DNA of 64,000 nucleotides, from assembly GCF_000150275.1 (NCBI RefSeq), contig NW_002060949.1, positions 4,098,449 through 4,162,448 of the forward strand, given 5' to 3'. How positions within the stretch are numbered: position 1 is the stretch's first letter; every line of letters begins with the position of its first letter. A model generated the notes under the pieces. That model did no database searches. It was given only the letters and a program-made list of their open reading frames with translations, and was not told the DNA's origin. This document shows, in pieces, positions 1 to 64,000 of this stretch. A program made the position numbers and the translations under genes. Origin of the DNA: Trichoplax adhaerens. Its lineage: Eukaryota; Animalia; Placozoa.

Positions 1-3000
1 CTTACATTGAGCAATATTAATGAAGCGTAATGACAGATAACAATTAGCATGATGTATAAAAATAACACTAGGCGGAAAAATAATTTACTGCTTAATATTC
101 AATAATGTTGATGAATAAGGATTGTAGACAACATACGCTGTATCGATATGCTGTTGAGTTAATATTTAACTATAATCATTATTTTCTATTCTAATCATAA
201 AACTGTAACTAATATGTAAATGTAGATGTAAAGTATGATGGACTTACCGCCCAATACAGTATTAACTGTAGTAAGTGATGTTAATGTATGATAGTAGAAG
301 ATAATATTGATCATAGAGCAGTATACGGAGTTAACTTGCCGTTTAATGTTAAGTAGTACATATATAAATCATATTTAGTAATCAATATTAAACAACAATA
401 AGACACTTTCCAACAAAATTTGAATAATACTAATGGAATAAAATCATTTCCAACAAAGGGCAAGATGTAGAACTCACTTATAGTCGGACTTGGAGTAGTA
501 TTGATACGATACGAATTTAGCAGGTACTAACGACTACTGTGATGTTCCCCACGAAATTTTTAAAAAATGCTAAAAGGAAATTATTCTATTGATATTAAAA
601 ATTATAAAATATATTGAATTATTCAATAAATTGCCTGATACCCCACGATAACAAGTAGATATGTAATCAAAGAAAAGATTAGCCGCCAGGTAGGTAATTC
701 TTCAAGATAGGCAGAAATAGACTAATAGTAGTCATTTGTGCTAGTTTTAATTAAAAGCAATTAGCATTAACTTTAATGATCAGACCTCGTGTAAATATAT
801 TAGATTCATAATTATACACTATTTAAAATATCGAAATTTCATTGTAATAGGTGATTGCTTGTTACAGTGTTAAATACTGTATTACAGTAGAAATAACTAT
901 GTTAGGATAATTCTGTTAGACTATCCTTATTTAGTTAACTTCTAATTTGGATATACTGTATTTTAATATAGCACTGACTTTTTATGACAGTGACACTTAT
1001 ACACATACTGAAATTATAATAGTTATAATAGGGAATGCAAATCATCTGCTTACAGTTCGAATCATTGTGATTGTAATTTACTTATGGTAGACTGTAAATT
1101 ATCATGGAAATGTTCCGTGATAGGACATATCGTAATCTGACTATTCTGTATTAGTCATTACATGTCTATGTTCGTAAATACTGTTGTCTGCATTAAGGGA
1201 GCAGTAGCTAAAATTAATATCTAATTCAGTAAATGATTCTAATGTTAATTGTATTAACTATGACTCATGAACTATTGAGGAATAGTATATAAATGCAGTA
1301 TATCGTGAAATAAAGAAGAATTGTCCAACTTAGTGTTTAACGTAAAATACGAGGCGTTTAAGTCTTTGTGTAGTCTGCTAGTAGAGCAAAAGTGTTTGCG
1401 ATAGTGCAGATATCGTTCCTTGATACGTGGTTCAAGGAATTGACTTATTGATCGTATATTGCGTTATCTTGTTGCAAAGCTGTTTTGTGACATTGCTATA
1501 TAATTAACATAACAAATTTCGATAGAAACAGAAATCATTCTTAAAGTAATTAGAAATTGTTTTAATGTCAACAATATCATAAAGCATTGTAAAGTATCAA
1601 TTAGTGATATCTAATATCGTAAAAATTATTTAATTAGATAATGAAGAAAATGTTAAATTTGTAATCATTCACAGTTTATAGTTTAAAAGATTTTGCTATA
1701 ATTGTTAATGATAGCATGTGCCATGACGTAAGACGCGAGAATAACAGTAAAAATTTAAGGGCTGATTATAAATTGTTTCTTATAAGTACTGTAAAACATT
1801 GATTACTAATCTAAAACTTATAAGAAGTTTAAAACTCCGAAACTGATCACATTGGTATTTTCATGTATTACTGTCTTCAATTTAATTATAAGTAAGTCTA
1901 TTTATAATATGCATAATTGCATCTATGTATTTATCATTAGTGCATTAGTTCGCTCAATTTTAAAGAAAAAGGATGCATTAGTAATTTATTTAACATCACA
2001 AAGCCGGCATATGAATACCACGCCTCTTGTCGCGCCGTAATAGGTAATGTAATTACTATTCTAATGGCTCTTACAGCCGAACAATATGAATGTAATAGCA
2101 TATACAGTGGAGCATACCATGAAATTCTCAGATGACTACTCTTTTAATTCTGCATTTATCAAAGCAACAGAATCATAAATTCAATTTTGCTCCTCTCTAC
2201 ATATCTTGACGTAAATTGACAATGCAGTCTTGAAAGTATTTAAACTATTAATGGTCTGTATTGATTTTAAAAGTTATTTCTCCACCGTTACTTTAAAAAT
2301 TACAAAGTGTAAAAATTGGGTTTAAGGCAAGAAACGTCCTACTATCTACGTCCTTTGCTGCATTTTACAAATAATAATGTTACTCTGCAGTAAACTGCTA
2401 GAACACTAGAAAATTTGGTAAATGCAACTATCCGGCTGCAAAATTACTTGCAAAATTTTTTATTGCCAGTAATACAAACTCTAGATGTGATAACTATAAC
2501 GTAAATAATAGAATATTATTCTTTAAAATTTACTGCTGTAAATAAGTTCTACATAGAACAAAATTTACTGCAAGCATATACACTACAGATAAAGGGCTGA
2601 AATAGCAGGTGTTAGCGTGCCAAATTCAGTTCATTATTTCTGATATCCAACAAAGTTATATGAATAAACGAGCAATACGACATCGGAATGTTATCAATGC
2701 GTTCTCTACGCTGTGTTATTATATAATACAACAGTAGGCCATCTCCAATCACTAGAATTCCTAAGTACCGTTACGGAAAACTATTCCTAAAATAATTAAA
2801 TAAAAAATACGCGTATGTCCCATACCTCTTGAAAGGCGACAACATATATACCTTCTGGTGCATAATAAATTTGTTTATTTGTTCCATTCAATATCTATAG
2901 TAATCAAAACAGCTTGAATATTGTCAATATGCATAAAATCTCTCGGGCTTTAAAATCACAGTATACGCTAAAATCTATAAGCTATTTTTCCAATTATATT

Positions 3001-6000
3001 ACCGAAACTTTTCTAAAAAATTAATTGTTATAAAATATAGTATGTACTTTGCAATTGCGCAAGTTATCTATTCACACGCAAGCATTTTCTTCCTCTTATT
3101 ATTGCTAGAAAGTAAAAATACTTGATAATGGCCGAGGTACTTGTTCGTATGTAACTACTCCTACACTATACGATATTCCATGCAATAAAAGCTATAATCT
3201 ATCTTCCTACGATATTACACAGGAATTAATTTCTGCCTTGTTTGATAAATAGCCAAATACATTAATTTCAATAATAATTAAACTAGATAGATCTTAAATT
3301 ACGAAAGTACTGGCAATTTTATTAGATACCCGAGGTACTATATTCGTGTTAGAATTGCAATTTAAATACTGTAGAGATAGAGGTTACCAATGTAATTCAG
3401 TATTGCATCCTCTGAAACACATTATGTAGATAACTAAAGATCGTTGCAAAACTAAATTATGGCAACTAGGATTTTTTTATGAACGACTTTCATTTATCTA
3501 TTCAAAATTTGGTCATGGCAATTAAAGACAGTATCGACGAATGACCGTAGTTAAGGAACATTAATTTAAAACGCTTCTTTAGTAGTTACGGAAAGAATAA
3601 AACAATTATTAAAATTTAGCTTTGGATCTCATTAGCAATGATCCTAAAATAATTTTTATTTGCTTATTTGAAATACTTCGCCATTCGCCCTTTAATTATC
3701 AAGTAGTGTATTAAAGTCTAAGTAATTCAGTCAGGATACCTCGATATTAAAATATGTCATTAAAAATTTATTTAATTTTCGTATCTTCTTTAAAATTACC
3801 ATCAAAAACAATTTTATTCAGCTTTAAAATTAATGATATTATATCATAAAGATGTTGAACTGATTTAATAATCAGCGGTGGCTTCAATTTCATCAGTTGT
3901 GGCAAAGAATTATTCATCTTTTTGAGGATAAACTGGTTGAGATAATACTACTCGTATATAGTCGATCTTGAAGAACTATTATAATATAAATTCTTTATTT
4001 CTTAAAAATGCCAATCATCAATCTTTAGAGCTCAGTTTAATTGGAAAAAATATTTTAATTCTACGTTTATCTAATATAGCCTGATACCATTTATAGAACA
4101 ACCGCAGATATTAGTGGGATAGTATTAATTAGATCAAGCAGATTTGAGACATTTCGTTTGTTTACATCGCAACTAGAAGCTGTAATCGTTTAAGTTAAGC
4201 CCTTGAAGGACTGAAGATACTGCCAAATAACCTATAATTATTCTAAGAAGATTGGTATAAATTAAGAATGACCAAGAAAGCCACAACAGTTATTCTTGGA
4301 TAATATAATTAAATTATAAAATTCAAGTGAAACGTCTGCCAAAACTAATTTCTAATCAACTAAACAATATTATAGAATCTCTTTATATCTCAATAGACAT
4401 CATTGTGTTATATAGAATTCATTCTAAAATTTATAGATTAATTTTCTAAATTACTAAAAAATCTAGAATCAAACCTACTGACAATAGGTATAAAACCACT
4501 TAAAATACGAATAATTATGAATGTCGTAGCACTTTTCATTTAGTAGTAGAATACTAAAATTAAAAAGTAATTTTTAAATTGCTAAAATAGGCCCTAAAAT
4601 TTTCGTTATAATACGACTGAGTAACGTAACTTGAAATGAAATTATACTAAATGCATTGTATGTTATATACAAATGCTGCAAATAGGAAGACCATAGTTTC
4701 TGATTTTCTAAAAATTATTATCATAATAGCTATAACTATCGCATCAAGCATGAAATAATATAAAACGGGAATGATCGTGAAATTTAAAACATTTCATTAA
4801 TGTTTAAATTATGGAACTACAATAAAATATAATTCTGTGCAATAGATTAGAAGCCTCACGGTTTGAAGTAACACCGTTATGCCCGTAGCATGCCCTAGTA
4901 AGTATAGTATGATGTAAGCTAAATTTATTGTAGAAGTTACTGTATTTTCATTTAGATAATTCAGCTACAGAGATTTAAATTTATCGATATAAATCGGTTG
5001 CAATTTAACACAGCGATTTACTAATAATCATTTCTTACATAATTGCGTATCATTGTTTTGAATACGGTATCTATGCGAGTTAATATGCATGTTATTTATT
5101 TTTTCAAGTCTATATTATTTGTAATGTACTGATATTTTTTCTGTCAACATCAATTACGTCATAGAAATCTGTTTGGAAATTTCAATTTGTGAAACAACGC
5201 AAATGAAATTCCTGCTCTCCCACTCAATGAATAATATTTGACCATCTTGATTGTTTCCGTTCTGACTAATGCGTTTTAATACAACCAACAACCAACTCAC
5301 AATCGATTATAATTATTTGTAAAAAAATTTCATAGCTTTGTTTTTACAATAATATTTTGTTTTACTAATATCAATCGAATGATAAACTGTGTTAGAATAT
5401 ATTGATCATTACTTAGCCAAAATATTGATTATCGCTATAAGTAAAGTATGTTTTGATACGGTAATTTTTCAATGCATTGATTTTTAATCTTGCAGAGTTA
5501 ACTTGTATCTTTATTCTTAGCATTGCCGGGTTGATCACGACTGTGTGGGTCAATTTTACTCACCTATATGATAATAAAAATTTTCTATATACCATACTCT
5601 ATATCTAAATCAATTTCTTTTCGTCCTAAATTTAAATCATTTTCTTCTATAGATATATACAAGGTTTACATTTTCTAACTTACTTGCATAATTTATACGT
5701 ATCAAGGGTATTTAGTATAGGATAAAAGTATTAACAAATTAACACAAATAACTTTCATTTTAAAATTTTGAAATATTCCATATTTTAACCAACTAATTAA
5801 GGCTAAAATAAATTTGATCAGCCATCTCAAAACAATTATGCGATATTAAGATAATCATAATTTTTATAGAATCTTTATTAATTTTGAATCTAATTTAAAT
5901 AATTTATGAAAATTCAATCTGTAAAGTGCGAAGATCCATCTTCTTTCAAAATCAATTTATATGCTTGAAAAATCGATTCAGTATAGAATCACCAATCTAT

Positions 6001-9000
6001 CCAATGAACTGGTAACTATCATAATTTTAAATAAATTCTTTTACTTGTAACTTCTTTCTTTCACTGGTCACGTATCAGTTTTAGCCTTTACTGTTTTCTC
6101 TTTTAATCTTGAGATCCAGTTAATGCTCTAATGTTCTTCCTTTCATTTCACATGTTCTCACAGTTTTGTATTTCACGCAAGCTATAGTGGTGCTCCCTGT
6201 ATTTCATATTTTTCAATAATCTCGATATTAATTTTACCAAGAGGAACTCCTCTAATATCCTATGAAATTTTTCAATAACGATTTAATTATCGCCCATGGA
6301 AATTTCAAAATATTTTTGTCCTAGGGTTGATTTCATCACCATTATACATCGCTAAAGTGATCAATGGTTTATACAGCCTTTATATTTCGCCTAAAATATT
6401 CTCAGTATTATTATGATATATAAAATAGCCGTAATAATGCTGCTGTTTGCGCTTCATTACTATTTTACAAATAGAACATCAGCAGCAGGATCAAGTGATA
6501 AAACAATTCTAATATCCAAAAAAATGATTAACAATAATTTAATTTTGCCTCCTTAGAAGTAACGAAAATATTTTTACGTTTTCTGTATCCCTTTCATTAA
6601 ATGCTATCAATAGTTTTTAGTGTCTTCTAAGTCAACAACATGAGTGAAAGCATGAGTTATAAATGACTCGCTTCCATCACTCGTAAAATTATTATTTAAT
6701 TAATAGATTTTCTCTTATACAATTCCACTCGACTAAATTAAGTTATTTGCTCATGACTTACAGATATTTTTGCCTTTGGCTGTTTACTAAACTCCAATAG
6801 TTTAGATTGTAGTAATAACAACATAACGGAACTGAAAATATTTATTGTTTCTACTTAACAAATCTCAGTTAACATCAGAAATAATTCACTATGACAGCAT
6901 TACAGAGAAATTCTAACCTAACTTAATGCTGCTGTAAACAATTTGATAACTCGAGTTAATGAATTAAAACTAAAATGTAGAAGATTCAACTCGACATCAT
7001 GACTAATCTATTAGTAAGGGTTAAAGGTTTAGCTGCTAAAGAATTTTTATTATTGACGTTTACTCATTAAATAGCATAATGCTTGAAATATTTTTCATAA
7101 TAACCTCATCTCAAAACAGACAATGCAATTACTCACTTCAGATGAAAAAATAGATAGATTAAATAATTTTATTTCGCATCGAGGACAATATACTGTATGA
7201 AGAATAATAATATAGAAATTCCGACTATTACAATGAACCAAGCTGGATATCTAAGACAATGATTAAAAAATCATATTCCTATTTTATGATATTTGTCGAG
7301 ATATATTACATCAAAATACATTTTTATCTGTAACAAGAATAGTAAAATATTTAAAAAATGGTAAGAAAAAAGCATTACCATGTAAAATACTTATAATAGA
7401 TTTATTAAATAGTATTTCAAAACACTTTGTTCCTACTTGTAAAGTAAATATGGAGAAATGTTTTTCTCGACGTTGAATACATTTATAGCGTTCTTTTCCT
7501 CGACAGAATGACAGTCGATTAACATAATCTAACAACATTGTTAAGGTAATTGTATATATATATAAATATTAATTATACGGAATTTGATGACTTTATACAA
7601 GAACTGATGGCTTCTAAAGTTTATCAGGTTCTCTTACTCACTATCTGCAATTTGACATCATCGGGCATAATATTGTTATTTTATCCAATGGAAAATTATT
7701 TTAACAATTATAACCATTTTGTACAAAAGAAATAATCCCTCACGAAATGACTACTCTAATTGTTCTCTGTGTCATTTCTCCACTTCTAGAAAATCCTATT
7801 AGAAAGTAAAGTTATAGATGCTATCAAGCTAGCTTGGATTGGCAAAATTACATGCAAGTAATGATCTACTGATGCATCAAAAATGACTGCATTCCGCTTT
7901 GATATACTCCTATCAATAGTTATCATAGGAAGTTTTTATCTTTACTTTGATGTTATAAAATCCATTTCTCATTGCAAATTGAATAAATATCAATAAACAA
8001 ACCATTTTATCAAATTAATAATAAAAGAATTCAATTAAAAAAATAGTTGCTGAAAAACGACATCATAGTCTGCAGGGCAAATTGAGTCTGAGAGAGAAAA
8101 AAATTCACGGAATATCAAACATATACAGTATTAAGTGTACCTAAGCAAATAGTCAATCTGAATCTCCGATAAAGAGATTGCAATACCATCTTGATGATAA
8201 AGTTATGAGCATTAGTAGAATATTCTTATTGCCGCTAATTATCAGTATAAGCTGTAGTATATTAACAATGATTTGGCTATTGGATAATATAATTGAATAA
8301 TGATAAATTAAATTACTAGTATTAAATTCTATTCCTACGCATTACATTTATTTCTTCGAAGCTTTAAATAAGTTGCCTATAAGTTAATCCAATTTAATCA
8401 ATCCTTCAGCTATTCCTCGGCAACGGAGTACATAATTAGTCATATAATATTACTACTGATTAAAATTTGAATTTTTAGCGATGTACTGTATTAATTAAAT
8501 TATTCGGAACAAGACCAGCTTAGTATGGGTACGGTAATCAATGTCATTAGGGTTAATATGACTTATGACTAGATAAGTTTCCACATAAATTAATCGACCA
8601 TTGTCTCAGATTTATGATTGATTCTTATAAAATAATATTTCTTCTTTGTATAATGATGATGCTAAAACAAATCTATTTTGCTTATGACTTACGTTACCAA
8701 TAGATAAAACTGGTAAAATATTGCCCTCAAAATGTAACACATAATTACATGATTTCTATATTTATTACCTGTTAAACTTACGAATACATTTAATGTTATT
8801 CCTATCAAAATAGCATCTGCACACTTCAATATTATGGGAAAATCGTTATTTCCTTCAGCTCATAAATTAAACATTAATCTTAAAAAAATAATGCTAAAGG
8901 CTGTAATTTTCTCCGTAGTCAATCTACTATCCAACAACTTGATTTTCATACAGTCCTAATCATGCCAGCATTTGACCACGAGCACTCTTATTGTTCGCTT

Positions 9001-10291
9001 CTTTTTTACCTTTGTATAACGTTTAGAAGTTGGATAAACTTTTAAATACTTGCTGAAAACGACAATTTAACTAATAAAGTTACTTTTAAATATGATTGTC
9101 TTCTGCCTGGAATCAAATTAGTTTAATCCATTAGAAGTTTAAATTTTTTCGTCGTTATTTTATTTTCCAAAGTAGGAAGTTCTATACGTTCAATTTCCCC
9201 CAACAATAGCCATACGCTGTTAGTACTTATTGATCCAATCGATTAGAATTAGCTATTGCAAAGGCTAATTTGAGCTGCATAAATAGGCAAGCATCATAAT
9301 GTTATTCTGTTCCGCTTAGGATCTCTTACATTTTCTTATAATTATACATGATCTTTCCTGTATTTATCGATCTGGCCACAAGTAGTGATTATCTCTAAGC
9401 ATTGGAAGAAAGAAGATATTCTATCTCCATATTATCCATGATTTGAATTATCAAATACAGAAATTGTGCTGTCTTCTCTTCCTGTATTATGTTGTAACAA
9501 ACAAATTTTAACAGGTTCCTTACATAAGATTTCAAATAATATTTCGTTTCGAAAACAAAGGTATCATCGCTATAAGGAGCGGAATAGTTGGTACTCTCAT
9601 AACTAGCTAAAGTGGAGTGAAATTGAACTTAACCCTATGATAAATAATGTCAGTCACAGCCAGTAACGCCATGAAAGAAATTCTAACACTTACACTGGAG
9701 TTTAATAAAACACAAATCACAATCTTGTCAAGATTTTCTCCTTTGAAAGTTCTTCCTCTAATCCATTATAAATCAGAACTTTAACAAACTACTACCACCA
9801 TTGCCATTTAATTTTATCAATAAAATATCCATCTTTCATTGACGTTACCTTTAGATTGACTCAAATATTGATTTTAATTTCTCTAGCAGCTTTTTTCATA
9901 CAAAAACTTACTGAAAGTCATAGTAGTGATCATTTCTTTAATTAATGACAGTAAAAAGAGCTGTTCATTCTTGTTGACTCTCGTCCATATAATGTTCCAA
10001 TCGATTACTGCCTCTAACTTTCTAACCAATGGCATCAATAGGAATTTTCTCTCTTATCTTTCTCGTTGATCTTAATGATTTATAATTATTCTACCCTGTG
10101 AAACTCTTTCTTCTTCATTACTCCGAATCCTATTGACTTGATCCATTTTTTCAGCCATAACTTCAGCTTCATTAGTTAATACAATTCCAATCTGCGTGTG
10201 TTAGGATATAATATCTCAATTGCAACTAGATACAGAAAAATCAACTGCTATCTATTTGATTCTCCTCTACTATCCTTTACACTAAACGTTT

Positions 10292-11608
10292 TTAACTTGG
10301 ATGGTATAAGCGACCAAGATATAACATACAACCAAATTGTTTCTCGCAAATAAAATATATAAAAGGATGATCTACAGTAAATTTGACATTGGATGTTGGT
10401 GGAGTAACGCGTACTCGGCTAGCTTTACGTTGGCGACCATTCATGGCTGTAGTACCATATTCATCTAATGTAATGGATAAACTGTGTATAAAACGTGCTA
10501 GACAGCAATCTTTCTCAGTTGTAATACCACTTAAATCGGCTAATTTATGATGAAATAATGATGTAGCACCCATAGCTTTAATGATATCATTCATATTATA
10601 AATATGTTTTAACCCGAAACGAGGCATCGTTAAATCAACTTGTTTAGGCCGCAATTTTAATATCCATTGGTTGATGTTAGCACCCGTTAAATGCTTTTCG
10701 ATAGTATCCAAGCTGACAATGTCATAAGGCATCATAATATACATGGACAGTGTACTACATTCGTAGGGTAATTCTAGTATTTCAAAACCTAATTGCCTTT
10801 CATGCATATGGCGTAATCGCCAACCACAACTTTTCATCATTTTAACGCGATGCGATTTGCCAATTTTTTCGTAGAAATAACCAGTTGTTGTATTGCCCTT
10901 GGAAAATTGATATTCCCAACGACAATTAAAGGATAAAGTAGTAATGACGAAAAAATTATCAAAGGAGCGAACTGCACGTTCAGAGACAGTACTGGTAATT
11001 TTTTTCATACTACGACGTTTTACCCATTTATTGATAGCACGATAAGCATCCATGTCATCTTCGCAGCGGATACATTCAAATGTACCATGATAGATTTTAG
11101 CCATTTGTGTATGATATTGATTGGATAAGTGGATATCACTACTACAGAATAAACCAACTGATACTTTAAAGAAATGGCCTTTGATTTGATGACTAATCTT
11201 AGATACTTCTTTAACGTTATAAGAGTCATGATTTAAGATAATTTGGCCACGTTTAAAGATACGTTCTAAGAATAAACTAGCACTAGATTTAGCATATTTC
11301 ATTTCTCCTCCATGGCTATCATCGTCATTTTTATGTCCTAGGATATCTTGTAACATTTTATAATTACAACGACAAGAACGTCTCCAATTTTCAACTTCAT
11401 TCAATATAAAGGTTAAACTATTAGGTAGTAATGAGCCGTTACTGACTTGTAATACAGTTTCAAGTTGTTTGGCCGTTTCGCCATTAGCCCCATAATGGAC
11501 GACCGCTAAAGCTGTTGAGAAACCTAGCGGCGATATTATAATATTTTTTCTCTTCTTCATCTGTTTCAATAAATTGCAACCAACATCGTTGATTGCCGTT
11601 GTATCCAT
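10292..11608 (-). CDS. Intronless serpin-family protein, ~438 aa, no signal peptide, atypical reactive-centre loop
   Basis: The ORF track opens at TTG 11620; the first ATG is at 11608 (MDTTAINDVG). Serpin motifs: NIIISPLGFSTALAVVHYGANGETAKQL (helix B/C), AINKWVKRRSMKKI, W-E-Y-Q-F, ILELPY, MPRF, ADLSGIT, and the C-terminal signature FTVDHPFIYFI...LYLGRLYHP. Confidence 0.93.
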   Translation of the reverse strand: MDTTAINDVGCNLLKQMKKRKNIIISPLGFSTALAVVHYGANGETAKQLETVLQVSNGSLLPNSLTFILNEVENWRRSCRCNYKMLQDILGHKNDDDSHGGEMKYAKSSASLFLERIFKRGQIILNHDSYNVKEVSKISHQIKGHFFKVSVGLFCSSDIHLSNQYHTQMAKIYHGTFECIRCEDDMDAYRAINKWVKRRSMKKITSTVSERAVRSFDNFFVITTLSFNCRWEYQFSKGNTTTGYFYEKIGKSHRVKMMKSCGWRLRHMHERQLGFEILELPYECSTLSMYIMMPYDIVSLDTIEKHLTGANINQWILKLRPKQVDLTMPRFGLKHIYNMNDIIKAMGATSLFHHKLADLSGITTEKDCCLARFIHSLSITLDEYGTTAMNGRQRKASRVRVTPPTSNVKFTVDHPFIYFICEKQFGCMLYLGRLYHPS

Positions 11609-14600
11609 CGTCTTGATCAATTCACTTTAAATTTTCTATGATTGATATGAACAGATTTTCTCACTATCCAAGGAAATAACTCATACAATTGATGAAATAT
11701 ACAGCATAAAGTATTGAACGTTGTTCAGATTTAATATAAGGAATAAAAAATGGTATAGCGACGTGGATATCCGCTTTATTTGATCAATAGACTAATTCCA
11801 AATACCAGTACTCGTACTAGGCAACTTGGAGACTTAATGATATACACCGATCCATTAATTTAGTCTTATCCCACTGTTAGCAATAGCATCTATATAGATG
11901 AAAGTAAATAGCAGAAAAAATGGATCGTAAAACATGAGTAATGAAAGTCACAAACGATAACGATGATCACGTTATTGTAATCATCGTGCTATAAATTATA
12001 GCCCGTAATACTATTGACAGGGAAAATATTAACTCGTCGCTCTAAACATTGACCCAATAAGTTAAGACAAAGTCAAATCAGCTGGCAATTTTTATCCAAG
12101 TCGATTACGATCCCAATTCCTACAACAATGACTACAGCATACGACGTAAAACCATCATAACTACACCAACATCAATCAATTAAACACATCATTTAAAAGA
12201 AATAGAAAGGGTATGTTATCTTGAGAGAAAAAAATATTTTCTAAAGGGCGCTTCTTCAAGACAAGATTTTATAATGAAATTCATTTAATTATGATATTTT
12301 ACCCCTAGGTCTAGATTGAAACGTTGAGAGTAATCAAGCTGAGAATACTGTATCCTACCCAACAATTAATGTATTGAAAGTGGATAGCAAAAAAAGCCAT
12401 TTTTGGCCTATATTCCTGTTTTCATTTTTGGCTTCCTTAAAATTCTATTATACAAATTTTCAACTTACTTTAAAGAATCATTTTCATCTTTTTTTAAAGG
12501 TGGAAGGTCAATACCGATTTTTTTTTCTCCCTAACCAACACTTAATAAAATACCATAGCTTCCTGATGATGCGATGGTCGTTAACGATGTCGTCGTCTAT
12601 TTAAATCCTTTGGCCTTCCCCTAACTACGCTGGTTGGTCAGATACTGCGCAATTCTAAGTTTCTTTATCCTATATTGTGTGATTTTATTCTATTGACTCA
12701 ATAGTCCACGCGCATATACACATAGATCCACACATAAATAGAATACCAAGTAAAACAAGTAATAGTTTCCTTATGAGGAGAAATACTAACTTGGCTTGTA
12801 AGAAACAAAAAGAAAAAAACTAATCATCAACATCTAAAATGACAACAACTAGCAGATTGGATTCAATTCAATAGCCAATACCAGCTTTCTTCTCGATTTA
12901 TTATAACTTACCATTGATTAAGCATACTTTAAAATCAAACAATGGAATCCATAATTAAGCTATTGAGTGGAGACTTGACATCATTACAATGCTGTCATAA
13001 CCTATTCTCAAAGTAGTCGAAGATGAATTCTCAAGACCTTTTAATTTTCTTCATTGATGATGCCTTCTTTTATCCCTTTTGCCCTCCCATCCTAGTCAAT
13101 ATCGCTCACTCTTTTTTCACCCTCTCAATAGCACGATTAACTACAGGAAATAAAGGCCAACTATTTTACTTACTTCAATAAAGACATATTAGGAAGGATG
13201 GAGTAATTAAACTGTCATCATAAATTTGATAAAGAAAAGGAGCAAAAATACATGAAGAAAAGTCAAAATGACTCCAATCAGTTATTTTAGGAATGATCGA
13301 TTATCATATTATTTTTTTTTTCGTTAATAATACGTCTATTTTATTCATTAAATTACTTTAATATTATTAATTTTTGCTATAAATATCCTATGTTTTCTCT
13401 CCACTGTAGATACGGGTGTAATATCCACAAAACATAGAGTATCCATATTATAATTGAATAATACAGCAAAAAAGTCGCACTCTTTAATACCCATTCATGA
13501 CTATTAATAGGACTAATGTATTAATTGAAGCTATAGATACAATCCTTTTTCATCGCTTAGAAAACGTTATTTATTAGTATTATTTATTTAAGTCTGTACT
13601 CTATCGCTATTACTAGATTTTTATTTTTTGAACCTTAAATTCTTGGCTGATATGAACGCCAAAAGCGACGAAAAGATCATCATAAGAATCATAGTTGTAC
13701 AAATATATCGCTAAACTTGATCTTTGATTTTAAGGAGTGGGAAGAAAGATTAAATAATGGTGACCCTAATTGTTTGAGTAAGGGCATGGAGTGATATAGA
13801 CAGTAAGGGATGTTCATACCAGATTTTAATTTTTCTTTATACAAATTCCATTTACTGCGTGTTCTAGAATAAACATGGTAACTTCGAGTTCACGGCTAGC
13901 AAAGTGGCTGCTTTAGTGCTAGGCTATAATATCAGTATTATTAATAGAAACTGTAGTAAAAGGAAATAGCCCCATTAATAATGTGATTGAATAAAAAAAT
14001 GGTAGTCTTCGAATTTATTCGGTTATCGATACAAACAATTACTATGCAAATACGGAAAATACGTTAGCACTACACAATTTATTACAATTTAGATTGTGAT
14101 AAGCTCAAGACTGATGATATTTATTCATATGAAATAGTGGTGGTTAACTGCTACGTGAATACGATTATTGTCAAATAGATAGGCAACTATAATTAACCGA
14201 AAAATATTCACAAGATCTTATGGCAAATAAAAATGGTTATAGTATGAATTTAGACAGTAGTAATTTGTCCCTTATTCAAATATAAATAATTTGGCCTCTA
14301 ACTATATAAAGGTCCAGCTGGCTATAGTATATAATGCATATGGTCTTTTAGAAAATGAACGTTCAAGAAACCGATCAAGTCGACTGTAGTCTCTTATATA
14401 GATAACAACATAATATTCCCGCAAAGTTAATATATTAAGGGCGCGACTTGCAGATATCTAATAAAAATTTTTAATCTACGTTAGCACAAATTCATACGTT
14501 ATAGCTTTGCTAAAATTTCTTGCCGCTGACTTTGGGAATTCTATAATTGCGTCTTACACCATCAGCTAGTCACTTTATTGATCCAATATTCAAGTTATCA

Positions 14601-17600
14601 TAATTTCTTGAATATTGTATAATACAAAATGATATTTACCAGCGTTTGTATGATCAAAACTTAGTTAAAGATTAAAAGTAGTAACTCCTTCAGATTCAAA
14701 TTTGTCATACTTCAATATCGCAGAATAGAGTATGTTACTGATGCATGCGTTTAGATATACTATACCATTAGCAACTCTGCCTTGCATCAGGCAGTATGCT
14801 GTTATAGGAGCCAATAAGTTGATTATAGAATTAATTTTTATTAAAATTCATTTTATAATTTTTTAACGACTCAGACCTTGTGACAGGAAGCACTAGAATA
14901 TTACTTTAAGATACTGTACGTCCACATTAGAAAGTACTGCTTTACTAAATACCCTTTACAGTACAGTAACAGTTTGAAGTATCTATCAATCTATTTCTTA
15001 CACTTTAGAAATATTAGAGGTATTTACAGATTATAGGATGAAACAATGGAGCCAATTGACATTTAAATACTTATTCCCTGTAGGATTACTGCATCTAGAA
15101 ATAAAATTTCATCTTATACTCGTATTACTAATATCAGAATGCCAGATAAAATCAGTCTACAATATTACAGAAGGTATGACATCCAAAACTACAACAACCA
15201 AGTAAAATTTATTGTTTGATCACCTGCTTCAATATGTAAACATAGATATTATTATATTTACTATTCTACTGTAAATTAAACTAATAAGAGCAGAACGATC
15301 ATGGACTAGTCGATAGTAAAGCACTTTAAGCAGGAACTAAATACACCGGTATTAACGTGACTGTATCACAGAATGTGTCTTCGAAAATAATAGTAAATTA
15401 AAAAAAGACCAATAAACAGGTTTTCAGTTTTATTTGGAATGGTCATTGACTGACTGGGAGCATCTATTTACGAAGAAAGACAGGTCAGTAACATCCGTGA
15501 TATAAATAAATCTTATGCCAATATGATTTCTGTGTACTTGTAAGGAGAATGAAGAAATCTCATTAGTTCTTAAAGTATCATACACATGAAATATTTATTG
15601 TTCTCATATTACTTAAAAATACTTGACATTACTAATAATTATTAGCTATCGCTCTTTATAACTTAAAACTTGATAATCAGACATAGTATCTGTTTATAAA
15701 ACAGATTTGCAACATTAATAAACAATAGCTGAGACTATATTATCATCGGTTAATGGCACTCTGTGCTTTTTCTTTGCCATAGCAAATTCAATAAAATTCT
15801 CTGCTACCTTGCTATCGCGAGTACTCTTTTACAATATCTAGTTGAGACTATTTAAAACTTTGAGCCTCATTCAAAGGTTCATCTACGAAAGTAAGAAAAG
15901 CTCAGATCAATACACGTATGTTATTTAATAAATTTTTCTTAGCAGAAATGCTAATATTTCTTTTTGTTACTGAAATTTTATAACATTCTCATAAGACACG
16001 TAAGTAGAACTTCACTATATTTAAAGGAATATTCTGCACTAATTTTAGAATTTCTCACTTAAATTTTAGTTTTCCAATATGTCGTTTTACTAGAAGGACG
16101 ATTATTTATGTTATCAAGATTTCCCAAAAGAAAAAATCTACTCCAGTAGAAGAAATTTTCATTTAAATTTTAGACTGCCAATTGTTAGCGGTACGATAGC
16201 GTCTGTTTTTTGGTATGCTCTCAGTCAACTGAAGCGAGATCGTCAGCTAAGCTTCCACGTGAATATCTATCTTTATTCTGATTTCTCACTACCTTATATA
16301 CTGTACAATACAGTACCTTTACTGATCTAGTACGGAACAGAACTAGTGCCGTTAAGCTCTGATAAGGTTGCAATACAACCGATATGAATACAATACAAGA
16401 AATCCTATAATTAGATACAGAGACGCTAGTAAATCCGTAACACCAATATATCGCTTTTTACCAGAAAGAACGATTATTTATACGTTGTAAGTGTCTCACT
16501 CCCCATGGAATCTAAGGAAAGTTCATATTTTATTTGTTTGCTTTAAAATCTGTTAGTACGCTGCAATATATAGGAGTTGGATTTAAAAAAATCGTATTAT
16601 TCATATTTCTTCGAAAAGTTTATGAATTTTCTAGCATTTACGAAATTAAATAAAATATCTAGAAATTTATTGAAAGAATAATGACCTTAAATCCGAATAT
16701 TCTTACGGATATGATCAAGAAATTTCATGATACCGGACCGAAAAGTTAATAAAAGTTCAGAAACAAATTTAAAACACAATACGTATAGTAAAACGACTTT
16801 ATTTGATACAGTTTGAATCGGCAGTAATAAACATTCGGAAAATGCAATAAATATAAAGAAACCGTTATTAGTTTATTATTACCTTAATTCTAAAAATTCA
16901 AAATCCTAACTATTTGGATATTCTTAATAAACCACTGTTAAATTTCTATAATTACTAATTCTTATAATAGGCAATAGGTGATGTAAGTACCCTGATTGTG
17001 ATAGGTTAATTGATAAATATATAATTATAGGTGAAATCAGCGTTTTACTGAGGATCTAGCAGACTATGATAAATGAGGGCTTAGCGCTAACTTTTGTGAT
17101 TTTGATATCGCTAATAAGAGCAAATGATCCGCAAATGTAAGTTAAATTCAGTGACAGACCTGACAGCTGGATGAATATATGAGTACTAGCGTAGGTGACT
17201 AACAAGTTTGGGTAGAAAATACGGATACGAATAAATCGAATTTAACATTTTTGAAGAATATTTACCTAGATTTAACTGGGAACAACTCTAGCTACATTAC
17301 TGTTGCTTCTGAATCAATCTTGTGATATTCATTTATTAAAGAAATTGGTATATCAGTAGATCCCGAATTTTTTTTATCAACAAAGGCCGATTAATTTTTT
17401 ACTCTCACTATATCGTTCTTGATGAAAGATTTATTTATTCCATTTATGGACAGTTACAACATACTATTTGATATCACACCTGTATTCTTAGAATATTATT
17501 AATTTATAACATATACTATACAAAAGTATACGTATTTATATATGTTACAAATAATATAAAGACGTTGACCAAAGAAATGGAGCTATTCTTCTGTAGTATA

Positions 17601-19097
17601 CTGATTTACATGCTATTAAATCGGATTCTAACTATTTATAAACAGGTTCAAGATATCCTGGTTACTATTAATCTACGCTAACGCTACTAAATTTGTAATA
17701 AGAACCAATATTAGATAGAAATATTACAATTCTATTTGTATATGATCTTGCTTGTGAATAATTATTTGTTTGTTTAAAGAAGTTCATTGTATTCTAATTA
17801 CTGTCAGAGTGGATGCAACTATCTTTCAAGAATAACGTTTCCATTAATACTATAATAGATGCTTTGTAAAATATTAAGCTGCAAACATTCGTATTATTAA
17901 AAATTGATAATGCCTTACGTAAACAAAGATCACTAATATCCATCATACAGTACTCTATATATGATACCATAATCACGACGAGATCAATAACATAGGAACA
18001 AAATGTTGGAAATTTTGTCTAATAATGTTCGCAATACGTTATCAATTTCAATTGTACTTGAATAAATGCATTTCCAGGTACATAAGCGCGTAGGAAATTC
18101 CTCTAGATGCTCATTAAAATATCCGTGATTCGAAATTAACTCTTGATTACTCTTGATGCAGTATTGTTTTTAACTTATTGAGATTCAAGATTAAATCTTC
18201 ATACCTGACTATTCTCGATTTAGCAATGAAATTTAATTTCTTCGATCAATTTCAAAAATTAGTAACAAAACAACTTACTAAAATTATATATATATATTAT
18301 ATATATATATTATTTCGTTTATTACAGTTAACATCTCCGGTAGACCTCTACATGATATATTTCTCTTATTAAATCTATCGGAAATCTTAACAATACTGTA
18401 CAGAAAGTCGATATGATTTAGATTTTATAAGATTTCTATCCTTCTATATCTTCCACGATTAATATTATTAGCAAATATAATTAGTTAATAAATATTGCAT
18501 TTAAATGTCAAGATTGTATGTAAACTAATCATTGATAATTTCAGCCTTCAAAATTATGCAATAATATCATAAATAGAACAATTGCTATTTATTGCGTTAG
18601 CTCAATGGTACTGAAAGGATTATCTATCTTATTCATAAAGTATAGTTAATGTTTACAAAGTCTTAAATAAATGCTAATGGCTCTTTAACCAATGTCGATT
18701 AGCCAATTCAGTAATCAATTAATAATCCGGACATTTTACATTTTTAATCAAATAGCATAAAAATAAATAATTATTGGACACTTGATATGAATGACTGATA
18801 ATTAATGCTACTACTACATGCTATTAATTTATACTTTTATTTATTATTAGTAAATTTATTCTAGCATACTGATAGTAAGCTAGTAAGCTGATCATCTGCT
18901 AATAATAGTAAATTATTTCAGAAGTGCTCGTTGTTGGTGCAGTAATTATATTTAGTAAAGTAGCAAACATAGACCATCTACGGAAGATGATTTTCCATGA
19001 CATAACTAATTTATGTTGTCATACCAAAATTGTCTATTATTGATTTATTTTATTCACTAATTTTTTATCGCCATGCATTTGACAAAGATTGCAGAGT

Positions 19098-19930
19098 GAG
19101 TTTCATCGATCTTTAAGCTAATACAGTTATACTGAAGCTTGAGTTCAATTGCCATTTGACGTAGTAAACTATCAGCAAGGAAGAATTACTCTAGCTATGT
19201 GCTGTAAACAGTACTGTAGCTTGCCTAACTGTAAACTACTGATTGCTTAAGAGGCAATCTATTCAATCTGTTATTGGAATACCCTACAACATTTACAAAA
19301 ATTTGGCTATTAATACCTGAAGTTATTGAGATTTACTCAGCTTTAGTTTTTGCAGATTTTATTGACCGGTTCCTAATTCTACTGCGACATTCGGTTGTTA
19401 TTACACGCTATTAGAATTGCAAAGCGATATCATAATTATGTATCTACATATGGGTACTGTAATTCTGAGATGTTTGTATCCTCGTTCAGTATAACAATAA
19501 ATACACTGCACATGGCATCCAACGTCATTTACGGTATATCTAACTGATAACGAAAATATTGTACACTCAAGCACTTATTCTTCAGCTGGCTTCAAACCTG
19601 AGTAAGCAAGGATATGCTAAAACCAAGACTTGGAAAGTAAAATGTTCCATACATCACTATCGCTATTTGCTACTGTATAAATCTGTAACAAGCTATAGTG
19701 TATGAGTTCTTAACCCTATGAAGGAATAGAGTTCTGCACTGTATTCTACCACCATATTCAGTATCACCTTTACCATTGTAGTGAGCTGAAAGGATTATAC
19801 TGTACACAAGCCAACATTGCATCGCAATAAAATGACATTAGCCAATCAAAAATGATTCACTTCATTATGTGACAGTGTGTACAATGCATTACAAACCGAG
19901 ATACAGTGAAGAAAACCTTTAATTAATACG
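19098..19930 (+). pseudogene. Probable decayed class A (rhodopsin-like) GPCR gene
   Basis: Motifs appear in the expected order, interrupted by stops and frameshifts: ANTVIL (TM1 Asn, ~19118); NSTVACLTV-[4-nt insertion]-TDCLRG (TM2 N..L..D spacing); IDRFL at 19361-19375; IYIWVL with W 28 codons after the R of DRF (19451); VPYITIAICY (TM5 P-x7-Y, 19644-19673); ITFTIVVS*KDY (TM6, TGA at the W position); SLCDSVYN...RKPL (TM7/helix 8-like). Read by eye, no profile search. Confidence 0.5.
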
Positions 19931-20255
19931 CATACATGTAATTATTGCAAGTGCAAGCCATGCAGAGAATGAGTATCTACAGTAGTACACAGTACATAGG
20001 GGGTTTAAACATTGGATAATTTGATCTGTAGACCGGCTGGCTATCAATCAAAATGCAGCAACGCAGTTTTAATTTTGCTGCAAGCTGTTGTCTAGTGTAT
20101 CATTTCCAGCTCAATCATGGTAACTTACGACAAGGACTACTAAGAATAAAATGGAGAATATTTTTATTCGGTATTGATCCTTGATCCTAACTACGTTTAT
20201 GCATAGTTAATGACCAGGACCAGGCTCAGCGTGAATCAGTCTGCTGTCAAGAACA

Positions 20256-20265
20256 ATGACGTCAT
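20256..20265. promoter_or_regulatory. Perfect CRE palindrome ATGACGTCAT ~1.2 kb upstream of SID-1 copy A
   Basis: Exact match to the CREB/ATF consensus TGACGTCA; function not shown. Confidence 0.3.
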
Positions 20266-20549
20266 AACTCTTCAACGTGGAAATTATGATGGAACAGCTC
20301 CATCGAAAAAGAAGACAGAAAATGGACTCCAATACATCCAAAGCAATTTGCTTCTGTTCATTATCTTCTAAAAGAGTAAAAAAAAATAATGAGCCCACTG
20401 ATTGTCCTAATGCCAATTATAGAAAAGTCACTCAAAGCTGCATGCAAGCATGTCGATTTTTCTACCATCATGATCTCTGTCTAACCAGTACTGTTAAACA
20501 CTGTTTAATAAACAGGAGACGGACGGACAGCGAGCTATGGGTAGTTTGG

Positions 20550-20688
20550 GTACAGTACTGTACAGTGTACAGTGTACAGTACCTTAGGTAAGTTACAGTA
20601 CTGTACATCGTACAGTACTCTACGAGTGAAACGAAACTAATTTATTCGCCAACTCTTGAACACAGTACAGTACTGTACTGTACTGTAG
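20550..20688. repeat. Cluster of TACAGTACTGTA palindromes upstream of SID-1 copy A
   Basis: TACAGTACTGTA at 20551, 20595 and 20666; perfect 20-bp palindrome ACAGTACAGTACTGTACTGT at 20662-20681; strong donor-like AG|GTAAGT at 20587/20588. Confidence 0.75.
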
Positions 20689-21489
20689 TTCCAATCTGCG
20701 TTGTTCGGGTGGCCATCTTCTTTTAGTAGTCCCTGCCAGTGCAGTGTTGCTATTGCTTGCAAAACACTCCATCGTAACGCCATTTCTATCATTAGATTAT
20801 CTTAGTAAGGCTTATACCTACCCTATCTATCGATTAAGCTTTACAGCTATTTCTTTCCTGGTTGAAATTCTCTAAGGTAAATTTCCCTTGGATTATAGAA
20901 GGAGAACGTACCGCATGTTCGTACAACGAAAGTGAACAACTTCAACCGGTAGGGCCTTCTACTAGTCCAAGCCAATTTAGAATGCTAAAGAACGATTATC
21001 ATACTGCACTAATATTATATATAAAGTAACGGAAATTCTTGTTGTTAACACTATTCACAGTACTATAAGTTTATCTAATGTCAGTGATTCTGATCTACTT
21101 TAGAAGAGAAGTAGAGTCGATACTGTACTGTTATTAAGATCGTCTAGAAGTTAGTGAGATCTAATACCAGAGTTGTTTATGACGTTCGACTGTATAATCC
21201 TTTACTACGCGTTCGCTAGAAGATAACTTGCACATCACAGACTTATTAGGTGATATTGCTATGAATCATCTTATCATCGATTTGCTCTCATCTGTTGTAT
21301 ATTAATAACAACCACGGACTCAATTATGTTCTCATACAATAGCAATTAATTAATCAATATTATTTTTATCGATGATAGTAAGTACAGTACATTCAATGTA
21401 CGCGTATATGTACGTGTACTGTACGAGTACTTGTGTTGATATCGTTGCTGATTTTGAAAGCTGTAGACTAAAATTCTAACCTATGACGA

Positions 21490-24400
21490 ATGTTTTACCT
21501 GGGTACTAGCTCAACAAGTATGCACGATAAATTGCTGCTAGTATTGATCAGCTCTTTACTAGTGTTGTCTGACTGCCATGGAGACCATCTACCAAGCGGT
21601 GTATCAGGGAACTTTAATACCTTCCGTGGAAAAATCTCAAGGAAATCATCAGCAAAACATACATTTACTGCAAATATTACTTCCCTTGCGAATGAAGTAA
21701 GTTAAAATGGTTAAAACCTTCAACTAGTGCAACTTGAGAAGCTACGTATACGATAGTACTGTACTACTGTACCTAGATGCTTTTCTTTTAAAATTACTGA
21801 ATAAAAAACGCGTACGCTCGTACATACCTATAAATGATGTACAGTAATGTAACTTGAAATCTTTAAAGCTTGTAGATAATGTAAATATTACAATATGAAA
21901 GGACATTGTTACTTCGGTACAGGACTTAACACATATTAAATCATTATGCTGATTAGACAACAAGTATTCGCATCAATACTGTTTCACTGGATGCTGATAA
22001 AAGACGTCCAATCGAAGTAGTAATTCGACAGAATGATCATGTGTTGTCTTGGCCTTTACCAACTATTATTGAAGGGTAAGTAATACGAAGAACAATCTCA
22101 TCGAATTAGCTGAAAGAAATGTGTTACAATGACCTACGATGTCGGTATTATCTACTGTATCATTTCAATTATATTTATTGCTGCTTATTTAGCTTATAAA
22201 ATTTAAACTACTATATTTTTTTAGTCGACCTACATACTCCGTAAGCAGAACACTCTGTCCCTTTGGCCAAGGAAATGTGATCGAGATTTCAATTGAATTG
22301 TCGACTTACGCAGTTAACGTATCTCATTACACTCTATCCATAGGAATCGTAAAAAACTTTTACATTAGGTAACGGCTTTCCTCTCGGCATACGTGTTATT
22401 GTGTCAATGTACAAAATTATAATGCCTTTTTACTTGTACTTCACATGGTGCAAGTATTAATATATCGACATTACAATCTAATATGCATTGTACAATAATA
22501 TTATTCTTTTATTATTACCCCTTATAGCTCTGCACTGCAAAATTTTACCGGTTCTTTATCATCACCTGCGGTTAGAAAAAAATTGTAGTAGCTACTTGAT
22601 AAACGTACATGTGCATCATTTATAAACAATCGTTAGAAATCCTATTGCTTAAAATAGGTATTCGCATACAATTTCCCCTGGAATGTCGAAAAAGTTTCCG
22701 TAGTTGTCGACTCTAAGTCATCGGCATGCGCAATTGTCTCTATACAAAAAGCGCAGGTAGTTGAAATTGCTGAGTTAAGATTTTAATGCTATAAAATTAT
22801 CTTACTATGATCTATCGTATCCACAATTACCTTAATTAACATCTAAGTAAGGTAGTACTGAAACTTGAAAACTATCAAACTATTAATAGCATAATTACAT
22901 GCATCTCTAGTGCCCATATTTCGATCAAATTACCAACATCCGGTATGCAGGAACATATCAAACTATGCTAACTTCAAGTACTGTCTCAGTAGAGGTGAGC
23001 TTGGTTAATCATAATTCATAGCTTTGATTTTTCAATAGCATTATAAACTAGCGTACGCATAATTAAATTTCAAGAATCAATAGCGGCATTTTTTACCCAT
23101 TTTTTCCGGTTTGCACAGAGAAGTTCTATCGGTCATGAATTTATAATAATCATAGCTGTTTATCCAACTTCCAAAGAGTGTGAATTAAGTAAAACTTCCC
23201 CACTCGACCTTGGAGCTCACTTTAAACCATGTAAACTTTAGTATTACGACAGTTTAAAATCCAATTTGTTTTTCCATAAAATAATTTCAGCATTTTATAA
23301 ATACTGTCATTTTATTTATAATTTCAAAGTCCTTCCTGCTGATATCGTCAAGAATTTTACAATACATGTGAAGCCGACATTGGCGTGTTAGTAGATTATT
23401 TATAACAATATGTGTATATAATTTTACAAATACTTTGCAATTACAATTATTGATATTAAACAGTACTCTATCGAATTTTTAATACGCTATTTCTATACAG
23501 ATAAAAGCTATGCAATTCCGATCGTGGTCGTAAGCTGCATGTACCTTGGTGTATACGTCTTATCATTCCTTTTAGTATGCTATTGGAGATCACTTTATAA
23601 TTTGGCTATTAAAGAAATCAATGGCGATGTGCCGAGTCAAAATGTTTATATAAGTAAGTCCTCCTTATAAACAAAGCTCTTCGATATCTTCTACCCGAGG
23701 TCATTTCATTTTGTTATGTAACTGTATACTCGTGGAAGTATGTAAATGTCATATACGAAAGACAGTGTGATACACTTAAGGTTAAACAGATTTACTTTGT
23801 CTGTCTTTCAAAATATTATTAGATAGCGGTCCAAGTGTCTCTTATGGCACGATTCCTAACCATTTTACGGACGTTAGGGATGAAAATACCAGCATTACTC
23901 ATTCTAGCCCCCTCGAAGAGCAGAGTTTAACTAATACTGAAGACGATCCTGATAGAGGCATATATGATGACCTCAACCAGCATGGAAATGTACGACTAAA
24001 ATCCAAAGAAATATAGCTATATACATATAATATAAGATAAAATGCATTTAACAATGAACTTTAACTACTTCTAGTCAGTCCGATATGTTTCTAATCTATC
24101 TCAAGATAACAACAAGCTTAACGTTCCTAGATTGTATATTTGGTGAGGCTAATTATAATCATTTTTATCTATTCAAATGAATATGTTACGACCATACCTA
24201 AAGGCTGAAAACTTTCCTTGGAATGGTTGTAACAGATAATCTAATGTACTTACGAACTATTGTGTAATTTCTACTTCTAAAGGTACTTAATCGTAGTCGG
24301 CATATTTTATGCGATACCAGTTTTTCAACTTGTAATAACGTATCAAAAGGTAAGTTCATCGTAATATTGATATTTCCTCACATGTCTTTATCTCCGCTAA

Positions 24401-26751
24401 TCAATTATCAGCTATTACATTTCCTAACTGTATATTCATCGTTAATAGTATGTCTAACTTTATTATTTAATGTTCTGATGAACAAGATTGTGAGACGAAC
24501 GGGAAATGATGGAATATGCTATTATAACTTCAAATGCAGTCACCCTCTTTATATCTTCTCGTAAGAATTATAGTGATTAATGTCAAACTAATCACTCAGA
24601 CGGCTTTGAATTCGTTATACTGGGATATACTGTTTTTTTATTGTATTTTGTCATTACATTGTAGGGCGTTTAACAACTTCATTAGCAATATCGGCTATGT
24701 CATGCTAGGATTTTTATTTATAGTTGTAGTCCAGATGAAGTAAGTACCGGTAATTAATATTACGATGCAATTGTACCACAATGGTTTTAATAATACACCA
24801 GGAGCAACTCGTTTAGTAGCTGATCAACTTATTCATTTCCTTAGAAAGGGCATATATTACAAAGCTGTACAACGATGTAGCCAGCTGAGAAACGTAAGGA
24901 TTAAATATAAAAGTTGTATTTAGACATTCTGGTCTTTCTTACAATTATGTACCATGACGTTATCGGTAGAATTACGGAGTTCCCCAACGGTACGGGATTT
25001 ATGCTGCAATAGGTATGCCTCAACCGTAAAATACATTATCTTAATTAATTTTTATATCAGCAGATCAGTAGCACTACATTGCAACCTCTGATGATGCTTT
25101 GCAACATATCTTGCTGTAATTGAAACTCTACAACAGGTATAGCTTTGATTATGGAGGGCATTCTGAGTGCTTGTTACCATATCTGTCCAAACAGATCCAA
25201 TTTTCAATTCGGTACGTCCAATGTATGATTAATAATGATATATACAGTCCTGTAATCATTTATCTATGAAAAATATATTTCTTGGTATAATGGATAATAA
25301 AATTTTTTAACCATTGCTTCTCAGATACCTCGTATATGTATGTCATTGCAATTCTTTCCATGGTCCAAATTTATAATATTCGTCATCCTGACTTAATTGC
25401 TAGCGCACACCTAGTTTTCCTGTCGTTCGCCCTAGTTATCTTTATGGCCGTTTTTGGTGTAGTAAGTCCTTGTGCATAATAAATGTTCTTCTGATTTCCA
25501 ATTGAATCAAATATATCATTTGCATTCATAAATAGTTATTTAAATCCGTTGCTATATGGATCATATTTGACCTGATCTATTTTGCTGTGGTTACAATCTT
25601 ATCCTTGCAAATATATTATGACGGAAAATGGAGTTTTAGTGAGTATAGCGGCACGTAACATATAAAAAAGCAATCTTACTTAATGACACCTAAATATTAA
25701 TGTAATGATGTCTTAAGGTTTAAGAGCACTGAGAAGAATTTGTAGTAGGAGAGATTGCATAGCATCACTTTATTCCAAGGTGATTTTCGATATGATTTTG
25801 TAATAATTCATATACACAGATGTAGATAAATGCGAGTATAGCGATGTCTAAACTTAATCTCTAATCGATAGGATCTGTTTTTCTTTATTGGGATCGTTTA
25901 CTGTCTAAATTTGGCAGCGTAAGGAGTAAATTTTACGTTGAAATATATGCGGATTAATCAATCAGAATATTTGTGTACCTAATATATCTCAAATTTTGTT
26001 ATAGAGGTCTATATGGTGTAATAAAAGAGCCGGATGACTTTGGCACTTTTTTCCTCGCCATTTTTATAAGTAATTTAGCTGCCTATTTGCTTTATTATAC
26101 TATAAAAAAGGTACGTATTTTGTGATTCTATGCTATTACGGCTTTGATATTTATTCTATTTTTTCTGCTTGTAATTAACTGCATTTTGTCAGCTGCGGCA
26201 AGTTAGATACAATGAGAGGAATGAGAAAATTCTTTGGATGCCATTAATTTTAATGCTTATAACTGGCGCTTTGTGGGTTTCAGCAATATATTTCTTTTTC
26301 CATCCAGTATCTTGTTGGCAGGTAATATGTTATCATTATATGATATTTTTTAAATGTGTATTTCAGCTCGTTTGCAAGAGAATTTTTGAAAATGCTAATA
26401 CGAAATGATATTTTGGACAATTTTCTAGTGCTCTCCAGCTAATTCACGTGAATACAACAAGCCATGTATATTTTTAAATTTTTTTGATGAACATGACGTC
26501 TGGCACCTTTTATCAGCAGGAGCTCTTTATACCTCTCTACTGGTATTGATATACCATAGCGAGCTATTTCTATCTTTCTGAAATAGAGACATTATACAAA
26601 ATTGATTTTCTTTGCAGTATTGTGAAGCTTGGATTTGGGTTTAATTATATTAATAATGCATTTTTATCTCTGTCTTTACAACTGTTAGCTCCTACTGACG
26701 TTGGATGATGACCTAATTAGCGTTCCAAGGGATAAAATAAGAGTTTTTTAA
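21490..26751 (+). CDS. sid-1: SID-1/SIDT family transmembrane protein, copy A (25 exons, ~798 aa; alternative ATG at 21520)
   Basis: Manually spliced GT-AG exons: 21490-21696, 21957-22075, 22225-22368, 22528-22570, 22658-22756, 22911-22994, 23119-23230, 23330-23386, 23501-23653, 23823-23989, 24075-24142, 24283-24349, 24487-24560, 24665-24739, 24845-24893, 24970-25012, 25137-25211, 25325-25461, 25536-25638, 25718-25779, 25872-25918, 26005-26110, 26193-26321, 26429-26542, 26689-26751 (2397 nt, open). Signal peptide; motifs [101 protein letters not shown]...KIRVF*. Confidence 0.96.
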
Positions 26752-28719
26752 TTGTAAGTCTAATTTTTGATTTAATGGAAAAATTATTACCTAAGAACTG
26801 CCCTACATTATTAAATTACCATTATCAATTATATTCTGTATCGACATCATCATATACTGTAGAAATACCAGCGAAACTTAATTTGAAACATGCAGCAAAA
26901 TGAATTTTTAGAAGAGTTTAATACTTGATTGCTGATCTATGATATGATTTACATTGCAAGGTATTTGAACTGGGATTTGTTACTTTGCATTACACTGCAA
27001 CTCCTAGTATTTGTTACGGTATTACTTTCCATATCATTAATTTATTTTTGAAATTAGGAAATGATCTAGAACTTATTCTCAGATAGACTTGACTTATATT
27101 CTGTATCTTCGGTAGCCATTTAGTCCAAGCTATTTTTCTTAGCAAAATGCGTATTTAGCAATTACAAAGAAAGATCCGTTTGTATGATTCGGTAATAATG
27201 TATGAAAATTAGGTTTACATAAGCGATACTCGCTCTACAATAAACTGTAAAATTGAGAAAATTACAAATTTTAACCAATATTAATAAAACAAGTGAATTT
27301 AGTGATCGTAGTAATCGATCTCTTGAGTTACTGATTACAAAAGGCGAAAGATGATTGTTAAATAAATACCTAGTATTGTGGAATAGTGACATTAGCGCTA
27401 GCATGATAGGCATATGCACGAAATAAGTAAATGTCTCATTAACGGCGGATTTTAAACGGGTGATTACATTTAATTACCATTTCGTAAGGTAAGCAACAAA
27501 TCGTTTTAAATCTTGCTGGGGTCATCTCATTTGTATTAAAATAAACTTTTTGCTTTGTTAAATGATAAATGGTAAAAAATGTACATTACTTCATCCACAA
27601 ACTGCTGAAATGATACTTAGATTCAATCTACAACTTCTGATAACCTGTATATACGAGTATATGCTGATAGTGTTGTACTTGAATATGTGGATAGTAGAAA
27701 TGTAGGTAAATACATATCGTACGATCAAGTCTTGGTCTTAATAATGTTTATTTATTTTTACTGCCTGCTAAGATTAGTCTTCCATGGTATAAGTGAAGAT
27801 GCTTCGTCGTTCGTCTTGGTGCTTATAATTAAGTACCGTACTTGCATGTTAGCAATTCTTTGTCTTACATCTCTATTTCGATAGAACGAGAAAGTGGCTA
27901 TATATTAATTTGCATACAAGCGATATAATAGGACATGATTTTTTATGTTGTACATGGCTTGAAATGGGCAATCTAATGCAGTAAAGTAATCAAAGAAAAA
28001 ATTTATAATAACTGTAAGGTACTGCCATATCTCGTATCATTATTATGGCTCTAGGCTTCCAGCGATCCAATCGAGTACAGTAGTAGAGAGTAGAGTAGAT
28101 CGTATAGAGTATTGTGAGTCTACATTTCCAATACTTGGTAGAGCAAATTAAATTAAAAGTAAATTATAGACTCTTCGCCACATATGGATGGGGGGATTGG
28201 GGAAGAGACAATAACCCTGTACTGATAAAATTGAAGTAGTTGCTACATAATCCGTTGAGTTATGGACAAACCTCCAGAAGTCGGATAATGTCCCAAATGG
28301 ATATACAGTATTCTATAGCACGCAATACCAGACGGATTATAGCTAGCACGGTATCTATATGTTATACACTATTTATAGCATGGGCGACCGGGATTTATAG
28401 GTATAAAGTATACGAATTAATAAAGTACTGTAGCACTATCGATGATAGCGACGCTACTGATATTTTAACCTTAACGAAACGACTATCCTTATTTATATCA
28501 CCATATGCAGTGAAAAATGGTACTCTAAATCCTACCCTTTCCATCCTTAAGCTCTGCGTTGAAGTTATTCAAAGCGTGTGTAGTGTAGGCCGAATCCGCA
28601 TCTATTGTCTTATTTTCAGCCATTCTTGCAATGGGACAATGGCATACTGTACGACGTAGTGTAATCGTCTTTGATAAGAGTGTCTACTGTTATAATGAGT
28701 GTCGCTGACGTTGATATCA

Positions 28720-28805
28720 TTGATATGCTGTACTGTGTACACTACAGTACTTGCTAGTACTTATGCTTGTACTGTAGTCACTACAGTACTGTACACTGTA
28801 CCAGT
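28720..28805. repeat. Second TACAGTA/TACTGTA-rich cluster, upstream of SID-1 copy B
   Basis: TACAGTAC at 28743, TACTGTA at 28770, TACAGTACTGTA at 28782-28793; same words as the 20550-20688 cluster. Confidence 0.6.
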
Positions 28806-30506
28806 GTCTGTCTCATTTGAGCAATTGCGAGTACGTAGCGAGTTTATTAATAACATAAGCGAATTAACTAATTATCTTATATAGCATATACATATATATT
28901 ATTATATCAATAATTAATTCTCGTCAGTATAAAATAAGATTTCAAACGATCGTAATCTCGTTGAATGAGCAATGAACGAAAGAGTCACGACATGACATGC
29001 CATAAATAATTTCACTGTTTGCTGTAATAATAATAATCAATATTGATTTCATACGCGCTTCATGTGATGCAATTACGTCATATATATCCACTTCAACCGT
29101 GTACCATCAGACAGTACTTTCCTTGTCCAAGAAATCAATCGGTCTAGCTAAATCGCAAGCATGAAAGTAATCCTGTTCTTGTCTTATTAATGTAAGTTTT
29201 CTTATTGATTGTCAATTTTACACTCAATTTAGAGTCCAGAAACTTCAATCGATCCTAGTTTCTACTCTACATGATGTAGCCAATGAGAGTTTTCAATGTA
29301 CAGTGCTCTGTAATTTGTCAAGTGTTGCTTTCTTGCCCTTATTTTAATGTCTACAAGAACCGATTTGAAAGTCAATAGCCACAGTCAGATAGGTATCATG
29401 ACTCCTCATAATCTTGACTGAAAGTTATTTCTGACAGTATTCATGAAATCGATAGTCAACACTAGATCGCAATATTGCCTTTTTCGACCAGAGTCGATTA
29501 TATATTCTACAGCACGGTAGAAATACGAGTCTAACTCTAGTCAGAAATTGATATTGAACAGCATTCAATATGCTCTTAGAAATATGAGTACAAAAGGAAA
29601 TCGTAACCAGCGACAGAGGGGCAAAAAAAAAGGAGTGAAAGCCACCCAGTTCAATACAGTTCGTGTACGTGGTAGGCATTGCCCAAGTAAATCGATAAAG
29701 TAATAGAATCCCAGGCAATCTTGATTCGACTACCGTAGCCAGTGCTTAACGCCTGATAGTGAATTAATGTAGTCGTTCATTGATAAAGTAAGTGGGATAC
29801 ATTAGTAGAATGAATTGAAATAAATTGGCAATCTTGCCTCTATCAAGCAAATCTTACGAGTGCAACTCTGCTGTCACTGAGGCAATCGTAAAAGACTGGT
29901 GGAACAGACTTCGTGTCTATGTAAAGTAAATGGATGGACCAAAGACAGATAGTCTTGCCCTTAACTAGCGTAGGATATAGAAGTACGAATGTAACGACAC
30001 AGATGCTAGAGATACTTAGTCAAGTAGACTCAATTATGAAGTAAATTGATGCAATAATAAAATCGAAAGACAGACCTTGCCTTGACTTTGACGGATAATC
30101 TAGAGCAATAGATGCATAACTGATATCCTATAAAAAGTGCAATTCAATCTACTTGTTTACCCTATATTAGTTATTTATCAAGTACGTAAATCATTGCAGT
30201 AATAAATAGAATGAAAGGAAAGAAGATAACCTAGCAAATGACTACAACTGACTGTAGAAATTCAGATGCATCTCTTACCCACACTCATGTTATTAATTAA
30301 TTTACCAGTAGGAAACATCATAGTATTCACTTCCATGGCTGATTTGATACGGGCTGATTCAATTTTATCTTTGTATCTATTTTAGTAATTAATCGACACA
30401 GCGAATTTAGAGAGAGCTACACTAAACTCAAATTTGGCCAAGACTGTACAAGCTATACGTACTGTATATATACGCTTTTGCGTCAATCAATCACCTAACC
30501 TACAAG

Positions 30507-33500
30507 ATGATATCGTCGCGCATCCAGCAGTTTATCTTAATTATACAACTGACTTTGTTGATTTGCTCATTGTGCTGTCATGGAAAGCGCAACTACATTG
30601 ACCTGCAAAGTGGCACATCCAAAAGTTTTCGCGGAAATGTTACCAATATGGCATCGAAATTTCACTACTTTCAGTATAATATTTCTTCTCCATGGAAAAA
30701 TCGGGTTAGTCCATTATCTATAGATGAATCAAGTAATATATTGCTAAATGGATTACTGTAGGTTAAGATAAAATGTACCGGTAAATATTTATTTACAATA
30801 GTTTACTAGAAGATTTACTAGTCTACTTGTAATCTGGAAATGGATATTGTATGCTTCCTTTTTGATGCTAATGAATAATATATACGAAATTAATAGATGT
30901 AAATTATACTAATGATAGATGAACACTATTCGCGTCACTACGACTTCCGATGATGCCAGTATTGCACTTCCGATCTTGGTCGTCATCCAACAAAATCGTT
31001 TTGCTACCTCATGGCAATTGCCTCTTTTAATAGAAAAGTAAGACTTCTTTAATTAATCACTTCACAAATCTTAAACTTGATCGATCAGTTGATGATCTAG
31101 AAATGATACTTGCAGTCTCAGTAGTTGTAAAATCTGCTCTGCGCTTATTGTTAGTACGGGATCCTAATTGTTAAAATCAAACTTTTACTGACGCTTGATG
31201 TTTATTAGACACTATAGCAATTCGGCTAGCAGAATTCTATGCCCGTTCGATCAAGGCCAGGTCATAAATATTGTCGTAGAATTTTCCACTTTCGCCAATG
31301 CTACTATACATTACAGCTTTACTGTAGCAACTTTGGAAAATTTCTACTTAGGGTAAGTAGACTTTCATCATGATTTTTCTATACCTACGCTTATTTTTTT
31401 GGCATTCTAAAACTACAAACTTTCTCTACAGACACCACCAAAACCATTTTATTGCCTCTCCATCATCACCTATGGTAAGCAGACTAAATATTAGATTGCA
31501 CTGAATTATTTTATTTGTCGAAGTGATAATGTACTCTCTGTAAGCTGCGCTTCAGCGTAATTTCATATGCGGTGAAGTATACAGGTTTTCCGGTAAACAA
31601 TATACCCTTGTGGTCATACATTACACTAATGTTAATGAAAGTAAATAAATACGCTGTCAAATTTTATTTATTTTCGTCTATTCGTATGGTTAAAATTATT
31701 TACTGCTGTTGTAAAAAGGCTTCAAAATAATAAAATAGGAGCTACTGCTTCCTATAGGCTTCACATTATTACATAAATTAGGCACGTCTAACAGCTACCA
31801 AGGGCTATCTGTTGTAATCTTAGACTAATTTGGGGCTGCACTACAACTTCCTATATGTGGGCTGACAAATATTTTCGACTTCTCTAATGTAAATCTTAGT
31901 CCTTACTAATACAGTTTTGTTAGAGACTTAGCAGTATCAATTTACAAATGATCGATCAATACGCTAAACGTACTCGACTAATCCACATGGATGCCAGTAA
32001 TATTCCGTTAACACTCTTGTATTTATATCATTCACTCATACCGATTAAAGTTATCGTTACTATCTTATATACTGACAGGCCTTTTGGCAATTGCTAATTC
32101 AAATCTTAATCCATATCGACGCAATTTTCTAAGTGATTATCAATATACATATGGTTAACGTAACATAACTTATACTTACTATACGCGTATATATGCATTG
32201 CACTTTTACTTTTTTAGGTATTTGCCTATAACTTCTTAACCAATGCCGATGCTGTTTCACTGACGTTAAGTTCTAAGAAGTCTTCATGCGCGGTCGTTTC
32301 TGTACAACAACCTGAGGTGAAGATAGATACATAGATGAAACAATTTCAAAAGCTTGTCATAATACTATCATTATCGTAATTACAATGTACATTAAGATTT
32401 CGTTGCTGTCTTTATTTTGATTTATAATTGGTGATAATTTCTGTATCATATTTCTTTCTCTTAGTGCCCTTTCTTTGACCAAATCGATAATATCCGTTAC
32501 GGAGGTCGATTTCAAACTATGTCAAAATCAAGTTCAATTTCAATACTAGTAATAACCATCATTTGACTGATTGTACTTTTCATTTTAGTTCCCATTTACT
32601 TTATAGTACTTAACTATCTATACGAATCATAAAGTTAAATCTCTGAAAATACTATTTGCTTGATTATTTATTCAATTTTATATTTTATGTATTTTAGCGA
32701 AAGGATTATGCGAAAGGTTTTCTTGCAATCATAGCCGTCTATGCAGACAATCCAGAATGTGAAGAAGAGATCAAATCCCACAACACTAACGCTTGTAAGA
32801 TTTATTAGTGTCCAATCTCATAGTATATCAAAATGCTGCTTAATTTAAATTATGCAGGCAATAGCATTTCCAGAAATTGAGCTTTATGTTGCAAAAGCTA
32901 TCATTTAATAATTGTACAAAATTTCTTTCAGTACTTACTAGCAAGGAAATAACAATATCGATAACGCCATCACTAGCTTGTAAGTTCTATTCTCTCCTAG
33001 ATAATTACCCCGATTTATTACCTCTGTAGTTTAATAAATTTTTCCCTACTTTCTACCATTAGACCAACGCTATACCATGCCCATCTGTTTATGTGTACTT
33101 GTATTTCTAAGTATCTACCTAATATCAGCTCTATTGCTAAAATATTGGCGCTACATGTACGAGAAGGCAATTAAGGGGATTGAAGAAAAATTAGCAAAAC
33201 AAAATGATCGTAAGGCTTTACCTTGAGTAAATAAATCGAAACTGCTAATGACATGAATTGGTAGTGTTCCACTTAATGAATACCACTTTCTTTCTTGGGA
33301 AAACTTGCAGCTACAGGTATCAATAACAGTAATCATGTTGCCAATAACAATACAGCATCGACCAATCACCAACCAGCGAATTCTACAGAGGCTGAGAGAA
33401 ATGCAAGTGAACCGGAAGTTCGACACTTAGCCTTACATGCTATAACGCTCTTCACCTTTCATAGGGATATAATTGACATTGAAACTTCTGGTAACGTTGG

Positions 33501-36500
33501 TAATGCGACTCAAGAAAGAGTACGTAGTCAATATACTCATATTCTAAGAATCTATGTAGAAGGTACATGATGTACACTGTACAGTATCAAAGGTACTATC
33601 TGGAATTATTTTTTACCGGTCTGAACTATGCCATGTGATACATTTCGTCTTTCTGCTGATACTACAGTATAGTTTTCGAATCAGTACTACCACGACAAAT
33701 AATACGATGTTTTAACCTAGCTTGTGACCATATGACGATAGCAAACGTTTAAGGTAATTTAATCGGCTTTATTGTTACAGAAGGACGTATCCGATTTAAC
33801 GCGAATAGAAAACAAGGCAAAAGTTCCAAAGGATTACTTCTGGTATTTATTATTGCAATATTTTGTTTGCGTTAGACTACACTACACAGATTTAGCATCA
33901 CTCTTACCCATTCACCTAGGTATTTATTTCTAATTGGGATATTTTACATCATACCGGCTGTTCAATTAGTATTAGTGTACCAGAATGTAAGTATATCCAC
34001 CTAGTACCTTGAGTTTTTATAGTAACTGCTTAAATACCTAATGAAGTATCAAATTTTCATAGTCTACCCTCGGTTGTTTTGTACATGTTACAGCGTAATA
34101 ATCCACTAATATTCACGTTATCCCTAGCTTGTGTTCTATTCGGGAAATGAGGATGTCTGCTACTACAATTTTAAATGTAGTCGACCTTTGGGGAGTTTGA
34201 GGTAAGAAATTGTTAAATTTTTTAAGCATTGTTATGACTATTGGAAAATCTTTCTTTAGTTGTCAAAGTTCAATATTTATTTACTAAACTGGAGTTTCAC
34301 ACTTAAGCTTTAAACGCTAGATATGTAACCCTCATTCAAGTATTCAGTAATATCCAAAATCCAACGCCTTGATTATTTTATCAATTATCTATATAAATGT
34401 ATCGCAACACTGTAAATCATCTTACAGCTAACTCGTAAAGCAATACTAATTTCAAATTTTAAAAATTCTCTTCACAATTAATATGAGTTAATGTAGCCGA
34501 GTCAGCCTTGTTCAACTTTAGATAAATTATCTATCTATTATAACTGGATAAAAAATTCAACGGAACTAATATTAGGATTTGTTAAGTAATAATTCACTAT
34601 TAGCATTACGTTTACGATAATAGATCATTCAATAGCTTCTTCAGTAACATTGGCTATATAATGTTAGGAGCCTTATTTATAATCTTGGTTTCTGGAAAGT
34701 ATGTTGAAGATCTTTTATAGCTAAGTAAAAAAGATATCTTTTTAATTTTAAGCAACACTCTGATAAAGGCCTTGTAATTGAATTTATAGAAAATATTTCT
34801 ATGTTCGGGCGGCAAATAAGTGTATCGCACTTGCCAAGGTTGTTATTGCTTTTAACCGTTATAACTAATTAATGCAATTTACAATGATTGCTGTATATAC
34901 AACTTATTATTACAATGTAATACAATCGCTATAATTTCTCATTCGGTAGGGATATGGAGTTCCACAGCGCTTTGGGCTTTATTTCACTATAGGTATTTCT
35001 TATTAAAACTATCAACGTCAGCTAATCTAGAACTGCTGTGTGAAAGTTATAGCTTAAAATATAACTTAATTGCCAGTGATTTATGTACAAAGTTTTAAAT
35101 TATTTACTTTTTTATTATTTATAATATTCGCTTGTAGAGTATGTGACTATATAAATTAATAGTCTGAGGCTAGAAGATTTTAATTGCTTACTTAACAGTA
35201 GATTTTTAAATTCTGAACATAGTAAAGAAACATTTATGTGAATAAGGATTTTGTCCTTAAATGTGATATGAAGGTCGCGTTTAATCTTAGATCAGCTTTG
35301 CAACATCAATGGGTGTATAAACAGCAAAAATTAATTGATAACGTACTCTTTCTACTTATTTTATATTTGAGAATGTATTCAAAATAGTATTATTACCCGC
35401 TCTCTACGCCCAGGTTTTGCCATGATATTAGAAGGAATCCTCAGCGCTACTTACCACATCTGTCCTAATAGATCGAATTTTCAATTTGGTAAATTAATAC
35501 TGTAATAGTTCTAATATGTTAGTAATATTACAGTCTACGGATATTAAAGGTCCTACTGTACTATTACAAGTCGATACAAGTCTGCTAGTATAGAAGTACA
35601 ATATCATACTATTCATCACGGCTGGTTCTCATTATTTAACTGATAATATCGACTCTTTGTTGCCTCATTTTACAGATACATCATTCATGTACATCATTGC
35701 TATTTTAATCATGGTCCAGCTTTATATTGTTCGTCATCCAGATTTGATCGCTAGTGCACACCTAATATTCGCTTCATTTACCATAATCGTTGGCCTATGT
35801 GTCATTGGCGTTGTAAGCTCCAAATTAATATTTTATTTTTGATGTTGAACTGCTATTTATACTTTTTAAATATATTGTGAACTAATGGCTTTGATTGAAA
35901 ATTTAGCTAACGGATGCCTCTCGAGGTGCATGGATTGCTTTCGCAGTATTTCATATCGCCGTAGTCGGTGCATTAACGATCCAATATTATCGTTTTGGAA
36001 CATTTAAATTCGGTAAGGTTTGATTTAGTAAAACCTAATGAATCATTTCAATTTTGATCCGGAATTTAGATGATGAGAAGTATTCTTTTCACTACCAGGA
36101 TTTCGTCGATACATAAATTTTCGTCTAGAGCCGCAGAAATTACATCGCTGTAACCAATTATCTCAACCTAGGGTACTCTATTTTTATGAAGTATAAATAT
36201 CTTTATTTCCGTATGCATCATTTAATTCACGTAATATTTTTAACAATATTTTCCAGGACATCGCCATCTTTATCATCTTTGTTAACTTGGTCAATGTAGG
36301 CCTGTAAGTCGTTTTAATAGCATATAAAATTGCATTTCAGAGTTATTCATAGCCATAATTATGATTTTTACGTTACTTTCTGTTTTAATCCAAGCTTTCA
36401 TTGCCATACTGATAGTATTTTTGTTATATTGTTAAAAAGGATGATATATTATCTTGCTGCAGCTCCTGAAGATTTCGGTAGTTTCATCCTGGCTATTCTT

Positions 36501-37161
36501 TTGGTTAACCTTGCCTTATATTTATTTTACTACATTTATAAAAAGGTCAATCAAATTAAAGTCTCTGTAGAGAATTCGAGTTAAAATTTTATAAACTTGT
36601 GCATTAACATCTGCTGATACGGCATTATTCAATTAGATATCCTTCCAATACTCTGAAAAAAAAACGATGCCTTGGTTACCGATGGTCTTATTTGCTATAA
36701 CAATTGCGTTATGGGGATTAGCCTTGCACTTCTATTTTCAAGCTGGATCAAACTGGCTGGTATGTAAAAATGAATGTAGTAGCAATTCGTATAGTCTCAA
36801 TTCCTTACATACAGTATGCGTAATTGTAAGTATACTAATAATTCGTCAGGTAAGAATTTTATCTTTATTGTCGTTTTTAGTATACACCTGCTAAGTCACG
36901 AGAGTACAATCGAGATTGTATAGTTATGGACTTTTATGATACTCATGATATCTGGCATATGCTTTCCGCTGGTGGAATCTTTTGCTTTCTCTTGGTAAAA
37001 TTTTACTATGCGGATATACAGTACTATGCATAAAAGATCGAGCTTTATATATAGTTGGCAATGTAATAACTGGACTTGTATTATGTTTTACTATTTAGGT
37101 CCTGTTTACGTTAGATGATGACCTTCTTGAACTCCCAAGAAACAAAATTCATCTGTTCTAA
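30507..37161 (+). CDS. sid-1: SID-1/SIDT family transmembrane protein, copy B (25 exons, ~800 aa)
   Basis: Exons: 30507-30704, 30919-31037, 31209-31352, 31432-31474, 32218-32316, 32465-32548, 32698-32794, 32932-32979, 33063-33209, 33311-33519, 33781-33842, 33920-33986, 34128-34201, 34624-34698, 34790-34838, 34950-34992, 35414-35488, 35676-35812, 35907-36012, 36099-36172, 36257-36303, 36440-36545, 36637-36759, 36881-36994, 37099-37161 (2403 nt, open). Motifs [83 protein letters not shown]...KIHLF*. Exon 10 boundaries are the least certain. Confidence 0.95.
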
Positions 37162-39893
37162 TTATCGATTATTAATAATAATTACCATTAATAACATTTA
37201 GAAACATTATAATGTTGGTAAAAAATACACTATTCCGCTGTAACGATACATTATTAAACACAATCAAAGAAATATTTATATACTTAAATCGGGTATATAT
37301 TCAAGTTTTTATGATGATTACATCCAATAGCACATGAGTCCATAATCCAAGTACTATTAATGCACAGGAAATCTTCGCACAATAATAATGATTACAATGT
37401 TTGATATGAATCTATACTAATAATTTTATTGATTCCGTAAATAATTTAAATTTTTTATCTTCTTTCCGCAAAGAAAGTGGAAAGTACCGTATCACAATTA
37501 ATTACTTTTAAAAACGTAAAATTTTATTTATAACGTAATCTAAATAAAATTAGAAAACAAAAGCTGAAATTTTTATTAAAATCGAAGTGAACTAGCGTGA
37601 GGTATTCGCTTGTAGATTTTCTGTAATTTTTCAATACATTGAAGGCACTTACAGGCGATTAGTTTCACCTAAAGGTGATACATGTGGTTATATATCACAT
37701 CCTGCAAGTGTATTGATGGCCACAATAAGACCAATCTCTGTAATCCGAGGTACGATTTATCATAAAAAAGTGGTTATTAATGCACTACAAAGTAGGAGGG
37801 AACGACTTGTATTTAGTAATGTAGCGCAGTCTCAAAAATAGCCTAGGATTAATCAGGTGGTATTTTAAAAAGTTAATTCATGCATAAAGTGAAGTTTCAC
37901 AAATTTTAGTTCTTGTTACAATATTTAAAGACACGTTATCACTTGCATTAACTGACTTCTATGCAATATTAAAAAATTTTGGAATCATGTATTAAAGAGT
38001 AGCTAATAACAAGGACCATAATTGGGTTTCAACTACTAATACTTTAGGTAAAGGCGTATGCTGCCTTATTTCATTTTTAAGCTTAGAAAAATACATACGG
38101 TCAAAGCAACTCTGGCAGCAGAATGCAGATTTATATCGTATATCGCCAAAATCATTTTTATATTAGCAGACCTACATTTATACATTAACAACTAATTGAT
38201 TATCATGCATGATAGATTGAACCTTAAGCTCAAGCTGATAGAATCCGCATAGTCAATACTTTCATCTTAAATATATTATTTTGCGTTACTGCTCTGCAAT
38301 TTGAGTTCATCATAGGAATTTTTACCCAAACTTAGGTAATACTACTGTCACAACCGAGATTGCAACATAAAAATTAATAGGGTTCTTTCCTCTAAAGTGG
38401 TCTAATCGTCTTAACTATCTAAGCAACATACTTTAAGCACCCTTTAATCTACCAAACCTAGATTCGAGTCTTAGACGATAGAATATTCACGTTAAGAATC
38501 AAAAATTTACTCTAAAAGCTACTTATTAAAATGACCGATCGAACTCACTACTTACAATCTACTACTAACAACTGATAACCATCTGTTATCGACTAACTTA
38601 TCAACCCTCTTAATTAAGAACTTCGAGGCTTTTATATAGCCTCACAAACTTCGTTGGTGCAAAACAGTAATAAATTTATAGCTAAATCTACATACTGAAT
38701 ATAATAAGGATCGCAATACACTTTCTATGACATTTAACAGTAGTTAATTAATGGCTAGGTGTTAACATATGATTCATTACTTAACAAAATTATATCGTTG
38801 ATTACGCAATAATTAATTAATTATCACAACTAATGTTATTGCAGGATGCAGATCAATCGTTTCGTAGATTACAACTTGCTAGCAAGAGCTCCTACTAGAT
38901 AACGCCATCTACGTATACAAGTCGACGCCATCATGCATCATCATATAACTTAAACCGTACACCAAACTGCATAAAATTCATATGCTAATACTTTAGCTAC
39001 AAGTATATTAGCTTATACGGGTCATCGTTTGGCAACCGAATTGAAGGACAATAAGTTCTATAGTGAGACCTCAGTAATCATAAGTGAGATGGCAGCACTA
39101 GACATTAACGGACTAGTGATATCAAGGATTTTACCCGTATTTATACATTCATATAACATTTATTTTCATGTTTTTATATGATTAAATACAGCTATACTGT
39201 GAAATAAGTATAATAATAACTCAAGATTAAAAATCATATCGTGAAGTTATAAATGGCTGATCAACAACTTGAAGATAACTCCCACTCGGATATGGACCGC
39301 TGATGAAATGGAAGCGATAATTCCTTTCATCTTTTCTTCAAGAAAAATATAGCCCTGAGTTATTTTGGCGTTCAAAATACGAGATAAACATGCCTCAAAA
39401 CTTCTTCGATCTATTACTAATCGAAAGTAATTCAATATACTATAACTATACATTCACCACCTGACCTATAAACTGATTAAAAGTAGCAGCAGGAGACAAT
39501 CAAAAGTATCCCCTTAATGAGTATAAATGAACATAATACATTATGGACCGTAACATATGGACCGTGACAATATGTCAAGATCCATATGTATATAGAAAGG
39601 ACGTACAATTAGCTATACTGAGCAAACTCGACATTTGCTTATACATAGACATAGTAGAACATAAATAGCTTGAGGAAAGAGCTATTTTGACGGCCCATCA
39701 GTCTATTTATTTATATAATTTACTAGTTTGTTTCAAAAAGATAAATCATCCCCTAATTGCAAATGTAGTCTTGCACAAAGACGATTTTGATTAGACTATT
39801 AGCATAAATTGAAAATGGCAGCTACTACTATTGCTATTTAAGTATTAAACTAACGATTGGAAGTCAGTATAGTCTAATAGAACATTTTCAGCT

Positions 39894-42800
39894 ATGGCCA
39901 CATCTATTCGCTACCAACTATTATTGCTATCATTAGGGATATCAATCTTAATTTCCATACCACGTTCATGGAGTAGTACGGCTCCTATCTTATTAGAGGA
40001 TGGAAGTAAGGTAATATTGGAAGGAAATGTCTCTAACCAGTCGCCCTCTCGCTATTTCTTCTCCTTCAATGTATCCAACATTATTAACAACGTAAGTAAT
40101 ATTGATCTACAGCTAATAGGAACAACTATAGCTATTACCCATTATTATCATAAAGCTTTCAGACTAAATCAAGAAACTGATGGTGAATTATTCACTAGAA
40201 AAAGTTCACCTTTGTGATATCATTTATGGATAAGAGTATCTATAGTAGTATTCTATTCTATTGGATGCTTTAAGACTGAAAATGATTTGTTGTTGCATTT
40301 ATTTTATTTTTACTTTACGTAATGCAGATATCAAGTATTCGTATTACAACCACATCTTTTGATGCAGACAGTCAATATCCGGTTCAAGTCCTTGTAAGAC
40401 AGTATCGCCATATCTCATCTTGGCAGTTACCATTAATGATTCAAAAGTAGGCTTGACATCACCCTTTCCATCGTGCACTATAAGTCATAATTGCACATTG
40501 GATTAAATCATAATAGCTAAACGAAATTACTGTTTATAGTCTTAATTAGAATTAACTTTTAACCCTGGCCAACCATTTTGATCTTCTCTATCTACTCCTT
40601 TACTATTTAGACAAGCCACCCATACAGTAAGCAAGACGCTGTGCCCTTTCGATCAGAGAAAATTCAATCAATTTGTAGTTGAATTTTTTACGTATTCCAG
40701 TAATATTTCAAACTATGAATTAGTGGTAGAAATGATAGGCGATTTTTACTTGAGGTAAAGAGAACACTTCTATTACATAGAAGATAATATGCAAAAATTT
40801 TGACGTCCTTACGCCTGAATTATCCTATGCAGTAGAAATGATGTAAACTGTAAACTGTATACATTTTATTTCATATTCCAAATCCTCTATTTGGCAGTTT
40901 TTTATCGGAGAATTTTTTAGCTACTCCATCCGCACCTGTGGTTAGTGTAATACTTTTACTTTTAAGTAGTCATATTCTCACGAAAGATTCAGTAGCGTAG
41001 ATCTTAACCAATTGATCATCATTATATGCAAAAAAGGTCTTTGGCTATCGCATTCCAAATGAGGATCAAAACGTTATGCTTAAATTCAGCTCCAAGACCA
41101 CCACATGTGCTGTAGTCTCCATTCAAAAGGCTGAGGTAAATAGACCACATTGAACTTCAATTCGTTAGGAAATATAGAATGATATCATTTAAAATAATGG
41201 AGTCAATGATACTTATTCTATCATAATCTAAAATGACAAAGTATACCTATTTTACGGTAGTCTAAACGTGTTCTTGTTCGTAGGCTCCTACGTACTTTTA
41301 TTACTCTCTATTTTAAAGGCTACTTTTCAATATAATGTAATGAAGGCTTTTAGTACCAGGAATGAAATTTTAAAGCCACTATTAATGCAAAGTAATGAAT
41401 CATTTTATGATATTTAGTGTCCGTATTTCGATGAAATTAGCAATATCCGATATAGTGGTCGATATCAAACCATGTTAACATCCAGCGGGCTCACTCTAAA
41501 GGTGCAGTAATATATTTCGTCCAGATTAGTTTTGAAATATGAACAGTTTAAAAATAGCATTACAGAATAACTAGATGCAATCTAAAAGTACAGTAGATGG
41601 TAAATTTTAGCTATACCATCATGAATTGAAAAATTATATTTTATTCATTTAATGCCCAGCCTAGCGACTTTGGCCCAAGAGTAGTTGTTATTATGGCCGT
41701 TTATCCGAATAACAATGAATGTATAGATAATCCTCCAGCAATCCCTTCTACATCCCCACCTGGATCTAAAATTTTATTTGGTAAGTGGATAAAAAACTGA
41801 GCTATAGGCGATCATAAAACACAACATAAAATTGACGCAGGTTTTCTTCTAATCATACGGTATCCAACAAAGTAGAGTCGCTTTATAGCTATCGTTTCAT
41901 GACATAATACTAAATCGATATTAACCAAGTATCTGATCGGATGCCAATACGCATTTTATTCAAAAAACACAAAATATTATTATTCTAGAAGAGATTTCCA
42001 AGAATATTACAGTTACTATGGAGTATTTAATACCCGGTAAGTTGCTTAATTGTGGAAACACAAAGAATTGAACTGTAATTAAAATATATTTCATGTCTTT
42101 AGCTAAATGTACTACGTGCGTATGGTTTAGCAACGGAGTTAATTACAGGCCTTTTTTAATTAATTAGCCAAATCCTACTGGATACCTATTCTAGCCATTA
42201 TTGGTATATTTACGGTAGTCTACGCATTAACACTGCCCATGATCTATTACTGGAAACAGCTATACAAAAATGCTGTAGTTATAGTCCAGCTCCAAGAATT
42301 AAATCGAGCTTCAAGTAAGTTTTGTCAATATAATTAATTACCAATTATTCATGCATAAAATTCCTATACAGATGTAATAAAGCATTTATTTTCTCCACAA
42401 TTGATAAAATGCAGTCTTATACTGATTGATACTAATTGTGTTTCATGAATACCGTTTCTCCATGTTGATGTACGATTAAGAAGCAGTGAGTCAGCAAAAC
42501 AACAACAAGGATGTTTTCGACAGTGTTAGTCTGCTAGCCAAATAGCATATCATCATATTAGAGTGAATGCGGTATAATTTACGGTTTTACGGACTTTTAA
42601 TTATAATTACTATTCCATTTCTTGCTATTATTTAGCCAATTATATATGTGTCTGATCTTTCTAAAAAAGTGGACGAAAAAAATGTTGCTCGCCGATATTT
42701 CTGGTATAAAGTACAGCAAAAGAAATACTCTCACTTTAAACTATCTTTGTTATATCTATGCTAATAAGATTATCTCGGTTAATAGGTACTTGATTATTAT

Positions 42801-45800
42801 TGGAATATTCTATGCAGTACCCGTATTTCAGCTAGTCATGACCTATCAGAGGGTAACACTAGCATAAATATTGACATTACCATTCCGAAGCTAAGAAGGA
42901 CATTAATGCCACCAATATCTATTTTCAGTTTGTAGCTCAACCAGGAAATGACGGACTTTGCTACTATAACTTCTTATGTAGTTATCGTTTAGGCATATTT
43001 ATGTAAGTAAGCGACCATCAACATCGAAAAATTTGCGGTCATATTATTAATACCGATATAATTTCAATTTTAAGAGTTTTTTTCAATATTTAACCTAGGG
43101 CATTCAATAATTTCATAAGCAATATTGGATATGTTTTATTAGGCATATTATTAATAATCGTGACGTTAGCAAAGTACGTACAGTATTCGTATATTATCCT
43201 TAGGCTATCCAGCCATTAAACTTTGCCATTAAAAAAGCAGATATCTGAATCACAGCTGAATATTTTCTTGATAGGAAAGCCATCTTTAATCGAGCTACGA
43301 AACGGTGCAATGACTACGGAATGACATACTATAAGGTACTGAAAAATATCCATCACGAAAAATTGTATTAGCGTAGTCTCTAATTTTTTGTCTTTACTCA
43401 ATATTCGACGCCAGGAGTATGGTGTCCCACAAAGATTTGGAGTCTTCATTGCCATTGGTACAGTAATTTATAAGATTTACTAACTATACCTAACGATAAC
43501 TGAGATCTAACTATCCGCTATATTCCATATCTACCGCCTTATATTAGTACATATCAAGTTTAATTTCTCTATAGGATAAATATGATACTTAGTTCCTTTT
43601 GATGAGATTGATACAGTAGTATTAAAATTAATTCTTTTCGATAGCATCAATCAATCAATCAATCAATGTTATGTTTAGTTCTTTTTGATAGAATCATTAG
43701 CTTTATGCTTTAATTCCTTTGATAGGATATTAAAATTTCATATCCTATTCCTTATAAATAGGTGTTAGTCTCATCATGGAAGGCATTCTTAGTGCATGCT
43801 ATCATATCTGTCCTAATAAAACCAATTTCCAATTTGGTAGGCTCTATATCAATATATTTCAGCATTGCATTAGAGTTAATATCAAGAACTAGATTTTTAT
43901 TACGGTTTATATTGAATTATCCTTGCGTTGCCTTTCCTTTATTGCTGTATCGATGGATACTTCCGATATCTGCATTACTTATATCTTAGTTAAAGTCTAA
44001 AATTTACAATAACTATAACCTATAGATAGTCTTACTTTACCGCAAGATTAAATGTTACTTTCTACACTTATAAGCAATTACTGCTATCTTGATTATAGCT
44101 CAAAATTATGATATGGTATTTGTAATCTATGAATTATCTTACTGTACCTTGATCATGTCTTGACAGATACTTCCTATATGTATATAACGGCTATTTTGAT
44201 CATGGTTCAGATTCATAACGTGCGCCATCCTGATCTTATCGTCAGCGAACACATGATTTTCCTATGCTTTGCCGTAATTATATGCCTCGCGGTCATAGGA
44301 GTTGTACGTTAATGACGAAAATAATAAGTATTAATAGTATAAAAATAAAATTTTATATGCTTCAACAATACTTTCTCGTCACTTACAAATTCAACTGGGC
44401 AAAATGATTAATATTTCGAATACAAGATAGCAATTTGCGAGCCATAGCTGCATTCATTTTAGCGTTTCTAACGTTTTTACCGTGATTTTATATAATATTC
44501 TTATAGCTGTTCAAATCTTTTACACTATGGGTCGTATTTACGGTCATTTATATCGTCACAATTAGTTTCATAAGCGTGCTGGTATATTATTACGGACAAT
44601 GGAGAAAATGTAAGTAGAGCATAATACCTGCTACTGCATATGTCCTAATATCGAACCTAATTTTCTCATCAGACTTGGCCCTTTAATTGATCTGTAATTG
44701 GTTATAGTTTCATGGAAAGGATTTTTCAGTTTTACAAGAAAAGGATGTTTTTCTTCAGTTCGATCTCGTGTAAGTGAATATACTGGTTCTATGCCACCAC
44801 CATACGATTCTAAATAATATTATGATCTTACGCATAGAATAATTAATCGTGAAATGGAAATAATTTGCTTCCTTGTTCTAATTTAGGATCTTCTGGTCTT
44901 TTTACTTCTGGTCAATGCTTTAAACTGGGGACTGTGAGTTCTTTATCAAAATTAGTGCTAAAAATATTTTACCAAAATATTGTAACTTTAATGGCGATTT
45001 TAAGACTTTTATAACTATTTCACGGATGTGCTAATGGCACTACATTTGTAGTTATACCAGTAAAAAAGTAATTTTTATTTAAAATAAAAGAAAATTTGAC
45101 AAAAAAATCCTCTTAACCTACGGGTTTAATGGCAGAACTAATTTGTTATCAATTTGCATACTGTATTAGGGCATTATTTGGTCTGATTAGAGAACCAGAT
45201 AATTTTGGCAGCTTCTTTCTAGCAATTTTCATGTCCAATCTGATGATGTATCTGGCATATTACATTGCAGAAAAGGTAATTATTTCGCTCAAAATTTTAA
45301 AATAAAATTACTAATCAGAAGTTAATAACCATAACTTAACCTTACTAAGGAATTAAAATTAAAACCTTGCATTGAAAGAATTTTAATATTTAAAATTTTT
45401 TAATAGATTTACCATAAGGAAAAAATTCTCTGGTTATCCATCTTATTATCTATTATTGCCACAGTTTTATGGGTATTCTCAATCTACTTTTTCCGTCAAA
45501 ATGTTGCAAAAAGACAGGTAATTTATAAATGATTTTTAAATATTATTAGAAGGAGCAATAAATGCTGCTACAAAATAAACGATGAACTAAGTTATATTTT
45601 TCATCATTAATGCCAATATTAATTTCTTCGTTATTTATTTAAACCAGGCTACACCTGCAAGATCGCGCGAATTAAACCGAGAATGTGCCTTTCTTGACTT
45701 TTATGACTATCATGATATTTGGCACATGCTATCAGCTGGAGCTTTATTCGTCTCCTTTTTGGTAATTATTTGCTGTGATTTTTAGTCCTTTAAAATATTA

Positions 45801-45916
45801 CTTTAGTTATCTTCAGATTTTAAATTAACTCTTTTCCCTTATTCTTCCTATAGCTCCTGTTAAGCTTGGATGATGATTTGGTTACTATACGACGAGATGA
45901 GATAATCGTCTTTTAA
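39894..45916 (+). CDS. sid-1: SID-1/SIDT family transmembrane protein, copy C (25 exons, ~750 aa)
   Basis: Exons: 39894-40091, 40328-40446, 40611-40754, 40898-40940, 41037-41135, 41418-41501, 41660-41780, 41989-42036, 42168-42314, 42481-42524, 42636-42703, 42786-42852, 42929-43002, 43099-43173, 43275-43335, 43415-43457, 43762-43836, 44167-44303, 44507-44609, 44708-44769, 44887-44933, 45170-45275, 45407-45517, 45648-45761, 45854-45916 (2253 nt, open). Motifs [93 protein letters not shown]...EIIVF*. Confidence 0.95.
43561..43761 (+). repeat. Intronic array of short acceptor-like repeats (TTARTTCYTTTGATAG-like) plus (ATCA)5 in intron 16 of SID-1 copy C
   Basis: taatttctctatag, ttagttccttttgatgag, ttaattcttttcgatag, ttagttctttttgatag and ttaattcctttgatag precede the in-frame acceptor at 43761. 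Confidence 0.7.
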
Positions 45917-47726
45917 TAGACAAAATGTCGGTGCAAAGAAAATAGATAACCGCCAGTTAATGGAAGAACAGTTTCCTCTTCATAGCCTAAATTCCTATAT
46001 CGTTACTCTAAATTGAAGTTAGTCCTTCAATGTAGACACATAGCTAATACGCAAGTTTTTACTGATTTTAATGAATCCTTCCGCTAGTTATTAACTTTCT
46101 GAATCAGAAATAGCACAATACATTTTTGACTCAACTTCAATACCTCAATTAAGTCTAAGCTTTGTTAATGTCTCGAATAATTTCACTATCAAGCATGTTT
46201 CTGTTTTTATATTTCTTGAACTTTACAGTTAGAATCTAATTTAAATACTATTTTAGTTTCTACATTTGCCAAGATTTGACTAATCATAGTAGCAAGAAAT
46301 AGCAATTTGTGAACTCAGTGATTTCATTTGAGAACTTAGCTTACTAATTTTTAGCACTGCTTATCGTCAAAAGATAGAATGTGGTTTTAAATAATTTTTA
46401 TGATATTATTAATAACTGTTTCTATCTATTCTTGATTATTTCAACTAAGACAGTAATAAAAGTCTATCTGATCGATGATTTAACCTAGAAAGGAATATTA
46501 AACAAGATTTATTTCTACATTTATTCACTTCACTTAGGGCAGTAAAATAATCTAGTCAATGATTGTACTTATCTCAATACGTACGCCTAGTTATAATACT
46601 ATGCAATAGATCAAGCTAGGAGATTTAGCCATTTCTTGTGATAATTTTAACTTGCTGATTTTCAATCCTAGTTGTATCATAGATAGAACTTAATATAAAG
46701 TTCATTTTAGACGCCTTTATCAGTAGACTTCCATCTATGGTTATTTATTTCAGCAAAGGGAGCATATTAAAACCAATTAATTTTACGTACCTATAATATC
46801 AAACATCATTTATTTTCACTTTATTTATTTTAATAAAGGTAGCAAAAATAATTAATCTGTTCCTTAATTTCATCTGGCTTTCCTATTTGATTTCATAGTA
46901 CTGTACATGAGATTAGTTCACTTATTTTATGGAAAATAAAATATTCTTGCAAAATTGATATTGGTATATTAGTATGTACATCTTGAATATAACATCGTCT
47001 CAGCTGCATATTGAATAGATAGCACATCAAGAAAGATTAGGAAAAAAACAGTTATCAAGGACTAATATCATATCGCTACGCAACGAAATTACGAGGATAA
47101 ATAATAAATAGAATGTTAAAATTTTAAGAAAGAAACGATTTACAAATACTCTGTGTTAATACTATCACTCTTTTAGCAGGAAAACCCTATTTGTAATACA
47201 CCATCAACAAGAGTGTTTATGATACTTTTGTACGTACGTGTATGCTCAAGAAATTAAGGATTGTAATATTATATAACTGATACTGGAAGACATCCATGAA
47301 TACCGTATCGTTTTAGGCAGTCATAGATAGGTATACGGACAAAGATCAAGATGAGCCAGCACTAAAGACTAATAGCGTATAAAAACTGCTAGGAACAAAA
47401 ATGATAAGAGCAAATAAAATGACGAGATCCGCTAAGAAATTGACTGTCACAGCGCTGTAAATCATTTCTAGATGGGAAGGCTTGCTAAGATATATCCCGT
47501 AGATAAGAATATCAATGATACCTTAATACGCTCTAGAATAAGATGAAGGCTGCCAATTATTAGCCAATATAAAGAAACCTGATTACTTGTAAACATTGAT
47601 TTTGTAACCCTAGTTTATTAACCTTATCGTTTTGGGCTCATCCATCACCCTTATTGACTATACGAGTATCATCTTATAGATCAAGTTCCATCAACATGGG
47701 GAAACTTTAACATTTACATATACGAG

Positions 47727-47754
<28 letters not shown>
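47727..47754. repeat. (TA)14 microsatellite
   Basis: Uninterrupted TA run read directly. Confidence 0.95.
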
Positions 47755-47757
<3 letters not shown>

Positions 47758-47892
47758 TAACCTTGTAGCTTGGAAAAATTGATATAGCATATTTTAAAGC
47801 TGCCTAACGACAGAGCTTACAAAAATAAGATAAGAATCATGTATAGCAAATCCAATGGATAGAGAGCATTCTTCGATTCTTTATTGGCTTAC

Positions 47893-48143
47893 TTTATTGA
47901 TCATGCTTTCTATTAGCTCCAGCCAACAAGCAGTATCTTTGGCATTTTTATACATTATCTTTGTTGCATTAACTGCTGATTTGAATATACAATAAGGCAT
48001 CTATAGCAATAATTTAAAAGATTTGAAAGCAATTAATGTAAAATAATGTTAACTAATTGAGGTACGGTATCCACTAAGTTAGCCGTAAAATTTCCTACAT
48101 AAGCGAAGCAGCCCAAAGGTAATCCTATTGAAATATCATCCAT
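47893..48143 (-). pseudogene. Possible decayed multi-exon gene fragment, family unassigned
   Basis: A clean 65-nt GT-AG intron (48001-48065) joins two in-frame segments, ...GLPLGCFAYVGNFTANLVDT and MPYCIFKSAVNATKIMYKNAKDTACWLELIESMINK|gtaagc. Neighbouring exon-like segments contain stops. Confidence 0.25.
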
Positions 48144-48720
48144 AGCCCTCTTTTAGACCTTATTGTATCTTCATTTCTGCTAGTATAGAGAAACGTTATT
48201 ACTTATAAATATCAGTCTTGCAGCTTTAGCTGGTGAATCCAGAACATTATAGGACATCCACTATATTAGCTCCAATTCGCATATGTATAAATGATGCTTA
48301 CGAAAGTATTTGCTTAACATATCACCGCTTCTAGAGCACCATCCCTTAATGTTCACACCAGGTACCAATTTATATGATGGTGGAGAAGTTTTAATACGAC
48401 CTTGTTGACTTTATTGGTGCACTTTAATTGATAAATGTAATGATTGAATGCCATACACTACAATAGTTTAAAATCCTTGCTATGGAAAGATACAAGGTAA
48501 AGCTAAATGATGGAGAGATTGCCATCTATTGTTAAGGTCGTAGATTATATCGCTTCGATCCATTATTTCCATTTCCTACCCAAATGGAGTAACTTCTCAT
48601 ACTTTCATGCGTTAATTCTCCGTAACTTTACTAGAAACTGTAGCCCATAGAAGTAACTTCTTTATCACATTCCTCGCAATCGATGTAGGTGCAACGGATA
48701 CTCCAATAGAAACTTAAGCT

Positions 48721-49222
48721 ACAACATTTCGTAAACCACATTTACTTATTTGTGTCTAAAATAATTACTTAATGAATAGATAAGATTAACAGACTGGCCC
48801 AATTGACTTCTTTGCTAGCATTGACTGATTTTGGTGATAGTGGTTTAAATTGCGATTTCTATTTGCTTAATCTCGGATAACTTTTCCTTCATTGATGTTT
48901 TAATTTAACGTCCGTCCTAAGATGTATGCCAACAATCTATCGGAATGCAACTAGGCTCCAATAAAACTATATCCCGCATCATTTTGTAGACCACATTTAG
49001 CTATTCGTTTCCTAAATAATTGCTTAATGAATGGATAAACCTATAAACCGTCCGATCAACTTGTTTGATAGAATTGACTAATTTTTGGTGATAGTTGTTC
49101 ATCTTTACGATTTCTGTATACTTAATCTCAAATAGCTTTTCATTCATTGATGTATTAATTCAAAATCTGTTCTAAGATGTACGCCAATAATCCATCGGGG
49201 TGCAACTAGCTAATAATAAAAT
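48721..49222 (-). repeat. Two decayed tandem copies (~254 bp period) of the 3' end of the sulfotransferase gene
   Basis: Anchor ATTTTGTAGACCACAT at 49235 (coding), 48981 and, degenerate, 48726. The copies translate as ...FIKQLFRKRIAKCGLQND and ...FIK*LF*TQISKCGLRNV versus the coding FIKQLFWTRVTKCGLQNG, with frameshifts and stops. Confidence 0.85.
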
Positions 49223-50533
49223 TTATTCCATGCCATTTTGTAGACCACATTTTGTTACTCGGGTCCAAAATAATTGCTTGATAAAACGATATAATTTATA
49301 ATCGGCCTGATTGGCTTCTTTAATAGATTTGATTAATCCCGGTGATAGCGGTTCATTTTTTCGATTTTTATTCACTTTATATCTGGAAATTTTTTCATTA
49401 ATTTGCGTAAAAAAGTTAGGCAATATCTTACGAAACAACTGACTGGATAAATCCCATTCTTCCAACAAGCCAATGACTGCATAATTGGTTAAAATATTCC
49501 TCTTAGCTTGACGTAATGCACGTTGATTACCTAGAGCACAATATTTATCATAACCACAAAAAAACCTCGTCATGACATTTAATTCGCAGCCTTGGTGTTG
49601 TTGCTGGAAACAGTCCTGTAAAGATTCATTGAATTGGCCAAGATTTCTCATCTCCTTTAATTTTTCTTTAGGTCTATCACCATACCTTTGGTAATAGTAA
49701 TGGGACAAATAACGATCGAGTGGATCTCTAACCATATTGATATAAGTATAAGATAAATTATAGATAGTTGAGTAATAGAAATGAGCAACATAAGCTAGTC
49801 GTGGATATTGCCAAGGGCGTCGATGTTTGATAGCATATTGAATTTCACTTTTAATGGCTTCATGATTTTTACTACCGAAAATCTCCCACTGCATTGTACT
49901 CCCTATCGATAAAAAAATGAGACAAAAATCATATCAATCTTCAATGAACGCTGTAGTAAAATACTAATACTAATACTAACGGTACTGATTATTTTAAGCT
50001 GTACTATAGAACTTGTATAACTAGAAAACAAAATATAAGAATACGCCATAGCACGAAAAAAGAATATTCATATTCCCCTCAACAAGTAGCTATCTTTTAC
50101 CTACTAGGACTTTATATTGCAACTTGGCCGCACTGCGCTTGATTAACTGAGCTGTTGATGTACTACCTGTTTTATGGATTCGATTATATAGCAAGATTGG
50201 TTTATTTATTGGTTGGCATTTCAACTTGTTCAGGATTTTCCAATCATTACCATTAGCACTGGCACCTACACAAATTAACCAGTGAATAGGCTGCATTAAC
50301 ATTTGACAATCCTCTTAAAACCATGCAATTACTAACGTTCAACTTTACTATTTTTATTATCTATTTAGAGTATTTATACCTTGTTTAGCTAATAGTTTAC
50401 TCACTGGATCGATGGAGTGTTTAAAAAACGAACTCATAGGAAATAGTATATAAGACCAAGAGTAAATTAAACAGAAGATCATCAGTCCAGAGTAAAATAA
50501 AGTTCGTAATTTTAATTTCTTCATCGCTTTCAT
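49223..50533 (-). CDS. Golgi type II uronosyl/heparan sulfate 2-O-sulfotransferase-like protein (HS2ST/UST family), 3 exons, ~332 aa
   Basis: Exons 50533-50380, 50265-50101, 49902-49223 (999 nt, two phase-1 introns). Basic N-terminus and TM anchor (MKAMKKLKLRTLFYSGLMIFCLIYSWSYILF), 5'-PSB LLYNRIHKTGSTS, His-containing YVAHF, 3'-PB INMVRDPLDRYLSHYYYQRYGD, FFCG, ALRQAKRNI, YAVIGLLEE, DYKLYRF. Confidence 0.92.
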
Positions 50534-53500
50534 TTGCAGACAGTAAATAGATTGGACAGCTTAATTTACGTTAATAAAAAATAAGTTTAAGGTTTGATTT
50601 GATGCTACTATTTCCAATAAAATTAAGTTGATAATGGTGCTTCTGTTAGCCAAAAAAGATCGGATAATAACAAGGTAGATCTCCCCAGAGAAATAGAATA
50701 ACAACAACTAATTTTCAACGATAAAGACAGGTCATTCTACACATCTTTCCAACGCTTTATTTGCTCATTCGACCGCGTCTTTGTACTTCTAAAATGATCT
50801 TAATTTCAATCAAATTATTTAAGAATTATAACAATATTCTTGCTGTCAAAGAAATGTCCCCAACACCTTCTATAGGACTAACATTTCATCGCTAGAGCTT
50901 TCACATCTTCACATCGTAGAGTAACGCCCATGAAAAATAAATTTTGATCCATCCAAAGTGCAATTTTTATTTCTCATTATATTGTCATAAAGCCACATAA
51001 TATTAATCGTCAATACGGATAGAGCAATAGTGGTGATGATTACTTGAGGATCAAGCTGGATCAAGCAGACTGTAATCCGGGTTAAACTACAAGATTAAAG
51101 GATATCTGACGTATCATCAACATGTATCTTTTTATTTTTACCTCTCCTATTTTATTCAATCCCAAGGCAAAAGACGCTTACAATGGATAATCTTCTAGCA
51201 CTGTATGGCTCTTACTAAACTACTGTAAAATGTCAGTATGAAATGGCGTTTCATTAATTTATTGCATTATAAGCATAAAAGCTATGAAATAAAAGAATAG
51301 ATTAGCATAAATTAATAATTTATGACCTCTACTGGAATGGTACCACTCCATAGAGCCGACTTGAATGTTTTAGTATCGCAATTTATAGCAGGCTTTTTAC
51401 TCTAATATACGAGAATAAATTGACCCTATCATCCATAACCAATTAGATACTGGGAAAGGATAATTCCAATTCATTCTGGCCTAGCAGGAGGTAGATACTG
51501 TTATTTTAGACTATGAAAAAAAAGACGGTTTCATATCCTTCGAACACAGTAGTCATATCATCCACTCAATACAACCTCATATTGTCCAAGCTTCTAATTT
51601 AATCAGGAAGTAGTTGCTACCTCGTGCATGATTGTCCTCATAAATTAATTTTAATGTTTGTAGCTTACAGCCATTAGGAAAGACTATTGCTATTTTATCA
51701 AATGTTGAGTTTGCAGTTTAGCAACAGTATAATATAAAGTAGACTTAAAAGGATAACCTATTTAAAATATGTAAATGGTGGGATATAATGATTGCCCTGT
51801 TGCAATTAATATACGCTATGTTAGCCCGTACCTATACATCCAGTCTATCGTATGCTTTCTACATTGTATTTGGGATATAAAAATGTCATTCAGCTAGATT
51901 ATGGTATAATATATTGCGTTCTAAAGTATTATTATCCTTTCCTACTAGCACTTGTTTGAATTAGTACATTGATAGATCCATCAGAGCGCGACATAGTATT
52001 GGCGATCTTTTATTACTATTTATAAAAGAGGTAGGAGTATATTAAAAACATTTTTAGTTTAAAGTATACTATCAACTATATTAATGTCACTTTAGCTTCT
52101 GAATTGATTACATAGGGCGACAAAATAGCTTAGAACTTGTTATCTATTGTTGAAAAGGCTCTTGTTTCATAAAAGCTTCTTCAATACGAGTATGGAAGAG
52201 ATAAAAATATTTACAGTCTACTTTTTTCCTAACAGAAATATACCAGTAATTTTTAAAATAGAGATTTAACATAAGCAATTACTAGAAGTCCATCTTTGCC
52301 AGAATTGCAAGTGCAATATTTAAAATAAGAAATATCGGGCTGATACGTGAGAACATGTGATAGAAGAATTTCTCATTGCAATTCTCTTCTAAAACTCTTA
52401 TAACAGAATAATTCATCATGAGTATACAGTAAACGTGCAAGCAAGTATCGGTATATCCAGTAATACTATCAATGAGATTACCATTAATTTCTATAGGTAT
52501 TTCTTATTAGGTAGGCAATATCGAAGAAGGCTTTTAGCTTTTATTAGCTCGCGATGGAAAACTGTTAAAACTTTAAAAATTATCGTTAATCTATCTTTTC
52601 GTCTTTTCGTGCCATGGTGTTACGGTGTTGCCTTGTCATTAGGATAGTTTAATAAGTACAGTAATAGCTAGTATGGAGAATATCCATATTTGCAGTGCTA
52701 GGTAAGATTCAAAATATTTACCGATAGAAAAGCTATGTAAGAAACATCTCAGTTCGAAATGTTTCTCCTAGTAAGGTATATTAATAATACTGTTGTTGTT
52801 TACAAATTAGACGGTTCCTATATAAACGGGAACATTTGAGTTGAGTGGTGTGGTAAAAAGTTGTACATGTATCTTTGCTAATAAAAGTTTCATCTTTACA
52901 GTATTTTGCTATGGGTGTTTAACGTTAAGTAAAAGGGCGTTTAAGTCAGTAACTACTTATAGACTTTTACTGTACGTTACCTTGTCGCATGCTTTATGAA
53001 ACTTATATGAAGTAGAGAATAGCACAGATAGTCAGAATACTGTACATTAATAGCATACGAGAGTAACGACTACCGCATACATATTTACTTCTAAATATCG
53101 GTTACCGTAAACCTATACCCGGTACCCAAAAAAGAAAGTGAATATGCCATACTGTTGTCTTCTGCATCTATCTACTAGTAAGCAATTATTAACGGTGAAG
53201 ATTCGGATTTTAATAGTTAGAGGCTTTATTAGAAAATGAATCATAAAGTATTAATAGAGGTTATGTTATCATTATCTAAAGTATGAGAATGAAAGAAATT
53301 TCACTAATCAGATGAAGCCAAATCTGAGTTTCCGAGAATATACAGTTTAATTACATGAAACCTTAATAAATAAAATTCATGTCATCCTAATTTATAGTCC
53401 AATCTAAATCTATTATATGGCATATTGTGATAAATAGAAGCTTACTTCACTACAAAGGCATCAAAAGGCTATCAATATTAAAAGAGAATCAAACAGAAAC

Positions 53501-53549
53501 TGTTAATTTTTATAACCTTCTTTTCATTCCTTCTAAATCGAAATAATTC

Positions 53550-55959
53550 TCAGATACGAATGCAAAATGAGCTGCGGAGCGTAAACAGAATGAGATATAT
53601 TAGGTGATGTCCCATCAGAAAATATTTCAAGCCATGCTTATTATTTTGCAATGTCCTAGCTTTTACTAATGTAAAAGGTATCATACTTTATAATTTAATC
53701 CATATCACTTCGTTTTATAAAACTATTTAATACCTTTCAAAATTTGGAGAATGAGTAAGAAGATGCATAAATTCTATCTGGCAGAGTGTTCGACTGTGAT
53801 CTAAATCTGCTTCATCTAAGACCTAAGAAATAATTTATCTGTAATTGCAACTTGATCCATTACAAGGGTTACGGTGTCTGTTGTATATATAGTTCGTAAT
53901 AGATTAAATACGATATCTTAACCATAAAGGCATAAATAAAGGAAACACTATATATGTACGTATGTGATGATTGTATGGTAGTACTTGTAATACAGTAGGT
54001 GATAACATTGTAAAAGGCGGACTGATAAGTTACTAATTGTAGTGCGAAGTATAAACTGTAATCGTATCGAGGTGTAACCTCGTGTAGCTATAAATACCGA
54101 TCAACTAATAATAAAATGCGGTTATCAATCTTACTCACGGAGTGAACTTATTATTGAAGAACATAACAGTGTCATCCGTCAAAAGTATAACTATACAATA
54201 TTTCAGACTATGAAAAGAATTTCTGGTGCAATATACTGTAGTAAACGAATTTCATCAAGTCAAACAAGATTCACTATTCCGTAAAACTATTTAATTATTA
54301 CAAATGTGACAGATTCTATCAATATTTACTTAACCAAAACATTGACATATAATGACTATGATCTATAATTGGATACTCTGTAATCTCAGAAAGAAATGCA
54401 CTAAAAGAAATAAAGTAGATAAGTAAGATTATCCAGTGTTGTCACTACGAACAATACTATAGTCTTACCGCCTCGATAAGTATATTTAATTCCTCTTCAT
54501 TAATTCGAGCTTTACCACATAATCTGTAAACCAGCTGCGCAAGATCGCTTCGTCCAATGCTATTATCGCCGTCAAAATCTATCAATGCGAATAAGTAGAC
54601 CTTATGCTAATACTTTTTACTTGTATTTGCTAAAGATTATAATTCTAGCTTATTGTACAGAATATACGCATAGGGCGAATAGGGTAGTCAAACAATATTA
54701 GTATGCTGACATGGTGCTAAAAAGAAATAAATTTAGTTAATATTACTTAATAGTAGTATAATTGCATACCATAATCATACTAAAAAATAACATTTGGCAA
54801 AGAGTTATCTAACATAAGGCGATAATTATATTATATTTTTAAAGAATAGTAAATTTTCATGCTGAATAAAAATTTTAATTATTCAAATTAAACGAAATCA
54901 TATAGCTTATCATTTACCATAGATCGCAAAGGCTAATTCCGCCTTCAAATCTTTAGGAGCCTAATAAAGATATTAAACAAGACATTTACATATATACCCG
55001 ACGAGACCTGATCGAAATCATTAAGTAATGCTTATTTGATAAAAAATACTATACTAACACTAACTTTACTGCTATAAGATGAGACAAAAGAAATATTTAT
55101 AAGATTAAAATTTCCTCTTACTTTCTGATTAAAAAAAGAAAAAAGATTAACCGTATCTTCAAAAGACATGCTTCCATCACGATCTTCAGACGACGATAAA
55201 ATAGTACAAATTCGATCTGCAAATGGATTTACCTATGATGTATTCGATATTAAAGTATCTTTAAGGAGAATACAGTATAAGCCATAATTTTTATATCTAA
55301 TGATATACCGAGCTTTTCTCTACCTATATGCTACCTAACTACTTTGAAGATACCTCCTTTAACAAACTAACATAAGCAAATTTAATTTGGAATATGGCTT
55401 AATGCAATATATCAAATATTGTGAGATTCCATGATGCATGCCTTACAGTCATTTCTGCTAGATCTTCAATGAAATCAATTTGGGATATTCTGCATTCCCT
55501 CCATTGACTAACATTTCTATTTCTTATGCGAAGCAATTCAATCCATCGTCGATGACATCTAAAGTTATTTTATAATTAATTTTTCATAGCGTCGTCATAG
55601 GCAGAAGTAAGCGTTACATTCTCAACCACGATATCATAGATCATAAGAAAGTGAACTCAAAATATTAATCCTGTAATTTTAGCCTAAAAAAGCAAAGTTA
55701 ACAACTACATAGCTAGTAAGTCATTAATTGAAAGAAATGTGGCACAAAATTCACCGAAATAACTTACTCAAGAATTTCTCTGCTAGACAAATACATTGAT
55801 TTCTGTTTCGATACATAAGTACGCCGTCATAAATAAGAATAATATCAGCAAAAAATTTGATTATTCAATCTAGCGCCATGAAATTTTATTTCGATCCCTC
55901 ACTACCTTTAAATTTTCTAATTCTTCTTTCGTTATCTGTGTGCTAGAATTTCCACCCAT
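53550..55959 (-). CDS. CIB: Calcium- and integrin-binding (CIB) family EF-hand protein, 8 exons, 191 aa; absent from the ORF track
   Basis: Exons 55959-55906, 55802-55768, 55558-55447, 55232-55122, 54960-54918, 54578-54469, 53822-53734, 53571-53550 (576 nt, all GT-AG, open). Protein: MGGNSSTQITKEELENLKKSMYLSSREILECHRRWIELL...VNPFADRICTILSSSEDRDGSMSFEDTVNLFSFFNQKAPKDLKAELAFAIYDFDGDNSIGRSDLAQLVYRLCG...VLDEADLDHSRTLCQIEFMHLLTHSPNFESSFCIRI*. N-myristoylation motif MGxxxS. Confidence 0.93.
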
Positions 55960-57328
55960 TCCTTCACGTAAGGTTATTCTATCCAAATGATAATAATTTT
56001 ATTATTACTCTTAGTCCAGTATCGAAGCAGTTGTCAATGTCATAAACATCAAATATTGACTTATCTAAGCCTTTTAATTAAAAATAAGAACAGATGTGAA
56101 GTAAGTAATAAAAATGTAAACATAACTCATAAATACAGTATGATCAATATCTCTTAGAATCTATCTATATAACCATAACCCTAAGGCTAAGCCTAAATCC
56201 TGAATCTACTAACGTCGCCGGTGTACTTATTTCCATTTATTTGGTGTATTTCTAAACAAGGGATATTTTGAAAATGACCTTTACTAATTGCTATGATATT
56301 TATAATTCGGTATTACTGTATACAAAACCTTCAATTTATATACTGTATAAGTGAAATAATATTCTAGCAGCCTATTTTGTTACGTAATAAAACACTTCAA
56401 CAAAGCAATATATGATAAATGCAACTATGATAAATGGGGATTTATAATCGCTTAGGTTCGTAATCTATTGAATCCACTCACTCGAAATTCGAGTGATTAA
56501 AAATGGAGTTAATCTCTAACGTGACTCAATTATACAAAAACACCTATTCGTCATACCACTCATCATGCAATTAGTTTATTAAGCATAAGAGACTATTCCA
56601 CGTCCTAGAGCTACCTTACTTCATAGTACTCTATAACTAGCCGAAATCACTACACTAAGATTCGTTTCTAGACTTATAAACCCTTCTAGTATATTTATAG
56701 ATGTTTCAAGAAAAAATAAATTTAGCTACTTCATTGAAGGCAATGCTTTTGCGATATTTAATTCGAGATTTTGCCTAAGTTATCAAGCTGCAATTTTATA
56801 ACTCCATTTTTTTGAATAAATGTAATATGTAATATACCGGCCTGAAATAATTAATTTAATAGCTTTGTTTATTAAAGCTTAAATATGCCCATTACTTCAT
56901 AGCATATCCGGATTTAACCATTACGAAGTTCTCGTCCCGTATATACGTGTAGGTCAAGAGTCAATCCATCCCTCGTTAATGTTATTGACAATATTCTTCT
57001 ATTGCAATTTTAGCACAGTTTCAATATGATTCTTCTCAGCTACGCAATTTTTTTAAGTATATAGTTATATCTAAAAAGCAGATAGGCTTTACGTCGTTAG
57101 CTAATAGTCTACATAGCATTTAAAGACATTGTAATAAAATACACTTTATCCTGTAGTCGCATATTACTGTATCTTAGTATCACTATAAAATAGAATCGTT
57201 TGCATAGTAATGAAGAGCTCAAATCATCAAATTGTGGATTAATGTGATTTCCTAAGGAAACTTAAGTTGTTTTGCAAATTTAAAATCTGTCTAACCATTC
57301 AAGGTATATTCCATAGTACTGTTAATAC

Positions 57329-57560
57329 CCGGTAGTTTTTGTCGATAGTCCGTATATCAAGTCTATACCGATATATTACAAAGTCACAAAATACTTGATT
57401 ATTAACCCAAGTGACACATAAATGTGATGATTTTCTCGATATGGTTATATTCCAGATTACTGCTCAATAGTTAAAGCCTGGTAATTTTCGTGGGTAGTAT
57501 ATCAAGACTATACCGATATATAATAAGGTCGCAAAATACGTACATTTTAAACCAAATGAA
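57329..57560. repeat. Two degenerate copies with ~150 bp period
   Basis: GTATATCAAG(T/A)CTATACCGATATAT...GTC(A/G)CAAAATAC at ~57352 and ~57497. Confidence 0.75.
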
Positions 57561-57584
57561 ATTATTAATGATTATGAAAGTCAT

Positions 57585-58250
57585 GTTATATTATCCCAAA
57601 CGATATGTGAATTTCCTAGTTTCTCTAACTTACTAATATTGCTACCATCTATTCAACTATATTGTATGTTATTTGATATTAAGATTAACCAAGTAACAAC
57701 ATATTCTGTTATATTATAGTTCGATTACCCCAAGTGATATTTGAACTTGTCTATTTTCTCTAACTTACTAATATTGCTACAATTTAATCAACTATACGAG
57801 TACGATGTCGATACAGTATATTATTTGACATTAAGGCTAACCAATTAACAATAAATTGTGTTATATTATGATTAGATTATCTCAAGTAATATTTGAACCT
57901 GTCTATTTTCTCTAACTTTCTAATACTGCTACAATTTATTCATCTATACGAGTATGATATCAACAAGGTTTGTTGTTTGATATCAAGGCTAGAAATCAAC
58001 AATGTATTGTGTTATATTATGATTGAATTATCCCAAGTGATATTTGAACTTGTCTATTTGCTCTAACTTACTAATATTGCTACTATCTATTCAGCTATAT
58101 GACATCGAAACGACATGTTATTGGATGTTAAGGTTAGCCAATCGTGATATTTGAACATGTCTATTTGCTCTAAGTTACTAATATTGCTACTATCTATTCA
58201 GCTATATGACATCGAAACGACATGTTATTGGATGTTAAGGTTAGCCAATC
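57585..58250. repeat. Degenerate tandem repeat, ~5 units of 110-150 bp
   Basis: GTGATATTTGAACTTGTCTATTT(T/G)CTCTAACTTACTAATATTGCTAC recurs near 57600, 57735, 57885, 58035 and 58145; the last two units are nearly identical. Confidence 0.9.
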
Positions 58251-60047
58251 AACAAATTCTTATTCTGCGTGTATTACCTAATGCATTGATATATCATTCC
58301 ATCTTCTTTTGATGTTCTATTTAAATCTCATTAGCTTTAACAGTAGTCACGGACAATATATTCGAGCATATTAATCCGATTTCAAAATAACCTATTTTCT
58401 ACGCTGCTATCATTTATGATAGGCGACCACTATAATAAAAAGTGGCCCCGTTGCGTTTATAAGAATAACAATTTTATTGTCATGCAATCGCTATAGTTTG
58501 ATCAGGTTGAACTTATACCTAGAAATGGAAAGTTAAAGACTAACTTAGTTCTCTTTCCCTCGATTACAGATGAGAGGTTATATTGCTGGTATAATCGGTC
58601 CTCGTATAATTCAATTTCTTCAATTTTCTTCAATAACAGCCCAATTACCCAAGTCATTCAATGGACTAAGTAAGTTATGATTTAATTCTATTCATATCAA
58701 ACTCTCAAGTCATAAATTATCTTTCATCCATGAATAGACCTAGAGCAAGAAATGAACTTCTTACTGAGGTAACCAGCTGTAAAAACAAGATCTACTATAG
58801 CGAATTATGACGTCATGATCAGCATGGAGAAAGCAATTTCAAAGCGTTCTTTTCTTGATAGAGTAATTAGAGGAGCAATTCCACAATCCTCTTTTGAGCT
58901 TTTGTAGCGTTAAAATAATCAATCATTGTCATCATTGAATTCTTACTCTTGTATGACAACAGACTGTTTTTTTATTTATTATTCACTATTATTCATGACT
59001 TGATATAGTTGATACGATTTCTTACCTTTCTTTCCTATTCAAAATCAAGTGGATAGAAATAGAAATTGAAAAAAAGAAGAAATTACTTAGCCAAACTTAT
59101 AGGATTGAGAGGAAATATTGTGCTACTAAATAGATCTACTCCACGTCAAAACTTCTAATTATATCATAGTATTGACTATAGCCTCAACAGATATTCTATA
59201 AAACACTCTTCTTCATCGTCATTATTGAATACCGTCGTTGAAGTTATTCTTGGCAGATATTAATCAATTAAAATAGCTTCTACTTGAGCCGAGATTGATT
59301 GATAGAAATTGATTTATTTCTATCATCAGGCTTGAAAGAAAATCTTATAAATTCTATTTCTGTAGACACAGATTTATTCCGCCATTGCAAGTTGAATAGA
59401 CGACTACATTGTACTATCGCTACTCTTTTCAACGCTTGTTTTTTATCCAATTAAAATTATTACAACGGCCTAGAATCAAGGATGGGTGGCTGGCAATCTG
59501 TCTTTACTGTTGAAGAATTAGAAGAATATGAGGTAAGGTAAAACGGCAATCAATAGAACCTTGAACTAATTTCTCCGTTGACTATTGACATAACTTATTT
59601 TCTAACATATCCAAAACAATATGCGCAATCATTCTCATGGTAATGAACTTCTTGCAATTTTCGCTGTAATTCATTCAAAAATTCGGTCACCTTAAATGAA
59701 TAGAAATGAATTATGTTCAGCAATATTATTGCCGATAATCACAGATTAGTTCTTCTATTCCTATTAACCGAGAAATTGAAACATCCTGCCGGTACAATTC
59801 GATTCAATGACTGCATCGGAATCGACCAGAATGGATTTAGAATTGAGGCTAGTAAAGTCCCTTCATCCTATCAAAATAGAAATAGTTTTCATTTCTCAAT
59901 CTTATCCTATTGAACCATTATGTATAATTGGTGTCTCTATATCAGATACTAACTAGAATTGGTTCTAATAATTTTCTCTCCTCAACAAATTTAGACTACC
60001 AAGGTATCACAGAATGTCATCAATCATTTAAAATAGGTAAAAATTTA

Positions 60048-60540
60048 CAGTATAACAACTACAGTACTGTTTTAACTGAAAATAAAATCTCTTTGCGGCT
60101 ACTATTCTACTCCTAACCTAGTACCCCCAAAATTGAAAAGATTAAATTGCGATAGATCTTCTCTTCATATTTATACAAGAAAAACGATATCGACAGTTAT
60201 AACTCTGTGAAATATAAATCAGTATAACAACTACGGTACTGTTACGGAAATAAAGTCTCTTTCCAACAACTATTCTACTTGTAAATCGGCACCCAAAATT
60301 TTATGGACTGAGTTGCGATAGATCTGGATTTTCAGAGAAGAAAAATGGCATTGACTGTTCTTACTGTGTCAAATATAAATCAGCATAACAACTATGGTAG
60401 TGGTTTAACTGAAATCAAATCTCTTTGCGACGACTATTCTACTCCTCAACCGATATCCCCAAAAATCCAAGGATTGAGTTGTGATAGATCTTCCCTTCGT
60501 ATTTTATAGAAGAAAAATACTACCAGCAGTTCTAACTCTA
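60048..60540. repeat. Degenerate tandem repeat, 3 units of ~160-175 bp
   Basis: CAG(T/C)ATAACAACTA...TCTCTTT...ACTATTCTACT...GATAGATCT at 60048, 60220 and 60381. Confidence 0.88.
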
Positions 60541-60902
60541 TTGAAGATCAATCTGATTGTCAGTCTTGAATGAAAATTTTCAGCTTGTGTACATACTAAA
60601 ACTCTAATGTTCCGATCGTTAATTTCAACACGAATCTGGAATACAAAGTTTAGTCAAATTCTCTTAGAAACTGCTCTATTAATTACAACTGTACTATACG
60701 AGTAATTGTAGGAAGTGATTATGGCTAAAAATTATCGTACCTTTTCCGCGAGTTGACTAAGGTAAATGACTAATAAATGATAGGAAAACCGTTTTATTCT
60801 AACCTTTAACTCAACGTTTTATATTACATATCGCTGGAAAACAGCATGACTTATTGCTTAATTCTTTAGTACAAAGTAGTGGCCGGCTACGGAATGCATA
60901 GA

Positions 60903-61090
60903 CTGCAAATATAATATAATACATCGCTTTTTACAGTGACTAAAGGGAGAAAATTTTGAATGTCTATTTACGAATAAAAGTTATCAGACTTAACAAAGTA
61001 AGCACTGTAAACATAATATTACATCACTTTATAGTGACTAGAGGAAGAAAAGTTTGAATATCTAATGACGAATCCAAATTATAAGCCGCA
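60903..61090. repeat. Two degenerate ~100 bp tandem copies
   Basis: TACATC(G/A)CTTT...AGTGACTA...TTTGAAT.TCTA...ACGAAT at ~60920 and ~61020. Confidence 0.75.
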
Positions 61091-63284
61091 ATAACGTAAA
61101 ACTTCTATACCCATAGCTTATAGCTTCGGCTATAAAAGCAATCCAATATCAAGATCATATTTCGTAAGATCTATTGTATAGTATAAAAAGAGAAGGCTTT
61201 ACCGATCATAAATGAATATATCGTCCATTTATCACACCCATCTCTTCCAAGAAATTCCTAGATATCCTGAATGAACTCGTTAATGTGGCTTTAATGAACG
61301 ACGAGCAATTGTTGCGGTTGCGGTTGATAATCGACAAAATAATGCCATCAGGATACAAGACGATACGCTAGAACTTGAATATTAAACTTCTCTAATCTAA
61401 ATACGCTTTTAGTCATACCTTTTATTAATGATAAATCCGCTCTGAAATCCTATTTAATTTTACATCCATACCAGCTCAGCTTTCTTGTCGATTAATATAG
61501 ATCAATCATGAAAGAGTATTAAGAAAATTAGATTATATTTCTTGACTCTTTTACCTAAAGAATAGGCTTTCAGTCAAAAAGCAAGCCAATCAATAAAAAT
61601 GGACGCGGCAATTTCGTTACAGCAATCTACTCAAAATGTCCCCATAACCCATTTAGAATCCTTCAGATCTGCTTTATTCAAAGATTATCAACCGCTCTTT
61701 AACTCTAAATCTATTAACTATTAATAGGATTAGAATTATCATTGCTGAAACAGAAAATAGCAAGAAAAGTAGCGGTACCCAAAGGATTTGTGTTCATTAG
61801 CTAGCAATGAAACCTTTTTTTTCGTAGCCCATTTCTTGTTAATCAAACCCGAATTCGATTATGCGTTTTAAGAATGTCTCAGTTAGGATAAATCTCCAAC
61901 ATCAAAATATATTAAAGCTACCAAACAGATAAGATTTATATGCAAGACAGTGGCATCATCAAGGGTTGGTATTTCTTTCCTAGGTATTTTCTTGTTAACA
62001 CCAGTTGCAGTTCCATCATACATTGAGAAAGAGAAATTACTGGCTATATTTTCAGATAGAAATGTGGGAAGGTACCCTATATCTTCATTTAGGGTTTTAC
62101 GGGGAAATAGAGATGCTAAAGAGTGCCGATATTTTCTTTTCTAAATATATTTCTGACTCAATAAAACTGACAAAGTATACCCACTGCCAACCAGCTATTA
62201 AGCCTAGCAGAGACTATAATAAGCATACCGAAAATTTATAATTTAATATCGATATGGTAATGTTAATGAATTGAAAGAGCTCCTCTCAAAATATTCTTCG
62301 TTAATCTATAGTAGTTCTATAGCATACTTTACAGGTCTATTGCTCGCTATTTCTTTCAACTCAATCACTAGAAATATAGCCAAAGGCCCCTAAGCGTTTA
62401 GCAAAGAAACGATAAAGACATTATGTCTAGAGCATGAAATTAATTTTCATTAAAGTAGCGTCTCGCTAATTACTTAAAGTAATGAACGTCTTTTACAGTC
62501 GATAGTAGGGGATTAACATGAGTATTAACTGTCTTTTTCTATTTTCTATACTACGGATATTGACATGAACGATAATTTCATTTGTTACATTATACGCAAT
62601 TAGCTGTGTTGAAAGAATTCGTATTACGAACAAAATAATGTAATTTTCTTTTCATAGTTATTAGGTAACAAATGCCTTATGAAATTTATGTTTTGAATAT
62701 CTTCATGAACTTATTTGCTTATAAATTTTCTAGGCTTTGACCTGTTTCAAAAGTCGAGAAATTATCAGGTAGATAATTCATCGTTTACTATATAATTTTT
62801 TTAAAATTGCTCTTCAAAGCTATTGTATAACAAATAAGCTTAATCGAATATATCGGCCCTAAAATTAATCTAAGCCTAGTGTAAGCTAAAGGATTGATAG
62901 ACCCATTAAATTGGTTCACATTAGCTATATCGAAGATAAAAAATTGATGTAGTTGACTATACTATATTCAATTCTGTAGCTTTGTCTATATTATAACTCC
63001 AGTAATCTACCTATAGAACAGCGCATCAGCAGTTATAGGACATCGTAGTAATAAATATACGCGTAAAAATATAAACTCCTTTACAGCGCAAGAGTTATGC
63101 CTAAAAATCAATGTATCTTGAAATAGGTCGACTTTATTCACTTGATGAAAATTTTATAGATATTAATGTATCTTATTTCACTTTTTGGGTATCTATAATT
63201 TAATCTAGAATGATTTATTATATATTAAATAGCCCTATTCTATATGTAAGAAAGCAAAGACTAACAGCATTTTACTTATTCAAT

Positions 63285-63630
63285 TTTACCTATCCGTAGT
63301 CTATATTATTGCAATAAAATTTACATTAATTTCAATATAATATCAATAGCCCAATCCATAACTTAACCTATAGTAATTCTAACTAAGTATACTTTTAAAT
63401 ACCGTGATTCTATACACAAGCTACGCTGAAGACTAGAAACGTTTTACGTAATCCTATTTTAGTTTCCCGTAATCGATAGTATTACGATAAAATCTACATT
63501 AATTTCAGTACAGTTTTAATAGTTCAACTGATAATTACAATTCAGCCGTTGTGATTTAATATACTTTAAATAACTGGATTCTATACATAACCTAACGCAA
63601 ATACGAACTGCATTTTACGTAACCTAATTT
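63285..63630. repeat. Two degenerate ~175 bp tandem copies
   Basis: TACATTAATTTCA...TATACTTT(T)AAATA...GATTCTATACA...TTTTACGTAA.CCTA occurs twice. Confidence 0.75.
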
Positions 63631-63633
63631 AAC

Positions 63634-63897
63634 TCACTGCAATCGGAAAATGTAATAATAAAATGATATCAATTTCAATTTAGATGTTACCAAAAGTGGT
63701 GTGGAATTATACCGAATGACTTTCCAAAAGATTTCATCACCCGTCTGGATAAGAAAATCTTTATCGAGAGATTTGTCGAAATAGCAGTAAGTCAGTCTTA
63801 AACGATTACTTTCGGCCACTTTTTCGGTATGATACTTAAGCAATTTACTGCAATTGTGATTAGTATCTTGGAGATCACTTCCGGTTGAGAATGTCTC
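63634..63897 (-). CDS. Possible terminal or internal exon of an unidentified gene extending past the window end
   Basis: Open frame with protein-like composition (ETFSTGSDLQ...GDEIFWKVIRYNSTPLL) after a pyrimidine-rich acceptor (ttattcaag); possible donor gtaaca near 63690. No family recognised. Confidence 0.3.
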   Translation of the reverse strand, partial: ETFSTGSDLQDTNHNCSKLLKYHTEKVAESNRLRLTYCYFDKSLDKDFLIQTGDEIFWKVIRYNSTPLLVTSKLKLISFYYYIFRLQ

Positions 63898-64000
63898 TTG
63901 AATAAATTTAAATGAAAATGAAGCAGATTTCACGATTAGAATGAACAATATTTTAAAATTAGAGGCTAACATAATTAATTATTTATTCAAGTGTGTTAGT

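Follow-up and report, generated by a model that had tools for sequence, protein, structure and literature searches.

The locus at positions 21490-45916 of the window (the whole stretch of 64,000 nucleotides analysed here) raises the question of whether three adjacent genes of the SID-1/SIDT family are intact, where they come from, and whether they form, as an earlier note on this DNA proposed, an undescribed system of diversified paralogs in a probable placozoan. The TRIADDRAFT locus tags identify the host as Trichoplax adhaerens, which is indeed a placozoan. The best explanation, and a very probable one, is that the three genes (hereinafter A, B and C) are functional paralogs in tandem that belong to the SIDT/CHUP-1 branch of the SID-1 family (CREST superfamily), were produced by duplications in the placozoan lineage and have been kept under purifying selection. 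This family of animal membrane proteins has a zinc-site lipid hydrolase core and has been linked with the uptake of RNA and sterols. Within the literature library searched, no paper links Trichoplax with SID-1 or SIDT.

Gene structure and integrity of the locus

The three genes are co-oriented and arranged head-to-tail (Table 1). The models were built by splice-aware dynamic programming combined with comparison among the paralogs and a family HMM of 27 full-length relatives. The earliest dynamic-programming models comprised 22-24 exons; exon 8 was gained by paralog-consistent chain enumeration, and exons 20 and 21 were recovered after the public model of C revealed an overlooked TM exon. The rebuilt models agree with the original description of three co-oriented genes of 25 exons with matching phases and no stops, and the limits proposed for the locus are exact, position 21490 being the start of the ATG of A and 45916 the last base of the stop codon of C. 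Every intron begins with GT and ends with AG (48 canonical splice sites per gene), internal stops are absent from all three models, and intron phases are identical at 24 of the 24 introns (the common series is 0,0,2,2,0,0,0,1,1,1,0,2,0,2,2,0,1,1,0,1,0,2,0,0,0). The coding sequence of each copy, 2.25-2.4 kb in total, is open throughout in a genome with 31% GC.

Table 1. Genes, exons and protein regions of the SIDT locus (window positions)
Feature	Gene	Positions	Strand	Remarks
Whole gene	A	21490..26751	+	25 exons, 798 aa; public partial model TRIADDRAFT_27559
Whole gene	B	30507..37161	+	25 exons, 780 aa; public partial model TRIADDRAFT_27397
Whole gene	C	39894..45916	+	25 exons, 750 aa; public model TRIADDRAFT_27563; ortholog is H2 "SID1 transmembrane family member 1"
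Exons 1-8	A	21490-21696, 21957-22075, 22225-22368, 22528-22570, 22658-22756, 22911-22994, 23119-23230, 23330-23386	+	21490..23386, signal peptide and extracellular/luminal beta-rich ectodomain
Exons 9-16	A	23501-23653, 23823-23989, 24075-24142, 24283-24349, 24487-24560, 24665-24739, 24845-24893, 24970-25012	+	
Exons 17-25	A	25137-25211, 25325-25461, 25536-25638, 25718-25779, 25872-25918, 26005-26110, 26193-26321, 26429-26542, 26689-26751	+	
Exons 1-8	B	30507-30704, 30919-31037, 31209-31352, 31432-31474, 32218-32316, 32465-32548, 32698-32794, 32932-32979	+	30507..32979, signal peptide and ectodomain
Exons 9-16	B	33063-33209, 33389-33519, 33781-33842, 33920-33986, 34128-34201, 34624-34698, 34790-34838, 34950-34992	+	
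Exons 17-25	B	35414-35488, 35676-35812, 35907-36012, 36099-36190, 36257-36303, 36440-36545, 36637-36759, 36881-36994, 37099-37161	+	
Exons 1-8	C	39894-40091, 40328-40446, 40611-40754, 40898-40940, 41037-41135, 41418-41501, 41660-41780, 41989-42036	+	39894..42036, signal peptide and ectodomain
Exons 9-16	C	42168-42314, 42481-42524, 42636-42703, 42786-42852, 42929-43002, 43099-43173, 43275-43335, 43415-43457	+	
Exons 17-25	C	43762-43836, 44167-44303, 44507-44609, 44708-44769, 44887-44933, 45170-45275, 45407-45517, 45648-45761, 45854-45916	+	
TM1 and cytosolic loop (exons 9-11)	A	23501..24142	+	101-aa loop, two YxxPhi (YGTI, YDDL)
TM1 and cytosolic loop (exons 9-11)	B	33063..33842	+	85-aa loop, no YxxPhi
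TM1 and cytosolic loop (exons 9-11)	C	42168..42703	+	58-aa loop, no YxxPhi
TM4, zinc-site Glu/Ser/His (exon 17)	A, B, C	A 25137..25211, B 35414..35488, C 43762..43836	+	human SIDT1 E555, S559, H563
TM11, HDxWH (exon 24)	A, B, C	A 26429..26542, B 36881..36994, C 45648..45761	+	human SIDT1 H791, H795

Several exon limits are predicted and uncertain, namely those of exon 10 (loop) in A and B, the acceptor in B being ambiguous (alternatives 33311-33389), and the acceptors of B exon 20 (36099 or 36129) and A exon 23. Transcription of A and B, together with these few limits, is predicted from the gene models and from conservation. An additional 96-nt exon in intron 4 of B (31545-31640) was rejected because neither A nor C has an equivalent and the HMM shows no gap there. 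Also rejected was the public version of C, in which a 12-nt intron (44875-44886) bypasses a TAA codon; such an intron is impossible, and the protein of Trichoplax sp. H2 matches the rebuilt model.

The public T. adhaerens records, located on a 5.88 Mb scaffold, consist of three partial models annotated as "uncharacterized" that span only the C-terminal (3') halves of the genes (e.g., 377 aa mapping to the 3' half of A, and 380 aa for B). For A, the public and rebuilt models differ in exons 14-15 and 23; such conflicts were settled in favour of the paralog-consistent versions. The product of gene C differs from the independently annotated H2 protein P0234 (750 aa) at 3 of the 750 residues, without a gap (99.6% identity), and the C model is thus validated in full, including the limits of exons 9-11. 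In the H2 record, A is fused with B.

A PF13965 search of the 105.6 Mb T. adhaerens genome yields exon matches that form three colinear sets, all at this locus, and no SID-1-family loci elsewhere. The ORFs between the three genes show no Pfam matches, and the spacer between A and B occurs once in the genome. The tandem layout by itself might suggest an assembly or haplotype duplication artefact. This explanation can be discarded, in line with the earlier note, because the independent H2 assembly carries the same arrangement; furthermore, the proteins are only 41-48% identical to each other, and the introns of the different copies cannot be aligned.

Family membership, zinc site and fold

Against PF13965 (SID-1_RNA_chan), the partial public models reach 441 bits for A, 393 for B and 420 for C, above the gathering threshold (28.7 bits), and single exons from the window reach up to 62 bits. 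In each product, a signal peptide precedes a beta-rich ectodomain of some 260 aa; TM1 and a cytosolic loop that varies among the copies follow, and then comes a helical core in the membrane. The zinc site of this superfamily has been defined as H3-S-D, to which TM4 contributes the Ser and a His, TM5 the Asp and TM11 the HxxxH pair (10.1101/2023.09.25.559159, PMC11194109). The complete Ser/His/Asp plus His-x3-His constellation is present in all three copies: the exon 17 profile aligns to residues 550-573 of human SIDT1 (56 bits), the exon 24 profile aligns to residues 771-807 (73 bits), and the codon for Asp (D574) straddles the junction of exons 17 and 18 in A, B and C.

The assignment of the less conserved N-terminal part rests on several matches. 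The family HMM matches exons 2, 3, 5 and 6 of each gene, A exon 5 matches positions 6-37 of PF13965, and the exon 2 profile aligns to residues 76-113 in the ectodomain of human SIDT1 (E 3e-6); a search of PDB with the exon 3 profile alone gave no match. The rebuilt genes were searched against databases exon by exon, and the joined models served for alignment, tree building and dN/dS. Fold prediction used the public H2 protein P0234 and thus covers the C ortholog (AlphaFold pLDDT 82.7, pTM 0.80). In this model, residues 32-282 are predicted to be all beta strands. The model matches human SIDT1 and SIDT2 over the full length, with TM scores of 0.78-0.87 and 31-34% identity (e.g., Foldseek against SIDT1, E 4e-49, TM score 0.85-0.87).

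The Trichoplax copies share with human SIDT1 and SIDT2 (cryo-EM structures such as 8JUL, 8KCW and 7Y63) the full architecture, from signal peptide and double beta-sandwich ectodomain through TM1 and cytosolic loop to the helical core, and the zinc site, including E555. No copy, however, is the ortholog of SIDT1 or of SIDT2 individually: the three make up a clade of their own (support 100/100) away from the fish SIDT2 sequences, and the split between SIDT1 and SIDT2 lies within vertebrates (PMC11696054). Relative to the human loops, those of Trichoplax are shorter and have an unrelated sequence; YxxPhi motifs are found in A alone.

Caenorhabditis elegans SID-1 (8HIP, 8XBS) belongs to the same Pfam family and shares the zinc-site motif and the overall fold (TM score 0.71-0.75) but is a much weaker match. 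Against SID-1, the exon 24 and exon 17 profiles score 37 and 25 bits, whereas human SIDT1 gives 73 and 56 bits, and identity in the fold comparison is 18-20% compared with 31-34%. Only nematode SID-1 has the ectodomain microdomains that have been linked with dsRNA transport (PMC5714486). By sequence and fold, then, the Trichoplax copies are SIDT/CHUP-1-like rather than SID-1-like; given this much closer resemblance to human SIDT1/2, dsRNA import cannot be assumed. Outside vertebrates, SIDT-type proteins are also represented by C. elegans CHUP-1 (TAG-130), a relation drawn here from the literature, and by the insect sil genes, which form lineage-specific trios in both Tribolium and Bombyx. No role in dsRNA import has been demonstrated for CHUP-1 or the insect genes (PMC2395250, PMC5714486). 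The Trichoplax set differs from these in being a tight head-to-tail array with fully conserved intron phases.

Origin of the three copies

A phylogenetic tree of 32 sequences was constructed using IQ-TREE (LG+C20 PMSF), with choanoflagellates, one sponge, two cnidarians and bilaterians included; Trichoplax is the sole placozoan genus in this sample, and vertebrate SIDTs are represented by fish SIDT2 only. All these other sequences fall outside the A+B+C clade, within which the branching order is (B,(A,C)), with A+C supported at 97/89. The clade sits inside the non-sponge animals, beside the cnidarian and bilaterian SIDTs, although the node below it is weakly supported (78/85). The shared stem of A, B and C is 1.15 substitutions per site, and B has the longest branch (1.14 versus 0.67 and 0.77).

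An alternative is that the copies date from before the placozoan lineage split off, as ancient metazoan paralogs that other lineages have since lost. The identity among the paralogs is indeed little above that to proteins of other phyla (a full-length Saccoglossus protein is 38% identical, and comparisons limited to the TM regions give 44-46%). Nevertheless, this scenario is extremely improbable because the three copies form a single 100/100 clade beside the cnidarian and bilaterian SIDTs; this clade has a long stem, the same grouping appears in quick trees with other taxon sets, and the genes are adjacent. The sequence data thus point to a triplication that is old yet specific to the placozoan lineage. 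Two successive tandem duplications would account for it, B having split off first and A having then separated from C, with purifying selection probably preserving the copies until synonymous sites and introns were randomised.

Divergence and selection

The divergence among the copies is uneven, with 49-58% identity in the TM core, 39-45% in the ectodomain (45% between B and A, 39% between B and C) and 19-29% in the cytosolic loop. In blastn comparisons, only the most conserved exons align (70-82%) and no intron alignment between copies is obtained, in agreement with the earlier description of unalignable introns and strongly diverged ectodomains. Because dS is saturated, no dN/dS can be calculated for pairs of paralogs; their dN is 0.33-0.53. 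Of the 80 family-invariant positions, 75-77 are retained in each copy.

Recent selection was assessed by comparison with Trichoplax sp. H2, for B and C. In gene B, 11 changes are synonymous and 6 are nonsynonymous (dN/dS 0.15; binomial p 1.5e-4), and the exons are free of indels and stops; in gene C, the respective numbers are 4 and 3 (dN/dS 0.21; p 0.044). Exon divergence is about half of intron divergence, and all splice sites are kept. It might still be supposed that one or two of the three are pseudogenes, decaying or silent, whose frames merely happen to be open still, given that the public T. adhaerens models span only the 3' halves and that B combines the longest branch with longer introns and the ambiguous exon 20. 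This is very unlikely, considering the 25 stop-free exons of each copy, the fully canonical splice sites and the retained invariant residues, of which B keeps the most, along with the low dN/dS of that gene. The saturated dS, the unalignable introns, the kept catalytic site and the conserved invariant positions, together with the recent dN/dS of B and C, all support the claim that the triplication is "old, retained", with the qualification that this age is to be understood only within the placozoan lineage.

Functional implications

By homology with human SIDT1 and SIDT2, the Trichoplax proteins would be dimeric and reside in endolysosomal or plasma membranes. The core would hydrolyse membrane lipids, in a ceramidase or phospholipase type of reaction, and binding of nucleic acid and/or sterol to the ectodomain at low pH would aid the uptake of endocytosed material. 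We infer this putative biochemistry entirely from the human proteins, whose role in RNA transport is debated. The main differences between the copies appear to lie in the ectodomain and the loop, so that any divergence of roles is more likely to involve ligand or trafficking than chemistry.

The earlier note envisaged a sub-functionalised set in which the paralogs may share out three tasks, namely environmental RNA uptake, salvage of RNA in lysosomes and the handling of lipids. In one form of this idea, A would be lysosomal, and B and C would reside in other membranes. The diverged ectodomains and loops, the difference in loop length (101, 85 and 58 aa) and the presence of two YxxPhi motifs in A alone are compatible with such a division. 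In mouse SIDT2, YxxPhi motifs in the TM1-TM2 loop direct the protein to endo/lysosomes (PMC11696054), and the long retention of three copies suggests non-redundant roles. Conversely, the catalytic site is identical in all three copies, SID-1, the dsRNA importer, is less similar in both sequence and fold than the SIDT/CHUP-1 type, and the motif-bearing exon 10 of A is a prediction. On balance, sub-functionalisation of this kind is unlikely, the three-way split itself is speculation, and the YxxPhi motifs of A are the sole hint of divided roles. A narrower version, in which a long-kept SIDT trio (its age judged from branch length and undated) diverged in trafficking and luminal ligand, with A, which has the YxxPhi motifs and a long loop, endolysosomal and B and C in other membranes, is quite doubtful as well.

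The triplet is genuine, but it is an ordinary expansion within a family already known and brings no new type of system to light; the label "undescribed system" goes too far because the family is known and partly annotated at this locus already. The practical gain is that each of the three SIDT genes of Trichoplax now has a full model with 25 exons. A placozoan-specific expansion offers a clean, early-branching comparison for the role of SIDT proteins, whether in RNA transport, lipid hydrolysis or sterol handling, with three naturally occurring variants in which a common catalytic core is combined with different ectodomains and loops. Should the division of trafficking and ligand prove true, it would provide an externally digesting, endocytosing animal with a dedicated route for uptake of nucleic acids and/or sterols, and RNAi by feeding could become workable in Trichoplax.

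Gene models

The three co-oriented genes of the SID-1/SIDT family in the window (A, TRIADDRAFT_27559; B, TRIADDRAFT_27397; C, TRIADDRAFT_27563) each resolve into 25 coding exons, with GT-AG boundaries at all introns, no internal stop, and phases that agree among the three genes for all 24 introns; the boundaries of exon 10 in A and B, exon 20 in B and exon 23 in A are provisional. The earlier note, made from the DNA alone, had described the same exon counts and end coordinates, which agree exactly with the final models, and its matching phases and lack of stops are borne out as well. Initial models came from our own dynamic programme combining splice sites and coding potential, followed by three refinements: enumeration of every exon chain that could link secure exons with consistent phases, with the triple most similar across the paralogs taken; scoring of chains by an HMM from 27 full-length relatives, all obtained in one profile search using the most conserved exon; and a check against the public partial models. 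The joined gene models were analysed by local scripts only; in database searches the genes were represented by their exons. Human SIDT1 presumably also has about 25 coding exons. Three introns of gene B measure 743, 422 and 421 nt, compared with 76-304 nt for their counterparts in A and C.

Features of the SIDT cluster and its surroundings (window positions)
Feature	Position	Strand	Description
Serpin gene	10292-11620	-	single 442-aa ORF
Gene A	21490-26751	+	25 exons, 798 aa
A-B spacer	26752-30506		3.75 kb
ORF in A-B spacer	28240-28659		139 aa
Gene B	30507-37161	+	25 exons, 780 aa
Gene B intron	31475-32217		743 nt
Gene B intron	34202-34623		422 nt
Gene B intron	34993-35413		421 nt
Gene C	39894-45916	+	25 exons, 750 aa
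Public "intron" of TRIADDRAFT_27563 (rejected)	44875-44886		12 nt
Sulfotransferase-like ORF	49223-49894	-	223 aa

A word search, queried with the three public Trichoplax half-models aligned to a single hemichordate protein, recovered a protein of 750 aa annotated as "SID1 transmembrane family member 1" from Trichoplax sp. H2, a strain with an independent assembly. The gene C model differs from this protein by 3 residues and 0 gaps, and a near-identical, ungapped match of this length provides independent support for the model. The H2 locus is colinear, with DNA identity of 99.0%; upstream of the C ortholog, the H2 annotation (L021:1-7267, NOWV01000040.1) has one 1491-aa PF13965 product that probably represents the fused A and B orthologs. 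In T. adhaerens, the top profile match is TRIADDRAFT_27397, an "uncharacterized protein, partial" on a scaffold of 5,881,857 bp; the public models of A and C comprise 377 and 400 aa, respectively, and all three span the PF13965 half only. The public model of C includes a 12-nt "intron" drawn to bypass an in-frame TAA; it was rejected, the stretch being the end of intron 20, with the true exon 21 beginning at 44887, and the H2 protein agrees with this structure. A literature search found no paper tying Trichoplax to SID-1 or SIDT.

Copy number and genomic context

In a scan of the whole genome (105.6 Mb, 1414 contigs), matches to PF13965 (SID-1_RNA_chan) are confined to the window (C1408:4098449-4162448; GC about 31%), where they fall into three colinear groups on the + strand; scanning with the public protein model of one paralog led to the same outcome. 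A tblastn comparison of the open segments of each region with the other two yields colinear exon blocks of 35-85% identity.

The A-B spacer has a raised GC content (0.36-0.37) and is single-copy in the genome except for three short matches (35-77 nt) elsewhere. It could harbor an unrecognised gene or regulatory DNA; its 139-aa ORF has no Pfam match. Upstream of the cluster lies a complete, apparently intron-less serpin gene (PF00079, 265 bits, whole profile covered). On the other side, a Sulfotransfer_2 match (PF03567, E 2e-7) falls within a 223-aa ORF, and the H2 assembly contains a 300-aa sulfotransferase gene at the corresponding place downstream of gene C.

Divergence and origin of the paralogs

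Protein identity is 45% for A-B, 48% for A-C and 41% for B-C. It amounts to 49-58% in the TM core, 39-45% in the ectodomain, called strongly diverged in the earlier note, and 19-29% in the cytosolic loop between TM1 and TM2. The introns, which that note had considered unalignable, indeed are: blastn aligned no intron between paralogs, its matches being limited to portions of the best-conserved exons (70-82%). Of the proposed dN/dS comparison between paralogs, the NG86 method delivers dN (0.33-0.53) but no usable ratio, because dS is undefined or about 3, indicating saturation of synonymous sites.

A tree of 32 sequences (IQ-TREE, LG+C20+F+G4 PMSF, 772 columns; reference labels via cluster look-ups) included Balamuthia, the choanoflagellate Salpingoeca, the sponge Halichondria, the cnidarians Xenia and Rhopilema, and, among bilaterians, hemichordates, echinoderms, molluscs, one bryozoan, insects and fish SIDT2. 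It follows the species tree in broad outline and groups A, B and C together with 100/100 support (stem length 1.15), and A with C at 97/89 (tip lengths 0.67 for A, 1.14 for B and 0.77 for C); quick trees with other taxon sets are concordant. This topology implies two duplications within the placozoan lineage. The triplication suggested from the DNA is old and long-retained, given the saturated dS, but it arose in the placozoan lineage and does not represent an ancient metazoan paralogy. T. adhaerens and the near-identical H2 strain constituted the placozoan sampling.

Constraint and the zinc site

In 22 relatives, 80 columns show conservation of at least 90%, and each of the three proteins retains 75-77 of them. 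Exon 17 aligns to human SIDT1 550-573, with E555, S559 and H563 present in A, B and C and the Asp of the zinc site following at the exon junction; exon 24 aligns to SIDT1 771-807, with H791 and H795 present. Together these residues make up the H3-S-D zinc site common to SIDT2, SIDT1, SID-1 and the CREST superfamily (10.1101/2023.09.25.559159; PMC11194109). The comparison with H2 covered genes B and C, in which every splice site is preserved and the exons show no indels and no stops. Differences per kb number 7.3 in exons and 13.2 in introns for B, and 3.1 and 6.1, respectively, for C; 11 synonymous and 6 nonsynonymous changes in B give dN/dS of 0.15 (p 1.5e-4), and 4 and 3 such changes in C give 0.21 (p 0.044).

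Functional implications

With human SIDT1, the profiles of the two key exons reach 73 and 56 bits, compared with 68 and 53 for SIDT2 and 37 and 25 for C. elegans SID-1. The exon 2 profile matches the SIDT1 ectodomain; the exon 3 profile on its own found no match. An AlphaFold model, made for the H2 ortholog of C (pLDDT 82.7, pTM 0.80), matches human SIDT1/2 chains over the full length (TM 0.78-0.87, identity 31-34%), whereas the match to C. elegans SID-1 is weaker (TM 0.71-0.75, identity 18-20%). CHUP-1 is not a transporter of dsRNA, and the three CHUP-1-like sil genes of Tribolium are not needed for systemic RNAi (PMC5714486; PMC2395250). Given this closeness to SIDT1/2 and these precedents, the family name gives no licence for a role in dsRNA import.

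Beyond the established architecture, intact catalytic site, sequence constraint and lineage-specific origin, analogy with human SIDT1/2 suggests that the membrane core would perform zinc-dependent lipid hydrolysis and that the ectodomain may bind nucleic acids or sterols inside endocytic compartments. Differences among the paralogs are concentrated in the ectodomain and the TM1-TM2 loop, which spans 101 aa in A, 85 aa in B and 58 aa in C. A predicted exon of the A loop contains the YxxPhi motifs YGTI and YDDL, reminiscent of mouse SIDT2, whose targeting to lysosomes depends on YxxPhi motifs (PMC11696054); no such motif was found in the B or C loop. A division of labour among A, B and C is a conjecture.

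The triplet was accurately observed in the earlier note and is now better documented by full models, but its reading as an undescribed system was an overreach: A, B and C arose by tandem expansion of a known, already partly annotated family, an expansion specific to the lineage and long retained.
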